A stretch of 64,000 nt of DNA from Nitrosopumilus sp. GTDB lineage: Archaea > Thermoproteota > Nitrososphaeria > Nitrososphaerales > Nitrosopumilaceae. This document shows positions 1 through 64,000 of the stretch, in pieces. Both the position numbers and the translations under genes were made by a program. Positions within the stretch are counted from its first letter, which is position 1, and every line of letters starts with the position of its first letter. The stretch covers positions 1,664,001 to 1,728,000 of the forward strand of contig OZ245040.1 in the NCBI GenBank assembly GCA_965224195.1, in the 5' to 3' direction. The notes below the pieces were generated by a model. That model did no database searches, was not told the DNA's origin, and saw only the letters and a program-made list of their open reading frames with translations.

Positions 1-563
1 CATTATACAGCTAAATAAACATGCATGTGACAATATAGTAATAAGATAATTCAACTCTCACTGTAGTACGCAATGGTTTTTTTGACATATAATGTAACAA
101 TATAATGAATGTACAAAGGGCACAAAAAATAATCAAATATGCAACTGCCCACTGCACAAAGGCTGCATACGGCATTAAAGATCTAATAAAGGATTGGAAT
201 TATATAGAAAATGATGTAGGTTCTAATCCACAGAAACTGGGGGGGAGGCAATGACAAGAATGCTGCAAGACAATATCAAGGTAGTGCAGTTAATACAGCA
301 AGACATTACCCCAAAATGTCGCCACCCAAAAAAGGACAGAGGCAAAGGATGGCGTATCATATTGCATGAATTGTAATACCGCCCTCTAATTTTTTTTCTT
401 CAATACCATATACAATCAAAATTAAACCACATTATAAAGACGTGTGACTTGGAAATTTCTTCAATATCACTAGATACGCAAGCCCCCATCTTCACCTAAA
501 CATAAAGGAAGCAGTAAATGAATTACATTAATTCAAAATACTAGTAAAAATAATATTATGTTA

Positions 564-827
564 TCAGCGTCTTAGAACTTTTCTTGCGATTAATTTTTTG
601 TGTGGATTTGTTTTCACTTTATATGACACGATATATTTAGTATTATGTACTTTATTCCTCATAGTCATATTATGTACCGTTATACCTGCTTTTTCTAATC
701 TTTCTAATTCTTTTACAGTTGCTTTGATATTTTGTGCCACTTTTTTATAATCAACAGTCTCACCAAGCTCTTGGATTTGAGCCATATGTTCATTATAAAG
801 TTTGGAGAGGGAAATTTTGAATATCAA
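564..827 (-). CDS. small basic hypothetical protein
   Basis: 87-aa Lys-rich ORF, no recognisable motif. Confidence 0.4.
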   Translation of the reverse strand: MIFKISLSKLYNEHMAQIQELGETVDYKKVAQNIKATVKELERLEKAGITVHNMTMRNKVHNTKYIVSYKVKTNPHKKLIARKVLRR

Positions 828-1167
828 CTAGAGTCGTTTTAGAAGTGCTTCTACTGCCTTATCAGCATTGGGATATGTGCATGTGATTTTATCTTCCCCT
901 TTTTGCGTTCTTCCAATACCGTTTGTTACTTTAGCGATTTCCATATTTGGTCGATTTTTTTTTTGATTTATAATTGTTTAAGCCTTTCTATTCCAGGATT
1001 TCATTACTCCTTTTTTCTATAAAAGCGCAATTCCGTATTATCACCAGTGATTATAATTTGATCATACATCATCAAAATTTTCCTAAATACTCATGAATCT
1101 TTAAGAACCGTCATTTCCACTCCAGACATACTTGGATACTCAGGTATGCCCATAGGATGGACACCAC

Positions 1168-1398
1168 ATGGTACGCAAAAAGCACGTATTTTTGAACAAA
1201 CAGTACGCCAGATACCAGTCAATAGCATATCTGGACAACTTTGCAGGAGCAAAAGACTTGACAGCTCATTATTTCCCAGAGAATGACAGGGCTGTAGTTG
1301 ATGAGTACATTGCAGTGAACCATCCAGACTCTGAAAGAATAGACATGTCAGAAATTGAGGATATTGCTGCAAGGTTTCTGAAAAGATATCAGTCTTGA
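1168..1398 (+). CDS. hypothetical protein, possibly a gene fragment
   Basis: 76-aa ORF; its 1229-1290 segment recurs inverted at 54681-54742. Confidence 0.4.
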   Translation: MVRKKHVFLNKQYARYQSIAYLDNFAGAKDLTAHYFPENDRAVVDEYIAVNHPDSERIDMSEIEDIAARFLKRYQS

Positions 1399-1529
1399 GG
1401 GCAGCAAATTATAGAGGCTGAAAAACACACATGCCGTGATAAAGCCTGCGGCCAGGTGTTTTCGTTTTTTTTACATCTTTATAAATTCAAAAAACTTACA
1501 ACGTGTCTGCTGTAAATCAAACTTTAGAA

Positions 1530-4500
1530 CTATTTCTTTTTCATTATTTCAAAATAATAAACAATGACAGCAAACACAACGACAAAAAATATTATGGAAA
1601 TTATTAGTAATTCACTCATCGATAGTTTAGGTGCAACAGGTTCAGGTGTTGGTTCAGGTGTGTATACAGGTTCAGGTGTGTATACAGGTTCAGGTGTTGG
1701 TTCAGGTGTGTATACAGGTTCAGGTGTTGGTTCAGGTGTATATACAGGTTCAGGTGTTGGTTCAGGTGTTGGTTCAGGTGTTGGTTCAGGTGTTGGTTCA
1801 GGTGTGTATACAGGTTCTGGTGTTAGCTCTGGTGTTGGTTCCGGTGTTGGCTCTGGTGCTCTGACAGATGATGGCCTGTTGTCCCTGCCGACAATGTCCT
1901 TTAACAGTTCATCCAAATTCATATTATCATAATGTACTATGCCAGGCAGTTCCTTCAGTATGATGTGGCCATCACAGTATGCCGCAGCAGATTCTACCTG
2001 TGCCTGTTTTTGTGATTTGTCGTAACTTTTTATCGACATTACATTTTCAGAAAGCATCTCTAAACCCTCAAAGCTAAACGCATATAGAGAGATTGGCACA
2101 TGCACGGACTTGAAAAGATCTTTCATGCTGGCCTGGGATGTCACATCAATGCCAACATTGGATGGATGCCCGTCTAAGACAATGGAGGCGCCAAGGTTGT
2201 CCCCATATGTACCTGCAACTAATACCACATCATTTTCCAGTCCGCACTGGTTGTACAGCAGTAGTATTGGACTCATTGTAAAACCTACAGAGCCGCTGCT
2301 GCTGCCACGGTCAGCAGGCTGTGGTGTAGTAGGTTTTGGTGTGATGGGTTTTGGTGTGATGGGTTTTGGTGGCAAGGCATCCTCTGGTATTTCTTTAGGA
2401 GTGCTGTCAATTACTGCAGTATCTAGTTCAACACTGACTGCATCTTCAATGACAATAGGATCCCTTACGGCAAGTACTAGGCTGTCATCCTTCTTCACCA
2501 CATCTGCACCATCTGATGTTGGAATGTCATCAGCTAGTGACTTGGTGTGCTGCACTGCCGTGCTATCAGGTGTCAAGCTGGTATTCTTTGTCACATCCAC
2601 GCCGTCTGATGTTGGAATATTGTCAGCCAGTGATTTGACATATTGTTTGGTTACAGAGATATCATCTGATGTTGGGATAGTATCAGCTGGTGACTTGGTG
2701 TGCTGTTCTATTACAGCGCCAGGTGTCAAGTTGGTATTCTTTGTTACAGAGATACCATCTGATGTTGGGATAGTATCAGCTAGTGATTTGACATATTGTT
2801 TGGTTACAGAGATATCATCTGATGTTGGGATAGTATCAGCTAGTGACTTGGTGTGCTGTTCTATTACAGCGCCAGGTGTCAAGTTGGTATTCTTTGTTAC
2901 AGAGATACCATCTGATGTTGGGATAGTATCAGCTAGTGATTTGACATATTGTTTGGTTACAGAGATATCATCTGATGTTGGGATAGTATCAGATGGAGAT
3001 ATGGCATACAGTTTCACTACATCTGCATTGTCCCTTGTTGGGATGTCATCAGCTGGAGATATTGCATATAGTTTCACCACATCTGCACCATCTGATGTTG
3101 GGATGTCATCAGATATGGATTTGACATATTGTTTGGTTACAGAGATACCATCAGATGTTGGGATGGTGTCAGCTGCTGAGCTGGCATATAGTTTCACTAC
3201 ATCTGCACCATCTGATGTTGGGATGTCATCAGATATGGATTTGACATATTGTTTGGTTACAGAGATACCATCTGATGTTGGGATGGTGTCAGATGGAGAT
3301 ATGGCATATAGTTTCACCACATCTGCACCATCTGATGTTGGGATGGTGTCAGATATAGATCTAGAGTACCGCTTTACCACATCCGCATCATCTGATGTTG
3401 GGACGATGTCAGATGGAGATATGGCATATAGTTTCACCACATCTGCACCATCTGATGTTGGGATGGTGTCAGCTGCAGATATTGCGTACCGCTTTACCAC
3501 ATCTGCACCATCTGATGTTGGGATGTCATCAGCTGGAGATATTGCATATAGTTTCACCACATCTGCATTGTCCCTTGTTGGGATGTTATCAGATATGGAT
3601 CTAGAGTACCGCTTTACCACATCTGCACCATCTGATGTTGGGATGTCATCAGCTGGAGATATTGCATATAGTTTCACCACATCTGCATTGTCCTTTGTTG
3701 GGATGTCATCAGATATGGATTTGACATATTGTTTGGTTACAGAGATACCATCAGATGTTGGGATGGTGTCAGCTGCTGAGCTGGCATATAGTTTCACTAC
3801 ATCTGCACCATCTGATGTTGGGATGTCATCAGATATGGATTTGACATATTGTTTGGTTACAGAGATACCATCTGATGTTGGGATGGTGTCAGCTGCTGAG
3901 CTGGCATATAGTTTCACTACATCTGCACCATCTGATGTTGGGATGGTGTCAGATATAGATCTAGAGTACCGCTTTACCACATCCGCATCATCTGATGTTG
4001 GAGCTTCGTCAGATGGAGATATGGCATATAGTTTCACCACATCTGCATTGTCCCTTGTTGGGATGTTATCAGATATGGATCTAGAGTACCGCTTTACCAC
4101 ATCTGCACCATCTGATGTTGGAGCTTCGTCAGCTGGAGATATTGCATATAGTTTCACCACATCTGCACCATCTGATGTTGGGATGGTGTCAGCTGCAGAT
4201 ATTGCGTACCGCTTTACCACATCCGCATCATCTGATGTTGGGATGGTGTCAGATGGAGATATGGCATATAGTTTCACCACATCTGCATTGTCCTTTGTTG
4301 GGATGTTATCAGATATGGATTTGACATATTGTTTGGTTACAGAGATACCATCTGATGTTGGGATGGTGTCAGCTGCTGAGCTGGCATATAGTTTCACTAC
4401 ATCTGCACCATCTGATGTTGGGATGTCATCAGATATGGATTTGACATATTGTTTGGTTACAGAGATATCATCAGATGTTGGAGCTTCATCAGCTGGAGAT

Positions 4501-7500
4501 ATGACATATAGTTTCACTACATCTGCATTGTCCCTTGTTGGGATGTCATCAGATATGGATCTAGAGTACCGCTTTACCACATCAACATCATCTGATGTTG
4601 GAGCTTCATCAGCTGGAGATATGGCATATAGTTTCACTACATCTGCATTGTCCCTTGTTGGGATGTTATCAGATATGGATCTAGAGTACCGCTTTACCAC
4701 ATCTGCACCATCTGATGTTGGGATGTCATCAGCTGGAGATATTGCATATAGTTTCACCACATCTGCATTGTCCCTTGTTGGGATGTTATCAGATATGGAT
4801 CTAGAGTACCGCTTTACCACATCTGCACCATCTGATGTTGGGATGTCATCAGCTGGAGATATTGCATATAGTTTCACCACATCTGCATTGTCCCTTGTTG
4901 GGATGTTATCAGATATGGATCTAGAGTACCGCTTTACCACATCTGCACCATCTGATGTTGGGATGTCATCAGCTGGAGATATTGCATATAGTTTCACCAC
5001 ATCTGCACCATCTGATGTTGGGATGTCATCAGCTAGTGATTTGACATATTGTTTGGTTACAGAGATATCATCAGATGTTGGGATGGTGTCAGCTGCTGAG
5101 CTGGCATATAGTTTCACTACATCTGCACCATCTGATGTTGGGATGTCATCAGATATGGATTTGACATATTGTTTGGTTACAGAGATACCATCTGATGTTG
5201 GGATGGTGTCAGATGGAGATATGGCATATAGTTTCACTACATCTGCACCATCTGATGTTGGGATGTCATCAGATATGGATCTAGAGTACCGCTTTACCAC
5301 ATCCGCATCATCTGATGTTGGAGCTTCGTCAGATGGAGATATGGCATATAGTTTCACTACATCTGCATTGTCCCTTGTTGGGATGTTATCAGATATGGAT
5401 CTAGAGTACCGCTTTACCACATCTGCACCATCTGATGTTGGAGCTTCGTCAGCTGGAGATATTGCATATAGTTTCACCACATCTGCATTGTCCCTTGTTG
5501 GGATGTTATCAGATATGGATCTAGAGTACCGCTTTACCACATCTGCACCATCTGATGTTGGGATGTCATCAGCTGGAGATATTGCATATAGTTTCACCAC
5601 ATCTGCATTGTCCTTTGTTGGGATGTTATCAGATATGGATTTGACATATTGTTTGGTTACAGAGATATCATCAGATGTTGGGATGGTGTCAGCTGCTGAG
5701 CTGGCATATAGTTTCACTACATCTGCACCATCTGATGTTGGGATGTCATCAGATATGGATTTGACATATTGTTTGGTTACAGAGATACCATCTGATGTTG
5801 GGATGGTGTCAGCTGCTGAGCTGGCATATAGTTTCACCACATCTGCACCATCTGATGTTGGGATGTCATCAGATATGGATCTAGAGTACCGCTTTACCAC
5901 ATCTGCACCATCTGATGTTGGAGCTTCGTCAGATGGAGATATGGCATATAGTTTCACCACATCTGCATTGTCCCTTGTTGGGATGTTATCAGATATGGAT
6001 CTAGAGTACCGCTTTACCACATCTGCACCATCTGATGTTGGAGCTTCGTCAGCTGGAGATATGGCATATAGTTTCACCACATCTGCACCATCTGATGTTG
6101 GGATGGTGTCAGCTGCAGATATTGCGTACCGCTTTACCACATCCGCATCATCTGATGTTGGGATGGTGTCAGATGGAGATATGGCATATAGTTTCACCAC
6201 ATCTGCATTGTCCTTTGTTGGGATGTTATCAGATATGGATTTGACATATTGTTTGGTTACAGAGATACCATCTGATGTTGGGATGGTGTCAGCTGCTGAG
6301 CTGGCATATAGTTTCACTACATCTGCACCATCTGATGTTGGGATGTCATCAGATATGGATTTGACATATTGTTTGGTTACAGAGATATCATCAGATGTTG
6401 GAGCTTCGTCAGATGGAGATATGGCATATAGTTTCACTACATCTGCATTGTCCCTTGTTGGGATGTTATCAGATATGGATCTAGAGTACCGCTTTACCAC
6501 ATCAACATCATCTGATGTTGGAGCTTCATCAGCTGGAGATATGACATATAGTTTCACTACATCTGCATTGTCCCTTGTTGGGATGTCATCAGATATGGAT
6601 CTAGAGTACCGCTTTACCACATCAACATCATCTGATGTTGGAGCTTCGTCAGATGGAGATATGGCATATAGTTTCACCACATCTGCATTGTCCCTTGTTG
6701 GGATGTTATCAGATATGGATCTAGAGTACCGCTTTACCACATCTGCACCATCTGATGTTGGGATGTCATCAGCTGGAGATATTGCATATAGTTTCACCAC
6801 ATCTGCATTGTCCCTTGTTGGGATGTTATCAGATATGGATCTAGAGTACCGCTTTACCACATCTGCACCATCTGATGTTGGGATGTCATCAGCTGGAGAT
6901 ATTGCATATAGTTTCACCACATCTGCACTGTCCCTTGTTGGGATGTCATCAGATATGGATTTGACATATTGTTTGGTTACAGAGATATCATCAGATGTTG
7001 GGATGGTGTCAGCTGCTGAGCTGGCATATAGTTTCACTACATCTGCACCATCTGATGTTGGGATGTCATCAGATATGGATTTGACATATTGTTTGGTTAC
7101 AGAGATACCATCTGATGTTGGGATGGTGTCAGCTGCTGAGCTGGCATATAGTTTCACTACATCTGCACCATCTGATGTTGGGATGTCATCAGATATGGAT
7201 CTAGAGTACCGCTTTACCACATCTGCACCATCTGATGTTGGAGCTTCGTCAGATGGAGATATGGCATATAGTTTCACTACATCTGCATTGTCCCTTGTTG
7301 GGATGTTATCAGATATGGATCTAGAGTACCGCTTTACCACATCTGCACCATCTGATGTTGGAGCTTCGTCAGCTGGAGATATTGCATATAGTTTCACCAC
7401 ATCTGCATTGTCCCTTGTTGGGATGTCATCAGATATGGATCTAGAGTACCGCTTTACCACATCTGCACCATCTGATGTTGGGATGTCATCAGATATGGAT

Positions 7501-10213
7501 CTAGAGTACCGCTTTACCACATCTGCACCATCTGATGTTGGGATGTCATCAGCTGGAGATATTGCATATAGTTTCACCACATCTGCACTGTCCCTTGTTG
7601 GGATGTCATCAGATATGGATTTGACATATTGTTTGGTTACAGAGATATCATCAGATGTTGGGATGGTGTCAGCTGCTGAGCTGGCATATAGTTTCACTAC
7701 ATCTGCACCATCTGATGTTGGGATGTCATCAGATATGGATTTGACATATTGTTTGGTTACAGAGATACCATCTGATGTTGGGATGGTGTCAGATGGAGAT
7801 ATGGCATATAGTTTCACCACATCTGCACCATCTGATGTTGGGATGTCATCAGATGGAGATATTGCATATAGTTTCACCACATCTGCATTGTCCCTTGTTG
7901 GGATGTTATCAGATATGGATCTAGAGTACCGCTTTACCACATTGACTGCGTCCTTTGATGGAGCTGCATCAGATGGAGATATTGCATATAGTTTCACTAC
8001 ATCTGCACCATCTGATGTTGGGATGGTGTCAGCTGCAGATATTGCGTACCGCTTTACCACATTGACTGCGTCCTTTGATGGAGCTGCATCAGATACCCAT
8101 TGAAGAAGCTCAAAAGGTTGCAGGATCTCCACATCAACTGCGTCCTTTGATGGAGCTGCATCAGATACCCATTGAAGAAGCTCAAAAGGTTGCAGGACCT
8201 CCACATCAACTGCGTCCTTTGATGGAGCTGCATCAGATACCCATTGAAGAAGCTCAAAAGGTTGCAGGACCTCCACATCAACTGCGTCCTTTGATGAAAC
8301 TGCATCAGATACCCATTGAAGAAGCTCAAAAGGTTGCAGGACCTCCACATCAACTGCGTCCTTTGATGGAGCTGCATCAGATACCGAGCTGGTATATAGT
8401 TTTACCACATCCGCATCATCTGATGTTGGAGCTGTATCAGATGGAGATATTGCATGCCGCTTTACCACATCCGCATCATCTGATGTTGGAGCTGTATCAG
8501 ATGGAGATATTGCATACCGCTTTACCACATCCGCATCATCTGATGTTGGAGCTGTATCAGATGTAGACATGGCATGATCACCACTTCGATACAAAACAAC
8601 CAGAGTAGTAGATTCATCATTTAAATTTCCGCTTAGGTCACTAACAGCTCCTGGTGACATGAAAAGATACCTTAAATCATGTAAAATTAATTCAAGTAGT
8701 TGCTTCTTTTTTATTGTGATTGATAAATCCGTACCATTACCAACTTTATTTATCTTAGCCTTGGAAAGTACAACGTCATTACCTTTCCCATCACCCAAAA
8801 ACATTTTTGACAAATCTGTCTTGTCAATATGTATCGGCTCATCAAATTTGATTCCAAGAGTCCTAGTTGTTTTATCTAATTTTACAGGGTATGGCAACTT
8901 GTGAACATCAATTATATATACATCAGTATCAGAATCAGATGATGTAACTATCGCATAAATTTTATCACCAATTTCAAATGTACTGGCTTTTGCCTGATTA
9001 GGAATTGTTGTTACAACACTTACAAGTAATGGTTCATATGGATTACTCACATCAAATGTTGACACAGCATCAGATGCAGTAACTATCGCATAAATTTTAT
9101 CACCAATTTCAGATATATTGACTCCACTTAGATGATTAAAAGAAAGATAATATTCATTATATATCGCGTCTACATGTTTAGGTTTTTTCGGGTTACTCAC
9201 ATCAATTATTGACGCAGCATCATCATCAGATGCAGTAACTATCGCATAAATTTTATCACCAATTTCAAATGTTGCAACTCCGCTTGCACCACCAGTTGCA
9301 GGCGTATAACTGGTTATCTCACGTACTAGTTTAGGTTTTTTCGGGTTACTCACATCAATTATTGACGCAGCATCATCATCAGATGCAGTAACTATCGCAT
9401 AAATTTTATCACCAATTTCAAATGTTGCAACTCCACTTGCGCCACCAAGGCTGTTAAACTTTTTTGGATTAGCAACAAAACTAGCAGGAGGGTTTACTGG
9501 TGTTCGTTCATCTATTGCAGATCCTATATGCTGCAAATCTTTGGGATTAGAAACATCAAATAAATAAATACCGCTTTCACGACCCTCATAACATTGTTTA
9601 GTAATTTGATTACAAGTCCTACTAGGGATACCCTCGTCGTGAACTGAAAATATTGCATACTGTTTAGATTTGATTTTAAAAATATTGACATCAGTGAATT
9701 GTGGGTAAGGGTATACGCCATAATCTATTTCATGCTGCTTGATAATAGTTGGCTTTTTCAGGTTTGTTATATCCACTGTAAATATATTATCTTCATCATT
9801 CAAGCCCGCTAACGCATAGATGTTATTTTCAATATAATAGACTGCAACTACCCCCCCCCCCAAATCACTGTTGTTATTGCCAGGAAACATCATCGTACTA
9901 ACAAACAAAGGGTTCAGAGGATCACTGACATCATAAAAAATCAAAGATTTGCGATTGGTATCTTCTACACCAATATTTGCAGTTAACAAAAGGGCATATG
10001 TTTTCTTGTTTATGTCATCAGTAACTATTGCAACATCATTTACATGCAAAACATTGTGTGATAAAATAATTTCACTAACAAAATCCTCATGCGTTATTAT
10101 GGATGGCTTTTTTATGTCAGTAGAGACTTGGGCGTTTACATCAATTACACCATAACTTAATACGACGACGACGGTAATAAAAAACAGAATTTAATTCTAG
10201 AAAACATAACCAT
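1530..10213 (-). CDS. giant cell-surface protein: signal peptide, LVIVD-like beta-propeller, Ig-like domain, about 100 x 20-aa repeat stalk, PEPT linker, C-terminal TM anchor; 5' end frameshifted
   Basis: ORF 1530-10049 stays open upstream to about 10190 (ILFFITVVVVLSYGVIDVNAQ). One extra T in the T6 tract at 10179-10184 would join it to ATG 10213/10207, giving MVMFSRIKFCFFITVVVVLSYGVIDVNAQ. Blades read FEIGDKIYAIVTASDDDAASIIDVSNP; the protein ends in a TM helix plus KKK. Confidence 0.9.
1635..1860 (-). repeat. 12/18-bp tandem repeats encoding a (TPEP/PVYT) proline-rich linker
   Basis: ggttcaggtgtt and ggttcaggtgtgtataca units. Confidence 0.95.
2500..8570 (-). repeat. 60-bp tandem repeat array (20-aa units such as [20 protein letters not shown]) with higher-order blocks
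   Basis: 60-bp period visible line by line; 66-bp variants at about 8100-8380; block 4081-4500 recurs at 6001-6420. Confidence 0.97.
9851..9861 (-). repeat. G11 homopolymer in the 5' coding region of the giant protein (currently in frame, LGGGV)
   Basis: C11 on the + strand. Confidence 0.9.
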
Positions 10214-10218
10214 GAGGA

Positions 10219-10851
10219 CTAGCTAACAGGCAATATATCAAAAGTATAAGTGATAGAAATACTTTCACCGGCATTTACAGTCACGTCATCAATCTCAATC
10301 TGGGCAAAAAGAATCTTTGAATTAGAAGCACAGTCAGTAAAATCATTAGCATCAGCAGATACGTTTGAACATACACCAACTGAAGAGATTGTCGTAGCAT
10401 CAGGAAAATTAACATCATTAGCAAGAAACGTAAGAGGACCGATGGTGGCAATTTGACCACTTGTTGTCACATCACTATCCTGCTTGCAATTGCTGCCAGT
10501 TAGTGTGTTGTCACCATCAAAATCACTTGCAGTCTCAGCTTCACTTGAAGTAATATCGGAAGTAGAAACACATAGAGAGCCAATTTGGGCGTTATTTACA
10601 ACATCAGTGGCAGAAGTTTGGAATATTTGATTCAAAATATAATCTCCTCCTACGGCCAATAGCATGTTATTTTTTGTCTGCTCATAAACTGGAGACCCTG
10701 ATGGATCATATTTTACTATAGATATTGTACCCTTTGCATTTATGGCATCGTGATTATTTGGTGCAGAATCTGTATCATAAGACAGGCCAGATGAGATTAT
10801 GAATGCCCCTCCCCCCGCTACAACAATGGCCAAGAGGAGAAGATATTTCAT
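10219..10851 (-). CDS. secreted beta-rich protein, putative fibre subunit
   Basis: N-terminal signal/TM; NMLLAVGGDYIL and LFAQIEIDDVTVNAGESISITYTFDI motifs; 4 Cys; stop lies 5 bp before ATG 10213 of the giant gene. Confidence 0.85.
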   Translation of the reverse strand: MKYLLLLAIVVAGGGAFIISSGLSYDTDSAPNNHDAINAKGTISIVKYDPSGSPVYEQTKNNMLLAVGGDYILNQIFQTSATDVVNNAQIGSLCVSTSDITSSEAETASDFDGDNTLTGSNCKQDSDVTTSGQIATIGPLTFLANDVNFPDATTISSVGVCSNVSADANDFTDCASNSKILFAQIEIDDVTVNAGESISITYTFDILPVS

Positions 10852-11037
10852 AATTATTGGCTATATTGATTGTATATAATATTTTTGTACGATCTAAAAA
10901 TTACATCATTAAAATAATAATCGCATAAACATTATAAAAAATAGCGTATATTTTTTTATTTTTTACATTTATTTCGGATTATAGTCAATAGGAATTCCCT
11001 AATTATATGGTAAATATGGATTCCCTAACTATTTTTT

Positions 11038-11217
11038 GTGAAAAAGAGACAAGGTAAAAAGAGGGTCCATCATAAGTGTCGTCGCTGTAATTATGAGTGG
11101 TTCGGAAAAATAAATCCATGTGCATGTCCCAATGCCAGATGTTGCTCAATTTATTGGGATAAAGAATACACGTTGCACAAAAATAGAAAGAAAAATAGAT
11201 ACAGATACCAGGACTAA
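11038..11217 (+). CDS. small zinc-ribbon protein
   Basis: manual translation HKCRRCNYEW...PCACPNARCCSIYW; 59 aa, below the ORF-track cutoff. Confidence 0.55.
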   Translation: MKKRQGKKRVHHKCRRCNYEWFGKINPCACPNARCCSIYWDKEYTLHKNRKKNRYRYQD

Positions 11218-11278
11218 TTTGCCAGTATCAGCATGCAATATATCAGTGATTGACTTTTATGTTTTTTTACAATGTCCG

Positions 11279-11941
11279 TTACATATCATAATACTTTGAT
11301 ATTATATGATTTAATGGCTCCATATAGCATGCAATATTTTTTACAAAGACATCACAGGCTCTATTCTCTGAGGATATTATGATTGCTAGCTGCGATATGC
11401 CTTGCCCTATATGCTCTGCCCGCATCACGCCATGTGCAGTTGCCTGCAGAAAATAGTCTTGTACAGTATCATCCCACTCTTCATACTTTTGTGTGCGTGA
11501 TGTCTTAGGGTTAACTATAGATGGTACGCCGTCATACTCTGCAATACAGTCAGATGTGCCAGATATCTCTAGCATGTCAGAGTACAAGGGCACCTCAAGG
11601 CCACGTATGCCTGCTTATTTTGTGCAACTCTTCTTTGAGGTTCTCAAAGCGGACCCAGGAGAGCCAGAGGTGTAAGACATTCAGTATCACTGTTGTCTAG
11701 ATAATTTTGTACAAGCTTGCGTGTCTCTGGGTTCCTGCAAGCTTTGCAGTCTCTGTGATGCAACCAGCTGGTGCCTCTCCTTTTTCTTTGCGCCATTTTT
11801 TGATACCTGATTTATCTGATGCTTTGCTGAGGATGGCAGTAATTGATGGGTACTGTAATCCGTTTGGCAGTTTGTACTTTCTGCCATATGCAGTCTTATC
11901 TGCAATATTTTTGGCGTATCAGTTGGGATGTGTGTGAACAA
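11279..11941 (-). pseudogene. virus-like PD-(D/E)xK exonuclease (Cas4/MGME1-like), frameshifted
   Basis: pieces in different frames: LPNGLQYPSITAIL; EVPLYSDMLEISGTSDCIAEYDGVPSIVNPKTS...DYFLQATA. Confidence 0.7.
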
Positions 11942-12022
11942 TAATTATGCTGATTTTTATAGCACTCAGGTTTTTTGGTGGGATTTGGCTTGTAACAAGT
12001 AGGGCCTAAATATTATCATTTT

Positions 12023-12298
12023 ATGCGCATTGATTGTTGTAGAAACTGTGGCACAAAACTTGCCATACTGGAGTGCTGTGAGGCGTGTAAACGGCCAGTA
12101 AAACTGCGATGTGTAAAATGTGAGCACTTTGCTGATGGCCCAATGCATTTAGCCTGCCGGCTATTGAACAGCCATATCGCGCCAATAAACAAAGCAATGT
12201 GCGTAAAGATGCTTTTGTCAAGATGCCCAGATGGCAAGAACTGGTTTAAAATTTTTGTAAAAGGGCAGGCAGACTGCTCAAATCCTAAATTTTTGTAG
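12023..12298 (+). CDS. small Cys-rich zinc-finger protein (C-terminus may be read-through)
   Basis: CRNCG...CEAC...CVKC...HLAC. Confidence 0.55.
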   Translation: MRIDCCRNCGTKLAILECCEACKRPVKLRCVKCEHFADGPMHLACRLLNSHIAPINKAMCVKMLLSRCPDGKNWFKIFVKGQADCSNPKFL

Positions 12299-12415
12299 AA
12301 TTTATGGGATTCTACTCTCCAGTTTGCATCAGTTACTGGCTCTGGGTTCTGTTTCCTTGTCGGTGGTTTTATTCGTGTTACTTTTCGGTTGCTGAAATCG
12401 TTCAATAATAAAAGA

Positions 12416-13225
12416 TCAAAGCATTCCGCCAGCCATTTTGAAAATATCTCTAGGATGATCACATATTATCCCAAATCTTTTGTAAATTTCTTCTGTAACT
12501 GTATCTGATTTTCCACCGTAGTAATGGTAAGGTGAAAAAAAGCCCGTATCTGATGATGCTAGTAGTATAGGAGAATCAGATTCACCTAGACTATTTTTAA
12601 AAGTAATTGCCTGTGCAAGGACTCTTTCATCAGGCTCGTTAGTTTTACGCATGAATCGTTCTAATTGTTTTGCTTCCCGTACAATCTGTCCCCCATGAGT
12701 TTGAACTACCTCATCTTTCTGTTCTTTATTCCATTTGGGTTCATTTAAGATTGGTTTTGATCTAATTTTAGATTCTTTCTTTCGTTCATATTTTTTCTTA
12801 TATCTTTGATTATACAATTGACGTAGATCATGTGACATATTTTCCACATCTTTTAGATTTTTTTGTACTTGGCTATTCTCCAATCTTACTCTTTTTAATT
12901 TAGATAGTAGACGTCGCATTTTATGTTCTGAAGAACTAATGATACCAACTGCATCATTGTAAAACCTCTCTTTGACTGCATTATTTGTAAATTTTTTAGG
13001 AACAAACGCATCTTTTACGGCTCTAGATAGAACTCCATAACATTCTGCTTTAACTTGAGGTAGTGCATAACCATCTATAGATTTAGGAGGATGAAATATA
13101 CTGAATAATTGAATTGATTGATCATAGAAAGGATGCTTTACTACTATATCCAACTCATGGATATTTTCCATTATACTTGCTGCCACAATTATATTTGTGT
13201 CTGGAATTATTTTAACATCAGACAT
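12416..13225 (-). CDS. PIN-domain protein (putative RNase toxin)
   Basis: IIPDTNII, AE, PDERVLAQA and LASSDTGF acidic PIN motifs. Confidence 0.8.
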   Translation of the reverse strand: MSDVKIIPDTNIIVAASIMENIHELDIVVKHPFYDQSIQLFSIFHPPKSIDGYALPQVKAECYGVLSRAVKDAFVPKKFTNNAVKERFYNDAVGIISSSEHKMRRLLSKLKRVRLENSQVQKNLKDVENMSHDLRQLYNQRYKKKYERKKESKIRSKPILNEPKWNKEQKDEVVQTHGGQIVREAKQLERFMRKTNEPDERVLAQAITFKNSLGESDSPILLASSDTGFFSPYHYYGGKSDTVTEEIYKRFGIICDHPRDIFKMAGGML

Positions 13226-13246
13226 ATCTTAAAAAAAAATTGGCGA

Positions 13247-14089
13247 TTATGCATCTATTGCCCCTAGCATATACTTCAACAATAGATCAAACAATTTACA
13301 ATCTCTATTGTTGTATCTCCATTCCATTTCTTTGATGTACAACAAAAACTTTCTTGGACTTGCTCCGTGATGCTTTGCCATATTCTCTTTTGCAAAACTC
13401 CAAAACCCCTCAATGCCGTTGATGTATACGTTACCTTTTCCAAACATCTTGCTGTGATCTATTGCGAGATGTTTGTAGCCGTTGAATACAAGTGAGTCAT
13501 ATCTCTTCCACTTGTCAGTATACACGATGCTGCCTTTCTTGACTTTTCTAATCGTACTTTTCAGAAGAGTTTTGGCTTTGACGTTATTTACAATCTCAAC
13601 ATGTACCTTGCCATTTCTCTCTAAAATTCCAAATACAATTGTCTTGTTTTTGGCACCTCTGCCACGATTTCCCTTTCTTCTGCCTCCAAAATACGCCTCA
13701 TCAGCCTCAATTTTTCCTTTCAGAACCTTGTCTGTCTTTGCCAGTTCCTCAAGTATTGAATACCTGATTGTATCAAATGCTTTCAAGGTGGTCTTGTAGC
13801 TTGGACGTACCTGTTCTGATGCAGTCTTTGCAGAAACTGACAGCTCAAAGAGCTTGATTAGTGAGAGCCATGTGGAATATGGAATTCTAATCAAAGAGAA
13901 CTTTGATGCAGAAAACGGTTTGAAATCTTTCTGACATTTTGTGCATCTCATTCTGTCTCTGCTTTTCATGGTGTAGAGAGTTTTGTTTTTGCAGAAAGGA
14001 CAGGGAATATTCTTAGTGTATTTTGATTCTAGGGATTGTATTGGCAATGATTCATCAGAGATTATTTTTGCAAATGATACAAAGTCCAT
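13247..14089 (-). CDS. IS1595-family (ISXO2-like) DDE transposase
   Basis: N-terminal Zn ribbon; IEADEAYFGG, RGRGAKNKTIVFGILER, YTD, INGIEGFWS. Confidence 0.92.
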   Translation of the reverse strand: MDFVSFAKIISDESLPIQSLESKYTKNIPCPFCKNKTLYTMKSRDRMRCTKCQKDFKPFSASKFSLIRIPYSTWLSLIKLFELSVSAKTASEQVRPSYKTTLKAFDTIRYSILEELAKTDKVLKGKIEADEAYFGGRRKGNRGRGAKNKTIVFGILERNGKVHVEIVNNVKAKTLLKSTIRKVKKGSIVYTDKWKRYDSLVFNGYKHLAIDHSKMFGKGNVYINGIEGFWSFAKENMAKHHGASPRKFLLYIKEMEWRYNNRDCKLFDLLLKYMLGAIDA

Positions 14090-14134
14090 CCAACATTGTT
14101 GAAAATTATTCCATAATAATTAGGGGCAGTAGAT
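13253..14134 (-). mobile_element. IS1595-family insertion sequence
   Basis: inverted repeats atctattgccccta (13253-13266) and taggggcagtagat (14121-14134), 13/14 match, around the transposase. Confidence 0.85.
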
Positions 14135-14151
14135 ATCCAATCACCAAAAAA

Positions 14152-14637
14152 TTAAGCATCTAATTTTTGCATCAATGCTGAAAACTGTAATCTTAAATTA
14201 TCTTTATCTAAAGATTCTCTACTTATTTCTAATGATTCGATAAGATTTGTACTTGCAGCTTTATTTCTTAATGAATGTGTTTTAATTAATACATCATCAA
14301 TAGATTGTTTATTGATTTTAAATGATTGAGTTGCATCTAAAATACTGTCAATATTAGGCAATAGCAATAATGAATCCTCTGCAATTTTTGGATTGTCATT
14401 AGCCTTTTGTGAATTTTTAAAACGATATTCCATTTTACCTAATATTAATTCCACATTACGAGCTGCTTGATAAAAATAAAATCCATCTGAATTTTCTACA
14501 TCCAACCATTTACTTTTAATTACTTTTAGAAAATTACGTAAAGTTGTAAGATTATCTAATATGGCAAGATCGACTTTTCCAGTTTCTTCCATTTTATCAA
14601 GTGATTTCTTAATTTCCACTAAAATCTGATTTTTCAT
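14152..14637 (-). CDS. helical hypothetical protein, possible partner of the PIN protein
   Basis: 161-aa ORF co-oriented with the PIN gene and separated from it only by the IS1595. Confidence 0.6.
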   Translation of the reverse strand: MKNQILVEIKKSLDKMEETGKVDLAILDNLTTLRNFLKVIKSKWLDVENSDGFYFYQAARNVELILGKMEYRFKNSQKANDNPKIAEDSLLLLPNIDSILDATQSFKINKQSIDDVLIKTHSLRNKAASTNLIESLEISRESLDKDNLRLQFSALMQKLDA

Positions 14638-14871
14638 ACTTATTCAAACACCTTTTCCACCATTATAATACCATACCGTACGGTTAAACTTTGAGGGGAA
14701 ATTATCAGTAATGATAGCCATGAATTGAACATAATCTTATTTCCTACTAAAATGTATCAATTAATTTATTATTTTATGGTGTGTCATTTCATAAACTAAC
14801 ATAGTACAAACATCAAACTAGAAAATCTACCACTAGCCAAGCACATTTCATGCCCAGTTTAGCGACTTTTC

Positions 14872-15600
14872 TTAATTTTTGCTTGCGTTTTGAATCAATG
14901 TTTTCCATTTATTCACTCCCTGTATAGTAATCCCGCAGGCTTCGGCAGGAGTCTTATTTTCTAAACTCATGTGGGGTCTAACGTAATTGTGGTACAGTTG
15001 ATAACCGTCAATCAATGGAGAATCCATTTTCTTCAATCCCCTAGTGACTTTTTCTCTATCTCGAAATTCACCATTCAATCTCTCCATGGTATTATTGTTC
15101 ATATCTCCAGTAAGGTGAATATGGCGAATGTGGGTGGTTCTCTGCTCCCTTGATCTTGCCCAAAATTCTTTCTTGTATGCGATAGAGTAAGATGGTAAAC
15201 CGTCAGTGATGAAAACTTTGGGAGTGGTCTTTGTTACTTCCTTTGCTTTTTGTAGTAATCCTCTAGCATTGTGACCTTGTTTTCTATTTGCTACTTCTTG
15301 GGCTATCCAGAATTTAGTCTGGTCATCCATTAATGAGAATACATATTTCAATTCTCCACGAATTTTCACATAAACCTCATCTGCTCTCCAAGTGTCACCG
15401 ACTTGTGGGGTTATCTTGTCAAGGTATGCTTTCATTAGTTTTGTATATTTTACAACCCAACAGTAGATGGTCTTGTGAGATACATCAACCCCTTGAAGTT
15501 TGAGGAATTTCTGAACATTTCGTAAGGATTCTCCTGTAAAGTAGAGTTGTAATGATTGAGTGATTATTTCAGGACTTGACTTCATCTTTTCAAAAATCTT
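14872..15600 (-). pseudogene. IS6-family-like DDE transposase, 5'-truncated
   Basis: WRADEVYVK, LMDDQTKF, FITDGLPSY, NNTMERLNGEFR, TPAEACGI; lacks the N-terminal Zn domains of the 43464 paralog. Confidence 0.85.
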
Positions 15601-16233
15601 AGGATGGCGTATACGGGGTAGATTACAAGGTATTTTAATTGGTGTGGATCTTGAGAGTGAAAATACCAAATTAAAAGATGAAAATATACGAATGAAACTT
15701 CAAAATGAAGAATATAAAAAAAATACCATTATAGCACTTACCGAACTCAAAGACAAGAACAGTTTAGTTGAACAATATGAAAAGGCATTAGGAATTAAAC
15801 ACTCTTGAATATTATTCGTTGTCCCAAATGCAAATATGATTTAATTTCAGAAGAATACAATACTCATATTTGTAAAGAGATCTCGGATTATAAAATAGAG
15901 AAAGGATTGGTTTTTTTCTATGATGGAGAATTATGGTATCCCTCTTTTTTCCTAAAACAACCGAAAAGTAACACGGAGAAAACTACTGACAAGGAAACAG
16001 AGCCCTTGGGCTCCAGTCGTGGTGTTGCAACTAGTTGTTACTGTGATGGTGTGTTTGATACTTTATCACTGATGGTCTTTAGCATGCCTTGGGCAGCCTT
16101 TTCTTTTTGGTCCTCAGAGGCTGCTGCAGGCCTCAGTGCCCAGTCAATTGCAGGTTTTTCTGGTTCTGCGAATTTTTCTTCCGTGATAATACTATGCCAT
16201 AAAGTATTAAAGTATGTGTACCATACCACACAC

Positions 16234-16374
16234 ATGTCAAAACGTATAACCATCATGATGGATGACGAAAACGACACAAAACTGCGCAAATTACAAGCCC
16301 AGCAAATTCAAAAGACAAACAGCAGCGTTAGCTATTCAAAAATGCTAAACACTGTACTAGAAAAGGCATTATAG
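16234..16374 (+). CDS. ribbon-helix-helix-like small protein
   Basis: MSKRITIMMDDENDTKLRKLQAQQIQKTNSSVSYSKMLNTVL from ATG 16234. Confidence 0.65.
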   Translation: MSKRITIMMDDENDTKLRKLQAQQIQKTNSSVSYSKMLNTVLEKAL

Positions 16375-16394
16375 TTTTGTACAAAAATTATTTT

Positions 16395-16679
16395 TTATGT
16401 ATGGTGCAATCCATACACTTTTTGTAAAATATCCGGGATAGGATTGGCTCGTCCAGCCCTGTCAGGCATTGCTTTTGCAGCCTCTGCTACAGCAAAGATC
16501 CATATTTTTTTATGTATTCTTGGGTATTGCGGGATATCTGCAGGCTCTTTTATGGATTGCAGGCACAGTTGATTTTTACACCGGTGCTCATTTACTTTAT
16601 GGACTGTATCGCCTTTTTTTATCTCAATACCGCAATGCTTACATTTACTGTCAAACTTTGACTGCATTGTATTTGGCAT
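16395..16679 (-). CDS. small CxxC/HxC protein, paralog of 32720-33073 and 47492-47696
   Basis: MQSKFDSKCKHC..IKKGD....NEHRCKN. Confidence 0.6.
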   Translation of the reverse strand: MPNTMQSKFDSKCKHCGIEIKKGDTVHKVNEHRCKNQLCLQSIKEPADIPQYPRIHKKIWIFAVAEAAKAMPDRAGRANPIPDILQKVYGLHHT

Positions 16680-17024
16680 GAATATAATAATAAAGTATGA
16701 TTATTAAGTGATGCCGCAAGTATGAAAAACGGTTCTGTGTAGTTGACAGTTGGCATTGTTTGCTACCTGCTTTGGCAGAAGTTTTTCCCTTCAAGCCCGT
16801 ATAACATCTGTAAATGTGTATAAATAATTAATATTTGCTCACAATACGATCATAATGCGGGTAAACTGTAAAAGAAACCTTTTGCATCCCATGTAGATAC
16901 AAGTATCAAAAGAAACTTGGCGGGAGGTGCGCCCTATCTGCAACAAGCTTGCAGGGACAAAAAGGCGTTTTGTGAAAAACCGCATATATGATGTGAATGT
17001 ATTGTAAAAAATTAGTGTAAAAAA

Positions 17025-17441
17025 TTAATGCAATATTTTAGGCAACTTTTTAACCACATAAACCAAAGACATACGGCCTGGACCTGCAATCATAATTATC
17101 AGACTGGCTGCCAATAATATCAAGTCAAACTCAACTCCCCCCTTGCCTGTAATGGTTCCAGCTCCCTTTACTGCAAATATTGCACCCATCATAATTACAG
17201 AAAGCATTGCAGATGATATCTTGCTTAGTATGCCGATGATTAACAGCACACCTGGAATAATTTCAGCCAGTGCAATTGGTATTTGCATTTCTGGCGGGAG
17301 CCCCATATGTGGTAGGTTCTCTGCAAAGCCTGGTGCAAATTTTGAGATGCCATGTAAGATAAAGATTACACCAATGGTACTGCGTAGTCCCATAAATGTG
17401 GCATCATTAAAAATTGATTGTTTAAGATCGGGTAATGCCAA
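17025..17441 (-). CDS. DoxX family membrane protein
   Basis: LRSTIGVIFILHGISKF, GGVEFDLILL, GPGRMSL; four TM segments. Confidence 0.9.
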   Translation of the reverse strand: MALPDLKQSIFNDATFMGLRSTIGVIFILHGISKFAPGFAENLPHMGLPPEMQIPIALAEIIPGVLLIIGILSKISSAMLSVIMMGAIFAVKGAGTITGKGGVEFDLILLAASLIIMIAGPGRMSLVYVVKKLPKILH

Positions 17442-17745
17442 TGATATAATTACTGATTATTTAGCATATAATAATTTCGGTGCAAGACACTATTATGCTG
17501 TAATAAAAAATTACGTTCCGCACCATATGAGATTAACAATAGAGCAATCATTTTGATTTTCTGCGTATTTTTTAACGGCAAGATGTTCGCAATACCTTCT
17601 TGCAACAAGGACATCGGTTGCCATCATAGTCAAGTATAACAACACAAAACGTACAACGCCTCTTTCCCTTTGTATATATGCCTCGCACCCCTTGGGACAT
17701 TGACTGAAATTTTTTGCATAGCCCTGGGCATTTTTGTGGCATTTA

Positions 17746-17761
17746 AAAAAAAGAAAGGGGG
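17746..17761 (-). terminator. T-rich archaeal terminator after the S-layer fragment
   Basis: pyrimidine tract ending in T8 on the - strand just after the stop codon. Confidence 0.5.
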
Positions 17762-17777
17762 AAATTTGAACTAGTTT

Positions 17778-19142
17778 CTAACTCACAGTTATCGTTATAT
17801 CGACTGGAGGACTTAGCGCAGTTGGTTTATCAACTGACTCCCATGCAAATGCAGTAACAGAAAAGCTACCACTTTGTGGTGGAATCCATGATAGTGCCGG
17901 TGCAAATGATTGACCAGGATTCAATGAACCTTTAAGCCATGCCAATGAAACGGTTACCCCGGTTTCATCTTGAATCTGTACCAAGTATGCAAATGCTTGC
18001 TCTCTGTCCTGACCATTACTCAAATCAGCTGTTATCTCCACCTGTTGATCAACGGAGACAGCATCCAAGCTGTTTCCAAATGCATCAACTGTTCTCAAGT
18101 TAGTAATTGGTACTCTCTCAAGAGGTGGTACTACAGTACCGATTAGGGTAGTGGCAGTGACATCAAGCTCGTCTGCAGTTGTGAACGGATTTGGAAGTGT
18201 ATTGTCCCCATATTCTGCGGTGACAGTGTCACCTTCTGCGACTCTGAGTCTGTGGCCGGATGATCCGTCGGTAATTGTGAAGAACACAGTACCTTCGAAT
18301 ATTCCAGTTGCCTCATTAGTCTCAGTTACAGTAAGGGCAATACCTCCAGAATCCGAATCAGAGTACACGTCAACTTTAAAGTTGTCGACTGATTCTGGAT
18401 TTAAGTTCATGTCTGGGTCAATAATTCGCAAAACACCTGTTCCGCTAGCTGGATAGCTTGCCTCAAGCCATTGTACCTCACCAATATTCCATCTAATTAA
18501 TGATGAACCGATTACTGTTTCATCCTCTGAGTATTCAAAGGATACGGACAGTCCGTCATCATCAGCAGCAGGCAAGTATCCACTTGTTGGACCTGCTCCT
18601 CTAGCTTGGTTGGATATCACATCATTACCTGATGCATCACCAGTTGTACTGTCACCATCAGCATTGTGTGGAAATCCTGTTAGGATTACTTCACCTGTAA
18701 ATATGCCTGTGTCAGCACCAGTCTCGACTAGCTTGTATTTGTCAAGATTAGATCCTCTGGTAGAGACCTTTATGGGGTCTGCATCAGTATTTCCAATCTC
18801 ATCAATCAAGTCGCCATCGAAGTTATGGTCTGGAGCTACTATGGTAATGTAGACTTTGTCAGTCCATGTGTAGACTTTTTGGTCAAGTTCTATCGTTGCG
18901 CCAAAGTTGGATGTGAAGAGTTTGACATTTACGTCCTCATCCTCATGTCCTACATAATTGGCACCACTTGGACCCCAGTCAGTATACTCGAGTTCGATCT
19001 CTTCGCCTCGTTCAAGGTTAGTACCGCCTATAGATTCTGGAATCTCAATTACAATCTGGAAGATGCCTGTAGCATCACCTGTTTCTCTTAGATTAGATGG
19101 CTCAGGATCAAAGGCTGCAGCATCATCACCATCGTTACCCAT
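17778..19142 (-). pseudogene. C-terminal 454 aa of a thaumarchaeal S-layer protein (Nmar_1547/1201-like), 5'-truncated
   Basis: repeated ETGxxTGIF motifs; ends AFAWESVDKPTALSPPVDITITVS; no signal peptide. Confidence 0.85.
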
Positions 19143-19144
19143 GA

Positions 19145-19276
19145 GTATCTCCTGAAGATATTATTTGTGATGATGAAAAAGTTGTAATCGTAAGAAATTC
19201 TTCAGGTCTAGCAACATGTGTTTCAGACAGTACAGCTGCCATTTTGATAGATAGAGGTATAGCTTTATACCCATAA
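19145..19276 (+). pseudogene. 3' fragment of a thaumarchaeal surface/secreted protein
   Basis: manual translation VSPEDIICDDEKVVIVRNSSGLATCVSDSTAAILIDRGIALYP*, resembling the C...CV...L..RG C-terminal domain. Confidence 0.55.
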
Positions 19277-19321
19277 TTTTTTTTATTTTTTAGTTTCAAA
19301 AATTATTAGATATTGTCAAGG

Positions 19322-19756
19322 TTATAGTTTAGATTTAACATAATCATGATCATAGCACGTAAGTTCTAACTTGTTTCCATCAGGATCATCAAAATAAATT
19401 GAATACGACGCATCATGATCTATCATCATTTTTTCTTTAGTAACTCTGTTGCCTAGTAAAAACAACTCCACATTATTTAGATGATTTAGAAAATCAATAA
19501 ATTTCTCTCCAGAAGTACTAAATGCCATTCGGTTAATAGAACCATCTGTATCTTTTGTACCATTAATCAATGCAAGTTTGACTGTTCTGTCTTTGTTTCC
19601 AATGAACAGTGGTCCAATTTTTTCCCACATACTCAGTTCGTCAATTGGATTTAAACCAAAAATTTCACCATACCATTTTGCAGCATTATCTCTATCTTTT
19701 ACAAAAACTTCAATGTGATCAATATCATCTATGGTAAAATTAGACATACTATTCAA
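19322..19756 (-). CDS. VOC/glyoxalase family protein
   Basis: IDHIEVFVKDRDNAAKWYGEIFGL and SIYFDDPDGNKLEL. Confidence 0.9.
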   Translation of the reverse strand: MNSMSNFTIDDIDHIEVFVKDRDNAAKWYGEIFGLNPIDELSMWEKIGPLFIGNKDRTVKLALINGTKDTDGSINRMAFSTSGEKFIDFLNHLNNVELFLLGNRVTKEKMMIDHDASYSIYFDDPDGNKLELTCYDHDYVKSKL

Positions 19757-19846
19757 TTATAATTTTGTATATTAGTAATTTTTGAATTTAATTTCAATTA
19801 GACTAAAGCTAAATTAGAGTGGATATAACAATTGAGCCCATTATTA

Positions 19847-20912
19847 GATGAGTTGTGCAATTAGTCCAATTTGAGTATAATCTCAACATTTTCTAATCAT
19901 AAGATCCAAAGCTAAGGCTGAATTATTTTCAATTCATGTTTAATTGCACAAAACTGGCAAAAAAACCAAAGCAATTCCTGTCAATAGCAGGACTAACTGT
20001 TCCACAATTTGATTCCCTATACAAGGAAATAAAGAAAAATTGCAAAACTGCAGAACAAAAGGGACTGTCCAAAAATAGAGAAAGAGACATTGGTGCAGGA
20101 CACAAGTTTGACTTGTCCTTCAAAGACAGAATTCTAATGTTTTTCATGTACTACAGAATGTACACAACATATGACATGCCAGGGATGATGTTTGATTTGG
20201 ACAAACCAAACGTAATGAGAAACATCGGATGTTTGGAGCCTGCAGTGAAGCAGTCCATATAATTGCTGCCAAAAAATATGCAGACTCAAAAAAGATTAAC
20301 GGCATGCAGGAATTGCAGGAATTCTTTCCGGAATTAGTTGCAATCACTGATGGCACAGAACAGCCCATCCCAAGACCAAAAAACAAAAAGAAAAGAAAGA
20401 CACACCATTCAGGCAAAAAGAAAAAACATGCAGTACAAAATCAAATCGCCATAAATCTTGATGGGATAACAATCCACAAATCTGCACATTCGCCTGGCAG
20501 CCATCATGATTACAGAATTTACAAATCAAAGCATCCAACATTGTCTGAAGGGTTGTCGCAGTCTTATGATCTTGGATATTTGGGGATGGAAAAAGACTTT
20601 CCAGAACAGGCAAGTGTTTTGCCATACAAGAAAAAGAAAGGAAAAAAATTGACTGTTACTCAAAAGGAGTGGAACAAGATGCAGTCAAAAATTAGAATAA
20701 AAGTTGAACATGCTATTGCACAAGTCAGGCAATTTCGGATAAATCGCGATGTGTTTAGAAACAAATTATGCAGATATGATGTGACAAGTGAAATTGTTTG
20801 TGGGACTGTCAATTTCAAGATTAAATGGAAAGAAGAATTCATTACAATTCCATAAAATTAAAAATTAAATGATAGAAAAGTTAGATTTTTGTTTGCAATT
20901 ACGCAACTCATC
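19847..20912 (+). mobile_element. IS5/IS4-like (DDE_Tnp_4) insertion sequence, copy 1; transposase frameshifted near 20257
   Basis: ends gatgagttgtgcaa...ttacgcaactcatc flanked by TA on both sides; ORFs 19936-20262 and 20229-20855; DGTEQPI, DLGYLG, RIKVEHAI. Confidence 0.92.
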
Positions 20913-21207
20913 TAGAAGATTCAACAAAACCTCCCCAAAATTTTCAATAGTAATCTAAGAATTATAATAGTTCTAGGCACAATTTAGAGAATTATAATAG
21001 AATTAAAGCTAAGAAAATTACAAGCAATTTTCACGAGCAACCAATTTCTAATGACTAGAATCGGATCTTCATACAAAATTTTGAAAATTTCTGTAGAAAA
21101 TCAATCATAATTCACTTAGATAAATTTCATATTTTATTCAAAGTATCTAATATTTAGTCTTAAATTAGTGCAAAACTATATAAATTAAAGCATTGTAATA
21201 ATACTAA

Positions 21208-23334
21208 ATGGATATCACTTCAATAAAGCTTCTCAAATCATTAGTTGAAGGACAAAAAGAAACAAACGAATTGATGAGTCTGCTAGGAATAAAGGAAAGA
21301 CGGTTAGCATACATAACAAAAAATCTTGTGGAAGAAGATTACATAGAAAAAGAAAATACAGTAATCAGATTAAAAGAAACACCAAAAGCTATACTGTTTA
21401 GAGATATTACACAGGTTGTAGATGTTGAGAAATTACTTCGTGATTCAAATGAAATAATACTTTCCAACATAGATGTAAACATTACAGTAGATCAATTAAT
21501 AAAAAAATCAGGATTATCAAAGACAACAACCTATAGATCTATTTCAGATTTACAATCCATTGGGTCTGTCCTAAAAAATGAAGATGTGATAAACATTGAT
21601 GAATCAAAAGAACAACTAGTTTTATTTACAAAATTATTAAAAACTGAAAGAGAGAGAAAATATGAAGATGGAAACACCGAAATTATTTATAATAATAACT
21701 CAACAATATTACGAAAAACCCCAAGTGGAAAAGTTGCAAAAGGTGCAACAACAGGATTTACACTATTTTCAGATTATGATATAGAATATCAAACTACGCA
21801 TGATTATTTTTGTGAACAAAAAAATGATTTAGAAATACAAGATGTGTTATTACATGCAGTTTATTCTGCAAATTATTCAAAAAATAAAATGGAATTATTA
21901 ATTGCAATTGTTTTTTATGTAAAACACAAGGACAATATGGATATTCTACAATTACGAAAAAATGCAACAGGGTTAGGAATATCAGAAATTTGGTTAGATA
22001 TTGAAGCTTACATACGTAGAAAACAATTGAAAAATACACATTTATTTTTGCCATGGGATGAATTTCTATCCAAAGCAAAATTATATGATATACCAATTGA
22101 AAAATACACATTACCAAAACCAAGTAATTTATTGTTTAGAGAAATTAGTGATGAGCTAAAAGAATCAAAAACAATATATCTATTTGGTGGAGAAAATATG
22201 AGAATAAAATCATTAAAGGATAGTACAAAAGACTGTGACATAGTAGTAGAAAACAAGGATGATTTTGAACATTTAGCTGAAATTCTTACTAAGATGGAAT
22301 ATGAAAGAAGATTAGAAACAAAGTATTCTGATGAAGATAGAAGAATAAAACCAGATGATATTTTTGAACATGATAAAAAAAGCAGGATTGATCTATTCAC
22401 ATCTACAATAATGCAAGATCTATCGCTATCCTCAACTATGAAAGAAAGAGCAGACATTAGAGATTATGGAAAATTAAAGGTAGGATTACTAAGAAATGAG
22501 GATGTATTTTTACTCAAAGCAATAGCAAATAGAGAAGGAGACATACAAGATATGGCTGCATTAGTCACAGGTAGTCCAAATACACCTCATGAATTACAAC
22601 ATGGCTCTTTTGATTGGGAATTGGTTTGGGAGGAAATTCTAAGACAAGAACACATTAACCACACAAAAGATCTTACAGCAACTATTTTTGATCAAATATC
22701 ATACCTTGCAAAACAAACAGGTATTGTTGCCCCATTTCTAGAAAAACTAAGGAGACATGTCATAGATGTAATGATCAAAAGATTAGTACGTGGTGGCAGT
22801 ATACCAATAAAAGAAATTGTTGAATTGTTGAATGGGGGAGATATTACCGAACCAATGATTCGAAATAGAACTGATGCATTAGAAAAAAGTGAAACAATTC
22901 AGAAATATTCTGTTGGAAGAATAACATATATCAAACTATTAAAAAATAATGAATATTCTGAAAAAGAATTAGAGATTAATACTCATCGTTTTAAAACCTA
23001 TCTTGATTGGCGTTTCGCTATTAGACAAAAACAATCAGATCAAAATATTCAAGAATTTGTAGAAGAACTACAAGATCTAGGATTTCAAACAATTGGAGAA
23101 ATTGATAAAATAATTAGGAATTCTACTGAAATATTAAAGCAATATGAAAATGAGCAGTTTTCAAAACGCCATTTTGATGCAGTTGGTGCAACAAGAATTT
23201 GTGTTGGATTAAACTATTCAGATCTTGGCAAGAAACGTTCATCAGAATATTTCATAAGCCAATTTGAAAAATATAATCATATAGCAAGAGGTAAGTTTAT
23301 TCCTGAATATCCAGTTAAAATGGTGAGAATATGA
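21208..23334 (+). CDS. fused wHTH/AbiEi-like plus Pol-beta-fold nucleotidyltransferase (DUF6036/AbiEii-like) protein
   Basis: two N-terminal HTH regions; FLPWDEF..A..Y; IYLFGGENM...STKDCDIVV; RIDLF; LLKAIANREGDIQD. Confidence 0.85.
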   Translation: MDITSIKLLKSLVEGQKETNELMSLLGIKERRLAYITKNLVEEDYIEKENTVIRLKETPKAILFRDITQVVDVEKLLRDSNEIILSNIDVNITVDQLIKKSGLSKTTTYRSISDLQSIGSVLKNEDVINIDESKEQLVLFTKLLKTERERKYEDGNTEIIYNNNSTILRKTPSGKVAKGATTGFTLFSDYDIEYQTTHDYFCEQKNDLEIQDVLLHAVYSANYSKNKMELLIAIVFYVKHKDNMDILQLRKNATGLGISEIWLDIEAYIRRKQLKNTHLFLPWDEFLSKAKLYDIPIEKYTLPKPSNLLFREISDELKESKTIYLFGGENMRIKSLKDSTKDCDIVVENKDDFEHLAEILTKMEYERRLETKYSDEDRRIKPDDIFEHDKKSRIDLFTSTIMQDLSLSSTMKERADIRDYGKLKVGLLRNEDVFLLKAIANREGDIQDMAALVTGSPNTPHELQHGSFDWELVWEEILRQEHINHTKDLTATIFDQISYLAKQTGIVAPFLEKLRRHVIDVMIKRLVRGGSIPIKEIVELLNGGDITEPMIRNRTDALEKSETIQKYSVGRITYIKLLKNNEYSEKELEINTHRFKTYLDWRFAIRQKQSDQNIQEFVEELQDLGFQTIGEIDKIIRNSTEILKQYENEQFSKRHFDAVGATRICVGLNYSDLGKKRSSEYFISQFEKYNHIARGKFIPEYPVKMVRI

Positions 23335-24218
23335 GTGAAGAAAACGAAATAGATGTTGTAGATGGTGAAAATCCTCTCCTAACAAGAGTAAAAGAGGATT
23401 TAGATGGTGAAAATATTGTAGCATTCTTAGGCCCTCCAAATAGTGGAAAAACTGTTATTGCAACATTACTAAATGATTCAATTTTTACACATTTTCTTGA
23501 AAAATATGAGGAAGAATATGAAGCAAATATGGTAAACGGTTATGAGTTTTTGAAAACTACAAGAAATGTAATGTTAGATGGAAAATTCCCAAGTACAACA
23601 TTACCAGATAATCAAGGTGAAGTCATTTTTGAAATTGTGAGAAAAGGTCCACTTGGTAAGGGAATGCAACTTAGAATTAAAGATATTTCAGGTGAAGATT
23701 ATGAGTCGTTACTAATATCAGGTGATTTAGATGCTGAAAAACGAGTAGAAAGTGTTCTACGACGACATAAAACTAGATCCATGCGTTATGGTCCACTTAG
23801 TTTTATCACAGTTGCCAAGATGTATGTGATAATGATTGATTGTTCTTTATATCAAAAATGGAAACACCTGGACCTTGATTATGCACATCTTGTAAATTCA
23901 TTATTAGATTTTCAAAAAATAGTTAGAGGTAATAGTGAAAAAATAGAAGCGGCAATTGCAATAATTCTAACAAAGACAGATCGTATACCAGATGATGTGA
24001 ATGATTCTGCAAAAGATCTTTTAGCAAAACAAATGCCACAATTTCATAAAACACTGAATATGTTGCATTCAGGTTCTAAAGAATATTTTAAATTAAGTAT
24101 AGACACCAATAGAACAACATCAAATGAGCAAGATCAGACAGGAGTAAAAGTGCCTTGGTCATACAGTAGTGATGAATATAGTCGACTCATAGTTTGGATT
24201 TTAAACAATATTTTATGA
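23331..24218 (+). CDS. TRAFAC-class GTPase (double-GTPase-2-like)
   Basis: G1 GPPNSGKT, G2 FPSTT, G3 DISGE, G4 TKTD; ATGA overlap with the upstream gene. Confidence 0.88.
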   Translation: MSEENEIDVVDGENPLLTRVKEDLDGENIVAFLGPPNSGKTVIATLLNDSIFTHFLEKYEEEYEANMVNGYEFLKTTRNVMLDGKFPSTTLPDNQGEVIFEIVRKGPLGKGMQLRIKDISGEDYESLLISGDLDAEKRVESVLRRHKTRSMRYGPLSFITVAKMYVIMIDCSLYQKWKHLDLDYAHLVNSLLDFQKIVRGNSEKIEAAIAIILTKTDRIPDDVNDSAKDLLAKQMPQFHKTLNMLHSGSKEYFKLSIDTNRTTSNEQDQTGVKVPWSYSSDEYSRLIVWILNNIL

Positions 24219-24224
24219 TAGAAT

Positions 24225-25523
24225 ATGCCAACTTGCGAACATTTTGTATACACTACAGCTAAAACCGATACAAAAACAGGGTATCAAATTGTAGCAAAAA
24301 GTAGTGGTATAAACGATCGAATCTTAAACAATATGATTAGTTATTTCTTTCCACTTGGTGTTGATGCAATGGAATTTACAGAATCAAAATCACTTTTACC
24401 TATAGGAAAGGAGCACATAGCATATTCAATAATAAAAAACATAGGAATTGGGTATGATGGTAGAGATGGAACATTATACAACCATACAATAATTATGAAA
24501 AAAGATGATTTTGCAAAAATTGAATACGATACAAGAATTCTTGACAAATATTTTATTGAAGAATATTCCATAAGAGGAGATCTAGATCAATTATACATAC
24601 AACCAGAAAAAATAGAGATAGATTTTGAATATCTAAAAAAATTAAATGTAGATTTTTTAAGTACGCTTTTATTTTATTTATTTAAAAAAAATAAAGTAGC
24701 TATTCTAAAAATAGTAGATGGGAAACTAATACAAAATATTCTATCAGTTATTCCTCCACAAATTAGATTTATGGCATTTTCTACATTAGTTTTAGAACCA
24801 ACTCGTCAAACAAAATATCAACTAATTCAGATACCAAGTAAAGTACAATCAAAACTTCAAACAAATTATACGAGTATAAATCCTGATGCATTACCAACTT
24901 CAAAAATCAAAATGGCCAAAGACATAGGCATCCAAAACATAATAGAAATGATTAATCAAAATAACCAAAAAGAACTACTTAGACTTCATAAAGATTTTGA
25001 AAAAATTATAACACAAGTATCAAAAAGTAAAAGAATTAAAATTAAAGATATTTTCAACATAGAAGAATTTGAAAATTTAGCTGAAAATAAAAGATTCCAT
25101 ATATTATTAAAAAATGTAAAAAATCTTTATTCCAGTCCTGCTTTTAATCAAGCATCTCCGAGAACCATTCTGACAATTACAAAAAAAATTGGAAAAATTA
25201 TTAAAAAATCTTTAAAATCACATGAAAAGAATAATCTCGATCAATCTGATTTTGAAAAACTGATGTCGGTTTCCAAAATTTTATTGGATTGCTTGAATTA
25301 CATTAATCAACTAAGTGAAAAGAAAATGGGAAACACAATACAACTAGAAATTGAAAATGAAATTGAAAATATAGAACACATATTGAAACAATATCCACAA
25401 ATGGAATCAATGATGCAAGAATATGAATTCAATCCATATAATTATTTCAAAGTCATATGGGAGAATGTTTTGTATTCAGCATACTCTATGGCATTGTTTT
25501 TTCTAGGCCGTAAATGGTGGTAA
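24225..25523 (+). CDS. GAP1-N2/DENN-like GTPase-associated protein with helical C-terminus
   Basis: HFVYTT...GYQIVAKSSGI, GYDGRDGTLYNHTII, ILSVIPPQIRFMAFSTL; hydrophobic C-terminal tail. Confidence 0.75.
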   Translation: MPTCEHFVYTTAKTDTKTGYQIVAKSSGINDRILNNMISYFFPLGVDAMEFTESKSLLPIGKEHIAYSIIKNIGIGYDGRDGTLYNHTIIMKKDDFAKIEYDTRILDKYFIEEYSIRGDLDQLYIQPEKIEIDFEYLKKLNVDFLSTLLFYLFKKNKVAILKIVDGKLIQNILSVIPPQIRFMAFSTLVLEPTRQTKYQLIQIPSKVQSKLQTNYTSINPDALPTSKIKMAKDIGIQNIIEMINQNNQKELLRLHKDFEKIITQVSKSKRIKIKDIFNIEEFENLAENKRFHILLKNVKNLYSSPAFNQASPRTILTITKKIGKIIKKSLKSHEKNNLDQSDFEKLMSVSKILLDCLNYINQLSEKKMGNTIQLEIENEIENIEHILKQYPQMESMMQEYEFNPYNYFKVIWENVLYSAYSMALFFLGRKWW

Positions 25524-25563
25524 GAAAAAATAATTGTAGTGTATGAATAATAGATTTTTGAGA

Positions 25564-25932
25564 ATGTCTAAAAAAACTGAACCATAAATTGCAGAATTTA
25601 TAGAATGGATAAATAGATTAGATGATCCCTACAAAATTTTTGTATTTACATTGTTTAATGTGATCTCTTTGTATGCAATGACTACAGTTGGGATTGGTAT
25701 AGATACAAACTCCATAAATGAATTCGTTGCAGGAACTATTATTGAGACACACGGAGATGAAACTCTTAATTTCGTTTGGTCTACTCTGATACAACCAGTA
25801 TTGTTAGTTATTGGAATAATTCAATTAGGTATTTCACTTTATGCAATATGGAAATTTAGGTGGTTAGGTGTTATTATTTCAATTACGGGATTTGTCGGAT
25901 GGGTTTTTGTTATATTTAGACTAAGGGAATAA
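25564..25932 (+). pseudogene. small multi-pass membrane protein with in-frame TAA at 25585
   Basis: ATG 25564 is in frame with ORF 25651-25932; about three hydrophobic segments. Confidence 0.55.
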
Positions 25933-25948
25933 TTGGCCTGAAGAAGTA

Positions 25949-26446
25949 TTATAGATAGGGGTTCTGTGGCGTCTTAGGTGAAAACAGCTGATTTTGTAGA
26001 TGTTGACTATCGGTGGAAAGTCTGTCAAGAACTGTGACATTGAATTTATCTAATATTTGAATCCCTTTTGAATTGGATATACAAAAACTCCGAATCTCTT
26101 TCAAGAATGTATATAATATTCCACCTATGCTCAAACCATCTCTCCAATGATTTTTTGCAAAAAATCCCATTTTTATTAAATTTAATCTTAAGAGGCTTGT
26201 TGTAGGTTCAGGAGTTAATGAGTAAAAGTTCTCTGCTTTTAATGTAAATGTTCTGTCAGGAAATTTAAAACGAAGTAAACCTATGTCTTTCTCTACATTA
26301 TAAACAAATTTGTTTGATGATCTTCCTAGATCAACAGTATTGTTTGCATTTTGATACTTTACACGACCATTAATCAAACCGTATATGTCGCCATAATTAC
26401 TTCGTTTTATTTCCAAGATTTTTAATTTAGTTATCTGACTTACCAT
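25949..26446 (-). CDS. hypothetical protein; 3' end runs into an IS6-like end (ggttctgtgg near 25959)
   Basis: 165-aa ORF. Confidence 0.55.
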   Translation of the reverse strand: MVSQITKLKILEIKRSNYGDIYGLINGRVKYQNANNTVDLGRSSNKFVYNVEKDIGLLRFKFPDRTFTLKAENFYSLTPEPTTSLLRLNLIKMGFFAKNHWRDGLSIGGILYTFLKEIRSFCISNSKGIQILDKFNVTVLDRLSTDSQHLQNQLFSPKTPQNPYL

Positions 26447-26448
26447 CT

Positions 26449-26760
26449 TTATTCAAAACTACTTTCGGCTGAATCTCCTATCTCTGAATTGCTTTCACCT
26501 GCAGTATTTTCTACTTCTAATTCCCCATATTCATAATCTTCAAGCTTGATGTCCATGTATTTTTTTAGCTTTTCCCATTCTTTTTTCAAATTTCCTTTTG
26601 GTAATGCTACTTGGTATTTGTCAAAGGAAAGTACCTCCACGTCATTTGATGGCACTAACTGTTGCGACATTGATTTAGTTTGAGATGAACTTGATCTTAT
26701 AGATTTCGATGTTGAATCTTTATCATCATATAATGGATTTTCTAATACTGGTCTTGTCAA
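26449..26760 (-). CDS. hypothetical protein, 5' end overlapped by a MITE end
   Basis: 103-aa ORF ending 2 bp before the next gene; start lies inside the inverted repeat. Confidence 0.5.
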   Translation of the reverse strand: MTRPVLENPLYDDKDSTSKSIRSSSSQTKSMSQQLVPSNDVEVLSFDKYQVALPKGNLKKEWEKLKKYMDIKLEDYEYGELEVENTAGESNSEIGDSAESSFE

Positions 26761-27313
26761 GTTAACGAGGCTCTAACGAGTCATTTTGTATTGTAAAGTG
26801 TCGAGACCTAAATGATATTCTTTAGATTTGACTTGCATCATATAGATCAAATGTAATATCCTGACTTCCCAAGACAACTTGAAACACAACCCTGTCAGAG
26901 ATAGCTATTTGCATTACTCTATCGGATGGAAAACTACCTTCCATACCAAGTACTGCCAAATTAATTTGTCTAAAATGAATAACAATATCATTAATGTTGT
27001 TTTGTATAACTGGGTGTAAAGGAGGAAAAATAGTTGTATACCTCTCCGTAAATTTATCTACCATTACTTGTCTCTAACTGTATATTTTCTTTAGATATTC
27101 TTGATGGTTTGAAAATTGTACGGTTTTGATACTGCCGTCTGCCAACCCATTTAGCAAACTGCTTTTTGCTTGGGCTAATTGTTCTATTGTCATGTAATTA
27201 ATGAGGCAAAAGGTATGTTATATAAATTACTGTTTTGTAGTATTTTCCAAAAGGGTCAGTACTTTACACTAGAAAACAACTCGTTAAGCCCGCCTCGTTA
27301 ACTTGCCAGAACC
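26750..27313. mobile_element. non-autonomous IS6-like element (MITE) with passenger ORF 26822-27064
   Basis: ggtcttgtcaagttaacgaggc (26750-26771) versus reverse complement of 27292-27313 ggttctggcaagttaacgaggc, 19/22. Confidence 0.7.
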
Positions 27314-27361
27314 ACACATAGATAAGCTTAAATCCACATTACATGACATGACAGCTGTAAT

Positions 27362-27664
27362 ATGTCTACAATTCACAAAACAACAGACGCTCGTATTATT
27401 CAATTTCCAATTATGAAGGAAATTGATGCAGATATCAACAAGATTGCTTTTACACTTTCTACAGATATTGAAACACAATACGTAGTGCTATTAGAACAAG
27501 ATGAATCTGGCAGAATCATTGCTACTTGTCCTAAATTACAAGGAGTGGTAGCAGATGGTGCTGATGAAAAAGAAGCTATAGAAAATGTCAGAGATGCAAT
27601 TGACGTGATATTAGAAGATATGGATAATGAAAAAGAGTTTAACATAGTCAGTTATTATCTCTAA
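27362..27664 (+). CDS. hicB: HicB-family antitoxin
   Basis: YVVLLEQDESGRIIATCPKLQGVVADGADEKEAIENVRDAI. Confidence 0.88.
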   Translation: MSTIHKTTDARIIQFPIMKEIDADINKIAFTLSTDIETQYVVLLEQDESGRIIATCPKLQGVVADGADEKEAIENVRDAIDVILEDMDNEKEFNIVSYYL

Positions 27665-27667
27665 AAT

Positions 27668-27916
27668 GTGTCTGATAAGCTTCCAGTTTTAAAATCCTCA
27701 CAATTAATAAAATATTTACAATCGAAAGGATTTGAACTGCAACCTAGGAAAAAGAAAGGAAGAGGAAGTCACATTGTTTTTAGAAATGCAGAAGGAAGAA
27801 GAACTGTAGTTCCTTCTCATGGTGGGAATAATGAAATTGGAGTAGGGTTACTACGGAGTATTTTATTTCAAGCTGGAATAGGAATAGAAGAATTTAAACG
27901 GGATTGGAATGGGTAA
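27668..27916 (+). CDS. hicA: HicA-family toxin
   Basis: LQSKGF...GSHIVF...TVVPSH...IGVGLLRSILFQAGI. Confidence 0.92.
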   Translation: MSDKLPVLKSSQLIKYLQSKGFELQPRKKKGRGSHIVFRNAEGRRTVVPSHGGNNEIGVGLLRSILFQAGIGIEEFKRDWNG

Positions 27917-28389
27917 AAGTAAGAAATATGATTCCTGAGGAAGAAATCCATGCAAATGTCAAAGAAATGGGATATGTTACTGCAAAACCACTAAAAGTTG
28001 AACCAAGTTATTATAAAATTATAGATGGAACTATAATCAAAGCAATAGTAAACATTCATTACCTTTTACCGGATTCAAAATCCCCACAAGGATATTCCAT
28101 CAATTCAAGTGATACAATTAGTGCATACGTTCCGATGGAAAAAAGAAACCCTATGAGATTCCAACCATATGATCCAGCACAATTAAGAGATGGGGTTATT
28201 GAGGAAGATATTGAGACAGAAACACTAAGAGAAAACTTCAGTGTTTATGAATTAAGTAATGATATGATTCTTAGCGTAAAAACCGTAGTTGGTCAAATCA
28301 ATAAAACAAAATTTTTTACGCAGGAAGGGGAACCAGTTTACATAGTTAATACAAATCCAATAATTAAAGTCAAAAAAAGAAATTCTTAA
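27904..28389 (+). CDS. hypothetical protein with an internal two-fold repeat
   Basis: EPSYYKIIDGTIIKAIV and ENFSVYELSNDMILSVKTVV; directly follows hicA. Confidence 0.7.
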   Translation: MEWVKVRNMIPEEEIHANVKEMGYVTAKPLKVEPSYYKIIDGTIIKAIVNIHYLLPDSKSPQGYSINSSDTISAYVPMEKRNPMRFQPYDPAQLRDGVIEEDIETETLRENFSVYELSNDMILSVKTVVGQINKTKFFTQEGEPVYIVNTNPIIKVKKRNS

Positions 28390-28441
28390 ACTGTTAACAT
28401 CTTTCATGTACCGACAAAAAACAGACACAAGATGTCTCACA

Positions 28442-29516
28442 GGCTACTCTGTCGAACAAATCATTTCCAACTAATGATTAATTTCATTTCCCTCAAACAC
28501 TTGCAAACAGATTGTACAGCTCGACTTTTAATTCCAATTCCTTTACCATGTATTTTCTTTTGTGAGCCATGACATACTCACCAGACATCCTTTTGAATGT
28601 TGAAAACACACACTCTACAATCCACCTGTCCCCATAGCTAACGCTGCGCTTCCACAAATCCAAATTATACATTTGAGCCAAAACTGATTTCTTTCGGAGA
28701 TAACATTTTGTTTTGAGAGATGATGTCTTTCTAACTTTGATTGCAGGCAGTGCATTTGTGTTGTGGTACAGATATGAAAAGTTGTTTTCTGAATCATATG
28801 CGCCATCAGCTAGAGCCTTGGTTACATTTCCTTTGTACAATGCTTGTTGTACTAGTTCTGGCAGATGTGCCAGGCATCATGGAATGAATCATCAATTATT
28901 TTCAGTGAAACTATTTTCTTTGATTTCACATCTGCACCAACATGGATTTTCAAGAATCCTCTTCTCATGTGCCATTTCTGTCGCATCCATTCACCTCTGT
29001 CTGCAACTGGTAAATAGACCTTCACCACATAGTGTTTCTAATTGCCATTTCTGTCGCATCCATTCACCTCTGTCTGCAACCTTGATTCCAGTGCTGTCAA
29101 TTGCTAAAATGATTTCATTGTTATCTCCAATGGAATTATCAATTTTGATGTCAAGCTTGTTTATTCTCTTGTGAATTGATGTGAAATCAGGAACTGCTGG
29201 AATTCTATTACAGTATGCACGAATCATTCCTTCTGTTTGTCTGAATGGCAGTCCAAAATATGCTCTGGCATAACCCAATAATTTCATAAACGATTCAGGA
29301 TAGCCTGGACTTTCTACCTCTTTTGTTGTGATTCATGACCTCCAGTTCTTTATGCCAGTTCTCAATGACATCAAATGACATGATGTTCTTCACCCCTTCT
29401 GACTAGTTTTTCATTGTATTGACTCCATTGTACCATGAAAATAATCAGAATGTGAGATCCAAATCTATTGTGGTGTAATGATATTGATCAGATTGTTGTT
29501 TGTTAGACAAAGTACC
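28442..29516 (-). mobile_element. IS5-family (IS903-like) element with a degraded transposase
   Basis: FGLPFRQTEG, AIDSTGIK, RGEWMRQKW, LADGAYDS, RWIVECVFSTFKR in broken frames; ends ggctactctgtcgaacaaa and tttgttagacaaagtacc. Confidence 0.85.
28970..29080. repeat. 38-bp direct repeat flanking a 35-bp unique insert
   Basis: tgccatttctgtcgcatccattcacctctgtctgcaac at 28970-29007 and 29043-29080. Confidence 0.95.
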
Positions 29517-29885
29517 AAAAATAACAATCAAGGTGATTGTAAACCTACCACCACCAAACTAATTTCATATAATTATTGAGAAAGACAATCAAGTTATCCA
29601 AAATAATCCATGACAAATCAGCAACCCTTGGAATTCTTGTGTAAATAATTCAAACAGGCATGAAAACGATTCAGAACAAGATTTACAGTTCAGGTCTTGA
29701 CAAGCTTGCAGAACCATTTTGCGTCCACTGCTTTGCATCTTGGATCCTTTTGAGTAATCTTCCCCCATTTCAAACTAGTGTTGCATTAGGTTTTGGTTAA
29801 TCGTTACGCTAGCGTGCTGAATTATCTAGTCCAGATGAATGATACTCCAAGATTTATAAATTGTATTTTTTGGAATAATTTCACT

Positions 29886-30101
29886 ATGGCCTGCAAGGGA
29901 ACCTGTACTCAACATAAGGCAAAAAGAGTTCATGGTATTAATCGCTACATCCAAGGACAAAAGATGTGCTCCATATGCGAGGTTTTCATGTACTGGAATG
30001 GCAAGCACTGTCCATGCTGTAATTTTGTGCTAAGGACAAGGCCGCGCAACACGAAAAACAGAAGACAGCTGCAGACGGTTCAAGTTGTAAGGAGAATCTA
30101 G
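29886..30101 (+). CDS. small Cys-rich zinc-binding protein
   Basis: MACKGTC...CSICEVFMYWNGKHCPCC; paralog at 45064-45279. Confidence 0.8.
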   Translation: MACKGTCTQHKAKRVHGINRYIQGQKMCSICEVFMYWNGKHCPCCNFVLRTRPRNTKNRRQLQTVQVVRRI

Positions 30102-30234
30102 CAATACTTGATCAAGAGTTGACTTTATGCAGGTTAATTTATTTTTAATGCATCAATGGAGCTGCAATCGGGAGTGGAACATGAAAACACAAAACACAAA
30201 ATTGTATGATTACGACCCATGAGTTTGGTTAATA

Positions 30235-31300
30235 GATGAGTTGTGCAACTAGTCCAATTTGAGTATAATCTCAACATTTTCTAATCATAAGATCCAAAGC
30301 TAAGACTGAATTATTTTCAATTCATGTTTAATTGCACAAACTGGCAAAAAAACCAAAGCAATTCCTGTCAATAGCAGGACTAACTGTTCCACAGTTTGAT
30401 TCCCTATACAAAGAAATAAAGAAAAATTGCAAAACTGCAGAACAAAAGAGACTATCCAAAAATAGAGAAAGAGACATTGGTGCAGGACACAAGTTTGACT
30501 TGTCCTTCAAAGACAGAATTCTAATGTTTTTCATGTACTACAGAATGTACACAACATATGACATGCCAGGGATGACATTTGATTTGGACAGACCAAACGT
30601 AATGAGAAACATCAGATGTTTGGAGCCTGCAGTGAGGCAGTCCATTGTAATTGCTGCCAAAAAATATGCAGACTCAAAAGAGATTAACGGCATGCAGAAA
30701 TTGCAAGAATTCTTTCCGGAATTAGTTGCAATCACTGATGGCACAGAACAGCCCATCCCAAGACCAAAAAACAAAAAGAAAAGAAAGACACACCATTCAG
30801 GCAAAAAGAAAAAACATGCAGTACAAAATCAAATCGCCATAAATCTTGATGGGATAATAATCCACAAATCTGCACATTCGCCTGGCAGTCATCATGATTA
30901 CAGAATTTACAAATCAAGGCATCCAACATTGTCTGAAGGGTTGCTGCAGTCTTATGATCCTGGATGTTTGGGGATGGAAAAGGACTTTCCAGAACAGGCA
31001 AGTGTTTTGCCATGCAAGAAAAAGAAAGGAAAAAAATTGACTGTTGCTCAAAAGAAGTGGAACAGGATGCAGTCAAAAATTAGAATAAAAGTTGAGCATG
31101 TCATTGCACAAGTCAGGCAATTTCGGATAAATCGCGATGTGTTTAGAAACAAATTATGCAGATATGATGTGACAAGTGAAATTGTTTGTGGGACTGTCAA
31201 TTTCAAGATTAAATGGAAAGAAGAATTCATTACAATTCCATAAAATTAAGAATTAAATGACAGAAAAGTTAGATTTTTGCTTGTAATTACGCAACTCATC
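30235..31300 (+). mobile_element. IS5/IS4-like (DDE_Tnp_4) insertion sequence, copy 2
   Basis: same ends as copy 1, TA flanks, 303-aa ORF 30332-31243. Confidence 0.93.
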
Positions 31301-31467
31301 TATTAAAAAACCCTAAATAGTTATATTGCGTAGAAAAATGTGAAGTCTCATGACAATTGATTATACGACGATAACAGCAAAGGAATTGATTGAAAAAATC
31401 AAAAGTAAAGAAATTGATTCATGTACATATAGTACAATGAAAGAGTTCTATGAGGGATTGAGACAGC

Positions 31468-31740
31468 ATGCAACTAATTCTAGTTAATGGGTTCTGGCCC
31501 GAGTTTTTTAAATTTGATCCAAATAATGGTGACCGAGATCTAATTACTACATCTCTTTCAAGTATGCAAAATTTAGCAGCAACTCTTTCACTTTTAGAAG
31601 TAAAACATGAGTATTCTTACATTCAATTTCCAATAAAAAATAATAAAATACTACAGTTTGTGTTAGATGTCGATTCTGTTGTTGCTATGATTTATGACGG
31701 TACTAAAGCCGAATACAAAGAAAACCACTCTCAACGTTAA
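31468..31740 (+). CDS. hypothetical protein
   Basis: 90-aa ORF. Confidence 0.4.
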   Translation: MQLILVNGFWPEFFKFDPNNGDRDLITTSLSSMQNLAATLSLLEVKHEYSYIQFPIKNNKILQFVLDVDSVVAMIYDGTKAEYKENHSQR

Positions 31741-32060
31741 TTTCATAAATTACTCTTTTGATATAGATTGTATCTTACCTGCCAAAAAATAATCAGCTAC
31801 TTTGTGTGCTTTATTTATTTGAGGAGACTCCAGCACAAGCTCGAATACGAGAGATTTTTAATCCTGACTCTTAAATAATTTTATTCCAAGTCTTAATTAT
31901 GTAAATATATTTGGACAGTTAAACTAGGATCAAAGATGTATAAAAAAATGGTAATTCTGCATGCCAAACAAAAAATGACTATCAACAGCTACAAAGTTTT
32001 AAAAAACACATGTCAGAAAAATACAACATCAAACATTATAGAATAAAGCTTGACTGATTC

Positions 32061-32672
32061 TTGTGCCTTGATCGTATGAATTACAAGATTCGCAGTTTTG
32101 GGCCATGTCATACACATAACGATTTAAAACGATTCATACTCAAAAGGCCAGACATTACAATTTTGGATTCACGTAATCAGATTATTCTCATCATTGAGAT
32201 AGACGGCTCGATTCACAATCTGCAATATGTTAGAGAAAAATCAAATAGTCGCGATAGACAATATACACTTGCAAAGATTCCTTTTTTCTCTATTAATCTG
32301 CTGGAGCTTGATATTATGAAAATCAATCATTTTGAATATCTCGATGAGCAGTTAAAAAAATCAGGAAGCTCTGATTTTGAAATCAACTCTAAAGACACAT
32401 GCGGTGGGTATGTTTTGCCTTTAATCCACTTTTCCATTACAAAACCCCTCGACAGCCCGACAGAACCTTTTTTTGACTTGGTGTATACACAGCATAATCA
32501 GTCCGGCAGGTGGTGGGTCCTGTGCGTAACTTTGATCACCCTGATAATTCTTACAACGGTAACCCTGATAATTCTAATTGACACGGGCAGTGAGACAAGC
32601 AGTGTTCGCAGCAAAAAATATGACTTTGAGAAAAACTTCATGCTGATTCTGGCAAAAGAATGCACGGCATAA
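32061..32672 (+). CDS. DUF559/Vsr-like PD-(D/E)xK endonuclease domain; C-terminal half probably read-through
   Basis: KRPDITIL...IIEIDGSIH...RDRQY. Confidence 0.6.
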   Translation: MCLDRMNYKIRSFGPCHTHNDLKRFILKRPDITILDSRNQIILIIEIDGSIHNLQYVREKSNSRDRQYTLAKIPFFSINLLELDIMKINHFEYLDEQLKKSGSSDFEINSKDTCGGYVLPLIHFSITKPLDSPTEPFFDLVYTQHNQSGRWWVLCVTLITLIILTTVTLIILIDTGSETSSVRSKKYDFEKNFMLILAKECTA

Positions 32673-32719
32673 AAACCAAGCCCCGTCTCAGAGGTTTTTT
32701 TAGATAAAAATAGCTTGGG

Positions 32720-33073
32720 CTATCTTTGCAGCTCGTCGTAGATTATTTTTGTGAACTGCCCAATCATGGCAGCATTCGGGGCCTCGTCATGCTTCTTCAT
32801 GGTCTTTGCCACATGCTGGTTTATGGAGCAGAGCAGCTCAGTCCTTGAGCGCACCATGTCAAGCGTCTGGGAGTCCAGATCACCAGGCGGCTTTTTGTCT
32901 TTGAGCTGCTGCCGGCGTTCCTCCAGGTACGATCTGTTCCCAGGCCTTGTTCTGCATTTGAGATCTTTGTACCAGTGATCATCTGCCTTGTATATGGCAT
33001 CACCGGCTCTGATTTGTACACTGCAAACCTTGCACGTGCTGGCAAACCTTGAGGCCATAGATATGACAGACAT
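32720..33073 (-). CDS. small CxxC protein, virus-like, paralog of 16395-16679
   Basis: MASRFASTCKVC..IRAGD....DDHW. Confidence 0.65.
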   Translation of the reverse strand: MSVISMASRFASTCKVCSVQIRAGDAIYKADDHWYKDLKCRTRPGNRSYLEERRQQLKDKKPPGDLDSQTLDMVRSRTELLCSINQHVAKTMKKHDEAPNAAMIGQFTKIIYDELQR

Positions 33074-34490
33074 TTATTTTATTCTCCTCAAAAACTCTAG
33101 ATATTTTGTTGGCGAGTTGTCAGCTGATTCAGGCAAGTAGAACATCTGAATTGTTTCAAGCATCTCATCAAGGTAGTCAAGCAGCCTGACTTTATGCACC
33201 CTGCACTTTCCATCAGCACATGATCTATAATGACAATCTGTTGTACGCCTGCGGAATTGCTGGTTTCATAGTACATAAAGCCGTACATCGCAGCCTGCAT
33301 GTACCAGATGTCTCTTTTCTTGCCATATCGGGGGGGGTTGTTAGAATAGTAAAATGTGTAAGATGCAAGTATGAATTTCCTACAAGAAAGACCATAAGCG
33401 ATCCGTTACAATGTGGAAAATTCTTTAATGCATAAAAATAGAAGGCAATGATGAAATGCATGCCGTGAGATCTCATCATCGAGAAATGATCGGGAGATCA
33501 ACTCTGAGCCTTCTTATTTTTAATATTCATAAAATCTTATAAACTCTTCTATGAAAGCAGTCCTTTTGGCCTTTTGTCTTTTTTATTTGCAGAATGACAT
33601 AATCCACGTCTTTCCTTTAGTCGTTGTTTGTTTAATTTTAATTTGGGTTTTGTTCTTTATTTGATTTTATTGAATCTAATCTAATATCCATTCCAGGGAA
33701 TTTCCATTAGAGAAATTTTATTAGATAAAATACCATACTAGGTGATATCCGTTCCAGAAGATATTAACATCAAAGTGTATCCTACAGGGAGCAGGTCCTG
33801 AAAATCCTGTAGAGTCTAGATTGTTCCAATCTGGATGAGACTTGGATGAAATCATTCCAGTACTGTAGCAGAATTATCTCAAGGAATCGCTCTTGCGAGA
33901 ATCATTCTTGCAGAAAACGCAAACTCTGTTGCTGAAACTACTTTTCTAGTTTCCTTGAAGTTTCATTTTTAATACCATTTCCTTTTGATTCATTTCATGA
34001 TATTCCAAGAATTTCTGAATTTGTTCCATAGAATTAAAAAATATAATAGTTCCATTTCAGATAATTATTCCATTGAATAGTTCTGCCAAAGATCATACCT
34101 CATACAATCATCCAAAATGCCCGATTTGTCAAAAGCAATTCTCAGACTTGAAGGAGTTGCGAGAGCATAAGATTAGCCAGCATGCGTACTAGAACTTTTA
34201 TTCAATTCTGATATCTTTCCATTTCAGAAATTATTCCTTTAAGACTTTTTTGATTGCTAATCAACCTAAATCCTATCAAAAATTTATTCTCATTTGGAAT
34301 TAACTATAATTTTTAATCGACTCTCATCATTTGAACTTCAATCACACAGTACACATTTCCAGATATCACTATTCTTGTTCCCCTATGATTTCCTGTCATT
34401 CGTATTAGTTTTTCACTGTTCTTTTTTCTAAACTGACATGCAATCCGTTCACCTTTAATCGAGTCATTGGTGCTATAATGTACTGACATA

Positions 34491-34970
34491 TTATTTTAAA
34501 TTTTCAACAATTTGTTTGTTTTCTTTTAATTCAGACACTACATCCATTACCATTTTTAGATCTAAATTATATTCATTAGCCATATCACTTGGATAAAATA
34601 TTTGACCTACGCTAATTTCTTTTAATATTATCTTTTTCACACTTTCTTTATCTAAATCAAAATTGTCCCCGCTAGTATTTTCTTGCATTTGAATTAAGCC
34701 ATAACTTTCTATCATTTGCTGTGTTTTGTCATTATTTTTTAATACCCTTTCTATCAAATCACGTAATTCAATTCTTAGACACCTAAAGTTATCCAAGTCA
34801 GTGTGTGCAGTGTTTTGAAATTCTTTTTTTATGTATTCCAATGTATGCATATGCTGTTCGTGTACCATTTCAGTTTTATCTGTAGATAATCGTGTCATGT
34901 TTTGTCTGCCATATGTTTCTTCTGGTGTTCCTGGCGTAACTGCAGGGGTCGTAAAAGATAATCGTGTCAT
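34491..34970 (-). CDS. hypothetical protein with C-terminal wHTH; N-terminus extended by 24 aa by a duplication plus insert
   Basis: FYPSDMANEYNLDLKMVMDVVSEL; MTRLS occurs twice. Confidence 0.7.
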   Translation of the reverse strand: MTRLSFTTPAVTPGTPEETYGRQNMTRLSTDKTEMVHEQHMHTLEYIKKEFQNTAHTDLDNFRCLRIELRDLIERVLKNNDKTQQMIESYGLIQMQENTSGDNFDLDKESVKKIILKEISVGQIFYPSDMANEYNLDLKMVMDVVSELKENKQIVENLK

Positions 34971-34991
34971 GTTTTGTCTGCCATATGTTTC
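34884..34991. repeat. 36-bp direct repeat flanking a 36-bp unique insert
   Basis: agataatcgtgtcatgttttgtctgccatatgtttc at 34884-34919 and 34956-34991. Confidence 0.95.
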
Positions 34992-35386
34992 AGCATATGC
35001 CTTGGAAATTTTGTTGAAATATCATAATTCTGCCACACATTCAATTGATACTCTGTTGTGATATAACGCAATTGTTTTAGACTTTCATATAGTTGATTAG
35101 GATCTTTTGCATTATATGCCTCTACCAAGAATCGAATTTTCTCTGAGATATCTAAATTTATTTTGTCTCTAATTTCTTTTGGAATTGCATGATCAGATAT
35201 GTCCACTAAATTGTCAAATACAGTTTCTAAAATTTCACTAATGAATACCTCATCTTCTAACTCTAGATTCCATGTAAATTTTACTAAATCACTAGAAATT
35301 CTATGACATACAGAATAATTGGCACTTTCAAGATTTTTTTGTATATCCCCAACCTTGTTTGTAAATACTATTTTTGCATCTTTCAT
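34967..35386 (-). CDS. helical hypothetical protein
   Basis: 139-aa ORF with ATGA overlap to the downstream gene. Confidence 0.65.
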   Translation of the reverse strand: MKDAKIVFTNKVGDIQKNLESANYSVCHRISSDLVKFTWNLELEDEVFISEILETVFDNLVDISDHAIPKEIRDKINLDISEKIRFLVEAYNAKDPNQLYESLKQLRYITTEYQLNVWQNYDISTKFPRHMLKHMADKT

Positions 35387-35767
35387 TTATTTGATGTCGT
35401 TTATCTCATTTATAATATAAACATGATGATTGAATAAATTAAAAAGTCACATGAATATGCTGTAAAATAAAATCCTTGCGAAACCAACATCATACTAACG
35501 GATTCGGCCTCAATGTATGGGATTGAAATTTCAAGATAAGATACAACTGTAATTACAATTAAGGATAATATTATTGCAGTGCTGTCTTTTTTCTGTATGA
35601 TTTATGATTAATTATTGTACCATATTTTCTAGATCCTCCGTATCGATTATCGTATTTGCCTCCAAACGCACGACCTTTCCAATCCTCTACCTCAAGTCGT
35701 CTAGGTCATCCACATCACAGTTAATACATATTATCCACAACAATATTACTCCCATAACAGATCTCTA

Positions 35768-36833
35768 GATGAGTTGCGTAATTACAAACAAAAATCTAAC
35801 TTTTCTGTCATTTAATTTTTAATTTTATGGAATTGCAATGAATTCTTCTTTCCATTTAATCTTGAAACTGACAGTCCCACAAACAATTTCACTTATCACA
35901 TCATATCTGCATAATTTGTTTCTAAACACATCGCGATTTATCCGAAATTGCCTGATTTGTGCAATGACATGTCCAACTTTTATTCTAATTTTTGACTGCA
36001 TCTTGTTCCACTCCTTTTGAGCAACAGTCAATTTTTTTCCTTTCTTTTTCTTGCATGGCAAAACACTTGCCTGTTCTGGAAAGTCTTTTTCCATCCCCAA
36101 ATATCCAGGATCATAAGACTGCAGCAACCCTTCAGATAATGTTGGATGCTTTGATTTGTAAATTCTGTAATCATGATGACTGCCAGGCGAATGTGCAGAT
36201 TTGTGGATTGTTATCCCATCAGGATTTATGGCGATTTGATTTTGTACTGCATGTTTTTTCTTTTTGCCTGAATGGTGTGTCCTTCTTTTCTTTTTGTTTT
36301 TTGGTCTTGGGATGGGCTGTTCTGTGCCATCAGTGATTGCAACTAATTCCGGAAAGAATTCTTGCAATTCCTGCATGCCGTTAATCTTTTTTGAGTCTGC
36401 ATATTTTTTGGCAGCAATTACAATGGACTGCCTCACTGCAGGCTCCAAACATCTGATGTTTCTCATTACGTTTGGTTTGTCCAAATCAAATGTCATCCCT
36501 GGCATGTCATATGTTGTGTACATTCTGTAGTACATGAAAAACATTAGAATTCTGCCTTTGAAGGACAAGTCAAACTTGTGTCCTGCACCAATGTCTCTTT
36601 CTCTATTTTTGGACAGTCCCTTTTGTTCTGCAGTTTTGCAATTGTTCTTTATTTCCTTGTATAGGGAATCAAATTGTGGAACAGTTAGTCCTGCTATTGG
36701 CAGGAATTGCTTTGGTTTTTTTGCCAGTTTGTGCAATTAAACATGAATTGAAAATAATTCAGCCTTAGCTTTGGATCTTATGATTAGAAAATGTTGAGAT
36801 TATGCTCAAATTGGACTAATTGCACAACTCATC
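35768..36833 (-). mobile_element. IS5/IS4-like (DDE_Tnp_4) insertion sequence, copy 3 (inverted)
   Basis: same ends; ORF 35825-36736; TA on one side only. Confidence 0.93.
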
Positions 36834-37015
36834 TCATCTAAATCAGGTTTTATTCTAGAATAAGGAATAACTCTTTGATCAATATCTAAAATCACTTCTT
36901 GAGATAATGTCGTATGATTTAATATTGCAATATTAGATGTTGCTTTCCATTCACTAAATCCAATTCTTTTCAATACATTTAACACTGTATTAACTACATA
37001 TTCTTCTCGATTCAA
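36834..37015 (-). pseudogene. HicA-like toxin truncated by the IS
   Basis: VLNVLKRIGF...; follows a hicB-like gene; the ORF runs into the IS end. Confidence 0.55.
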
Positions 37016-37019
37016 AAAG

Positions 37020-37223
37020 TTATTTCACATCCACAGTGTCAACTGATTCTAATTGACTTTCTAGATCCGGATGTTTTTCCAAATACAATTTTATAGCTTC
37101 TGGAATCTTTCTTGTTGCTTCTTCTCTTGTTTTCCCAAAGACGCGTACAGGTTTCATCGATGGGCAATATGCCATGTATCCCGTACTTCCTTCTAACTGT
37201 TCAACTCGAAATGTAATCTGCAT
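37020..37223 (-). CDS. hicB: HicB-family antitoxin
   Basis: GYMAYCPSMKPVRVFGKTREEATRKIPEAIKLYLE from ATG 37223. Confidence 0.8.
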   Translation of the reverse strand: MQITFRVEQLEGSTGYMAYCPSMKPVRVFGKTREEATRKIPEAIKLYLEKHPDLESQLESVDTVDVK

Positions 37224-37274
37224 GATAGTATAATATATTATATAATTTAGACATATATGTATTTGAAAATACGT

Positions 37275-37402
37275 GGCTTGGCAAATCAACATTGATTTTA
37301 CAAAATGGCTTGCATTGATCAAACTCTTTGAGCTTGGCACAAGTGCAAGACGTGCAGGAATTGAGATCGGCACTGGCTATCCTACCGTATTACTTGCATT
37401 TG
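37275..37402 (+). pseudogene. IS1595 transposase fragment cut by the TIR element
   Basis: manual translation KWLALIKLFELGTSARRAGIEIGTGYPTVLLAF matches TWLSLIKLFELSVSAKTASEQVRPSYKTTLKAF of 13247-14089. Confidence 0.75.
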
Positions 37403-37482
37403 TACACTGGTCAAAACTAGGCGGATTTTCAACTAGTGGTCAATTCGGGTGATAAAGTGGTCAGTTAGGGTGATAAACACTG

Positions 37483-39108
37483 TTAGGAATATAGATTAAT
37501 TCTTTCTTGAACATGTTTAGAATTTTTAATAAAATTGGTTTTCCATTTGTCATATTCTTTTTTATTTTTGAACCATTTTACATTATTTTGTTTTATATAT
37601 TTCATAAGATTTTCAGGATTACATAACTCAATATTGATTTTAGGTATAATTGAATAATCTTCTAATGGAAAAGATTTCCAGTATTTCAATGATTTCAGAA
37701 ATTTTTTACTAGAACTATATTCATTTTTAAGAGTTTTTTTGTCAAAAATTTCAATCACTTTATCTGATTTCTGTTGTATCAATGAAGAAAGTTCAAAGAT
37801 GGAATTAGAAATTAAAGATAGTTTTTCTTCTATAACTTGTAATATTCTTATATCTATACTGCCATTGACGAGTAAATTTACAACATGTATCTTATCTTTC
37901 TTTTGACCAATTCTATCAATTCTACCAATTCTTTGTTCTATACGCATTGGATTCCAATGTAAATCATAATTCATCACAGCACTACAAAATTGTACATCTA
38001 ATCCCTCAGAACCTACAAGAGTCATAATAAGAATAGATTTCTCTGAATCACGAAAACTGTTAATTACTTTATGTCGTTCTAAAAGAGGAGTTTCACCAGT
38101 CATAACAAAAATAGTCCATTTATCTGAAAATTCTTTTTCAATAGCTTTTGTAGTTTCGGAAAATTCACAAAATATTAACCATTTTTCAGATTTTATTGTT
38201 TCAATAATTTTACGAGCAGCCATGATTTTTGGATCTTTTTTTATCAAAATCTCTTTTAATCCTACAGATTTACTAAATGCACGAGAACTACTAGAAGCTA
38301 ATCGATAATAGGTGATTTTTTCAAAAAAGGAATCATTTTTTGTGGGAATTTTTGAAATGATCTTTTTAATTTTGTCCACATATTCTGTAGGATAAGAAAC
38401 TTCCATATTTTTTATTATTCTTTTTGCAAAATGTATTCCTAAATGCTCTTTGGTAAATCGTGTTACTAATGAATTTGTGATTAAGTATTTGTTTTTATCC
38501 CAAAGATCATCAATTAGAATAGATATGGCATCTCTACTATTATGTGGAAACAATATGCTTAATTCAGAAATAAAATCATCTATAGAATTGTTTATAGGAG
38601 TTGCACTTAACCCCACCCTATAATCTGCATGAAGTGAAATACTTCTTGCATTCTTATATCCAATTGTATCATCATTTCTAAAATTATGTATTTCATCAAA
38701 AATAACTACACTCACTTTTGTTTTTTTAGATAAAGTAATCTTATTCAAAATGGATGAAGGTAAAATATACACTAAAGGTATTTTTTTAAGTCTTTTAGTT
38801 TGAAGTTCATTCTCCATGGTGGCAAATTCTTCTACATTAGTAACAATAATACATTTAAGATTAAATTTTGAAATTATCTCTTCTTTCCATTTAACTAATA
38901 ATGATGGAGGGCAAATAACAATTCCTGATTGATTGAGTTTTGAAATTAAGAATAAAAGTATGTATCCAGCTGAGATTGTTTTACCTACACCAACACCATC
39001 ACTAATTAAAACTCCATTAAGATCATTATGAAGTAATTTCATTAATGGTACCAATTGATATGAAGATGGTTTAAGAAAAGACTCTGATTTCATACCACCA
39101 ATCCTCAT
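37483..39108 (-). CDS. SNF2-family (RapA/DrmD-like) SF2 helicase
   Basis: DGVGVGKT, DEIH, SATP, GSEGLD, YDLHWNPMRIEQRIGRIDRIGQ. Confidence 0.93.
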   Translation of the reverse strand: MRIGGMKSESFLKPSSYQLVPLMKLLHNDLNGVLISDGVGVGKTISAGYILLFLISKLNQSGIVICPPSLLVKWKEEIISKFNLKCIIVTNVEEFATMENELQTKRLKKIPLVYILPSSILNKITLSKKTKVSVVIFDEIHNFRNDDTIGYKNARSISLHADYRVGLSATPINNSIDDFISELSILFPHNSRDAISILIDDLWDKNKYLITNSLVTRFTKEHLGIHFAKRIIKNMEVSYPTEYVDKIKKIISKIPTKNDSFFEKITYYRLASSSSRAFSKSVGLKEILIKKDPKIMAARKIIETIKSEKWLIFCEFSETTKAIEKEFSDKWTIFVMTGETPLLERHKVINSFRDSEKSILIMTLVGSEGLDVQFCSAVMNYDLHWNPMRIEQRIGRIDRIGQKKDKIHVVNLLVNGSIDIRILQVIEEKLSLISNSIFELSSLIQQKSDKVIEIFDKKTLKNEYSSSKKFLKSLKYWKSFPLEDYSIIPKINIELCNPENLMKYIKQNNVKWFKNKKEYDKWKTNFIKNSKHVQERINLYS

Positions 39109-39907
39109 TAGGAATAAGACCTGACTTTATTCTAAACTCTTTCATTCCAATTTTATGTTTGATAATCAAATCTGCAATAAAATCAGAATTATTACAAAAA
39201 ATGGTAGATTTTGAAGATTCTACTGCATCCATGGTTCGTTTAGTGTAACCATTTGTACTTATTACCATACCGTATTTTTTCTTGGTTGTTGTCAGAGCAC
39301 CAATAAAATCTCGAATATCGCTTGGACCCATTTTACCATTTAAATGCTTTAATTGACCTATTATTTCATACCATTTTCCAAATTCATCATGAGATATGGT
39401 TCCATCTCGATCTATGTAAAAAGATGCAGTAAAATCAATTCCCTCATCATCCGATACTTTTGGATTTAATCTAAAATTTTTAATCCATTTTAATTTTGGA
39501 TCACTTAGAACATTTTTTATTAAAATTACTGATTGAGGCTGTGTTAAATTTCTAATTTTTTCATTGACTTGTTCATGAAGAAATTCATTATATAATTTTG
39601 AGGCTAAATTAATTTCTGACCAAGTTGGAATTACCATTATTTCAAATTCTTCTCTAAATTGATGATATTGTATGGAAAACACCACATCATCCATTTCTTC
39701 ATTCTTCCAATCAGCCTTTATCAAAAATAGTTTTGACTGCAACTGTTTTTGCAGTTGAATTATTATTTCTTCATATTTTGAAATGGTGATGGTTCTACCT
39801 TTTTTGTTAAAATCTTCTATCGGAATTAATACTTTACGATTTTTATGTAATTGTGATTCTATATCTTCATCTGAAAGAATTTTTGAGATGAAAGTTTTGA
39901 GATTCAA
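39071..39907 (-). CDS. Mrr-like restriction endonuclease
   Basis: DEGIDF...GQLKH...IRDFIGAL...GMVISTNGYT. Confidence 0.85.
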   Translation of the reverse strand: MNLKTFISKILSDEDIESQLHKNRKVLIPIEDFNKKGRTITISKYEEIIIQLQKQLQSKLFLIKADWKNEEMDDVVFSIQYHQFREEFEIMVIPTWSEINLASKLYNEFLHEQVNEKIRNLTQPQSVILIKNVLSDPKLKWIKNFRLNPKVSDDEGIDFTASFYIDRDGTISHDEFGKWYEIIGQLKHLNGKMGPSDIRDFIGALTTTKKKYGMVISTNGYTKRTMDAVESSKSTIFCNNSDFIADLIIKHKIGMKEFRIKSGLIPNEDWWYEIRVFS

Positions 39908-39908
39908 T

Positions 39909-40931
39909 TCATTTTGTAGATTCGATAATGGATTTAGATCCCAAATAAATTCGTTTAATCTGTTTCATGATTATGGATTCTTTTTTCAATTTTTCAAGTT
40001 CTACGCCATCTATATTGTTGATTCCTTTTGCAACATCACTTAATTTTTTAATCCAGGGCATTGAATCGTTAATGGATGTCCCACGATAATTATCTAGAGC
40101 CTCATCTACAGTCATTCGCTCATTTTTCAAGAATTTTTGTAAGATGATCTCATTTTGTGCAAATTTGTTGAAATCATACAAACCACCTTTTAAAGAAACA
40201 GAACGTATTCTTGTTTCCCCATCTTTATTCGGAGTAATCAATTTAAAAAATTTCTCTTTTTCTTTAGTTGTATTAAAAAATCTGTCTCTAACATATGCCC
40301 CTGCCCTTTGAAAATACAAATATTTTCGAGGATCTTCAATTCCTTGTATTTTTCTTTTTTTGATAAATTTAGTGAAATCTATATAATGTTTATAATTTTC
40401 TAACTCTTTGTTAATAGAAACTACAGAACTTCTCATCATTTTAGCTACTTCATCAGTAGAATATCTATCATTGTGGACAAGTTTGTAAATTGCTGAAGCT
40501 TCATTAAAAGGACCCCATGTTTTCTTACCTGTTTGTAATATGACTCGTTGTGCATCAATAACTCTTGGATCAGTATTTTTTGGATAAACCTGACATTTTA
40601 TTTTATCATATGAAATATTTTTTGCGGGTTTTACATTATCTCTTATCAAACCTCTGAGCACTACTAATCTTCTACTACCTTCAAGAACTTCAAATTTTCT
40701 ATTTTGCCCTTTTTCAAAAACCCATATTGGTTCTCTAATTCCAGACGCTTTGATAGATGGAAGAATATCTGAAATATCTTCCTCTTCAATAATTTCTTGA
40801 AGCATTTTGTCAGTCCATTTATTTTTACCTGTCTGAATTAGTTTTTCATGGTATCTTGGATTTTCCAAATCTAATAAAATATCTTTAATTGATACAATTT
40901 TTTCAAAATAGTCTTCAGAACTTTTAGACAT
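39909..40931 (-). CDS. ParB/Srx-like N-terminal domain protein A
   Basis: LLDLENPR, IREPIWV, VLEGSRRL, GKKTWGPFNEA, HTH; likely start ATG 40931. Confidence 0.85.
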   Translation of the reverse strand: MSKSSEDYFEKIVSIKDILLDLENPRYHEKLIQTGKNKWTDKMLQEIIEEEDISDILPSIKASGIREPIWVFEKGQNRKFEVLEGSRRLVVLRGLIRDNVKPAKNISYDKIKCQVYPKNTDPRVIDAQRVILQTGKKTWGPFNEASAIYKLVHNDRYSTDEVAKMMRSSVVSINKELENYKHYIDFTKFIKKRKIQGIEDPRKYLYFQRAGAYVRDRFFNTTKEKEKFFKLITPNKDGETRIRSVSLKGGLYDFNKFAQNEIILQKFLKNERMTVDEALDNYRGTSINDSMPWIKKLSDVAKGINNIDGVELEKLKKESIIMKQIKRIYLGSKSIIESTK

Positions 40932-41233
40932 ACACTCACATCTTATTTTAACTATATAATACTCTCTTTTAAAAATTGTTTCATTACGCAATAATGGTAA
41001 ATTAAATTTAGAGTTTTTTACATTATTGACATTAAAATAAAGATTAATTCTGAAATTAACTGTGGATATGGATCGCAATATGGATCTACTTCAAATTCAA
41101 TTTTGAACAATTTTACCAATTAGTTATAATTATCAATAAAAATCTCATTTGATTAAAGAGTCAAGAGTGTTGTTGATTATAATAACAAGGCAACTTTTAA
41201 AAAAATTTAAAGGTATTACTTGTAACATCCATT

Positions 41234-42229
41234 ATGAAATCTACACTTCAAGAAATCCCTATAAATTCAATTCTATTAGATGTAAATAATCCACGATTAA
41301 GGTTTTCAAAAATTGAAAAAGGAATTAAAAATTGGACTGAAGATAGTATGATGCAAACTATTAAAAATTCAACCGTGTTTAACAGACTTTTGGATTCAAT
41401 ACAGGAATATGGTGTAATTGACCCCATATGGATTCATGATTTAGGTAATGATAAATTTCAAGTCATTGAAGGAAATATGAGGGTTGTAGTTTTACGAGTA
41501 ATAAATGAGAGAAAAATAAAATCTTCAACAGGAATAAACTACAATATTATACGATCTCATGTGATTTCACATAACACAAGTCAGACAGATTTAGAAGTTC
41601 AAAAAGCAATTTTACAAACAGGTAAGAATCCATGGGGTGCATTTAATGAAGCTGCACACATATACAATCTATTTTGGAAAAATAAAATTTCTATTAATGA
41701 AATTGCAAATATGTTAGGGAAATCTAGAAGTTATGTAGATAGTGAAATTGATAATTTTAAATTTTATCTAGAGTTTATTGATTTTGGTAAGAAGAAAGGG
41801 AGTTATGTTGTAGATCCAAATAAATATTCTTTTTTTAAAGATGCCCCAATAATAGTGAGACAGAAATTTTTTAAATTGTCTATATCTAGAAAAAACTATT
41901 TTGAACTCATAACTCCGAATAAAAATGGCATAACTAGAATACCCAATGTGTCATTAAAAGGAGGTCTTAGAACATTTGGAAAATTTGTCAATGATGAGAT
42001 CATCTTACAAAAATTTTTGAAAGATGAGCGGATGACTGTAGAGGACACATTCTTTGAATTTACTGAAAAAAATTATTTGAGTAAATTGCCTTGGATTAAA
42101 AAAATTTCCAGTATAACAAAAAACATGAACAAATTAAATAAATTTGAACGTAAAAAAATTTTAGAAAATATTGAATCTAAAAAAGCATTAATTGGATTAC
42201 TTAAAGAAATGAAGAAATTTTTTAATTAA
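41234..42229 (+). CDS. ParB/Srx-like N-terminal domain protein B (divergent paralog)
   Basis: LLDVNNPR, VIDPIWI, VIEGNMRV, GKNPWGAFNEA. Confidence 0.85.
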   Translation: MKSTLQEIPINSILLDVNNPRLRFSKIEKGIKNWTEDSMMQTIKNSTVFNRLLDSIQEYGVIDPIWIHDLGNDKFQVIEGNMRVVVLRVINERKIKSSTGINYNIIRSHVISHNTSQTDLEVQKAILQTGKNPWGAFNEAAHIYNLFWKNKISINEIANMLGKSRSYVDSEIDNFKFYLEFIDFGKKKGSYVVDPNKYSFFKDAPIIVRQKFFKLSISRKNYFELITPNKNGITRIPNVSLKGGLRTFGKFVNDEIILQKFLKDERMTVEDTFFEFTEKNYLSKLPWIKKISSITKNMNKLNKFERKKILENIESKKALIGLLKEMKKFFN

Positions 42230-42367
42230 ACCATATTCTAATTTTTTACGTAATTGCATATTCCTCATACTACATCTAAGATAAAATAAATTGTAAATTA
42301 TTCTTAAATATACAACTATTACTCAATCGTTTTAACAATAATTTAAAACATCTGCTGTGTTACAAAA

Positions 42368-43027
42368 TTACTTGTTATTTTTCATAACGATATCTAATCC
42401 CCACGAAGACCAACCTCTAACTTTTTTCCTTGCAAATAATTCAATACGTTTCTGATCTGGGAACATTTTCTCTATTCCTTCCATAACTTCTATTGGTTTT
42501 TCACTATGTTTCTTTCTTGGGCTTTTGATTAGTTGTTTGACATTTCTTGCACCTCTGGGGCTTGGTATTCTACCGTGCTTGAATAACAGACACAATTCAC
42601 AGTTTGATAAGGTGTATTGTCCAGGGTTATGATTCATTTTATCCCATACAAAAGCAACAGTTCTATACTCAAAACCCCACGCCTTACCTAGTTCCATAGC
42701 TTGGGATAGATGAGGATTAGTAGTCCACATAAATAACAAACAATCCTGTTTTGCTATTCTATTAATTGGGATCTCCATCATTTCATTTGTTTTTAATGTT
42801 GGATATTTGAAACCCGCAGTACTAACAAACAGATTTTTTGATGCATCATATTGTAATTTTCCATTGTAGTTCCATGGGGGATCTGCATAAATAATATCGA
42901 ATTTTTGACGTGGTAATTCTGGATAAAATCCCCCATTTGATTGTAGTTCGTAGTGTTTTGTTCGTCTTATTACATCATCTTTGTAGATTGAATATCCACT
43001 AGGTCTTTTAACTATCTGTTTGCTCAT
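42368..43027 (-). CDS. MT-A70-family N6-adenine methyltransferase
   Basis: IYADPPW, LFMWTT, WGFEY, HSEKP, IELFAR. Confidence 0.93.
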   Translation of the reverse strand: MSKQIVKRPSGYSIYKDDVIRRTKHYELQSNGGFYPELPRQKFDIIYADPPWNYNGKLQYDASKNLFVSTAGFKYPTLKTNEMMEIPINRIAKQDCLLFMWTTNPHLSQAMELGKAWGFEYRTVAFVWDKMNHNPGQYTLSNCELCLLFKHGRIPSPRGARNVKQLIKSPRKKHSEKPIEVMEGIEKMFPDQKRIELFARKKVRGWSSWGLDIVMKNNK

Positions 43028-43136
43028 TTTATTCCTCGCATGATGACTTCAATACAGTTATTCTTTTTTATTTTAAAAATTATTTTGTCAGAAATCCCAG
43101 GTTTTTCATTAATTGATTTTAACTTGGAGCGAATCA

Positions 43137-43415
43137 TTATTTTTTGATCTGTCTCTTTATTGCAATTTTGTATATTTCTTTTATATCTACTCCTGTTTCA
43201 GTATGCTTGTCTGATAATCTCTCTAATAATTCTCTTAATTTTTTATCTTGTTCATCATTTATCCTTTTTCTTACCTCATTTTGAGATTTTTTAAAATTTA
43301 GAACTGATTCTTTTATGTTAAAACGTTCTTTACAACTACTACATTGTATATCTTCTTTTTTGTTAGTAGTAAAAATATTTTCACAGTGTGGACAGGAAAC
43401 AGGTTCTTTACTCAT
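43137..43415 (-). CDS. zinc-ribbon plus helical small protein, putative regulator
   Basis: CPHC...CSSC; divergent from the transposase. Confidence 0.7.
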   Translation of the reverse strand: MSKEPVSCPHCENIFTTNKKEDIQCSSCKERFNIKESVLNFKKSQNEVRKRINDEQDKKLRELLERLSDKHTETGVDIKEIYKIAIKRQIKK

Positions 43416-43459
43416 GTTATATTATAACAGATAAATAGTATATATGTTATATTATAACA
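43415..43459. promoter_or_regulatory. two identical palindromic sites in the divergent promoter
   Basis: tgttata-t-tataaca at 43415-43429 and 43445-43459. Confidence 0.7.
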
Positions 43460-43463
43460 AGAG

Positions 43464-44822
43464 TTGAGTATGATGGTGAAAGAAAGTAACAACAGAAAAC
43501 AAAAAGGAATTCAAATATTTTCAAAGACTAATTCAATAAAGAAAATCTCAAAGAACCATTTTATAGTAAAATCATCCACATCAGATAAAACATATCATGT
43601 AAGACGATTGCCTGACACCGAAATTTTTACTTGTGAATGTGCTGATTTTCATTACCGTTTAAGAAAACTAGATGATAAGAAATGCAAACATATCATTTCA
43701 TGTATGTTATTACAAGAAAGTATTCTATCACAAAGCTACATAGAGCAAACACAACAGTCTAAACTTTGTCCAAAATGTTATTCAACTACAATTATAAAAA
43801 ATGGTTTTAGAAAAATTAAGAACAATACCAAGAGACAGAAATACAAATGTAGAAAATGTACATACAGATTCATTTTAGGTGAGAATGGATTTTCTAATGT
43901 AACATCTGATCCTAAAATAATTTCAGAATCCTTGAATTTGGTAATGAATGGATTGTCATATCGCAATGTTGCAAGACACATCTATTCTACACATCAAGTA
44001 AAGATTAGCCATCCTACGATTGTGAATTGGGTAAAAAAATACACCAATCTGATTAAAGAATATGTTGAAACATTTAGTCCTAAATTATCTGATGTTTGGA
44101 GTTTGGATGAGATGGTTCTAAATGTTAAAAATACAAAGAAAACTGGAAAAGGATTTCATGATTGGCTATGGAGCATCATTGATCCTAAAACTAGATTTCT
44201 TATTGCTACAGAGGTTTCCAAGAAAAGAGAAATTGCAGATGCTAAAAAGATTATTTCAAGTGGCAAAAAACTAGTATCTAAAAATCCAAATTATATCTTG
44301 ACTGATTGTTTGAACTCTTACCAAGCTGCAATTAGAGAGGAATTTCAAAATAAAACTGCACATATCAAAACTAAATCACTCAAAGATGGGTTTGTGAACA
44401 GACCTATTGAGAGATATCACAATGAGATTAGAGAGAACTTAAAGGCAAGACGTGGATTGGGTAATGATAAATCTGCTCAGAATTTTGCTGAATTACATAA
44501 AATTCATCACAACTATGTCCGACCACATCAAGGATTAGATGGTAAGACACCAGCTCAAGCTGCAAATATTGATTTGAATCTAGGTGATGACAAGTATCTA
44601 GATCTGATTAAACATGCATCAAAAAAACCAAACTTTGTAAACAATCTAGGAAAGAGAATTGAAATGGTCACAATAATCAATGAAGGTGATTCAATCAAGG
44701 TTACCCCTACAGGATGGATTCAAAAGCACATATGGAGAGAGATTAATGATATTCTAAGATTACATGAGTTTAGCTGGTTGTCAAGTGGCAAAGATAGTTG
44801 CTGGATGAAATTAATTATTTAA
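43464..44822 (+). CDS. SWIM zinc finger plus IS1-like Zn ribbon plus IS6-type DDE transposase
   Basis: CECADF...CKH, CPKC...CRKC, WSLDEM, IIDPKTRF, LTDCLNSY, IERYHNEIR, TPAQAA. Confidence 0.9.
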   Translation: MSMMVKESNNRKQKGIQIFSKTNSIKKISKNHFIVKSSTSDKTYHVRRLPDTEIFTCECADFHYRLRKLDDKKCKHIISCMLLQESILSQSYIEQTQQSKLCPKCYSTTIIKNGFRKIKNNTKRQKYKCRKCTYRFILGENGFSNVTSDPKIISESLNLVMNGLSYRNVARHIYSTHQVKISHPTIVNWVKKYTNLIKEYVETFSPKLSDVWSLDEMVLNVKNTKKTGKGFHDWLWSIIDPKTRFLIATEVSKKREIADAKKIISSGKKLVSKNPNYILTDCLNSYQAAIREEFQNKTAHIKTKSLKDGFVNRPIERYHNEIRENLKARRGLGNDKSAQNFAELHKIHHNYVRPHQGLDGKTPAQAANIDLNLGDDKYLDLIKHASKKPNFVNNLGKRIEMVTIINEGDSIKVTPTGWIQKHIWREINDILRLHEFSWLSSGKDSCWMKLII

Positions 44823-45063
44823 TTTTTTATTTCGATATATAGTATGTTTAACATGGAAGTATCAGATCAAGAAATAGTCAAAAGGCTAAGAGAAACAATA
44901 GACTTTCTCAAAGTAGAATCCATTGGCGGTGTGTGGAATACGCCTCAACTAATTGAGATGCTGGAGGATTTATTCAAAGAAAATTCTAAAACTTCATAAT
45001 TTTTCAGATTATTTAATGCTAACAATAATTGCTAGTTGAAATTACCTTCCCAATTAATTCATG

Positions 45064-45279
45064 TTATATTCTCTTTACAATCTGAATCATCTGTAACTGT
45101 CTTCTGTTTTTCGTGTTACGCGGCTTTGTTCTTAGTGTAAAATTACAACATGGACAGTGTTTACATTCCCAATACATAAAAATCTCACAGATTGAGCAGT
45201 GTTTTTGTCCCTGTATGTATCGGTTAATTCCGTGAACTCTTTTTGCTCTATGATTTTCACATGTTCCTTTGCATACCAT
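45064..45279 (-). CDS. small Cys-rich zinc-binding protein, paralog of 29886-30101
   Basis: near-identical translation. Confidence 0.8.
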   Translation of the reverse strand: MVCKGTCENHRAKRVHGINRYIQGQKHCSICEIFMYWECKHCPCCNFTLRTKPRNTKNRRQLQMIQIVKRI

Positions 45280-45687
45280 GATGAAATTATGGCAATAAAT
45301 ACAATTTATGAATCTTAGAGAATTATTTTATCTTATCCATAATCAAATCACCCTAACTGACCACTTTATCACCCGAATTGACCACTAGTTGAAAATCCGC
45401 CTAGTTTTGACCAGTGTATTATGATATGTTACCACATCAAGAACAAAAAGCTTTGATGGCCATGAGACCTGGAAAAGCCCATACGTATATTGGCTACATC
45501 AACCAATGCATCTGTCTTGGCAAAAAATATAACATTAATGATCTTGCAAATACCAGTACCGCCAAGGTTTGTAAAAGATTATCAGATATACAGCGTCGTG
45601 TTTTTAGAGTATGACAATTAATTGTGTCAACTATGGCGTTGCAAGCGCCAATATTTGATACAATTTTATGAAAGGAGTAATAGTTTC

Positions 45688-45921
45688 TTACTGTTTAAAG
45701 AGATCATCAATTTTATTTATTACAGACTCTAGATCTTCCTGTCTAGAATCATTAGGCCATTTTTTTGTGTTGTTTCGATATGAGGAACGTACCTTTATTT
45801 TACCTTCATCCAGGTATAGAACAAACTCTAATTTTGTAATTATTTCAAGTTCTCTGTTACCATCTTTATAAACATCTCCCACATTACAGTCTAAGATAGT
45901 GTCTTTGGTTATTATTGTCAA
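45688..45921 (-). CDS. hypothetical protein
   Basis: 77-aa ORF. Confidence 0.45.
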   Translation of the reverse strand: MTIITKDTILDCNVGDVYKDGNRELEIITKLEFVLYLDEGKIKVRSSYRNNTKKWPNDSRQEDLESVINKIDDLFKQ

Positions 45922-45966
45922 TAAGTAAAATAATCTCCGTATTTATTTAAACATTAGAAAAAAAGA

Positions 45967-46468
45967 TTAGGTTAGTAATCTAACCGTAATCAGCATATTG
46001 AGTTTGGTTCCATCATCAATTGGGTGATTGAATTTTTTGAAATCGGAGTGTGTTTGAGGAACTTTAAAGTAATAGGTTTTGACAAAACTTTCCTTATCAT
46101 TACCTAACATTCTGTTGGTGTTAGGATCTAAGACAACCATATTGACATCCCAATTAGATTTAGTTGAGATATCTTTTGTCTTGGTTTGGATAACTGGTTT
46201 TATCCAATCTTTGTCACCATCTACAATTATTCCTATCACATCATCTGTTCCTTCAGAGATTGGTTGCCAGTGATTATTCATAGTTACACATGTACCCCAA
46301 CCGTTAACACAGTTGTGAGAGTTATCCTATTTGGAACCATAACTCTTTGATGTCATCATCATCACATCCCCACCAACAAGATGCAAATGCTTCTTGTGTT
46401 AATGGAGTTGTGACAAATGCAACAGCTGCAACCAATAGTAAAGGTATTGTTAGTTGTTTTGAAATCAT
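45967..46468 (-). pseudogene. secreted protein, frameshifted
   Basis: signal peptide MISKQLTIPLLLVAAVAFVTTPLTQEAFA from 46468, out of frame with ORF 45967-46281. Confidence 0.6.
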
Positions 46469-46506
46469 TACAAGTGTAATTGATTATTCATGTATATCAT
46501 CGACTC

Positions 46507-46613
46507 ACTTGTCCAGTAAGTATTGAGATAATACTGATTGGGCAAGTAAGTATTAGGTTAGTCAGTTTTAGAATACTTATTGGGCAAGTAAGTATTAGGT
46601 TAGTCAGTTTTTA
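46507..46613. promoter_or_regulatory. repeated palindromic operator-like sites (42-bp tandem duplication plus an inverted partial copy)
   Basis: aatactta-N9-taagtatt; units at 46530-46571 and 46572-46613; acttgtccagtaagtatt at 46507-46524. Confidence 0.65.
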
Positions 46614-46649
46614 TGATCATTGAAATTTGAGAGACATAAACAATTTACA

Positions 46650-46859
46650 ATGTTGTATAAAATTGATGTAGGGATAATGACTAGAATTGCACAACACTTA
46701 CAACAGAAAGGAAAGACAAAGAGGACAAAACTTGCAATGATATGTAACATGAACTATACAGCATTAATTGAATATTTGGTGTGAATGAAGAAATTCAATC
46801 TTGTAACTATAGGCAGACACGTGCAGTTAACAGATGCAGGCAGAGAAGTGTTAACTTAA
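46650..46859 (+). pseudogene. archaeal wHTH transcription regulator with premature TGA at 46782
   Basis: manual translation KRTKLAMICNMNYTALIEYLV*MKKFNLV...VQLTDAGREV. Confidence 0.7.
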
Positions 46860-46960
46860 TGTGTCAACTATGGCGTTGCAAGCGCCAATATGCCTGGAGC
46901 CTTGGGGCCCGGCACATACAACTGCATGTTAGCTGACATGGTACAGTACGCATCCATAGT

Positions 46961-47408
46961 TTAAAGATTTTTTGTAAAAGACAAAGCTAATTGAGCAAAG
47001 CCCAACTTTTTGTAAAACTGGTATGACTCTCGTCTGTTATTTGCAGACTCTAGTCTTATCCTGTGGCATTTCTTCTTTTTGGCAAGTGCAACACAATAGC
47101 TTGCAAGTTTTTTACCAATACCGCAACTATGATATTTCTCAAACACCACTAGTTCTGGGATGTACATCTCCAAAGCTGTATGGTTTAGTCTTGGTAAAAA
47201 CATTGCACTGGCCATTCCTGCAATTTTAATATCACCAATTTCTGCAACAGATATTTTTTTATCAAAAGATGTCAGGTATTTTTTTTATCTTGCTTCTAAA
47301 CATCTCAACATCATAGTCTTTTTGTATTCCTGGTCTTCCCAATTCGTACAGCAACTCCAAGAGTACAGGGTAATCCTTGCTAGTTGCATCTCTAATTGTT
47401 ATCTCCAA
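46961..47408 (-). pseudogene. GNAT acetyltransferase, frameshifted in the A8 tract at 47279-47286
   Basis: IRDATSKD N-terminus; YIPELVV...GIGKKL...FYKKLGF. Confidence 0.8.
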
Positions 47409-47491
47409 TCTATAAAGATCCAGTGATAACTCCTAGTTAACAATATGGATACAAAGACAGTATTTAATAATCATAAAGTAATACTGTAATC

Positions 47492-47696
47492 ATACCAAAT
47501 GCAATGCAGTCAAAGTTTGATAGTAAATGTAAGCACTGTAAGATATCCATCAAAAATGGCGATACCATCTGCAAGGCAAATGAGCACCTGGTGTAAAAAC
47601 CAAAAGATATCCAATGCCTCCAAAAATAAAGCTAGGACGAGATATCCTAAGGCATTTTACAAAAAGTGTATGGATTATGCCATACACAGAAACTAG
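47492..47696 (+). pseudogene. degraded third copy of the MQSKFDSKCKHC family
   Basis: manual translation PNAMQSKFDSKCKHCKISIKNGDTICKANEH, then a frameshift. Confidence 0.7.
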
Positions 47697-48267
47697 ATTT
47701 TTAGAAACTTTTTTCTAATTGATCATTAATGACTTGGAAAAAACTGACAGCGCGATTCTCATTTAGAATTCTTTTAGCCTGAATTTTGTGTATTTTGGAG
47801 TAATTTTTCTCATCAATCATAATGGTTATGCGCTTTGATGCCATAATAATAATTTAGTATAGTTGTATTTTAATATTTTAAAATTATTTTATATCTATGC
47901 TTCCACCTGAGTTTATCAAAAGTATTGAGCATACAATATTATTAAACATAGAATAATTAACACACCAAAACAGAATATATCAGAGAACCTCAAAGACACC
48001 ACAAAAAGTAGCAAACATACGTGATTTTCATTTTGGCCAATATATGGGCGGTCTTAAAAAATCACTGATAATTTCATTTGAGAATGCATATGGTAGAAAA
48101 ATGACACCAAAACAATGGGATGAGTTTGATAGCATCTTTATCGATTATCAAGACACCATAGGAAAATATTTTTACGAATAATAATTTTGATTTACTTAAA
48201 AAAATTTATTCTTTGTTATAAGGAAAAATGATCAGTTTAATTAACCCCTAAAATACCATAACAAGTC

Positions 48268-48700
48268 ATGAAACAAGTAGTTGGGAAATTAAGGATAGTC
48301 TTCAGTAAAGAGCAACTAGCCGAGCAAAAACAATTCACAGAGGATTTAAAAAATGGGACTGCAAAGATCGCATTTGAAGGGACTTTCAAAGAAGGAATGG
48401 ACTTTTTAGAGGAGACTGGACGACTTGTGGACACTTGTATTCACACATAAATTTTTAATTTCCTATTGGAAACTAGATTCATTTTTGAAGGATTGGATTA
48501 AAGAAGATATTTTAGATATACAAAAAAATGCAGATATTATTGAAATTAGTGAAAATATTGAGATCATAGATGAATATGATGGGACAACTGTAGTTCCAGA
48601 ACACATGGTAAATTACATAATAGAACATGATGTTGAAAAAGTATACATTATTTCAATTAATGAAACAGGGATTAAGCAAAAATTAAATAATTATCGATAG
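48268..48700 (+). other. pair of small overlapping ORFs, possible toxin-antitoxin-like module
   Basis: 60- and 91-aa ORFs; YIIEHDVEKVYIISI is weakly RelE-like. Confidence 0.3.
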
Positions 48701-48925
48701 TGATCAGTAACGTTGCTCAAAAATATAATAATTCCTTTAACTTTATCTAGCTATTTTTATTCATGGATTTTGATCCAGAAAACCCTGAACGATATTTTTT
48801 TTGGCTGATAGATCACTCAATAAACGAATCATTCAAAAAAACATATGGGAAGGATTGGAAACGTTATAAGTTATGATTTTAAAATTGTTTGGTTAATGTT
48901 ATAAATTTACTTGAATTAAAAAAAT

Positions 48926-49420
48926 TAGGACATGGGTTTCAAGCCCAAGTCTTGTTCTATTTGATTCCAAGGTGTGACGTATGAGTCAGTTGTAGTGGTA
49001 GGATCATGACCTGTTATGATTCCAAGAATTTTTGCGTTGTTATTACTATCTAACACATATACAGGAAGCACCACTATCACTGTTTGCACTTTGTGCACCG
49101 CGTATCCTTACAACATGTAGAATGTTATCAAACTCATCAAATATACGTTCATTCAAAGATACAACCGTAGCAGTACGTTCACTGTTACTGTTTATGCCCT
49201 TCCATTTGACTGGCATATTTACAGTAGGATTCATAGAACCTACAACATCATATGCCTTACCACCAACAAGATGTATCTTCATCGGCTCAACTGTAGCTAT
49301 CTGTAATGGTTCATTTTCAGAACAAAGCGATAGTTTTGCATCATGTTCGGGGCATCCTATAGGGTATTCAACAAATGCAGCATCTACATGAGAGTTTGTG
49401 TTTGGATGATTTTGTGTAAC
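48926..49420 (-). pseudogene. trypsin-like serine protease 3' fragment
   Basis: SDSGA (GDSG-like), in-frame stops, ILGIITG...YVTPWNQIEQDLGL. Confidence 0.55.
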
Positions 49421-49509
49421 CGTACCCTGCGGCAGGGGCTTTGTTTTTTTACATCCTCACAAGTTCAAAAAACTTGCAATGTGCCTCTGCTGCAAATCAA
49501 ACTTTAGAA

Positions 49510-52500
49510 CTATTTTTTCTTTATTATTTCAAAATAATAAACAATAGCAGCAAACACAGCGACAAAAAATATTATTGAAATTATTAGCAGATCACCAATA
49601 GATACTTTGAGCTCAACAGGCTCTGGCGTTGGTTCAGGTGTGTATACAGGTTCAGGCGTTGGTTCAGGTGTGTATACAGGTTCAGGCGTTGGTTCAGGTG
49701 TGTATACAGATTCAGGTGTTGGTTCAGGTGTGTATACAGGTTCAGGCGTTGGTTCAGGTGTGTATACAGGTTCAGGCGTTGGTTCAGGTGTGTATACAGA
49801 TTCAGGTGTTGGTTCAGGTGTGTATACAGGTTCAGGTGTTGGTTCAGGTGTTGGTTCAGGTGTTGGTTCAGGTGTTGGTTCAGGTGTTGGTTCAGGTGTG
49901 TATACAGGTTCAGGTGTTGGTTCAGGTGTTGGTTCAGGTGTGTATACAGGTTCTGGTGTTGGCTCTGGTATTGGTTCCGGTGTTGGCTCTGGTGCTCTGA
50001 CAGATGATGGCCTGTTGTCCCTGCCGACAATGTCTTTTAACAGTTCATCCAAATTCATATTATCATAATGTACTATGCCAGGCAGTTCCTTCAGTATGAT
50101 GTGGCCATCACAGTATGCCGCAGCAGATTCTACCTGTGCCTGTTTTTGTGATTTGTCGTAACTTTTTATCGACATTACATTTTCAGAAAGCATCTCTAAA
50201 CCCTCAAAGCTAAACGCATATAGAGAGATGGGTACGTGCACGGACTTGAGAAGATCCTTCATGCTGGCCTGGGATGTCACATCAATGCCAACATTGGATG
50301 GATGCCCGTCCAAGACAATGGAGGCGCCAAGGTTGTCCCCATATGTACCTGCAACTAGTACCACATCATTTTCCAGTCCGCACTGGTTGTACAGCAGCAG
50401 CATTGGACTCATTGTAAAACCTACAGAGCCGCTGCTGCCACCACGGTCAGCAGGCTGTGGTGTAGTAGGCTGTGGTGCGATGGGTTTTGGTGCGATAGGT
50501 TTTGGTGCGATAGGTTTTGGTGGCAAGACATCCTCTGGTATTTCTTTAGGAGTGCTGTCAATTACTGCGGTATCTAGTTCAACACTGACTGTATCTTCAA
50601 TGACAATAGGATCCCTTACGACAAGTACTAGGCTGTCATCCTTCTTCACCACATCTGCACCATCTGATGTTGGAATGTCATCAGCTAGTGACTTGGTGTG
50701 CTGCACTGCCGTGCCATCAGGTGTCAAGCTGGTATTCTTTGTTACATCCACGCCGTCTGATGTTGGAATATTGTCAGCCAGTGATTTGACATATTGTTTG
50801 GTTACAGAGATACCATCTGATGTTGGGATAGTATCAGATGGAGATATTGCATACAGTTTCACTACATCAACTGCGTCCTTTGATGGAACTGCATCAGCTG
50901 GAGATATGGCATACAGTTTCACTACATCCGCATTGTCCCTTGTTGGGATAGTATCAGATATGGATCTAGAGTACCGCTTTACCACATCCGCATCATCTGA
51001 TGTTTTGATAATATCAGCTAGAGATTTTACATATTGCTTGGTTACATCCACATCATCAGATGTTGGAATTGTATCAGATATGGATCTAGAGTACCGCTTT
51101 ACCACATCTGCATCATCTGATGTTGGAGCCTCATCAGATGGAGATATGGCATATAGTTTCACTACATCTGCACCATCTGATGTTGGAATATTGTCAGCTA
51201 GTGATTTGACATATTGCTTGGTTACAGAGATACCATCAGATGTTGGAGCTTCATCAGATGGAGATATGGCATATAGTTTCACTACATCTGCACCATCTGA
51301 TGTTGGAATATTGTCAGCTAGTGATTTGACATATTGTTTGGTTACAGAGATACCATCAGATGTTGGAATATTGTCAGCTAGTGATTTGACATATTGTTTG
51401 GTTACAGAGATATCATCGGATGTTGGGATGGTGTCAGATGGAGATATGGCATATAGTTTCACTACATCAACTGCGTCCTTTGATGGAACTGCATCAGATG
51501 GAGATATGGCATATAGTTTCACTACATCCGCATTGTCCCTTGTTGGGATAGTATCAGATATGGATCTAGAGTACCGCTTTACCACATCTGCACCATCTGA
51601 TGTTTTGATGTCATCAGATATGGATTTGACATATTGCTTGGTTACATCCACATCATCAGATGTTGAAATTGTATCAGATATAGATCTAGAGTACCGCTTT
51701 ACCACATCTGCATCATCTGATGTTGGAGCTTCATCAGATGTAGATATGGCATATAGTTTCACTACATCTGCATCATCTGATGTTGGGATGGTGTCAGCTG
51801 CTAAGCTGGCATACAGTTTCGCCACAACCACACCATCAGATGTTAGGATAGTGTCAGATGTAGATATTGCATATAGTTTCGCCACATCCGCATTGTCCCT
51901 TGTTGGGATAGTATCAGATATGGATTTGACATATTGTTTGGTTACAGAGATACCATCAGATGTTGGAGCTTCATCAGATGGAGATATGGCATATAGTTTC
52001 ACTACATCTGCACCATCTGATGTTGGAATATTGTCAGCCAGTGATTTGACATATTGTTTGGTTACAGAGATACCATCAGATGTTGGAGCTTCATCAGATG
52101 GAGATATGGCATACAGTTTCGCCACATCTGCATTGTCCCTTGTTGGGATAGTATCAGATGGAGATATTGCATACAGTTTCGCCACATCTGCATTGTCCCT
52201 TGTTGGGATAGTATCAGATGGAGATATTGCATGCAGTTTCGCCACATCTGCATTGTCCCTTGTTAGAACATCATCAAATGTAGATCTAGAGTACCGCTTT
52301 ACCACATCTGCATCATCTGATGTTGGGATGTTATCAGATGGAGATATTGCATACAGTTTCACTACATCTGCATTGTCCCTTGTTAGAACATCATCAAATG
52401 TAGATCTAAAGTACCACTTTACCACATCTGCATCATCTGATGTTGGGATAGTATCAGATGGAGATATTGCATACAGTTTCACTACATCCGCACCATCTGA

Positions 52501-54477
52501 TGTTGGGATAATATCAGCTAGAGACTTTGCATGCAGTTTCACTACGTCTGCACCATCTGATGTTTTGATAATATCAGCTAGAGACTTTGCATATTGTTTC
52601 ACTACGTCTGCACCATCTGATGTTGGGATGGTCTCATCAGCCAGGATAAATTGTCTCTTCACCACGATCATTATGCTAAAAAGACCATTGAACTGGCCGT
52701 CACCAGAACCTCTGCTGCCAAACTGAAACTTGTAGTTGTATGCAGAGTCAAAGACCTGGATGCGGTGGTTGCCGTTGTCTGCAACAAGTATGTCGCCGTC
52801 TGACTTTATTGCCATGCCCGTAGGACCATTGAACTGGCCGTCACCAGAACCTCTGCTGCCAAACTGGTCCTTGTATGTACCGTTGGGATCAAAGACCTGG
52901 ATGCGATCGTTTAAGGCATCTACGACAAGTATGTCGCCATTTGGTGCGATTGATATGTTACTTGGACCATTGAACTGGCCGTTGCCAGAACCTTTGCTGC
53001 CAAACTGTGATTTGTAGTTGTATGCAGAGTCAAATACCTGGATGCGGTGGTTCTTTCTGTCTGCAACAAGTATGTCGCCATTTGGTGCGATTGATATGTT
53101 AATAAGGCGATGGAGTTGGCCTGCAGAGCCGGAACTGCCAAACTGGGACTTGTAGTTGTATGCAGAGTCAAATACCTGGATGCGGTAGTTGTCGTTGTCT
53201 GCAACAAGTATGTCGCCATTTGGCGCTATTGCCATGCCACGAGGGTTGTCAAACTGGCCGTTGTCAGAACCGAAACTGCCAAACTGGAACTTGTATGTAC
53301 CATTAGAATGAAAGACCTGGATGCGGTGGTTGTCGTGATCTGCAACAAGTATGTCGCCATTTGGTGCGATTGCCATGCCCGTAGGACGGTTGAACTTGCC
53401 ATCGCCAGAACCCTTGCTGCCAAACTGGTCCTTGTATGTACCGCTGGGATCAAATATCTGGATGCGGTGGTTGTTGATGTCTGTAACAAATATGTCGCCA
53501 TCATATGTGATTGGCTTGAGATAGCCAGACTTGAAGACATGGATGCGGTGGTTGTCGTTGTCTGCAACAAGTATGTCGCCATTTGGCGCTATTGCCATTC
53601 CCATAGGGCGAAAATATTTGTCGTCAACAGTATTGGTAAACTGGGACTTGTAGTTGTATGCAGAGTCAAACACCTGGATGCGGTGGTTGTTTTTGTCTGC
53701 AACAAGTATGTCGCCATCAGGGTTGACTATTATGTTGTTGGGGTTACGGAGTTGGCCGTCACCAGAGCCGGAACTGCCAAACTGGGACTTGTAGTTGTAT
53801 GCAGAGTCAAAGACCTGGATGCGGTGGTTGTCGTGATCTGCAACAAGTATGTCGCCGTCAGACTTTATTGCCATGCCCGTAGGGCCATTGAACTGGCCGT
53901 TGCCAGAACCCTTGCTGCCAAACTGGGACTTGTAGTTGTATGCAGAGTCAAAGACCTGGATGCGGTGGTTGTCGTGATCTGCAACAAGTATGTCGCCACT
54001 TGGTGCAACTGCCATGCCACGAGGGTTGTCAAACTGGCCGTTGCCAGAACCTCTGCTGCCAAACTGGGACTTGTAGTTGTATGCAGAGTCAAAGACCTGG
54101 ATGCGGTGGTTGCCGCTGTCTGCAACAAGTATGTCGCCGTCAGACTTTATTGCCATGCCCGTAGGGCCATTGAACTGGCCGTTGCCAGAACCCTTGCTGC
54201 CAAACTGGGACTTGTAGTTGTATGCAGAGTCAAAGACCTGGATGCGGTGGTTGTTTCTGTCTACAACAAGTATGTCGCCACTTGGCGCTATTGCCATGTC
54301 ACGAGGGCTAGCCAACATGCCGGCAGCAGAACCGGAGCTGTCAAAAAATGACTTGTATGTATGCGGTTCAGGGGCAGTAGAGGACTGGGCCTGGGCAGCA
54401 GGGATAACAGCAGCAGTAGTAATGATGATTGAAAATAAGACTGCCATGCCAAAAAATACAAGTAGTTGCAATTTCAC
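49510..54477 (-). CDS. giant cell-surface protein: signal peptide, 12 NHL repeats, about 33 x 20-aa repeat stalk, PEPT linker, TM anchor
   Basis: [18 protein letters not shown] x12; same stalk units and near-identical C-terminal region as 1530-10213. Confidence 0.93.
50640..52640 (-). repeat. 60-bp tandem repeat array, same family as 2500-8570
   Basis: 60-bp period. Confidence 0.95.
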
Positions 54478-54513
54478 ATCCTATCTGACATGCTATGTCC
54501 TGCCTCTCTTCCA

Positions 54514-54525
54514 CCCCCCCCCCCC
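54514..54525 (-). repeat. G12 tract 37-48 bp upstream of the NHL giant gene start
   Basis: C12 on the + strand. Confidence 0.85.
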
Positions 54526-54774
54526 GATTTCTATAGCAGTGGTATGTCAATAATCGATAATATGCCGGTTTATGCATTTAGAGTGAGCCCCTGTTTTTGG
54601 TAACCACTTTTTGCATAATCTTGCATGCAGTTGATATCATTTATGTGTCATCACCCACAACTCCATAAGCTCATCGGGGGCCTGCCATTTTCTGGGAAAT
54701 AATGAACTGTCAAGTCTTTTGCTCCTGCAAAGTTATCCAGATTATAAGAAAATAAATCACTGTATATTGGATGC

Positions 54775-54886
54775 CATGGCACCTCGATTGCATCACTGCC
54801 ATCCATTGCAGCCTGATCAAAATCCTTCAGCCGCATCATCATTTGCTGCATGGCACCTTGATTGCATCACTGCCATCCATTGCAGC
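54775..54886. repeat. 38-bp direct repeat (1 mismatch) flanking a 36-bp unique insert
   Basis: catggcacctYgattgcatcactgccatccattgcagc at 54775-54812 and 54849-54886. Confidence 0.93.
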
Positions 54887-55029
54887 AGTTAATTGTATAT
54901 CATCTGGTGTTACAGCAATTGGTAGGTCTGTTAGATGGACCTTTGATATAATTTTACTATTCTTACCACCGCCATCAGGGTATTATTGTAAACACAGATA
55001 TCAGTATTATTACAGTCCAACTTGGGAAT

Positions 55030-55577
55030 CTATTTTTGCTCAAAATTCCCTTTTAAAGCAGGCATTACATCATATGCCTTGCATAGAAAAGTGATAAACA
55101 CATCCGTCTCATCTTTGATATAATTCTCAATTTTGCCGTATTCTTTATCTTTATACCATGTTGGAATAATTTTGCCATCATGTGGTTTTTTAGCAAATTT
55201 GTCAAGGCCAGAGCCCTTAATTTGTCCACCATTTAGAAGTATTGCAAGTGGGTGCAGATCAATTAATGGCCGTCTAAGAATATCAATCTCAGTAAGACCA
55301 TAAAGTTTAGTCTTTTCTAGTAAGAACATGTACTCAAATTTTAGAGTAAATCCTACTGCAACAAATGCAAAATCACTTTCTGAGGATATCCCCGTGTCAT
55401 CTATGAATTTTTATAATAGATTTTTCTCACCGCCAAGCTCCCATGACTTTAGTATCTTCAAGTCGCCTTCACGCTTGCCTGTATATTCATTTAGCTTGGC
55501 ATACTGTATGGTTATGATCTCGTGTTCTGACGGGTCAACCCAGTAGTCTCAATGTCAAGATAATAATAGTTTGCCAT
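55030..55577 (-). pseudogene. DnaQ/RNase H-like 3'-5' exonuclease, disrupted
   Basis: YYLDIETTG, then a frameshift to DPSEHEIITIQY and an internal stop; C-terminal IENYIKDE. Confidence 0.75.
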
Positions 55578-55907
55578 GCCTTGTATTTTTTTCTGCGCTT
55601 AATATTGTTGTGATAATTTTTTCATTTGTAAAATCAAATGTAAAAATTGAAACACTGTCCCTACTGAGAGTATAATTGAAAATAATATAATGTTGGTCTA
55701 ATCCAACTTTTTGGATTTATTCTGTTCTTTTATGGTTGCTTCTCAACATCCTAAAACATCTCTCAACATTTCATAGGTCACTAAATATGGCATCCATAAT
55801 CATGAAAATAAGAATGAATAGATGGCCAGGCCTGGGTGATCAAAGATCACTGGCATTCGCCGGGGGGGCGGCAGTAAGGTTTTTTTACCAGATCGATAAG
55901 TGAAGTC

Positions 55908-56642
55908 ATGGCTAATCACTCACCGATTGAGTGGACAGAAGCTACATGGAACCCAACCACAGGTTGTACCAAAATTTCTCCAGGCTGTAAGAACTGTTAT
56001 GCCGAAAAACTATCATATAGATTAAAAAAAATGGGCGTAAGAAAATACAAAAACAATTTTAACTTTACAATTCATAAAAACGAACTAAAAGTACCACTAC
56101 GTTGGAAAAAACCAAGAAAAATCTTTGTAAACTCGATGTCCGATCTGTTTCATGAAAAAACTGATTTAACGTTTGTTGCAAAATGTTTTGAAGTAATGGA
56201 TGCTGCATGTCACCATCAGTACCAGATTCTAACAAAGAGGCCGGAGATAATGAGGTTATTTATTGAAAATTATAACAAACTCTTAAAGAAACAGATACGA
56301 GATCATATATGGCTTGGAGTAAGTGTTGAGAACAAAAATACAAAGCACCGTATAAGCATTCTAAGAAGAATAAAGTGTGAGATACGATTTGTCAGTTTTG
56401 AACCACTGATAGGATCTGTTGGTAAGCTCAATCTCAAGGACATTCATTGGGTTATAATTGGCGGTGAAAGCGGACCGTACTTTAGAGATGTGAAAAAAGA
56501 GTGGATTGAGGAGATTATATTGCAAGCACAGCAGCAAAATGTCAAAGTATTTTTTAAACAATGGGGCGGTGTCAGACCTAAAAGTAGAGGCAGAACAATC
56601 AACAACAAACAGTACAATGAATTTCCTACAATGAATCAATAA
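55908..56642 (+). CDS. DUF5131 (phage Gp37/Gp68-like) three-Cys-motif protein
   Basis: IEWTEATWNPTTGCTKISPGCKNCYA, FVNSMSDLFH, LTKRP, SFEPL, WVIIGGESG, FFKQWGG. Confidence 0.93.
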   Translation: MANHSPIEWTEATWNPTTGCTKISPGCKNCYAEKLSYRLKKMGVRKYKNNFNFTIHKNELKVPLRWKKPRKIFVNSMSDLFHEKTDLTFVAKCFEVMDAACHHQYQILTKRPEIMRLFIENYNKLLKKQIRDHIWLGVSVENKNTKHRISILRRIKCEIRFVSFEPLIGSVGKLNLKDIHWVIIGGESGPYFRDVKKEWIEEIILQAQQQNVKVFFKQWGGVRPKSRGRTINNKQYNEFPTMNQ

Positions 56643-56678
56643 TTTTAAACTTGAAATTGTATAGATATGATTTAATAT

Positions 56679-57587
56679 TTGTCTTTATTGATTGATAAAT
56701 CAGAATGGATGAGTAAAAAACTAAAACCTATGTTTAACCTTGGAGTACAATTAGGCAACCATGGAACAACATATTCTCCGGGCAATGTTTGGTCAATCAA
56801 AAAAGAGATGGCAATACATGAATACATCAAACCATATGTTACTATAATTAGAAAGAATAGAGAAAAATGGTTTTATTATGATCCGTTTTGTGGTAGTGGT
56901 TTAATAAAATTTGATAAAAAAATACTGGATGGGGTATGCTTCCCAGGCAGTCCAATAATAACACTATCAAGACGTGAAGATTTTCCTTTTACAAAATATT
57001 TCATGTCAGATAGTGATGATAAGGCCATTCAATCATTGAATCTGAGACTTGAACATATGAAGGTAGATGCCAGAGCTAAGAAGATGACATTTACAGATTC
57101 GTTGGATTTTATTAAAAACCAGTCATCAAAGCATACATCATGCCTTGCAATAATTGATCCAGTAGGCATAAAAGAGATTCCATGGAGCATGATTTCAAAA
57201 ATACTTGCACTTCCTTCTACAGATATGATTGAACTTGTCAACAGCCAGGGGTTAAAACGTTGTTTTAGTGCAGCTACAAAAGACAAGGATTATCAACTTG
57301 GTAATTTTTTAGGAGATAACTCTTGGCAACAGTGTAAAAATGAATGTCAAATAATTGAAAAATATGTCGAAAAAATAAAAAAACTCAAAAAATATGTGTT
57401 AGTGATACCAGTTTATCGAACAAAAGATTACAAGCAGTATGATTTGATTTTAGCAACAGACAGCCGCGGTGGGGAAAAGGTGCTCACATACCTAAAAGAT
57501 AGGCTTGATTCTATTACTACAGAATTGATAAAAAATGTATCTGCTACAGCTTCAGGCAGGCTTAGATCTTTAAATGAATTCTTGTAA
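56679..57587 (+). CDS. tcmP: three-Cys-motif partner protein (SAM-dependent methyltransferase fold)
   Basis: WSIKK, YYDPFCGSG, GSP, IIDPVG; adjacent to DUF5131. Confidence 0.85.
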   Translation: MSLLIDKSEWMSKKLKPMFNLGVQLGNHGTTYSPGNVWSIKKEMAIHEYIKPYVTIIRKNREKWFYYDPFCGSGLIKFDKKILDGVCFPGSPIITLSRREDFPFTKYFMSDSDDKAIQSLNLRLEHMKVDARAKKMTFTDSLDFIKNQSSKHTSCLAIIDPVGIKEIPWSMISKILALPSTDMIELVNSQGLKRCFSAATKDKDYQLGNFLGDNSWQQCKNECQIIEKYVEKIKKLKKYVLVIPVYRTKDYKQYDLILATDSRGGEKVLTYLKDRLDSITTELIKNVSATASGRLRSLNEFL

Positions 57588-57849
57588 TTATATATATATA
57601 TATATCATTATTGACTATTTTTGCATTCATATGTAATCAACACCGGATTAAATTATATTCTTAATCCTATTGGACTATAACAAAAATATAGTTGCACAGT
57701 ATAAAAAAAATTAAAGATCGAAATTAGGTCCACCATATAATGAATCTATTTTTCGTATCTCTTCCTTTATGTGAGTTATTTTACTTTGTAGTACATTTGT
57801 GTCAAAAGTCCATCCAAGAGTAACGATCTTTTAATGATATTATACACGC

Positions 57850-58836
57850 TCAATTGAATCTAGATACTGCAGCAACTGCAGCAACAACAATGCCCACAGG
57901 CAGTACCCCATACATCAGTAAGTTAAGCACGATGACAAATGAGCCGTGCAGTACGACTGAGAGTTCGCTGGCAGGATCTGCCAGACCCATCACATTTAAC
58001 GAGTATATCATTGGGGTAATGTATATCTTGACTGCCTCTCTGAACATGGGATTCTCCCGCTGATAGTCTGAGACTAGTGGCGAGAATGCATAATAAAGCG
58101 AGTTAAATGACTCCATAAAGATGCCTGCTGACTGTGTGTGTGAGAGCTGGTTGTCCCTTATTTCACGCAGCATCTGGACTTGGGGTGCCAGTTCTGTTCC
58201 ATAGGCAGCTGTGGCAATGAGGCATCCGCCGCCGTCTCCATTATTCTTCTCATCAGTACTCACAGCGGATTCTGCCACACATTTGCCGTCATGCAAAATT
58301 GTACCAGGACCGCACGTCATCTCTTTTGTGGGCTCTTCTTTTATTGGTTCTGGAACATATCCATCAGGCACATCACCACTACTACTACTACTGCTACTGC
58401 TATCATTACCACTACTGCTATCATCACTTTGTTTGACAGTTACAGTGCCGCTCATCCAGGGTTGCAGCGGTGAGAAAAACTCAACAGAGCCGGATTTCAC
58501 AAAGGTGTAAGAGAATGACCCGTTAGGTAAAATCACGCCTGAGTCAAACAGAACACCTGCATCATCATCGAGAATCCTGCCAGATACAACGCCGACAGGG
58601 TACGACTGTTCATTGTGCCATGTTACGGTGTCATGCTGGCTTATCTGCATCAGATGGGCAGACCAGCATGTGGCATCCTCCTCACACCCGGAAAAATTAT
58701 CACTGGCAGCAACAAACACGTCATATGATTCAGCAGCATACGCCATTCCGACTGGAACAAGCAAAATCAATAAAAGAATGCAGGAAAAACCATACATTGT
58801 AAAACCATTTACCGAATCAGTCATCATCATCATCAT
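57850..58836 (-). CDS. cupredoxin-like secreted protein with CFI-box-CTERM
   Basis: FDSG.I.P..SFSYTF...PWMSGTVTV; CGPGT; GGGCLIATAAYGTELAPQVQMLREIRDN; C-terminal TM. Confidence 0.88.
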   Translation of the reverse strand: MMMMMTDSVNGFTMYGFSCILLLILLVPVGMAYAAESYDVFVAASDNFSGCEEDATCWSAHLMQISQHDTVTWHNEQSYPVGVVSGRILDDDAGVLFDSGVILPNGSFSYTFVKSGSVEFFSPLQPWMSGTVTVKQSDDSSSGNDSSSSSSSSGDVPDGYVPEPIKEEPTKEMTCGPGTILHDGKCVAESAVSTDEKNNGDGGGCLIATAAYGTELAPQVQMLREIRDNQLSHTQSAGIFMESFNSLYYAFSPLVSDYQRENPMFREAVKIYITPMIYSLNVMGLADPASELSVVLHGSFVIVLNLLMYGVLPVGIVVAAVAAVSRFN

Positions 58837-61800
58837 TTTAAGACGCCCACCATGTAAGACAAGACTATCTTTAGCTGCTCTACTGAAATCTGATTTTTAT
58901 ATACCATCTCTCCAAGGTGTTTCTTTATCCATTTTGGCAATGATACGTCAGGTGGCAGGTCATTTGTAATGCCAAGTGACTTTATCAGCTCAGCATCAGT
59001 TGCAGAGAATTCAGAGTATCCTGCCCATCTCTTTATCATCTCATTTTGTTTTTTGATGGCATCAGTGCTCTGGGTGTCAGATGATGGTGGTAGCAGTTTA
59101 ATCATGTCATCATCTTGGGCGATGGCTGTCTTTGATGCATCAAGGCATGTTCCATCATGATTCATCACCTGCTCAGACAGACATGCAAAGGTTCCAGGTT
59201 CAGGGTCCATACATAAGCCAGTATCCAGCAACAACTTGCCTGCATCACATGATGATGTGATAGTGTCAGAAGAAGAAGAAGAAGAGGAACTGCCGCCTGA
59301 TGATGAAGAGGAACTGCCGCCTGATGATGAAGCAGTGTCAGAAGAAGATGAAGAACCTTGCGCATCATTCTGTGCTGTTACAGTCAGGGCATTATGAATG
59401 GTAAATGTCAGGGCATTTCGCCTGTCATCCCATGCATATATTTGAATGTCAGAGGTATCCATTGCTTTGCCAAAGGTTACAGAATAGTCCCATGTTGCAA
59501 CGCGTACATCAACTTTGGCAATACTGACAGACGCATTCTCAATTAGTCCGTTTGGATCAATTATTTTCAGGGAGTTGCTGTTATTATCATTGTTGCCATC
59601 ATTGTATTTTTTGTCCCAGACTAGTTTTGTGTCACTGTCACATATTTGGTTGTTTGATATTTGCTTGTTCAAACACAGCTCAACATGAGAGATGCTCTCC
59701 CATGACATGTTATCGTGCATTGTCAATGATATCGGGATTGATTGGCCTGTCTGTACTAGTACGGGGTTGTCTAGTGTATAATCTAATCGGGATGGCTCTG
59801 GAGATATTCCCACTGTTCCGATGAATATGGTGTGGGTTTTCCCATCAAAGGAGGTGGTGGGGAATGAAGGCGGAGTGGACTCGGTACTGCTGCTACTGCT
59901 ACCTCCTCCAGAACTACGGCCAGTTCCTGTAATGATAATGTGATTGTCCGGTGATGCATCTATTTGATTGCCTGAAACATCAGATACAGCTCCTTTCAGG
60001 ATGTCCAGTTGTGGGGTAGTCAGTGCAATGACTGATTCCCTTTGGGATGCAGTCAGCTCAATCTCTATGAAATTACTGTTGCCGACAGTTTCAATGCTGG
60101 CACCAGTCAGTGAAATCTCATTGGTATTTCCTGACTCACTGATGAATAATTTGGATAGATCAAGAGAGGAAGCCAATGCGTACTCGTGGATATCTCCACC
60201 AGTAGCACCTACAACAAACATCTTTGTTCCAGCTGGGTTAAATGCCACACCTGTTGGATTTGCATCCTGTAAAGATACTGAGAAAGTGTCTGCATGGGTG
60301 GGGGCAGATATGTCAAAGGGGGCAGACAGGGCGTACTCGTGGATGGCATCACCAGCATCACCTACAACAAACATCTTTGTTCCATCTGTGTTAAATGCTA
60401 CATCTGCCGGAGTTGTATCCTGGTCAGATACTGGGAAAGAGACATCTGCAAAGACGGAGGAGGATACGTCAAAGGGGACAGATAATGTATACTCGTAGAC
60501 ACGATCATTTTGAGCACCTATAACAAACATCTTTGTTCCATTTGTGCTAAATGCCATGCCTGTTGGACTAGCGTCCCGATCAGATACTGGGAAAGAGTCA
60601 TTTGCAAAGACGGAGGAGGATACGTCAAAGGGAGTAGTTAATGTGTACTCGTGGATCTCTCCACCAGTATTACCTACAACAAACATCTTTGTTCCATTTG
60701 TGTTAAATGCTACATCTGCCGGAGTTGCATCCTGTGCAGATACTAGGAAAGGATCATCATCTACAAAGGAGAGAGTAGATACGTCAAAGGGGTCAGACAG
60801 TGTGTACTCGTTGATATCCTTACCAGCAGCACCTATAACAAACATCTTTGTTCCATTTGTGCTAAATGCCATGCCTGTTGGACTAGTTTCCTGCGTACCT
60901 ACTGAGAAAGATCTGTCTGTATGGGCGGCAGTAGACAAGTCAAAGTCCCCGTTTGCTATTATCTCATCAAAAGTTACTGCCAAGACTCCGGTTCCCTCAT
61001 TTAGTGCGGCTGAATCAAATGTTGGCGGGGTATTGTCAGCAGATGGTGATACTGGCACAACAGGTACTACAGGCACTGGTGGTGCGACAGGCATATTAAG
61101 GATGACATGTGCAAAAGACTCTAAACTATCATAGTTTGCTACAGTAACAACTGCATATACAACTATGCGGTATGACTCACCTGATGTCAGGCCTGTTATC
61201 GTATGTAAGGTGTTAATCATATCACTGTCGTGTTCAGGTATACGATCACCGGTAGCAGGATTATAGACCTCCACGGTATATAATATATCATCAATAGTAT
61301 AGAATGGATTGGCAGGTATTGCAGGTGCAGTCCAAGTGATTTCAGCGGCTGTGCCGTTTATTATATTGACTGAAAGGTTAGTTGGCTTATTAAGTGACGG
61401 AGGTATCGGCATATCAAAGGATACAGCTGCGGTAGGTTGGGAGGACAGAACGGTTGAATCTGACGACAGGGCTTTTACCTCTACGGTTACCTCATAAGAT
61501 TCGCCAGGTGTCAGGCCTGTTGCCGTATGTGTGGTAGTGGTGCCGTCAGATATGGTATACGGTACGGTGGTGCCATCAGCAACATCAGTGACATTCACGA
61601 GATAGGATACGTCACTAATGTCATAGAATGAATTGGCAGGTATTGCAGGTGCAGTCCAAGTGATGGTAGCTGTGGTGCCAGATACATCCACTGAAAGGTT
61701 AGTTGGAGCAGCAAGTGGTGGTGGTACTGCTGCTACACTGTTAGTTACTGCAATTGCATTGTTTAGTGCTGCAAGAATTTGATTGCCTGAAACATCAGAT

Positions 61801-64000
61801 ACTGCCGCTGCCAAGATGTCCAGTTCTGGAGTAGTCAATGCAAGGGCTGACTGTAATTGAGGTGCAGTCAGCTTGATCTCTATGGAGGTACTGTTGCCGA
61901 CAGTTTCAATGCTGGCACCGCTCAGTGCCGTGCCGGTACCATTAACACTTCCCGACTCACTGATGAGCAGTTTGGACAGGTCAACTGGAGTGGCTAATGT
62001 ATACTCGTAGACATTAACACCTACAGCAAACATCTTTGTTCCATCTGGGCTAAATGCTACACCTAACGGAGTAGTGTCCTGTGAACCTACTAAGAAAGTG
62101 CCTGTATGGGTGGGGTCAGATATGTTAAAGGGGGCAGTTAATGTGTACTCGTAGATTTTGTTAGTACTATAACCTACAACAAACATCTTTGTTCCAGATG
62201 GGTCAAATGCTACACCTGTTGGATTCAAGTCCTCTGAACCTACTGAGAAAAGGTCTGTATAGGTGGGATCAGATATGTTAAAGGGAGAAGATAATGTGTA
62301 CTCGTAGACATGATCATATTGATCACCTACAACAAACATCTTTGTTCCAGCAGAGTTAAATGCCATGCCTTCTGGATGATCGTCCTGTGAAGTTACGTTA
62401 AAAGTGCCTATATGGGTGGGATCAGATATGTTAAAGGGGGCAGTTAATGCGTACTTGTTGATATCCCCGTCAGAATAACCTACAACAAACATCAGTGTTC
62501 CATTTGTGCTAAATGTTACATCTGACGGAAATGTGTCATGTGAAGTTACGTTAAAAGTGCCTATATGGGTGGGATCAGATATGTTAAAGGGGGCAGTTAA
62601 CTTGTACTCGTAGATACTATCATTGTTATCACCTGCAACAAACATCAGTGTTCCATTTGTGCTAAATGCTACACCTTGTAGAGATGTGTCTGAAGATACT
62701 GAGAAAGAATTGTCTGTATAGGCGGCAGTGGATACGTCAAAGCCCTCGTTTGATATTGTCTCATCAAAAGTTATTGCCAGGACTCCTGTCTTCTCATCTA
62801 GTGCGGCTGACTCAAATTTTGGCGGGGTATTGTCAGGTGTAACTGCAGTAGGACTGCCCGGTGATGGCGGCTGTACAGCATTGGTGGTAGTCACAGAATT
62901 GTCTGTTGCTGTGTCAATGGCATTTCCTGATATGTCCCGTACGGCGCCTACCCCAATGTCAAGCTGCGGTGTAAGAGAGTTTGCAAGTACTGTGCTTATC
63001 TGTGGCAAAGTCAGCTGAATCAGGATTTCAGTGCTGTTGCCTGCTGTTTGAACTGCCGCACCGTCAAGTGACACCTGGTTTACAGTGTTAGGTGCGCTGA
63101 GGAACAGCTTTGTCAGGTCAATGTCCGTAGTTGGCGTGTTGTCTATTCTCTCATCAAATACAATTGTCAGCATGCCAGTACCTGCATCAAATGCGGCTGA
63201 CTCAAAGGCGGGCTTTACAGTATCAGCAGTGACATTCACGGTATTGTCATCTGATGCGTCAATGGCATTTCCAAACAGGTCAGTTACTGCAGAGTCTGCA
63301 ATGTCAAGCTGCGGTTCAGTAGAGTTGCCAATTACGTTGGTCCTCTGCCTCTCAGTTAGGGTAATTGCAATCTCAGCGCTGTGGCCAGTTGTGTCAATGC
63401 TTGCACCGGCAAGCGGTGTCTGGTTTACTGTGTTAGGTGCGCTAAGGAACAGCTTTGCCAGATTAATGTCTCCAGATAGACTGTTGTATATTGGTTCATC
63501 AAATTCGATTGTCAGTTTGCCAGTACCTGCATTAAATGATACAAAATACAAATTAGGCCCTAGGTCATCTGCAATGACAATGTTACTGTTCATGCCCAGC
63601 GAGCCAAAGGTCTTCGGAGGATTTACGCTCAGTACAATTCCTTTTGGAGGCAGCGTCTGGTCGGCATTGGCGTGCGGGAATGCGGCATCGCGGATGATGT
63701 TGTCATTTAGTAGCAAGGCATTCGTACCACTATATTCAAGTTTAGACGTCTGCTCACCAGGCTGAATTGAATAAGTAAAATGCAGCGTGTCAGTGTTGTT
63801 GCCTGAGGCATACCCAGCTACTGCGCCAGAACCAAATAAAACGCTGTCTACATTCAGATGGATATACGGTGTGCCAGTAACAATTACAGGCGCAGAAAAG
63901 TGCACAGAGATGTCAATTTCTCCCAAGGTGCCATATGTGCCGTCAGCATTGTCAGAGGAGACGGCATTTACGACTATCTCCTTTTGCATATACATTACAT
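58833..64000 (-). CDS. large surface protein with beta-propellers, Ig-like and FN3 domains (5' end outside the window)
   Basis: PTGMAFSTNGTKMFV...EYTL..PFD repeats, APTNLSV...ITWTAP, TFDE...DVSGN domains, C-terminal LPKWIKKHLG motif. Confidence 0.9.
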   Translation of the reverse strand, partial: VMYMQKEIVVNAVSSDNADGTYGTLGEIDISVHFSAPVIVTGTPYIHLNVDSVLFGSGAVAGYASGNNTDTLHFTYSIQPGEQTSKLEYSGTNALLLNDNIIRDAAFPHANADQTLPPKGIVLSVNPPKTFGSLGMNSNIVIADDLGPNLYFVSFNAGTGKLTIEFDEPIYNSLSGDINLAKLFLSAPNTVNQTPLAGASIDTTGHSAEIAITLTERQRTNVIGNSTEPQLDIADSAVTDLFGNAIDASDDNTVNVTADTVKPAFESAAFDAGTGMLTIVFDERIDNTPTTDIDLTKLFLSAPNTVNQVSLDGAAVQTAGNSTEILIQLTLPQISTVLANSLTPQLDIGVGAVRDISGNAIDTATDNSVTTTNAVQPPSPGSPTAVTPDNTPPKFESAALDEKTGVLAITFDETISNEGFDVSTAAYTDNSFSVSSDTSLQGVAFSTNGTLMFVAGDNNDSIYEYKLTAPFNISDPTHIGTFNVTSHDTFPSDVTFSTNGTLMFVVGYSDGDINKYALTAPFNISDPTHIGTFNVTSQDDHPEGMAFNSAGTKMFVVGDQYDHVYEYTLSSPFNISDPTYTDLFSVGSEDLNPTGVAFDPSGTKMFVVGYSTNKIYEYTLTAPFNISDPTHTGTFLVGSQDTTPLGVAFSPDGTKMFAVGVNVYEYTLATPVDLSKLLISESGSVNGTGTALSGASIETVGNSTSIEIKLTAPQLQSALALTTPELDILAAAVSDVSGNQILAALNNAIAVTNSVAAVPPPLAAPTNLSVDVSGTTATITWTAPAIPANSFYDISDVSYLVNVTDVADGTTVPYTISDGTTTTHTATGLTPGESYEVTVEVKALSSDSTVLSSQPTAAVSFDMPIPPSLNKPTNLSVNIINGTAAEITWTAPAIPANPFYTIDDILYTVEVYNPATGDRIPEHDSDMINTLHTITGLTSGESYRIVVYAVVTVANYDSLESFAHVILNMPVAPPVPVVPVVPVSPSADNTPPTFDSAALNEGTGVLAVTFDEIIANGDFDLSTAAHTDRSFSVGTQETSPTGMAFSTNGTKMFVIGAAGKDINEYTLSDPFDVSTLSFVDDDPFLVSAQDATPADVAFNTNGTKMFVVGNTGGEIHEYTLTTPFDVSSSVFANDSFPVSDRDASPTGMAFSTNGTKMFVIGAQNDRVYEYTLSVPFDVSSSVFADVSFPVSDQDTTPADVAFNTDGTKMFVVGDAGDAIHEYALSAPFDISAPTHADTFSVSLQDANPTGVAFNPAGTKMFVVGATGGDIHEYALASSLDLSKLFISESGNTNEISLTGASIETVGNSNFIEIELTASQRESVIALTTPQLDILKGAVSDVSGNQIDASPDNHIIITGTGRSSGGGSSSSSTESTPPSFPTTSFDGKTHTIFIGTVGISPEPSRLDYTLDNPVLVQTGQSIPISLTMHDNMSWESISHVELCLNKQISNNQICDSDTKLVWDKKYNDGNNDNNSNSLKIIDPNGLIENASVSIAKVDVRVATWDYSVTFGKAMDTSDIQIYAWDDRRNALTFTIHNALTVTAQNDAQGSSSSSDTASSSGGSSSSSSGGSSSSSSSSDTITSSCDAGKLLLDTGLCMDPEPGTFACLSEQVMNHDGTCLDASKTAIAQDDDMIKLLPPSSDTQSTDAIKKQNEMIKRWAGYSEFSATDAELIKSLGITNDLPPDVSLPKWIKKHLGEMVYKNQISVEQLKIVLSYMVGVLK

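Follow-up and report, generated by a model that had tools for sequence, protein, structure and literature searches.

We analyzed a 64,000-nucleotide stretch of the Nitrosopumilus sp. contig OZ245040.1 (hereafter, the window) and found a pair of neighboring genes that, at a probability of roughly 0.5, encodes a cell-surface counterpart of the "chain-like fiber" of phages. One gene specifies a small protein of 210 aa (P0001) and the other a giant protein dominated by short tandem repeats. Behind this reading stand the architectures of the two proteins, the homology of the small protein to phage fiber monomers, a gene order and a site period that are the same as in the phage, and a neighborhood that is conserved in related archaea. 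The positions of the features are collected in Table 1.

Table 1. Features of the small gene, the giant gene, and the paralog, numbered from the first letter of the window
Feature	Position	Strand	Remarks
Small gene P0001	10219..10851	−	210 aa, ORF call; C-terminal end ...ITYTFD
Disrupted start of giant gene	10179..10213	−	ATG frame and T6 run at 10184-10179
Giant ORF	stop codon 1530-1532, frame open to 10190	−	protein of ~2890 aa
Signal peptide of giant	10131..10190	−	hydrophobic core and cleavage-like end (VNA before Q); in the giant's frame, without canonical start codon
LVIVD-like N-terminal β-propeller	8871..10082	−	seven D[VI][ST][ND]P..P motifs
Module of ~100 aa between propeller and repeats	8568..8870	−	no family match
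Repeat array, proposed "rope" of docking sites	2496..8567	−	residues 542-2565
PKP-rich linker and C-terminal globular domain	1866..2495	−	no family match; common to paralog P0002
PEPT/PVYT-rich extended linker	1611..1865	−	from sequence
C-terminal transmembrane helix, KKK, and stop codon	1530..1610	−	anchor of giant
Paralog P0002	49510..54477	−	1655 aa; NHL propeller, 20-aa repeats, C-terminal domain, linker, anchor

Both genes of the original prediction are genuine ORFs, and they lie on the minus strand. P0001 begins with a hydrophobic signal or anchor, continues through a linker modeled at low confidence (residues 4–35), and ends in a β-rich domain; its AlphaFold2 core comprises 9 strands and 2 helices, with a mean pLDDT of 75 and residues 40–210 mostly >85. 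The giant had been predicted to run from an N-terminal propeller to a C-terminal membrane anchor. Seven LVIVD-like motifs (φφφφD[VI][ST][ND]P..P, spaced 48–72 aa) and a C-terminal helix followed by KKK agree with that layout, whereas the family scores of the propeller stay below threshold: LVIVD (PF08309) reaches 13.3 bits against a cut-off of 20.2 (E = 0.053), choice_anch_B 35.7 bits against 100, and choice_anch_I 39.4 bits against 300. Sequence searches of the PDB with the N-terminal region of the giant found nothing, and those with its C-terminal region returned low-complexity PEPT matches only.

The repeat array amounts to ~101 unit-equivalents, close to the roughly 100 units that had been predicted. 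When the array is cut between V[VT] and K, it gives 96 pieces, including 90 of exactly 20 aa, three of 31 aa, and one of 116 aa that contains the 24-aa variant units. Eighty-six exact units form one unbroken, in-register run (2895–8054; 87 successive unit starts). The predicted unit motif holds as well: K1, S6, D9, P12, D15, and V19 are invariant in 90/90 exact units, and Y3 and T13 are found in 89 of them. Lag 20 gives a residue autocorrelation of 0.55, far above the 0.07–0.08 of lags 19 and 21, and lag 40 gives 0.72, so that the periodicity is not a product of chance. At the DNA level, Tandem Repeats Finder reports a 120-nt period for the giant gene (41.9 copies, 84% matches, score 4970). 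Searched against Pfam, the 20-aa repeat gave nothing above the gathering score (3 chance-level matches, best E 0.003). The RTX-type motif GGxGxD is absent from the units, and a 240-aa stretch of repeats had no tblastn match in 50,697 phage records.

The junction between the two genes is less simple than a small gene that ends 5 bp before the giant one. An ATG (10213–10211) does lie 5 nt past the P0001 stop, but it opens a frame (MVMFSRIKFCFL...) that is not that of the giant and that ends after 18 codons. The giant's own frame has a signal-peptide-like start (ILFFITVVVVLSYGVIDVNA) devoid of ATG, GTG, or TTG, and its first canonical in-frame start, a TTG at 10049, would drop the signal peptide if used. 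Nothing but a 1-nt shift within the T6 run (T TTT TTA) brings the two frames together. We do not favor programmed −1 frameshifting at this site because the 106 nt that follow it fold no better than shuffled sequences (z = +1.09), with no stable RNA structure. The break, together with this lack of a structure that would favor frameshifting, could mark a decaying or silent locus in which the giant is a pseudogene and the pair a functionless remnant in a transposon-ridden island; the same window holds a frameshifted transposase copy and, upstream, a truncated nuclease fragment. We nevertheless judge such decay very improbable: the break is followed by 8661 nt of uninterrupted reading frame, the repeats and the C-terminal domain are almost identical to those of the intact paralog P0002 (202 of 215 aligned positions identical across the PKP-rich linker and C-terminal domain), and single-base homopolymer indels are a common assembly error. 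We infer that the 1-nt break is either such an error or an on/off switch, and not the sign of a dead gene.

The small protein belongs to a family of at least 216 clusters. The four cysteines of its domain are invariant among 17 close homologs; across 108 family sequences, two remain invariant and the other two are kept at ≥90%. Because 124 of the 137 members with a full N terminus carry a hydrophobic leader, we consider the family to consist of exported cellular proteins. P0001 itself had zero family matches in Pfam, NCBIfam, and PHROGs and no tblastn match in the 50,697 phage records, and a search for fused, longer forms of the protein found none, which is weak evidence. With the 108 family members as queries, Pfam gave scattered chance-level matches and nothing more. 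In PHROGs, six of these members matched phrog_5417 (function unknown; best E 2.8e-4), one matched a "virion structural protein," and one a "tail fiber protein."

Profile comparison ties this family to a phage structure. Searched against the PDB, a profile of the 108 members hit just one entry, the 171-aa "Structural protein" 26la_U/44nx (E 0.0033), and the 17-sequence profile found the same chain at E 0.069. According to the paper on phage A1002 (PMC13730344), 44NX holds fiber I gp40 and fiber II gp41 of that phage, and gp41 has 171 residues. ORF007 of phage KPP25 is identical to this chain in the 37 aligned residues. Aligned by hhalign with eight viral gp41-like monomers, the archaeal family scored 95.0% (E 3.8e-8) in an alignment of 148 columns that spans the whole domain, and the 17 close homologs alone scored 90.6%; negative controls against the repeat alignment gave 0.02%. 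When gp40 and the phage GP4 fiber protein gp80 were each compared alone, the archaeal family resembled neither (0.2% and, by hhalign, 0.1%). Structural comparison provided pointers that are weak and independent of the profiles. The Foldseek matches of the P0001 model at E ≤ 1e-3 comprised 34 viral models, tail-fiber and haloarchaeal tailed-virus proteins among them; the GP4 fiber chain 8jou_a scored E 0.30 (probability 0.38, TM 0.34/0.48) in a fold library older than 44NX/26LA; and the nearest Atlas cluster with a Pfam assignment carries PF23140 Gp80 (score 0.89). On the strength of the sequence profiles, the P0001 family is homologous to the gp41-type monomers of phage chain-like fibers.

These phage fibers supply a solved example of how such monomers are assembled. 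In A1002, the paper reports, monomers form dimers that are lined up one after another along a rope protein, each bound through an augmented β sheet, and the fiber-dock domain, made up of positions 243–468, 3–32, and 96–107, devotes ~268 aa to 11 dimers (PMC13730344). KPP25 has a near-identical rope protein (1420 bits to 26gp/26la/44nx), in which φ-P-[RTM] motifs recur at intervals of 19, 19, 19, 23, 21, and 39 residues; its genes ORF007 (gp41), ORF006 (gp40), and ORF005 (rope) follow one another on one strand and abut.

The A1002/KPP25 system (nozzle-rope gp39 with dimers of gp40 and gp41; PDB 44NX/26LA and 44NY/26GP) resembles the archaeal pair in its homologous monomer family; in rope sites that recur every 19–23 residues, as against 20 in the archaeal array with its invariant I/A-P-T; in a monomer gene directly upstream of the rope gene, the P0001 stop likewise lying 5 nt from the (out-of-frame) ATG; and in docking by an augmented β sheet, the mechanism proposed for the archaeal pair. 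The phage system differs in that its fiber belongs to the virion and has 11 sites, all on a nozzle protein of 620 aa, whereas the archaeal giant has ~100 putative sites in ~2890 aa, is equipped with a signal peptide, a membrane anchor, and a propeller that would be distal, and is encoded on a cellular chromosome. The archaeal monomers also have a leader peptide, four conserved cysteines, and extra loops that set them apart from the phage ones, and one monomer gene stands beside the giant where A1002/KPP25 have two.

Between the repeats themselves we detected no sequence similarity, either to the phage rope gp39 (0.1% by hhalign) or to the protein encoded downstream in MetMV (0.04%); the likeness to a rope that we suggest is one of period, position, and gene order only. 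Nor does the pair have the properties of a virion-tail component: both proteins carry a leader, the giant is membrane anchored, and the homologs lie among cellular genes. Several phages encode a gp41-like monomer followed by a protein of 835–868 aa; one of these proteins, read by eye, had no obvious repeats.

A more distant parallel is offered by GP4 gp80 (PDB 8JOU, chain 8jou_a) and VP1 gp11, described as 140–160-aa monomers whose dimers are strung on a rope. The rope of the GP4 fiber is a separately encoded gene product, according to the A1002 paper (PMC13730344). Seven nucleotides after gp80 begins a Gly-rich protein of 325 aa whose sequence shows 10/20-aa periodicity, and gp79 may be the GP4 rope. 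This system differs from the archaeal pair in having only five dimers; its fold matches weakly (TM 0.48) and its profile does not match (0.1%). The bead-chain neck fiber of cyanophage A-1(L) was set aside, as it is reported to consist of trimers joined head to tail without a rope. Neither the archaeal pair nor any cellular homolog of chain-like fibers was the subject of a paper in our literature search; on the phage fibers, the search found only the A1002 paper and, in the A-1(L) paper, a mention.

All 13 genome loci at which we found a P0001 homolog are from Nitrosopumilaceae. The co-occurrence of the two genes, on which the original prediction had staked itself, was observed in every locus with 10-kb flanks: a giant ORF lies within 2.7 kb of the homolog in 8/8 loci from five other genomes. 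These giants are at least 1776 aa long, save one frame-broken copy of 997 aa. A further homolog sits on a 9-kb contig with no giant ORF, and four contigs of 2–3 kb were left out of the count as too short to judge. Four distinct neighboring giants (that of L002/L008 with its ortholog in L001/L007, and those of L005, L009, and L013) have repeats of ~18–21 aa, all of the same P..D[GN]A...φ-x-φ type. Since the monomers are homologous to those of the phage fiber and their genes neighbor giants with such repeats, the strand-addition mechanism has both a viral precedent and genomic support. The earlier proposal of a viral counterpart and of docking by β-strand addition thus finds a solved precedent in A1002 and the small-protein homology at 95.0%, with the binding itself a matter of inference.

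The same neighborhoods do not support the viral origin that had been suggested. Homologs of P0001 are flanked by genes for a tRNA synthetase, a ribosomal protein, and two-component systems, and because these neighbors are housekeeping and two-component genes, we reject a proviral reading for the family; the loci are chromosomal. The copy in this window lies in a transposon-rich island.

Some features of gene arrangement in the other genomes count against the fiber reading. Relative to the giant, the small gene may be co-directional, divergent, or convergent, and at 7 of the 13 loci its immediate conserved neighbor is instead a ~150-aa membrane protein of unknown family, possibly an anchor of its own. 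The small gene is also found now before and now after the giant gene. Together with the adjacency and co-occurrence of the two genes, these last two points would suit a small protein that binds the giant elsewhere than at each repeat, as a cap or partner of one specific part (propeller, C-terminal domain, or membrane-proximal linker), or that acts as an export or assembly factor. We regard this as improbable, given that the rope on which the relatives of solved structure dock is periodic (PMC13730344) and that the neighboring giants have short repeats in common and not any one globular domain.

Pairing is not universal within the window. P0001 has one match in the whole window, and no small gene lies beside the paralog P0002, whose propeller has 10 NHL stretches and whose repeats give 33 successive unit starts at a spacing of 20 aa. 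This unpaired paralog counts against the fiber reading.

A repeat protein without a partner gene is what would be expected of a self-standing stalk adhesin, in which the repeats fold alone, for example as a β-solenoid with ~4.8 Å per unit and ~50 nm in all, and hold the propeller off the cell; the small protein would then be a separate lectin-like protein, secreted or tethered, that happens to be encoded in the same surface-protein islands. The giant's layout of anchor, near-identical tandem-repeat stalk, and distal binding domain is consistent with this alternative, as are the variable orientation of the small gene and the location of the window in an island with many transposases and surface genes. 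In the AlphaFold2 model of the isolated repeats, strands are stacked, each unit contributing one of 8 residues, and the nearest PDB shapes were β-solenoids; this model is not confident (pLDDT 46.6), and none of the shapes reached E ≤ 1e-3. A stalk of this kind would leave unaccounted for both a homolog of rope-docking monomers beside giants with ~18–21-aa repeats in five other genomes and a repeat period equal to that of the phage rope. Known stalk adhesins, moreover, are built of domains that fold independently and are far larger than a 20-aa unit. On balance we find a self-standing stalk less probable than the chain-like fiber, yet a serious rival to it.

Fibrillar adhesins and Periscope proteins (SasG, Rib, and Sgo_0707 type) and Marinomonas ice adhesin RII are reported to have a surface anchor, a near-identical tandem-repeat stalk, and a distal binding domain, and their near-identical DNA repeats, like those of the archaeal giant, would allow changes in length. 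They differ in having units of ~70–110 aa that fold independently and no decorating accessory subunit, while the archaeal giant has a 20-aa unit and a fiber-monomer homolog encoded alongside. Chaperone-usher pili use donor-strand complementation, in which the β sheet of a subunit is completed by a strand from another polypeptide. There, the subunits donate strands to each other; in our proposal, one polypeptide would supply them all.

Returning to the chain-like fiber, we envisage the following assembly. The giant would leave the cell but stay fixed to the membrane through its C-terminal helix, with the PEPT linker and C-terminal domain carrying it through the cell envelope, the ~100 units of 20 residues serving as a rope on which docking sites follow one another, and the LVIVD-like propeller forming the far tip. 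The 210-aa protein has a signal sequence of its own for export and would dock on this rope through addition of a short rope strand to its β sheet. The original prediction assigned one subunit to each repeat; in the phage precedent each site takes one dimer, and the archaeal stoichiometry is probably also one dimer per 20-residue unit. The product would be a beaded fiber bearing up to about 200 lectin-like subunits. Scaling from the phage fiber yields a length of ~0.2–0.27 μm in place of the 0.6–0.7 μm first proposed, and we expect a fiber of the order of 0.2–0.3 μm. An adhesive or ligand-binding role for the fiber seems plausible. More tentatively, these parts may amount to a Nitrosopumilaceae organelle homologous to the phage chain-like tail fiber, with a ~100-repeat mega-rope, up to ~200 gp41-like lectin subunits, a length near a quarter of a micrometer, and a propeller tip, in which repeat number sets the length and the homopolymer at the start codon could switch expression on or off.

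To our knowledge, the surface appendages of ammonia-oxidizing archaea are almost unknown, and the giant genes of these organisms are usually dismissed as "hypothetical adhesins." If our reading is correct, thaumarchaeal giants with ~20-residue repeats would gain a concrete assembly mechanism and the small-protein family a function. The phage "beads on a rope" fiber would gain a cellular relative ten times longer, and the pair would represent the first cellular use of the chain-like viral fiber principle, raising the question of whether phage fibers derive from cellular appendages or the reverse. It would also link the host-recognition hardware of viruses with cell-surface adhesion and make repeat number a natural molecular ruler.

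One further ORF in this region deserves mention. The plus strand has a 1997-aa frame that spans 2110..8103; it is an antisense shadow cast by the giant's repeats.

The small gene P0001, which encodes a 210-aa secreted protein, lies immediately upstream of a giant gene for a membrane-anchored protein with about 100 repeats of 20 aa (see table). The LVIVD-like motifs of the giant gave only sub-threshold family matches; NHL and LVIVD repeats are both named in published work on surface domains of thaumarchaea (PMC7848895). The ATG at 10213, 5 nt past the small-gene stop, reads MVMFSRIKFCFLLPSSSY and then meets a stop codon, and the giant frame 5' of the TTG at 10049 reads ILFFITVVVVLSYGVIDVNAQ and holds no ATG, GTG or TTG. 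With one extra T in an intervening T6 run, or after a -1 slip at T TTT TTA, the two frames merge and encode a canonical signal peptide whose n-region is basic. Because RNA downstream of the T6 site folds no better than shuffled sequence (z +1.09), programmed frameshifting is the less favoured explanation, and we prefer an indel in the homopolymer, which would be an error of assembly or a real on/off tract. The gene pair and repeats described in the original prediction are confirmed, with one correction to the gene start at this frame break. Co-transcription of the two genes is likely, since the 5-nt gap is too small for the giant to have its own promoter. Upstream of the small gene, inspection by eye placed an AT-rich, TATA-like stretch ~25-30 nt 5' of the ATG. 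The 104-aa ORF directly upstream, probably a gene fragment, matches phrog_298 (E 3e-18), a phage-type Cas4/RecB-like exonuclease, over no more than its C-terminal third.

Features of the small-giant gene pair, its surroundings and related loci (window positions unless a locus is named)
Feature	Position	Strand	Description
Giant gene, open frame	10190 down to stop 1530-1532	-	ORF
Giant, N-terminal part 1		-	signal-peptide-like stretch
Giant, part 2			seven LVIVD-like D[VI][ST][ND]P..P motifs, 48-72 aa apart
Giant, part 3			~100-aa module, no family match
Giant, part 4	residues 542-2565		repeat array
Giant, part 5			PKP linker, then ~150-aa globular domain
Giant, C-terminal end			PEPT/PVYT linker, then transmembrane helix, then KKK
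T6 run	10184-10179		site of frame break
Plus-strand ORF	2110..8103	+	antisense shadow of array
Small gene (P0001)	10219..10851	-	ORF, 210 aa
104-aa ORF	11279-11593	-	probable gene fragment
P0002, paralogue of giant	49510..54477	-	1655 aa, NHL propeller (10 stretches, E 1e-104)
P0003	57850-63998	-	third giant surface gene, >1720 aa, continues beyond window
Insertion sequence, split copy	19936-20855
Insertion sequence, intact copies	30332-31243; 35825-36736
Three co-directional genes	21208-25523	+	possible defence module
Helicase-methyltransferase cluster	37483-43027		resembles restriction-modification or defence cluster
Fibre monomer region of MetMV (L018)	5893-7970		gp41-like monomer, 189 aa
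~150-aa membrane protein	L003 1092-1589; L008 1750-2217; L011 554-1009; L012 528-1022; also L004, L006, L007		directly 3' of small-protein homologue

Cut between V[VT] and K, the array falls into 96 pieces, of which 90 measure exactly 20 aa. There are 32 distinct unit sequences, in which K1, S6, D9, P12, D15, V19 and an I/A-P-T motif are invariant, and the unbroken run comprises 86 exact units (87 successive unit starts, 20 aa apart). Autocorrelation reached 0.55 at lag 20 but only 0.07-0.08 one residue to either side (lags 19 and 21); still higher values at 40, 200 and 440 aa suggest that segments were duplicated recently. TRF reported a 120-nt period with 41.9 copies and 84% matches. The array is acidic (Asp 16%, net charge ~-1.4 per unit). 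Its G+C content is 0.43 (window 2001-8000) versus 0.36-0.38 in the flanks; much of the window lies at 0.28-0.33, and the remaining giant genes likewise have a high G+C content (0.41-0.46). A long plus-strand ORF across the array was rejected as a separate gene. Modelled alone, the repeats gave low confidence (pLDDT 46.6), a result that would suit a rope that becomes ordered once bound, and just as well a solenoid that is poorly predicted.

The small protein, whose hydrophobic N-terminus precedes a beta-rich domain, matched no family in Pfam, NCBIfam or PHROG. A word search recovered 16 relatives and an exhaustive profile search 216 representative clusters at E<=1e-3, including 86 at E<=1e-30. 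Four cysteines and a C-terminal TYTFD are invariant in close relatives, and a hydrophobic leader is present in 124 of the 137 family members with a complete N-terminus. AlphaFold2, supplied with 17 homologues, produced a model with mean pLDDT 75 and pTM 0.71, comprising a well-defined core of 9 strands and 2 helices, with residues 4-35 disordered. Foldseek with this model found nothing at E<=1e-3 in a PDB library older than 44NX/26LA, the weak matches being phage tail parts (8jou_a among them). Among viral models it found 34 matches at E<=1e-3, including uncharacterised Caudovirales proteins of 150-200 aa, lipothrixvirus proteins, proteins of the haloarchaeal tailed viruses HHTV-1 and HGTV-1, and tail fibres of Xanthomonas and Stenotrophomonas phages. 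In the Atlas, the closest clusters came from viruses, Nitrososphaerota and bacteria; among those with a Pfam family, the closest carries PF23140 Gp80 (score 0.89), which we treat as a lead only.

Searching PDB sequences with a 108-member family profile returned one match, 26la_U/44nx (171 aa, E 0.0033). The published account of the Pseudomonas podophage A1002 describes six chain-like fibres, each of 11 dimers built from gp40 (147 aa) and gp41 (171 aa), which structurally resemble GP4 gp80 and VP1 gp11 (PMC13730344). The dimers sit in tandem on the ~268-aa fibre-dock domain of gp39, a 620-aa nozzle-rope protein, with an augmented beta-sheet between each dimer and the rope; the rope measures ~300 A for 11 dimers, and in GP4 a separately encoded rope bears five dimers (PMC13730344). 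By our calculation this A1002 length amounts to ~27 A per dimer. KPP25, of the same genus as A1002, encodes on one strand ORF008 (398 aa), ORF007 (171 aa), ORF006 (147 aa) and ORF005 (620 aa), the last being the rope (1420 bits to 26gp/26la/44nx). With hhalign, the archaeal family gave 86.5% over 37 columns against ORF007 (gp41) alone, 0.2% against gp40 alone and 0.1% against GP4 gp80 alone. Against a prior alignment of eight diverse viral gp41-like monomers the 108-member family gave 95.0% (E 3.8e-8, 148 columns, end to end), and the 17 close homologues gave 90.6%; controls against the repeat alignment stood at 0.02%. From these profile comparisons we take the small protein to be a true, if distant, homologue of the gp41-type monomers. 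A tblastn search with ORF007 hit 48 phage records, among them the archaeal Methanosarcina virus MetMV, whose monomer is 31.8% identical to ORF007; a second monomer match lies elsewhere in that record.

Gene order is alike in the window and in KPP25, the small or monomer gene abutting the giant or rope gene upstream; in GP4, gp80 likewise abuts gp79, a candidate rope only. The archaeal period of 20 aa with I/A-P-T compares with phi-P-[RTM] motifs every 19-39 residues in the KPP25 rope (spacings 19, 19, 19, 23, 21 and 39). Direct hhalign-type comparison of the repeats detected no similarity to gp39 (0.1%) or to the neighbour of the MetMV monomer (0.04%). The C-terminus of that neighbour, a 501-aa protein encoded directly after the monomer, shows by eye three or four ~17-aa units rich in D/S/T, in keeping with the viral pairing of a small protein with a D/S-rich repeat protein that the original prediction named. 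Homology to a solved system, matching period, gene order and conserved neighbourhood together support the proposal that small subunits dock along the giant's repeats like beads on a rope, to which we assign a probability of roughly 0.5; repeat binding itself we infer. As first put forward, the proposal went further than the sequence data then at hand. With one dimer per unit as in A1002, ~100 units would hold ~200 subunits, and the fibre would measure roughly 0.2-0.27 um, instead of the 0.6-0.7 um calculated for a fully extended chain in the original prediction. Our literature searches turned up no paper that describes the small-protein family, the 20-aa repeats or any cellular counterpart of the chain-like fibres.

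Each of the 13 genome loci that carry a small-protein homologue belongs to Nitrosopumilaceae. A giant ORF lay within 0.03-2.7 kb in each of the eight loci with 10-kb flanks (five genomes) and was missing from the one 9-kb contig with a homologue; four contigs of 2-3 kb were too short to judge. Two related MAGs carry small-family genes on both sides of one giant gene, in differing arrangements. Short repeats aligning with the window unit occur in four distinct neighbouring giants: GMFTINANSTPSVTDNAQVT in Nitrosopumilus (13 exact copies in a 15-unit run, two variants), SMRVLAAADAPGVADGAAAG in Cenarchaeum (~20 copies, behind NHL repeats), and units of 19 aa and ~21 aa in two others. The covered portion of the giant at L010 has no such repeats. 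A self-standing stalk with the small protein as an unrelated neighbour is a serious, if less likely, rival. Some points weigh against strict pairing: the orientation of the small gene relative to the giant differs among genomes, a conserved ~150-aa membrane protein absent from the window lies directly 3' of the homologue in 7 of 13 loci, and the window's second giant, P0002, lacks a small partner, P0001 matching the whole window only once. P0002 has units of the same 20-aa type (33 successive starts in register), and its C-terminal module matches that of the giant at 202 of 215 positions ahead of the PEPT linker. Less probable again, even jointly, are a small protein that binds the giant at a single site and a dead locus. 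The genes around the homologues are housekeeping or two-component, not viral.

The ~150-aa protein has an N-terminal membrane helix, a C-terminal ...KYEYF.T.W and no Pfam family; it might be a membrane anchor or mini-rope for that small-protein subfamily. A search with the repeat region retrieved seven distant giants at 25-28% identity; the three inspected (P0168, P0171 and P0172, one labelled Thermoproteota) contain ~17-20-aa repeats of S-x-S-D-x-phi-x-phi-x-D type. P0172 (2163 aa, on a 50.8-kb contig) has no signal peptide and is similar over residues 288-419 to tail proteins, annotated as minor or putative, of phages of Weizmannia and Brevundimonas (E 7e-8 to 6e-4). A virus may encode P0172, with short repeats of the same kind.

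P0003 contains fn3 domains, repeated beta-propeller-like blocks and Ser-rich linkers, and its stop overlaps the start of P0004 (328 aa; signal peptide, Ser-rich linker, hydrophobic C-terminal segment), forming a giant-plus-small pair of another kind. The window is a mobile-element-rich island, as it holds three copies of one insertion sequence (HTH_Tnp_4 + DDE_Tnp_4), of which one is interrupted by a 1-nt indel and differs by ~3% from the two intact ones, together with IS1595-type and IS240-type transposases. The possible defence module consists of three co-directional genes (708, 295 and 432 aa), the second of which matches Double-GTPase 1/2 (DO-GTPase), and the helicase-methyltransferase cluster groups an SNF2/DEAD helicase, an Mrr-like nuclease, two unassigned genes and an MT-A70 methyltransferase.

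Follow-up and report, generated by a model that had tools for sequence, protein, structure and literature searches.

A spacer-length insert within a 38-nt target duplication in a Nitrosopumilus IS5-family transposase gene, a likely product of off-target CRISPR adaptation

Introduction

During CRISPR adaptation, Cas1-Cas2 integrates spacers of a fixed length, and the repeat between its two attack points becomes duplicated. Spacer integration away from the array is the leading idea for the birth of new CRISPR arrays, and it is a presumed cost of the adaptation module. In Escherichia coli with overproduced Cas1-Cas2, chromosomal off-target events were observed, and it was proposed that these seed new arrays (Nivala 2018, as cited in 10.1101/148544 and PMC7054753). 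The natural cases reported in one of these citing papers stem from two other species and are circumstantial (10.1101/148544). Moreover, off-target acquisition is listed as one of three proposed origins of arrays situated away from cas genes (Shmakov 2020, as cited in PMC13142298). Biochemically, the Cas1-Cas2 complex of Pyrococcus furiosus is described as performing full-site integration at non-CRISPR sites in vitro, with the attack points one repeat length apart on opposite strands; the attacked base is preferably a G, and a loose similarity to the repeat suffices (PMC6698737).

Here, we describe a scar, S1, in an IS5-family transposase gene of a Nitrosopumilus sp. (GenBank assembly GCA_965224195.1, contig OZ245040.1). 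The scar lies in a stretch of 64,000 nucleotides that was analysed as a whole and is referred to below as the window; all coordinates are window positions unless another record is named. Two sister scars, S2 and S3, are present in the same window and two further scars in other Nitrosopumilus genomes.

As in the neo-CRISPR units of Nivala, Shipman and Church (2018, from citing papers), a repeat-length duplication of ordinary sequence flanks one spacer-length insert, away from any array. Unlike the units formed in E. coli under overproduction of Cas1-Cas2, the present scars are natural and thaumarchaeal and occur three per 64 kb. They resemble the off-site integration described for P. furiosus (PMC6698737) in a spacing within the range of CRISPR repeats, and 4/5 scars have a G at one border. 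The spacing in that system is 30 bp and the targets were plasmids in vitro, whereas the scars have a spacing of 36-38 bp (once 31 bp) and lie in chromosomes; similarity to a repeat can be scored only with a resident repeat at hand. The scars also resemble isolated or orphan mini CRISPR arrays (Shmakov et al. 2020, as cited in PMC13142298), for which two repeats are the minimum. Unlike the repeats of such arrays, the "repeats" here are mutually unrelated pieces of genes, and we therefore regard the structures as scars and not as working arrays. The family-1 casposon, finally, comes from the same archaeal group and, as described in PMC8464041, its Cas1-family integrase leaves a cut-and-fill duplication and integrates short oligonucleotides. 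In that system the duplication measures 13 bp, the target is a defined one that has a leader and a ruler motif, and the natural cargo is a casposon with terminal inverted repeats (PMC8464041); the scars have duplications of 31-38 bp at unrelated sites and a cargo of 35-36 nt without inverted ends.

Structure of the insertion in the IS5-family transposase gene

The host element is an IS5-family insertion sequence on the minus strand (28445..29514), 1,070 bp long or 997 bp without the scar. Its ends were taken from the alignment to three related copies (L001, L002 and L015); homology with the L001 copy begins and ends at 28445 and 29514, and the terminal inverted repeats are imperfect and ~16 nt long (14/16 by eye). 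The sequence-only reading had named an IS5 transposase as the host gene, and Pfam finds IS5-type domains on the fragments at both sides of the insert: DDE_Tnp_1_5 on fragment 28991-29287 (5.4e-12) and DDE_Tnp_1 on fragment 28493-28840, the 115-aa C-terminal fragment (3.4e-06). A second copy of the scarred element is absent from the 64-kb window. Just upstream of the scarred IS, a HicB-like/HicA toxin-antitoxin pair was observed (27362-27916, plus strand).

In the reading direction of the transposase gene (minus strand), S1 begins with a 38-nt target copy (29043..29080) that starts GTTGCA and is single in related IS copies. It continues with a unique, spacer-like filler of 35 nt (29008..29042; GC 0.34) and ends with a second target copy (28970..29007) that is 38/38 identical to the first. 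The repeat scan of the window places the two copies 73 nt apart from start to start with 100% identity and, together with an exact string match, bears out the earlier observation of two 38-bp copies around a 35-bp insert; the start of the target at GTTGCA on the minus strand was likewise read correctly. The geometry of 38 + 35 + 38 nt is that of a direct target duplication of CRISPR-repeat length around a unique insert, and such a duplication around a unique filler has the shape of cut-and-fill integration, which tandem duplication does not give.

Scripted deletion of one copy together with the filler, followed by minus-strand translation, yields a single open frame across the junction. The peptide with the IS5 motif that this deletion had been said to restore is present in the translation. 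The restored frame stops again ~130 nt downstream. In the alignment to L001, L002 and L015, the transposase gene carries four frame-breaking additions (+1, +1, +73 and +2), of which the +73 addition is S1. The first +1 indel (29380..29396, near 29385, placed by eye) breaks the N-terminal frame and the second (29299..29313, near 29305) changes the frame between ORFs 29295-29393 and 28991-29287, while the +2 indel (28864..28878, near 28870) breaks the frame upstream of the 115-aa C-terminal fragment; all three lie on the minus strand and their positions are approximate. With these lesions, the IS5 copy is a pseudogene that is dead also without the S1 scar, and not an active copy. Hence, only the local ancestral state can be recovered, not a working gene: the earlier claim of a recoverable ancestral state stands for the S1 junction and fails for the gene as a whole.

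Related IS copies carry the target once

Related IS loci were collected by scanning a genome collection with the 115-aa C-terminal fragment as the query. The scan gave 74 loci from other genomes with 61-84% amino acid identity; 72 are titled as Nitrosopumilus or Thaumarchaeota metagenome-assembled genomes (MAGs) and 2 as "bacterium". The 38-nt segment occurs once, and the filler is absent, in 8/8 related copies that were aligned. Placement of both flanks by BLAST extended the comparison to 80 IS copies in 68 of the 74 loci, the remaining 6 giving no usable pair: the flanks lie at offset 0 in 78 copies, at offset 1 in 2 and at offset 73 in none. Since 0/80 related copies have the 73-nt addition, S1 is a derived insertion with target duplication. 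This agrees with the sequence-only reading, which had preferred a 35-bp insertion with target duplication over an ordinary tandem duplication and had named the presence of the insert in intact IS copies as the finding that would speak against it; the insert is absent from all of the copies, whether aligned or placed by BLAST.

Sister scars in the window and in other Nitrosopumilus genomes

With the long tandem-repeat genes excluded, 45,097 nt of the window were scanned for pairs of 32-nt segments with at least 25 matches at offsets of 55-95. The scan returned S1, S2 and S3 (the sisters at offsets 74 and 72, respectively) and one weak AT-rich pair (25/32, offset 94), while each of 20 first-order Markov shuffles returned 0 matches. 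The S1 pair exceeds what chance would give.

Scar S3 (34884..34991, minus strand) consists of two exact 36-nt copies (34884-34919 and 34956-34991; 36/36) and a 36-nt filler (34920-34955; GC 0.53). The target lies where the stop and start codons of two minus-strand ORFs overlap in ATGA. Both ORFs stay open after the 72-nt addition, and the downstream ORF, as listed, gains 24 codons at its front. Among its homologues (11 aligned of 19 found, some of them with 70-73% identity), 10/11 begin opposite residue 25 of the ORF in the window and so lack the 24 scar-derived codons; the annotated start of the remaining homologue lies even further in.

Scar S2 (54775..54886, minus strand) has 38-nt copies at 54775-54812 and 54849-54886 (37/38) around a 36-nt filler (54813-54848; GC 0.44). 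It sits in a degraded minus-strand gene, also classed in our analysis as a surface-protein pseudogene. The single informative homologue, P0028, was recovered by a profile-free search with a 53-aa fragment and has the duplicated peptide once, contiguous with both flanks; it aligns to the pre-scar fragment at residues 151-188 and to the post-scar fragment at residues 178-203. Five fragments of the S2 gene gave no Pfam match, and a word-indexed search returned no longer homologues of the 126-aa fragment. A public 66-aa ORF call, P0020 (54654-54851, minus strand), has its start within S2 and matches the window at 100% identity; the scar has in this case been annotated by gene callers as the start of a protein.

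These protein homologues show that S2 and S3 both have a single-copy state. The sequences duplicated in S1, S2 and S3 are mutually unrelated, being a piece of a transposase gene, a piece of a surface-protein pseudogene and a gene junction, respectively.

Outside the window, 1.43 Mb of fetched loci (overlaps not removed) were searched, and two scars were found in two other Nitrosopumilus genomes. One (positions 9160-9268 of locus L006, from OZ242186.1) has a 37-nt duplication and a 35-nt filler and splits a tRNA-Phe gene that lies outside the IS. The other (positions 6246-6343 of locus L016, from OZ244732.1) has a 31-nt duplication and a 36-nt filler at the 3' end of a Metallophos gene, the frame of which is shifted. 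In the former locus, the scar separates the 5' part of the tRNA-Phe(GAA) gene from its 3' part (9130-9273); ARAGORN still calls a tRNA, with five filler bases serving as its 5' end, and a further anticodon-arm fragment is located ~40 nt away. No scar was found in 45 loci of genome CBDFGF01 (~900 kb before removing overlaps).

In the order S1, S2, S3, L006 and L016, the fillers are 35, 36, 36, 35 and 36 nt long and the duplications 38, 38, 36, 37 and 31 nt. The filler length is accordingly 35-36 nt at 5/5 sites, and the duplication length 36-38 nt at 4/5. The window makes up 4.3% of the DNA scanned and holds 3/5 of the scars (P = 7e-4, or 0.01 given that one was known beforehand). The scarring event is recurrent and recent, and its empty sites are recoverable.

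Fillers and target borders

The five fillers have no sequence and no termini in common in either orientation, and none has inverted termini. Since nothing is shared between them, they do not represent one mobile element. The GC contents of the window fillers (0.34, 0.44 and 0.53 in S1, S2 and S3) compare with a window mean of 0.36. Searches for their origin found nothing above chance within the window (blastn-short, and gapped local alignment against shuffled fillers) or in the 1.43 Mb of related loci (blastn-short; best 15 nt exact or 17/18), and no significant match among 50,697 phage records (best E 0.4). A BLAST of the insert had been proposed together with the first description of S1, and the S1 filler has no match in the window, in the related loci or in the phage collection. 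Spacers are usually without a database match. On their sequences, the fillers resemble foreign fragments that are unrelated to one another and trimmed to a single length. An 11-nt match between the L006 filler and a pair of 72-nt inverted repeats in the window (37.4 and 45.4 kb; see below) covered 16-17/35 bases and was dropped as chance.

No convincing motif is shared by the five target sites in any of the 16 orientation combinations. The 5' ends of the duplicated segments have a G at 5/10 bases, with 0.177 expected (P = 0.02; five sites), and a G is present at one border in 4/5 sites. Taken together with the preference of the Pyrococcus enzyme for G, the 5/10 border Gs give some meaning to the start of the S1 target at GTTGCA.

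Search for cas genes and CRISPR arrays

Pfam searches of 38 window ORFs of at least 58 aa and of 17 small ORFs revealed no cas genes, and no casposon genes were found by Pfam on the window ORFs. Repeat scans detected no CRISPR array in the window or in the 1.43 Mb of loci. The window has 0 Rfam matches and no RNA families or tRNAs were found in it. Likewise, no cas gene was detected when 148 ORFs were scanned in seven loci that belong to the L006 and L016 genomes, a sample of <5% of those genomes. Each window scar has two copies only, while a canonical CRISPR array has at least three near-identical repeats, which are separated by variable spacers and shared between arrays.

Free-living Nitrosopumilales are listed as mostly without CRISPR spacers (PMC6563490, supplement 2), and both CRISPR arrays and cas genes have been reported from host- or sponge-associated Nitrosopumilus genomes (MAGs; PMC6697440 and PMC9289680). 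With its high density of transposases and defence-type genes, the window fits the sponge-associated type of Nitrosopumilus genome, which is context and not proof.

Origin of the scars

The two fixed lengths, 35-36 nt for the filler and mostly 36-38 nt for the stagger, point to an integrase with two rulers. Both lengths are within the range of CRISPR spacers and repeats, respectively. To our knowledge, the sole integrase with such a signature is Cas1-Cas2 acting off-target. We therefore consider S1 to be, with somewhat better than even probability, the product of off-target CRISPR spacer integration, i.e., a one-spacer neo-CRISPR unit. In this model, the Cas1-Cas2 adaptation complex would carry a prespacer of about 35-36 bp and attack two phosphodiester bonds ~37 bp apart on opposite strands, with the IS5 transposase gene taking the place of the CRISPR repeat borders. 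Gap filling would then duplicate the 38 bp between the attack points and generate the order target-filler-target. The 73-nt addition shifts the frame of a transposase gene that has further breaks elsewhere, and the same enzyme would have hit at least two other places in the 64-kb stretch.

Since no cas gene was seen, the enzyme is what we infer; what was observed are the structure, the derived state, the recurrence at fixed geometry and the unrelated, unmatched fillers. Several data weigh against Cas1-Cas2. No cas gene or CRISPR array is present in the window or the fetched loci, and the scarcity of CRISPR spacers reported for free-living Nitrosopumilales (see above) points the same way. There is no protospacer or PAM for any filler in the window, the loci or the phage records, and no convincing target motif across the five sites. 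Moreover, one duplication is 31 nt, outside the 36-38 nt range, and three events per 64 kb is far denser than expected of rare off-target integration.

A broader possibility, which we put forward tentatively and think somewhat doubtful, is that the spacer-integrating enzyme of this lineage has largely lost its aim. It would be either a Cas1-Cas2 that lacks a usable leader and array or a Cas1-family integrase of a new kind that never had an array, and it would scatter 35-36-nt foreign fragments chromosome-wide.

Duplications with filler arise in break repair in many organisms. An error of replication or repair, by template switching or by end joining at a staggered break, could hence give a short duplication with a filler without any dedicated integrase. 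The targets are unrelated and mostly dispensable DNA, and no integrase was identified, as this explanation would expect. Random repair would not, however, hold the filler at 35-36 nt in five independent events and the duplication at 36-38 nt in 4/5. The fillers are also not templated nearby, the local alignment scores being within the range of shuffled fillers, and no duplication plus filler of another size was detected at offsets 55-95 in 45 kb. These data make a repair error unlikely.

Another two-ruler integrase with a ~37-bp stagger and no CRISPR array of its own could be a solo Cas1, a casposase-type enzyme or an unknown enzyme. The absence of an array or a cas operon from the window and the loci scanned suits such an enzyme, and its presence is plausible in archaea of this group. 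In addition, homologues of the family-1 casposon Cas1 are reported to be common in Nitrosopumilus and Nitrosarchaeum, even in strains without CRISPR-Cas (PMC12097351 and the supplement of PMC6563490), and the N. koreensis casposase is described as integrating oligonucleotides from 7 nt to ~4 kb (PMC8464041). This wide cargo range would not, however, yield fillers of 35-36 nt every time, and casposon genes are absent from the window. The duplication left by the family-1 enzyme is 13 bp long and its site is a specific one (PMC8464041), in contrast to the 31-38 bp at unrelated sites seen here, and on this ground a casposase was set aside as the agent; a casposon insertion would have a duplication of 13-15 bp and a cargo with inverted ends, compared with the duplications of 31-38 nt and fillers without inverted termini observed here. 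Taken as a whole, an integrase of this other kind is quite improbable.

Unusually long target duplications are attributed to some IS groups, and transposases are densely packed in the window (IS1595, IS6/IS240-like, three DDE_Tnp_4 copies and IS5), so that the scars could be excision footprints of a mobile element that left its two tips behind. The footprints of one element would share termini, and the five fillers share none in either orientation, nor does any of them match an IS end or anything else in the window or the loci; this origin is very improbable.

An assembly or sequencing artefact, for which one could invoke that the related records are metagenome-assembled genomes and that the small indels of the window IS copy could be consensus errors, is equally hard to credit, because the fillers all differ and match no adapter-like repeat, the same geometry recurs in two other assemblies, the 100% match of P0020, which starts inside S2, places the sequence in the public record, and none of the assembly errors known to us would place two copies of 38 nt on either side of 35 unrelated bases.

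Implications of off-target integration in a natural genome

Under the preferred explanation, integration by Cas1-Cas2 away from its array, S1 is a natural case of an already known kind of event, the likely cause of which is off-target CRISPR adaptation. The literature consulted, in which the key papers on the phenomenon are represented by papers that cite them, contained no report of such scars in Thaumarchaeota. Direct evidence for off-target integration comes, as presented in those citing papers, from the overproducing E. coli strains discussed above, and the natural cases are circumstantial only (10.1101/148544 and PMC7054753). Several fresh scars with exact borders and recoverable empty sites in one natural genome would permit target preference, ruler precision and mutational cost to be measured. 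The cost includes here a transposase gene and a surface-protein gene, to which the relatives add a tRNA gene and a gene for a phosphoesterase. Such a genome would also give the first view of adaptation activity in archaea of the Nitrosopumilus type, the free-living strains of which are mostly without CRISPR according to PMC6563490 (supplement 2).

If the integrase has indeed lost its aim, the reading that we regard as tentative, it would act as a natural, gene-breaking insertional mutagen and as a continuous source of proto-arrays for new CRISPR loci. At three scars per 64 kb, the genome could then hold dozens of dated, sequence-tagged integration events.

Other features of the window

A perfect pair of 72-nt inverted repeats (37403-37474 and 45347-45418), the arms of which end in two 21-nt tandem sub-repeats, brackets a segment of 8,016 bp without an obvious target duplication. 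The segment encodes an SNF2-type helicase, an Mrr-type nuclease, two unassigned ORFs, an MT-A70 methyltransferase and an IS6/IS240-like transposase, and it has the look of a defence cassette carried by a transposon. A 1.07-kb IS with a DDE_Tnp_4 transposase is present in three copies, at 19841-20914 (+), 30229-31302 (+) and 35766-36834 (-), with a mutual identity of 96.6-97.2%; for the copy at 19.8 kb, only a 208-aa ORF is listed.

Three giant minus-strand ORFs (1530-10049, 49510-54477 and 58833-63998; 2,839, 1,655 and at least 1,720 aa) contain tandem repeats of 60/120 nt, 141 nt and ~156/312 nt and have a GC content of 0.43-0.46, above that of the rest of the window. They probably encode surface proteins, and the 141-nt unit seems, by eye, to resemble a beta-propeller (NHL-type) repeat. 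On the plus strand, a three-gene block (21208-25523) encodes a 708-aa protein with weak helix-turn-helix (HTH) and nucleotidyltransferase matches, a DO-GTPase1/2 protein and a GAP1-N2 protein; from its gene content, it is predicted to be a locus of the GTPase-centred conflict-system type. The 4-kb stretch at 44.8-49.0 kb is almost without recognisable genes, a GNAT acetyltransferase fragment (46964-47284) being the only one recognised. Within the same stretch, a 42-nt unit is repeated twice head to tail (46530-46611) with 97% matches.

Follow-up and report, generated by a model that had tools for sequence, protein, structure and literature searches.

Introduction

Off-target integration of CRISPR spacers, giving rise to "neo-CRISPR" loci, has been described in Escherichia coli cells overexpressing Cas1-Cas2 (Nivala, Shipman & Church 2018, Nat Microbiol 3:310; as recounted in PMC7054753, PMC6698737, PMC9456107, PMC11788318, and bioRxiv 10.1101/148544). 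Natural evidence for such integration, from two other species, is termed only "circumstantial" in one of these accounts (bioRxiv 10.1101/148544). Cas1-Cas2 of Pyrococcus furiosus, acting alone in vitro, is reported to insert spacers into non-CRISPR plasmid sites sharing features of the repeat (PMC6698737). In the sources cited, off-target integration has thus far been shown mainly in the laboratory, in overexpressing E. coli and in test tubes; the case presented here concerns a wild-type archaeal genome.

The loci described below resemble the E. coli neo-CRISPR loci of those accounts in three respects: a spacer-length insert is flanked by duplicated repeat-length non-CRISPR DNA, partial resemblance to array features may guide the choice of target, and the events have the potential to give birth to new arrays and carry a fitness cost. 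They differ from the E. coli loci, as these are described there, in being natural products formed without overexpression, in an archaeon whose modules are of type I-G and I-B(-like), in their duplications of 36–38 bp, and in their number, about 40 fixed events in this one genome, many of which disrupt genes. The P. furiosus system is likewise archaeal and is characterized by spacing set by the repeat and by sites with repeat-like features (PMC6698737), although in the present case, unlike in that plasmid assay, the products are fixed in the chromosome and the likeness to the repeat is confined to a short motif at one end. Three loci in the analyzed window and about 37 others in the genome very probably arose by off-target (ectopic) spacer integration, carried out by the organism's own adaptation machinery.

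Three Duplicated-Target Loci and Their Context

The window is the whole 64-kb stretch of DNA analyzed (C1:1664001–1728000; contig C1, 2,060,248 bp). The original prediction described three loci at which a local sequence is directly duplicated around a unique insert, and these are real: coordinates, copy lengths, inserts, and periods of 73, 72, and 74 bp (loci 1, 2, and 3, respectively) were all confirmed, as were the minus-strand target starts GTTGCA, GAAACA, and GCTGCA. The three are target-insert-target units of 38 + 35 + 38, 36 + 36 + 36, and 38 + 36 + 38 bp (Table 1). At locus 1, the 73-bp unit shifts the frame of the transposase gene, and the flanking ORF pieces match Pfam DDE_Tnp_1_5 and DDE_Tnp_1. 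The unit at locus 2 preserves the reading frame and lengthens the downstream ORF (34491–34970, minus strand) by 24 codons inserted behind codon 5. Locus 3 sits in a short conserved segment with approximately seven paralogues in the genome.

Table 1. Features of the three window loci (window positions) and of the native CRISPR-Cas modules.
Feature	Position	Length	Remarks
Locus 1 target, left copy	28970–29007	38 bp	Within minus-strand IS5-like DDE transposase gene
Locus 1 insert (candidate ectopic spacer)	29008–29042	35 bp	
Locus 1 target, right copy	29043–29080	38 bp	Identical to left copy; minus strand starts GTTGCAGA
Locus 2 target, left copy	34884–34919	36 bp	Overlap of two small minus-strand ORFs, whose stop and start codon overlap here
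Locus 2 insert (candidate ectopic spacer)	34920–34955	36 bp	
Locus 2 target, right copy	34956–34991	36 bp	Identical to left copy; minus strand starts GAAACATA
Locus 3 target, left copy	54775–54812	38 bp	One mismatch to right copy
Locus 3 insert (candidate ectopic spacer)	54813–54848	36 bp	
Locus 3 target, right copy	54849–54886	38 bp	Minus strand starts GCTGCAAT; end motif matched perfectly
Type I-G locus			Cas4g/Cas1g fusion, Cas2
Type I-B-like locus			Cas1, Cas2, Cas4
Third module, beside 30-nt array			Cas4, Cas1b, Cas2

Genome-Wide Set of Scars

Contig C1 was scanned for isolated two-copy direct repeats with periods of 30–300 and no fewer than 26 matches in 28 positions. The scan yielded 55 such repeats, of which 29 have a period of 70–74 and 36 a period of 69–80; the concentration of 29 repeats in 5 of 271 periods has a binomial p of about 1e-35. 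The genome-wide peak is sharp and lies at 72–74, the period at which the original prediction had placed it. A scar list was curated by eye, and 40 of 90 rows were retained; the 50 discarded rows are tandem or low-complexity protein repeats and overlapping duplicates. With boundaries uncertain by 1–3 nt, the duplication measures 35–39 bp in 30 and the insert 34–38 bp in 33 of the 40 curated scars. The period mode is 73, and 31 of the 40 fall at 71–75 bp. The two copies differ by 1–2 mismatches in 12 of the 40, and reading frames are interrupted by at least 12 scars. Three scars in 64 kb had been considered a high natural density; such a density is not exceptional here, since the genome carries about 40 per 2.06 Mb, or on average about 1.2 per 64 kb.

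Each scar consists of two copies of its own local sequence, and one locus is nested. Among the 40 scars, no repeat was found in common between two scars or between a scar and a native array, and the scars fall outside the canonical array criterion of at least three copies of one conserved repeat beside a leader.

Native CRISPR-Cas Modules and Target Sites

The window contains no cas gene, as originally noted, and the genome encodes three Cas1 genes, located at C1:714 kb, 947 kb, and 1455 kb, whose frames contain no stops; each adjoins an array and is accompanied by Cas2. The spacer mean is 37.0 in native array A (36-nt repeat) and 36.0 in native array C (37-nt repeat), compared with a mean insert length of 35.95 in the scars; the period mode of both arrays is 72–73. 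Arrays with repeats of 36 or 37 nt and spacers of 35–37 nt thus have a unit of 72–73 bp, the same as that of the scars, and the integrase and geometry expected of a Cas1-Cas2 origin are both present in the form of three intact Cas1-Cas2 modules and two native arrays sharing the scar unit size. The scars resemble the products of canonical leader-proximal acquisition in arrays A and C in unit size, insert length, and the GC content of the non-self inserts, although unlike these arrays they have no leader or conserved repeat, comprise two copies only, and tolerate self-derived inserts.

One end of the target carries 5.7 bits of information, compared with 3.91 ± 0.14 (maximum 4.31) in 40 null sets, and its consensus is (C/G)T|GNTG(C/A)AAT. 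The sequence GYTNCAAY is perfect in 6 of the 40 scars versus 32 of 5000 random sites. The G-initial motif of the original prediction is thus real, whereas its proposed likeness to the 5′ end of CRISPR repeats does not hold: in this genome, the motif corresponds to the reverse complement of the 3′ spacer-side ends of the native repeats, ...ATTGAAAC and ...ATTGAAGC, and is similar to what those ends read on the opposite strand, GCTTCAAT and GTTTCAAT. The two differ at motif position 4, where G is favored in the scar targets and T is present in both native repeats. The similarity of whole targets to native repeats is not above the null level, and only the short end motif therefore links target and repeat.

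Empty Sites

Empty (pre-integration) sites were found for 11 of the 40 scars, nine by paralogues, one by orthologues, and one by a contig of an independent run, and all three window loci are among the 11. At least 10 IS paralogues of locus 1 have a single target copy and no insert (e.g., C1:444416–445053 and 920408–921044). At locus 2, a 354-nt contig of public run X3, from another study, joins 34883 to 34956 and skips 72 bases, with 36 letters fitting either side of the junction; runs X1 and X2 are not counted as independent support because they may be the source data of the assembly itself. Paralogues of locus 3 have one target copy and no insert (e.g., C1:534582–534707, where the alignments overlap by 38 nt). 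For one further scar, the orthologous loci are empty in 12 congeneric genomes and the donor of the insert was also found. The empty alleles sought in related sequences and reads are accordingly present at three levels, i.e., in paralogues, in the orthologous loci of the 12 congeners, and in the contig of run X3.

Origin of the Inserts

The inserts are captured DNA fragments. Eight of the 40 copy distant DNA of the same genome over 28–39 nt, with homology stopping at the insert ends; the insert at 886994, for example, equals C1:1253098–1253132 in 35 of 35 positions. Templating from adjacent DNA, named at the outset as a finding that would speak against integration, is not the case, given that each of these eight is an exact copy, with sharp bounds, of a distant locus. 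Three of the eight self donors lie at 195–235 kb, near orc1/cdc6 and GINS genes. Self-derived sequences account for 8 of 40 inserts versus 0 of 287 native spacers (Fisher p = 2.6e-8). No donor was found in the genome for the other 32 inserts, including all three in the window; the GC content of these 32 is 42.4%, with 40.4–42.3% in native spacers and 33.6% in the genome. The locus 1 insert has no second match in the genome, no exact match in IMG/VR, and no match at up to three mismatches in 300 genomes of the family; the inserts of loci 2 and 3 have no self match and no exact match in IMG/VR. A shared PAM had also been anticipated, but no common flanking trinucleotide was observed in either orientation at seven usable self protospacers, a small sample. 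No insert family and no terminal inverted repeats were found among the inserts, which are all different and share only chance matches of 8–11 nt. A transposon or insertion-sequence footprint was considered and rejected, the inserts containing no repeated element and no terminal inverted repeats.

Relatives

Relatives were compared by 400-kb samples. Genomes with 36/37-nt systems contain three (G014) and two (G051) candidate scars per sample, and the genome studied here (G000) contains 3–11 per 400 kb. No clean scar was found in the samples of the Cas1-less genomes G007, G010, and G018, with one doubtful match each in G010 and G018. In G017, only a 30-nt-type Cas1 was found in the search, yet one candidate scar, with a period of 76, is present.

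Proposed Mechanism and Alternatives

The fixed-ruler integrase of the original prediction, Cas1-Cas2 or a relative leaving single-spacer scars, is supported by the period peak, the native geometry, the origin of the inserts, and the empty alleles. The native adaptation complex, presumably composed of Cas1-Cas2 plus Cas4 and encoded by the type I-G module, the type I-B-like module, or both, would be loaded with a prespacer of approximately 35–37 bp and would attack ordinary stretches of the chromosome rather than the repeat next to the leader. One cut would be made at a short sequence resembling the spacer-side end of the repeat, on the opposite strand, and the second on the other strand 36–38 bp away, at a distance set by the ruler of the enzyme. 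Gap repair would then duplicate the 36–38-bp target on both sides of the spacer, such that each event would yield a mini-array of two repeats and one spacer in which the "repeat" is local sequence, and would act as an insertion mutation of 71–75 bp. The mini-arrays are probably not expressed as working guides, which would account for the tolerance of self-derived inserts.

Insertion of short DNA by another fixed-ruler integrase or a transposase that duplicates 36–38-bp targets is unlikely. We infer Cas1-Cas2 as the catalyst from sequence, and the null-level likeness of whole targets to native repeats and the lack of a PAM at the seven self protospacers would suit such an enzyme; however, the scar unit size is that of the native arrays, the genome has no Cas1-type genes beyond the three beside arrays, none of these has the 410–440-aa frame seen for some Cas1 matches in relatives, and the inserts, all different and without terminal inverted repeats, are spacer-like in length and GC content. 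We know of no transposase that makes 36–38-bp duplications around a 35-bp cargo. Casposon integration, as described (PMC8464041, PMC4046053), also involves a Cas1-type integrase, staggered cuts, and target duplication. A casposon, however, spans kilobases and brings its own casposase, whereas the cargo here is unique and 35 bp long. No casposase-like Cas1 was found in this genome. Casposon target duplications are short, about 14–15 bp.

Errors of replication or repair, such as template switching or break repair that incorporates filler DNA, could also generate local duplications with captured filler; break repair is known to copy filler from other genomic sites, in keeping with the eight self-derived inserts. 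Nevertheless, such errors are quite improbable here: broad distributions of duplication and filler lengths would be expected, whereas 29 of the 55 isolated repeats fall in one 5-bp period class coinciding with the CRISPR unit; moreover, 32 inserts are not self-derived and match native spacers in GC content, the targets carry a specific end motif, and clean cases are absent in the sampled Cas1-less relatives.

An assembly or sequencing artefact is highly improbable. Logan contigs of runs X1 and X2 do break beside the 36-nt repeat of locus 2, but such breaks are expected at repeats longer than the word size, and run X1 contains a fraction of 0.98 of 44 sampled 31-mers from window positions 34700–35200, scar included; furthermore, the mismatches between copies, the match of inserts to real donor loci, and the similar clean scars in the assemblies of G014 and G051 argue against it. 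Descent from true CRISPR arrays that have since decayed, or from integrated array-carrying elements, has hardly any claim on these loci, even though integrated elements bearing stand-alone arrays have been described from Thaumarchaeota (PMC6563490), because each scar takes its "repeat" from local gene sequence, present once in paralogues and orthologues, the empty sites contradict such an origin, no repeat is common to two scars, and whole targets are unlike native repeats.

Implications of Probable Stray Spacer Integration

With ectopic spacer integration as the preferred reading, the scars would reveal, in a natural setting, which sites type I-G or I-B integrases intrinsically prefer, would directly estimate the frequency of self-DNA capture without selection against autoimmunity, and would supply actual intermediates for the proposed origin of new arrays in stray integration. 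A total of about 40 fixed events, with reading frames interrupted by at least 12, would show a real genotoxic cost of CRISPR adaptation in nature. A simple genome-wide screen is also enabled, namely for isolated two-copy repeats with a period equal to the native CRISPR unit. Possibly, though somewhat short of probably, stray spacer integration is still under way in this lineage and makes a quantitatively important contribution to mutation, and the scars document, free of selection, what the adaptation machinery takes up. If so, they would be a read-out of uptake hot spots, such as the 195–235-kb stretch with three of the eight self donors, and of raw self and foreign uptake, about one in five being self, before autoimmunity purges working arrays. 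They would likewise show the first steps of array birth, as in the nested double event at C1:1090832–1091014.

Scar Geometry and Genome-Wide Distribution

The genome under study (2.07 Mb, 33.6% GC, two contigs) encodes an archaeal AmoA and therefore belongs to an ammonia-oxidising archaeon. The scars found in it, in which a local target is duplicated around a unique insert, in all likelihood arose when the native adaptation machinery integrated spacers off-target, with Cas1-Cas2 as the putative catalyst. The original prediction of a fixed-ruler integrase leaving single-spacer scars across the genome is supported by a period peak, the match to native CRISPR units, the captured inserts, and the empty sites. 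At the three window loci, the proposed duplicated target with an insert of 35–36 bp was borne out, and coordinates and sizes were re-derived after boundary refinement (Table).

The main contig (C1), whose positions 1664001-1728000 form the window, was scanned for isolated two-copy direct repeats (at least 26/28 matches, period 30–300, no further repeat nearby), yielding 55 repeats, of which 29 have a period of 70–74 and 36 a period of 69–80, with 0–2 repeats in each remaining 5-bp period class. The genome-wide peak anticipated at 72–74 is thus present (binomial p ~1e-35 for 29 of 55 at 70–74). By-eye curation of 90 rows with periods of 62–85, native arrays excluded, retained 40 scars; the 50 rows discarded comprised tandem or low-complexity repeats in coding sequence and overlapping duplicates of one place. 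The duplication measures 35–39 bp in 30 of the 40 scars (mode 37), the insert 34–38 bp in 33 (modes 35 and 36), and the period 71–75 bp in 31 (mode 73), and the two copies differ at no position in 28 scars, at one in 11, and at two in 1. Scar periods are distributed modulo 3 as 14, 15, and 11, so in-frame lengths are not favoured.

Outside the window, C1:1090832-1091014 has a nested X-R-I-R-X arrangement, in which a 36-bp target X surrounds a block of 111 bp built in like manner, with two copies of a 38-bp sequence (R) on either side of a 35-bp insert (I); the spacer inserted first appears to have been the target that a second integration, at this same junction, duplicated. An event of a different kind is seen at window 46530-46611, where a 40-nt tandem duplication (period 42, one mismatch) carries no insert.

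Table. Scars of the window, reading frames restored by removal of one unit, native cas loci, and scar candidates in related genomes.
Feature	Position	Strand	Description
Scar locus 1	window: left copy 28970-29007, insert 29008-29042, right copy 29043-29080		38 + 35 + 38, copies identical, period 73
Scar locus 2	window: left copy 34884-34919, insert 34920-34955, right copy 34956-34991		36 + 36 + 36, copies identical, period 72
Scar locus 3	window: left copy 54775-54812, insert 54813-54848, right copy 54849-54886		38 + 36 + 38, one mismatch, period 74
Restored frame	739057		414 aa vs pieces of 327 and 120
Restored frame	1228750		308 aa vs pieces of 215 and 115
Restored frame	1490408		284 aa vs pieces of 197 and 117
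Restored frame	1639458		279 aa vs pieces of 144 and 162
cas locus A	C1 ~714-723 kb	minus	type I-G: Cas4g/Cas1g fusion, Cas2, Csb2, Cas3g, Csb1
cas locus B	C1 ~947 kb		Cas4, Cas1b (436 bits vs cut-off 304), Cas2; 30-nt repeats, period 66-67
cas locus C	C1 ~1450-1457 kb	plus	Cas7/Csh2-, Cas5b-, and Cas3-like genes; Cas1, Cas2, Cas4
G000 (this genome)	five successive 400-kb blocks		all three Cas1 types; 3, 7, 11, 9, 8 candidates
G014	C1:1564141, 1737745, 1747638		all three Cas1 types; 3 clean scars
G051	C1:1400043, 1723468		I-G fusion Cas1 only; 2 candidates
G017	C1:1221664		only 332-aa Cas1 of 30-nt type; 1 candidate, period 76
G007			no Cas1 found; 0 candidates
G018			no Cas1 found; 1 doubtful candidate, internally repetitive
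G010			no Cas1 found; 1 doubtful candidate, palindromic

Native CRISPR Systems and the Proposed Integration Ruler

Three stop-free Cas1 genes were found, each beside an array. The Cas4g/Cas1g fusion of locus A scores 715 bits against a cut-off of 560, and locus C is here called I-B-like, its Cas7/Csh2-, Cas5b-, and Cas3-like genes scoring under the subtype cut-offs. Array A has 36-nt repeats, at least 90 in number (period modes 72 and 73, with 30 and 31 cases), and array C 37-nt repeats, at least 132 in number (the same modes, with 38 and 40 cases); with period modes of 72–73, both arrays match the ruler of the scars. Spacer length averages 37.0 in array A, 36.3 in B, and 36.0 in C, and insert length in the scars 35.95. 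Chance boundary identity, calculated from base composition, is expected to lengthen the apparent duplication by ~0.8 nt and to shorten the insert by an equal amount, and the scars therefore fit true targets of 36–37 bp. The I-G module, the I-B-like module, or both may have acted: scar duplications of 36–38 are compatible with a 36/37 mixture, arrays A and C resemble each other in period distribution, and 2 candidates occur in G051, whose only Cas1 is the I-G fusion. One scar, at C1:912673, shows the 30 + 36 geometry of system B.

Two scars lie 35 bp apart in an MCM-like gene at C1:912527-912768, with geometries of 36 + 40 and 30 + 36, the latter being that of the 30-nt type I-B array. The scar at C1:1159163-1159275 is embedded in DNA that has paralogues in two parts of the I-G cas locus (C1:716594-716698 and 723002-723084), which suggests that the I-G cas genes have a second, degenerate copy.

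Off-target integration has been reported to generate 'neo-CRISPR' loci in Escherichia coli overexpressing Cas1-Cas2 (Nivala et al., 2018), and the mechanism is therefore of a known kind. Natural evidence for such events is called circumstantial, for two other species, in a passage citing that study. In the portions of the literature consulted, no natural genome bearing numerous scars of this type was found described; as an archaeal, genome-wide, and mutagenic instance in nature, the present one appears to be new.

Target Preference

Whole-feature EM orientation of the scars reached no sensible orientation and was replaced by an end-motif search (12 nt, one occurrence per scar, either end allowed, offsets of ±2) against 40 null sets of random sites. 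The resulting end motif carries 5.7 bits (null 3.91 ± 0.14, maximum 4.31 in 40 sets), with the consensus (C/G)T|GNTG(C/A)AAT(G/T), where the bar marks the duplication edge; one form of it is CT|GNTGCAAT. A perfect GYTNCAAY occurs in 6/40 scars vs 32/5000 random sites, and the first duplicated base is G at one end in 23/40 scars (expected 31%; p = 5e-4). Arrays were oriented from their ...ATTGAA(G/A)C 3′ ends, following the 3′-handle rule, and from cas gene position. The opposite-strand starts of native repeats are GCTTCAAT (A) and GTTTCAAT (C), and the end motif therefore looks like the spacer-side end of the repeats. The shared G-start noted at the three window targets, which had been likened to the beginning of CRISPR repeats, thus stands as an end motif above the null, its likeness being to the spacer-side end of the native repeats. 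No such motif was found at the opposite target end in the 40 scars, and over their full length the targets match the three native repeats no better than the null. A one-ended motif fits one sequence-guided cut with a second cut set by a ruler, as described for archaeal Cas1-Cas2 in vitro (PMC6698737).

Origin of the Inserts

A distant match within the same genome, of 28–39 nt and with similarity stopping at the insert ends, was found for 8/40 inserts. The insert at 886994 corresponds to C1:1253098-1253132 (35/35), that at 911485 to C1:1093513-1093550 and 1101298-1101335 (38/38), and that at 173581 to C1:1512390-1512426 (36/37). By comparison, 0/287 native spacers match the genome outside the arrays over more than 18 nt (Fisher p = 2.6e-8). 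Spacers targeting the chromosome from working arrays would be purged by autoimmunity, while scars would not be processed into guides, leaving self-derived inserts neutral. The self donors lie in ordinary genes, namely those for Gins51, Orc1/Cdc6, a type I restriction-modification specificity subunit, DUF7482, a PD-(D/E)XK protein, and an fn3 surface protein. In cdc6 the match is exact for 30/36 nt, so the true donor there may be a paralogue. GC content is 42.4% in the 32 non-self inserts, 40.4–42.3% in native spacers, 36.4% in self-derived inserts, and 33.6% in the genome. The inserts are mutually different and terminal inverted repeats are absent.

The shared PAM that had been envisaged was not recovered, there being no consensus beside the self protospacers. 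No donor for the three window inserts was found elsewhere in the genome, and no exact match in IMG/VR; the locus 1 insert has no match at up to 3 mismatches among 300 genomes of the family. The small second contig (C2; 7,434 bp, 31.2% GC) is matched by none of the scar inserts and none of the native spacers. Of the eight self donors, three fall in a stretch of under 40 kb (C1:195937-195966, 207965-207998, and 234869-234901), adjoining orc1/cdc6 and Gins51, and may mark an uptake hot spot near a replication origin.

Empty Sites and Consequences for Genes

Empty alleles, for which the original prediction had proposed a search in related genomes or reads, were found for 11/40 scars, all three window loci among them, in paralogues, 12 congeneric genomes, and a read contig. 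Locus 1 lies inside an IS5-like DDE transposase, of which at least 10 other IS copies have a single 38-bp target without insert; at one such paralogue (C1:444416-445053) the alignments of the two flanks have an overlap of exactly 38 nt. Sequence-read joints at locus 1 derive from IS paralogues and are uninformative. Locus 3 has ~7 paralogues with a single target, e.g., C1:534582-534707. Locus 2 is strain-specific: only 3/30 relatives gave matches, all short and weak, and for want of conservation in this region the genomes offered no orthologous empty site. Its empty allele is a 354-nt contig from a public run of a different study (X3), in which 34883 is joined to 34956, skipping 72 bases, with 36 letters fitting either side. 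Sampled words of window 34700-35200 are present at 0.98 in run X1 and 0.84 in run X2, which may be the source data of the assembly. The scar at C1:173581 occupies the C-terminal end of a gene for a short-chain dehydrogenase, and 12 congeneric genomes, of which G015 is the closest there (90–92% identical), carry a single target without insert at the orthologous site. Since its donor has been identified as well, this scar is documented by filled site, empty site, and donor together.

In silico removal of one unit restores a longer open frame at at least 12 scars, four of which are listed in the Table. Scar-bearing genes include a short-chain dehydrogenase, an MFS transporter fragment, an MCM-like gene, and two transposases, and a DsbA-like protein and a 1060-aa cupredoxin protein have in-frame units within their open frames. 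In the window, the effects are a frameshift in the transposase (locus 1), 24 extra codons close to the beginning of a 159-aa ORF (locus 2), and a shifted frame in a short conserved segment (locus 3).

Related Genomes and Insertion Sequence Load

Relatives were scanned in the same manner on 400-kb samples, counting candidates with a period of 69–80, and Cas1 status was taken from a separate search (Table). The trend supports a link between scars and the 36/37-nt systems, in small samples of genomes that are akin. The candidates of G014, G051, and G017 share the geometry of the scars, and the one at G014:1737745 overlaps an apparent tRNA 3′ end, as judged by eye.

Recent IS copies are abundant in the genome, with ~25 of one family (DDE_Tnp_4) at 95–99% identity and more than 10 of the IS5-like family; these copy numbers point to a recent IS expansion, and the IS richness suggests weak purifying selection as one reason for the high scar load. 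Locus 2 is bracketed by inverted, ~95% identical DDE_Tnp_4 copies (window 30332-31243, plus; 35825-36736, minus). The window also holds three very large, highly repetitive minus-strand ORFs (1530-10049, 49510-54477, and 58833-63995; 2839, 1655, and >1720 aa), with repeat units of 60, 141, and 153 nt and proline- and threonine-rich tracts, which probably encode surface proteins.
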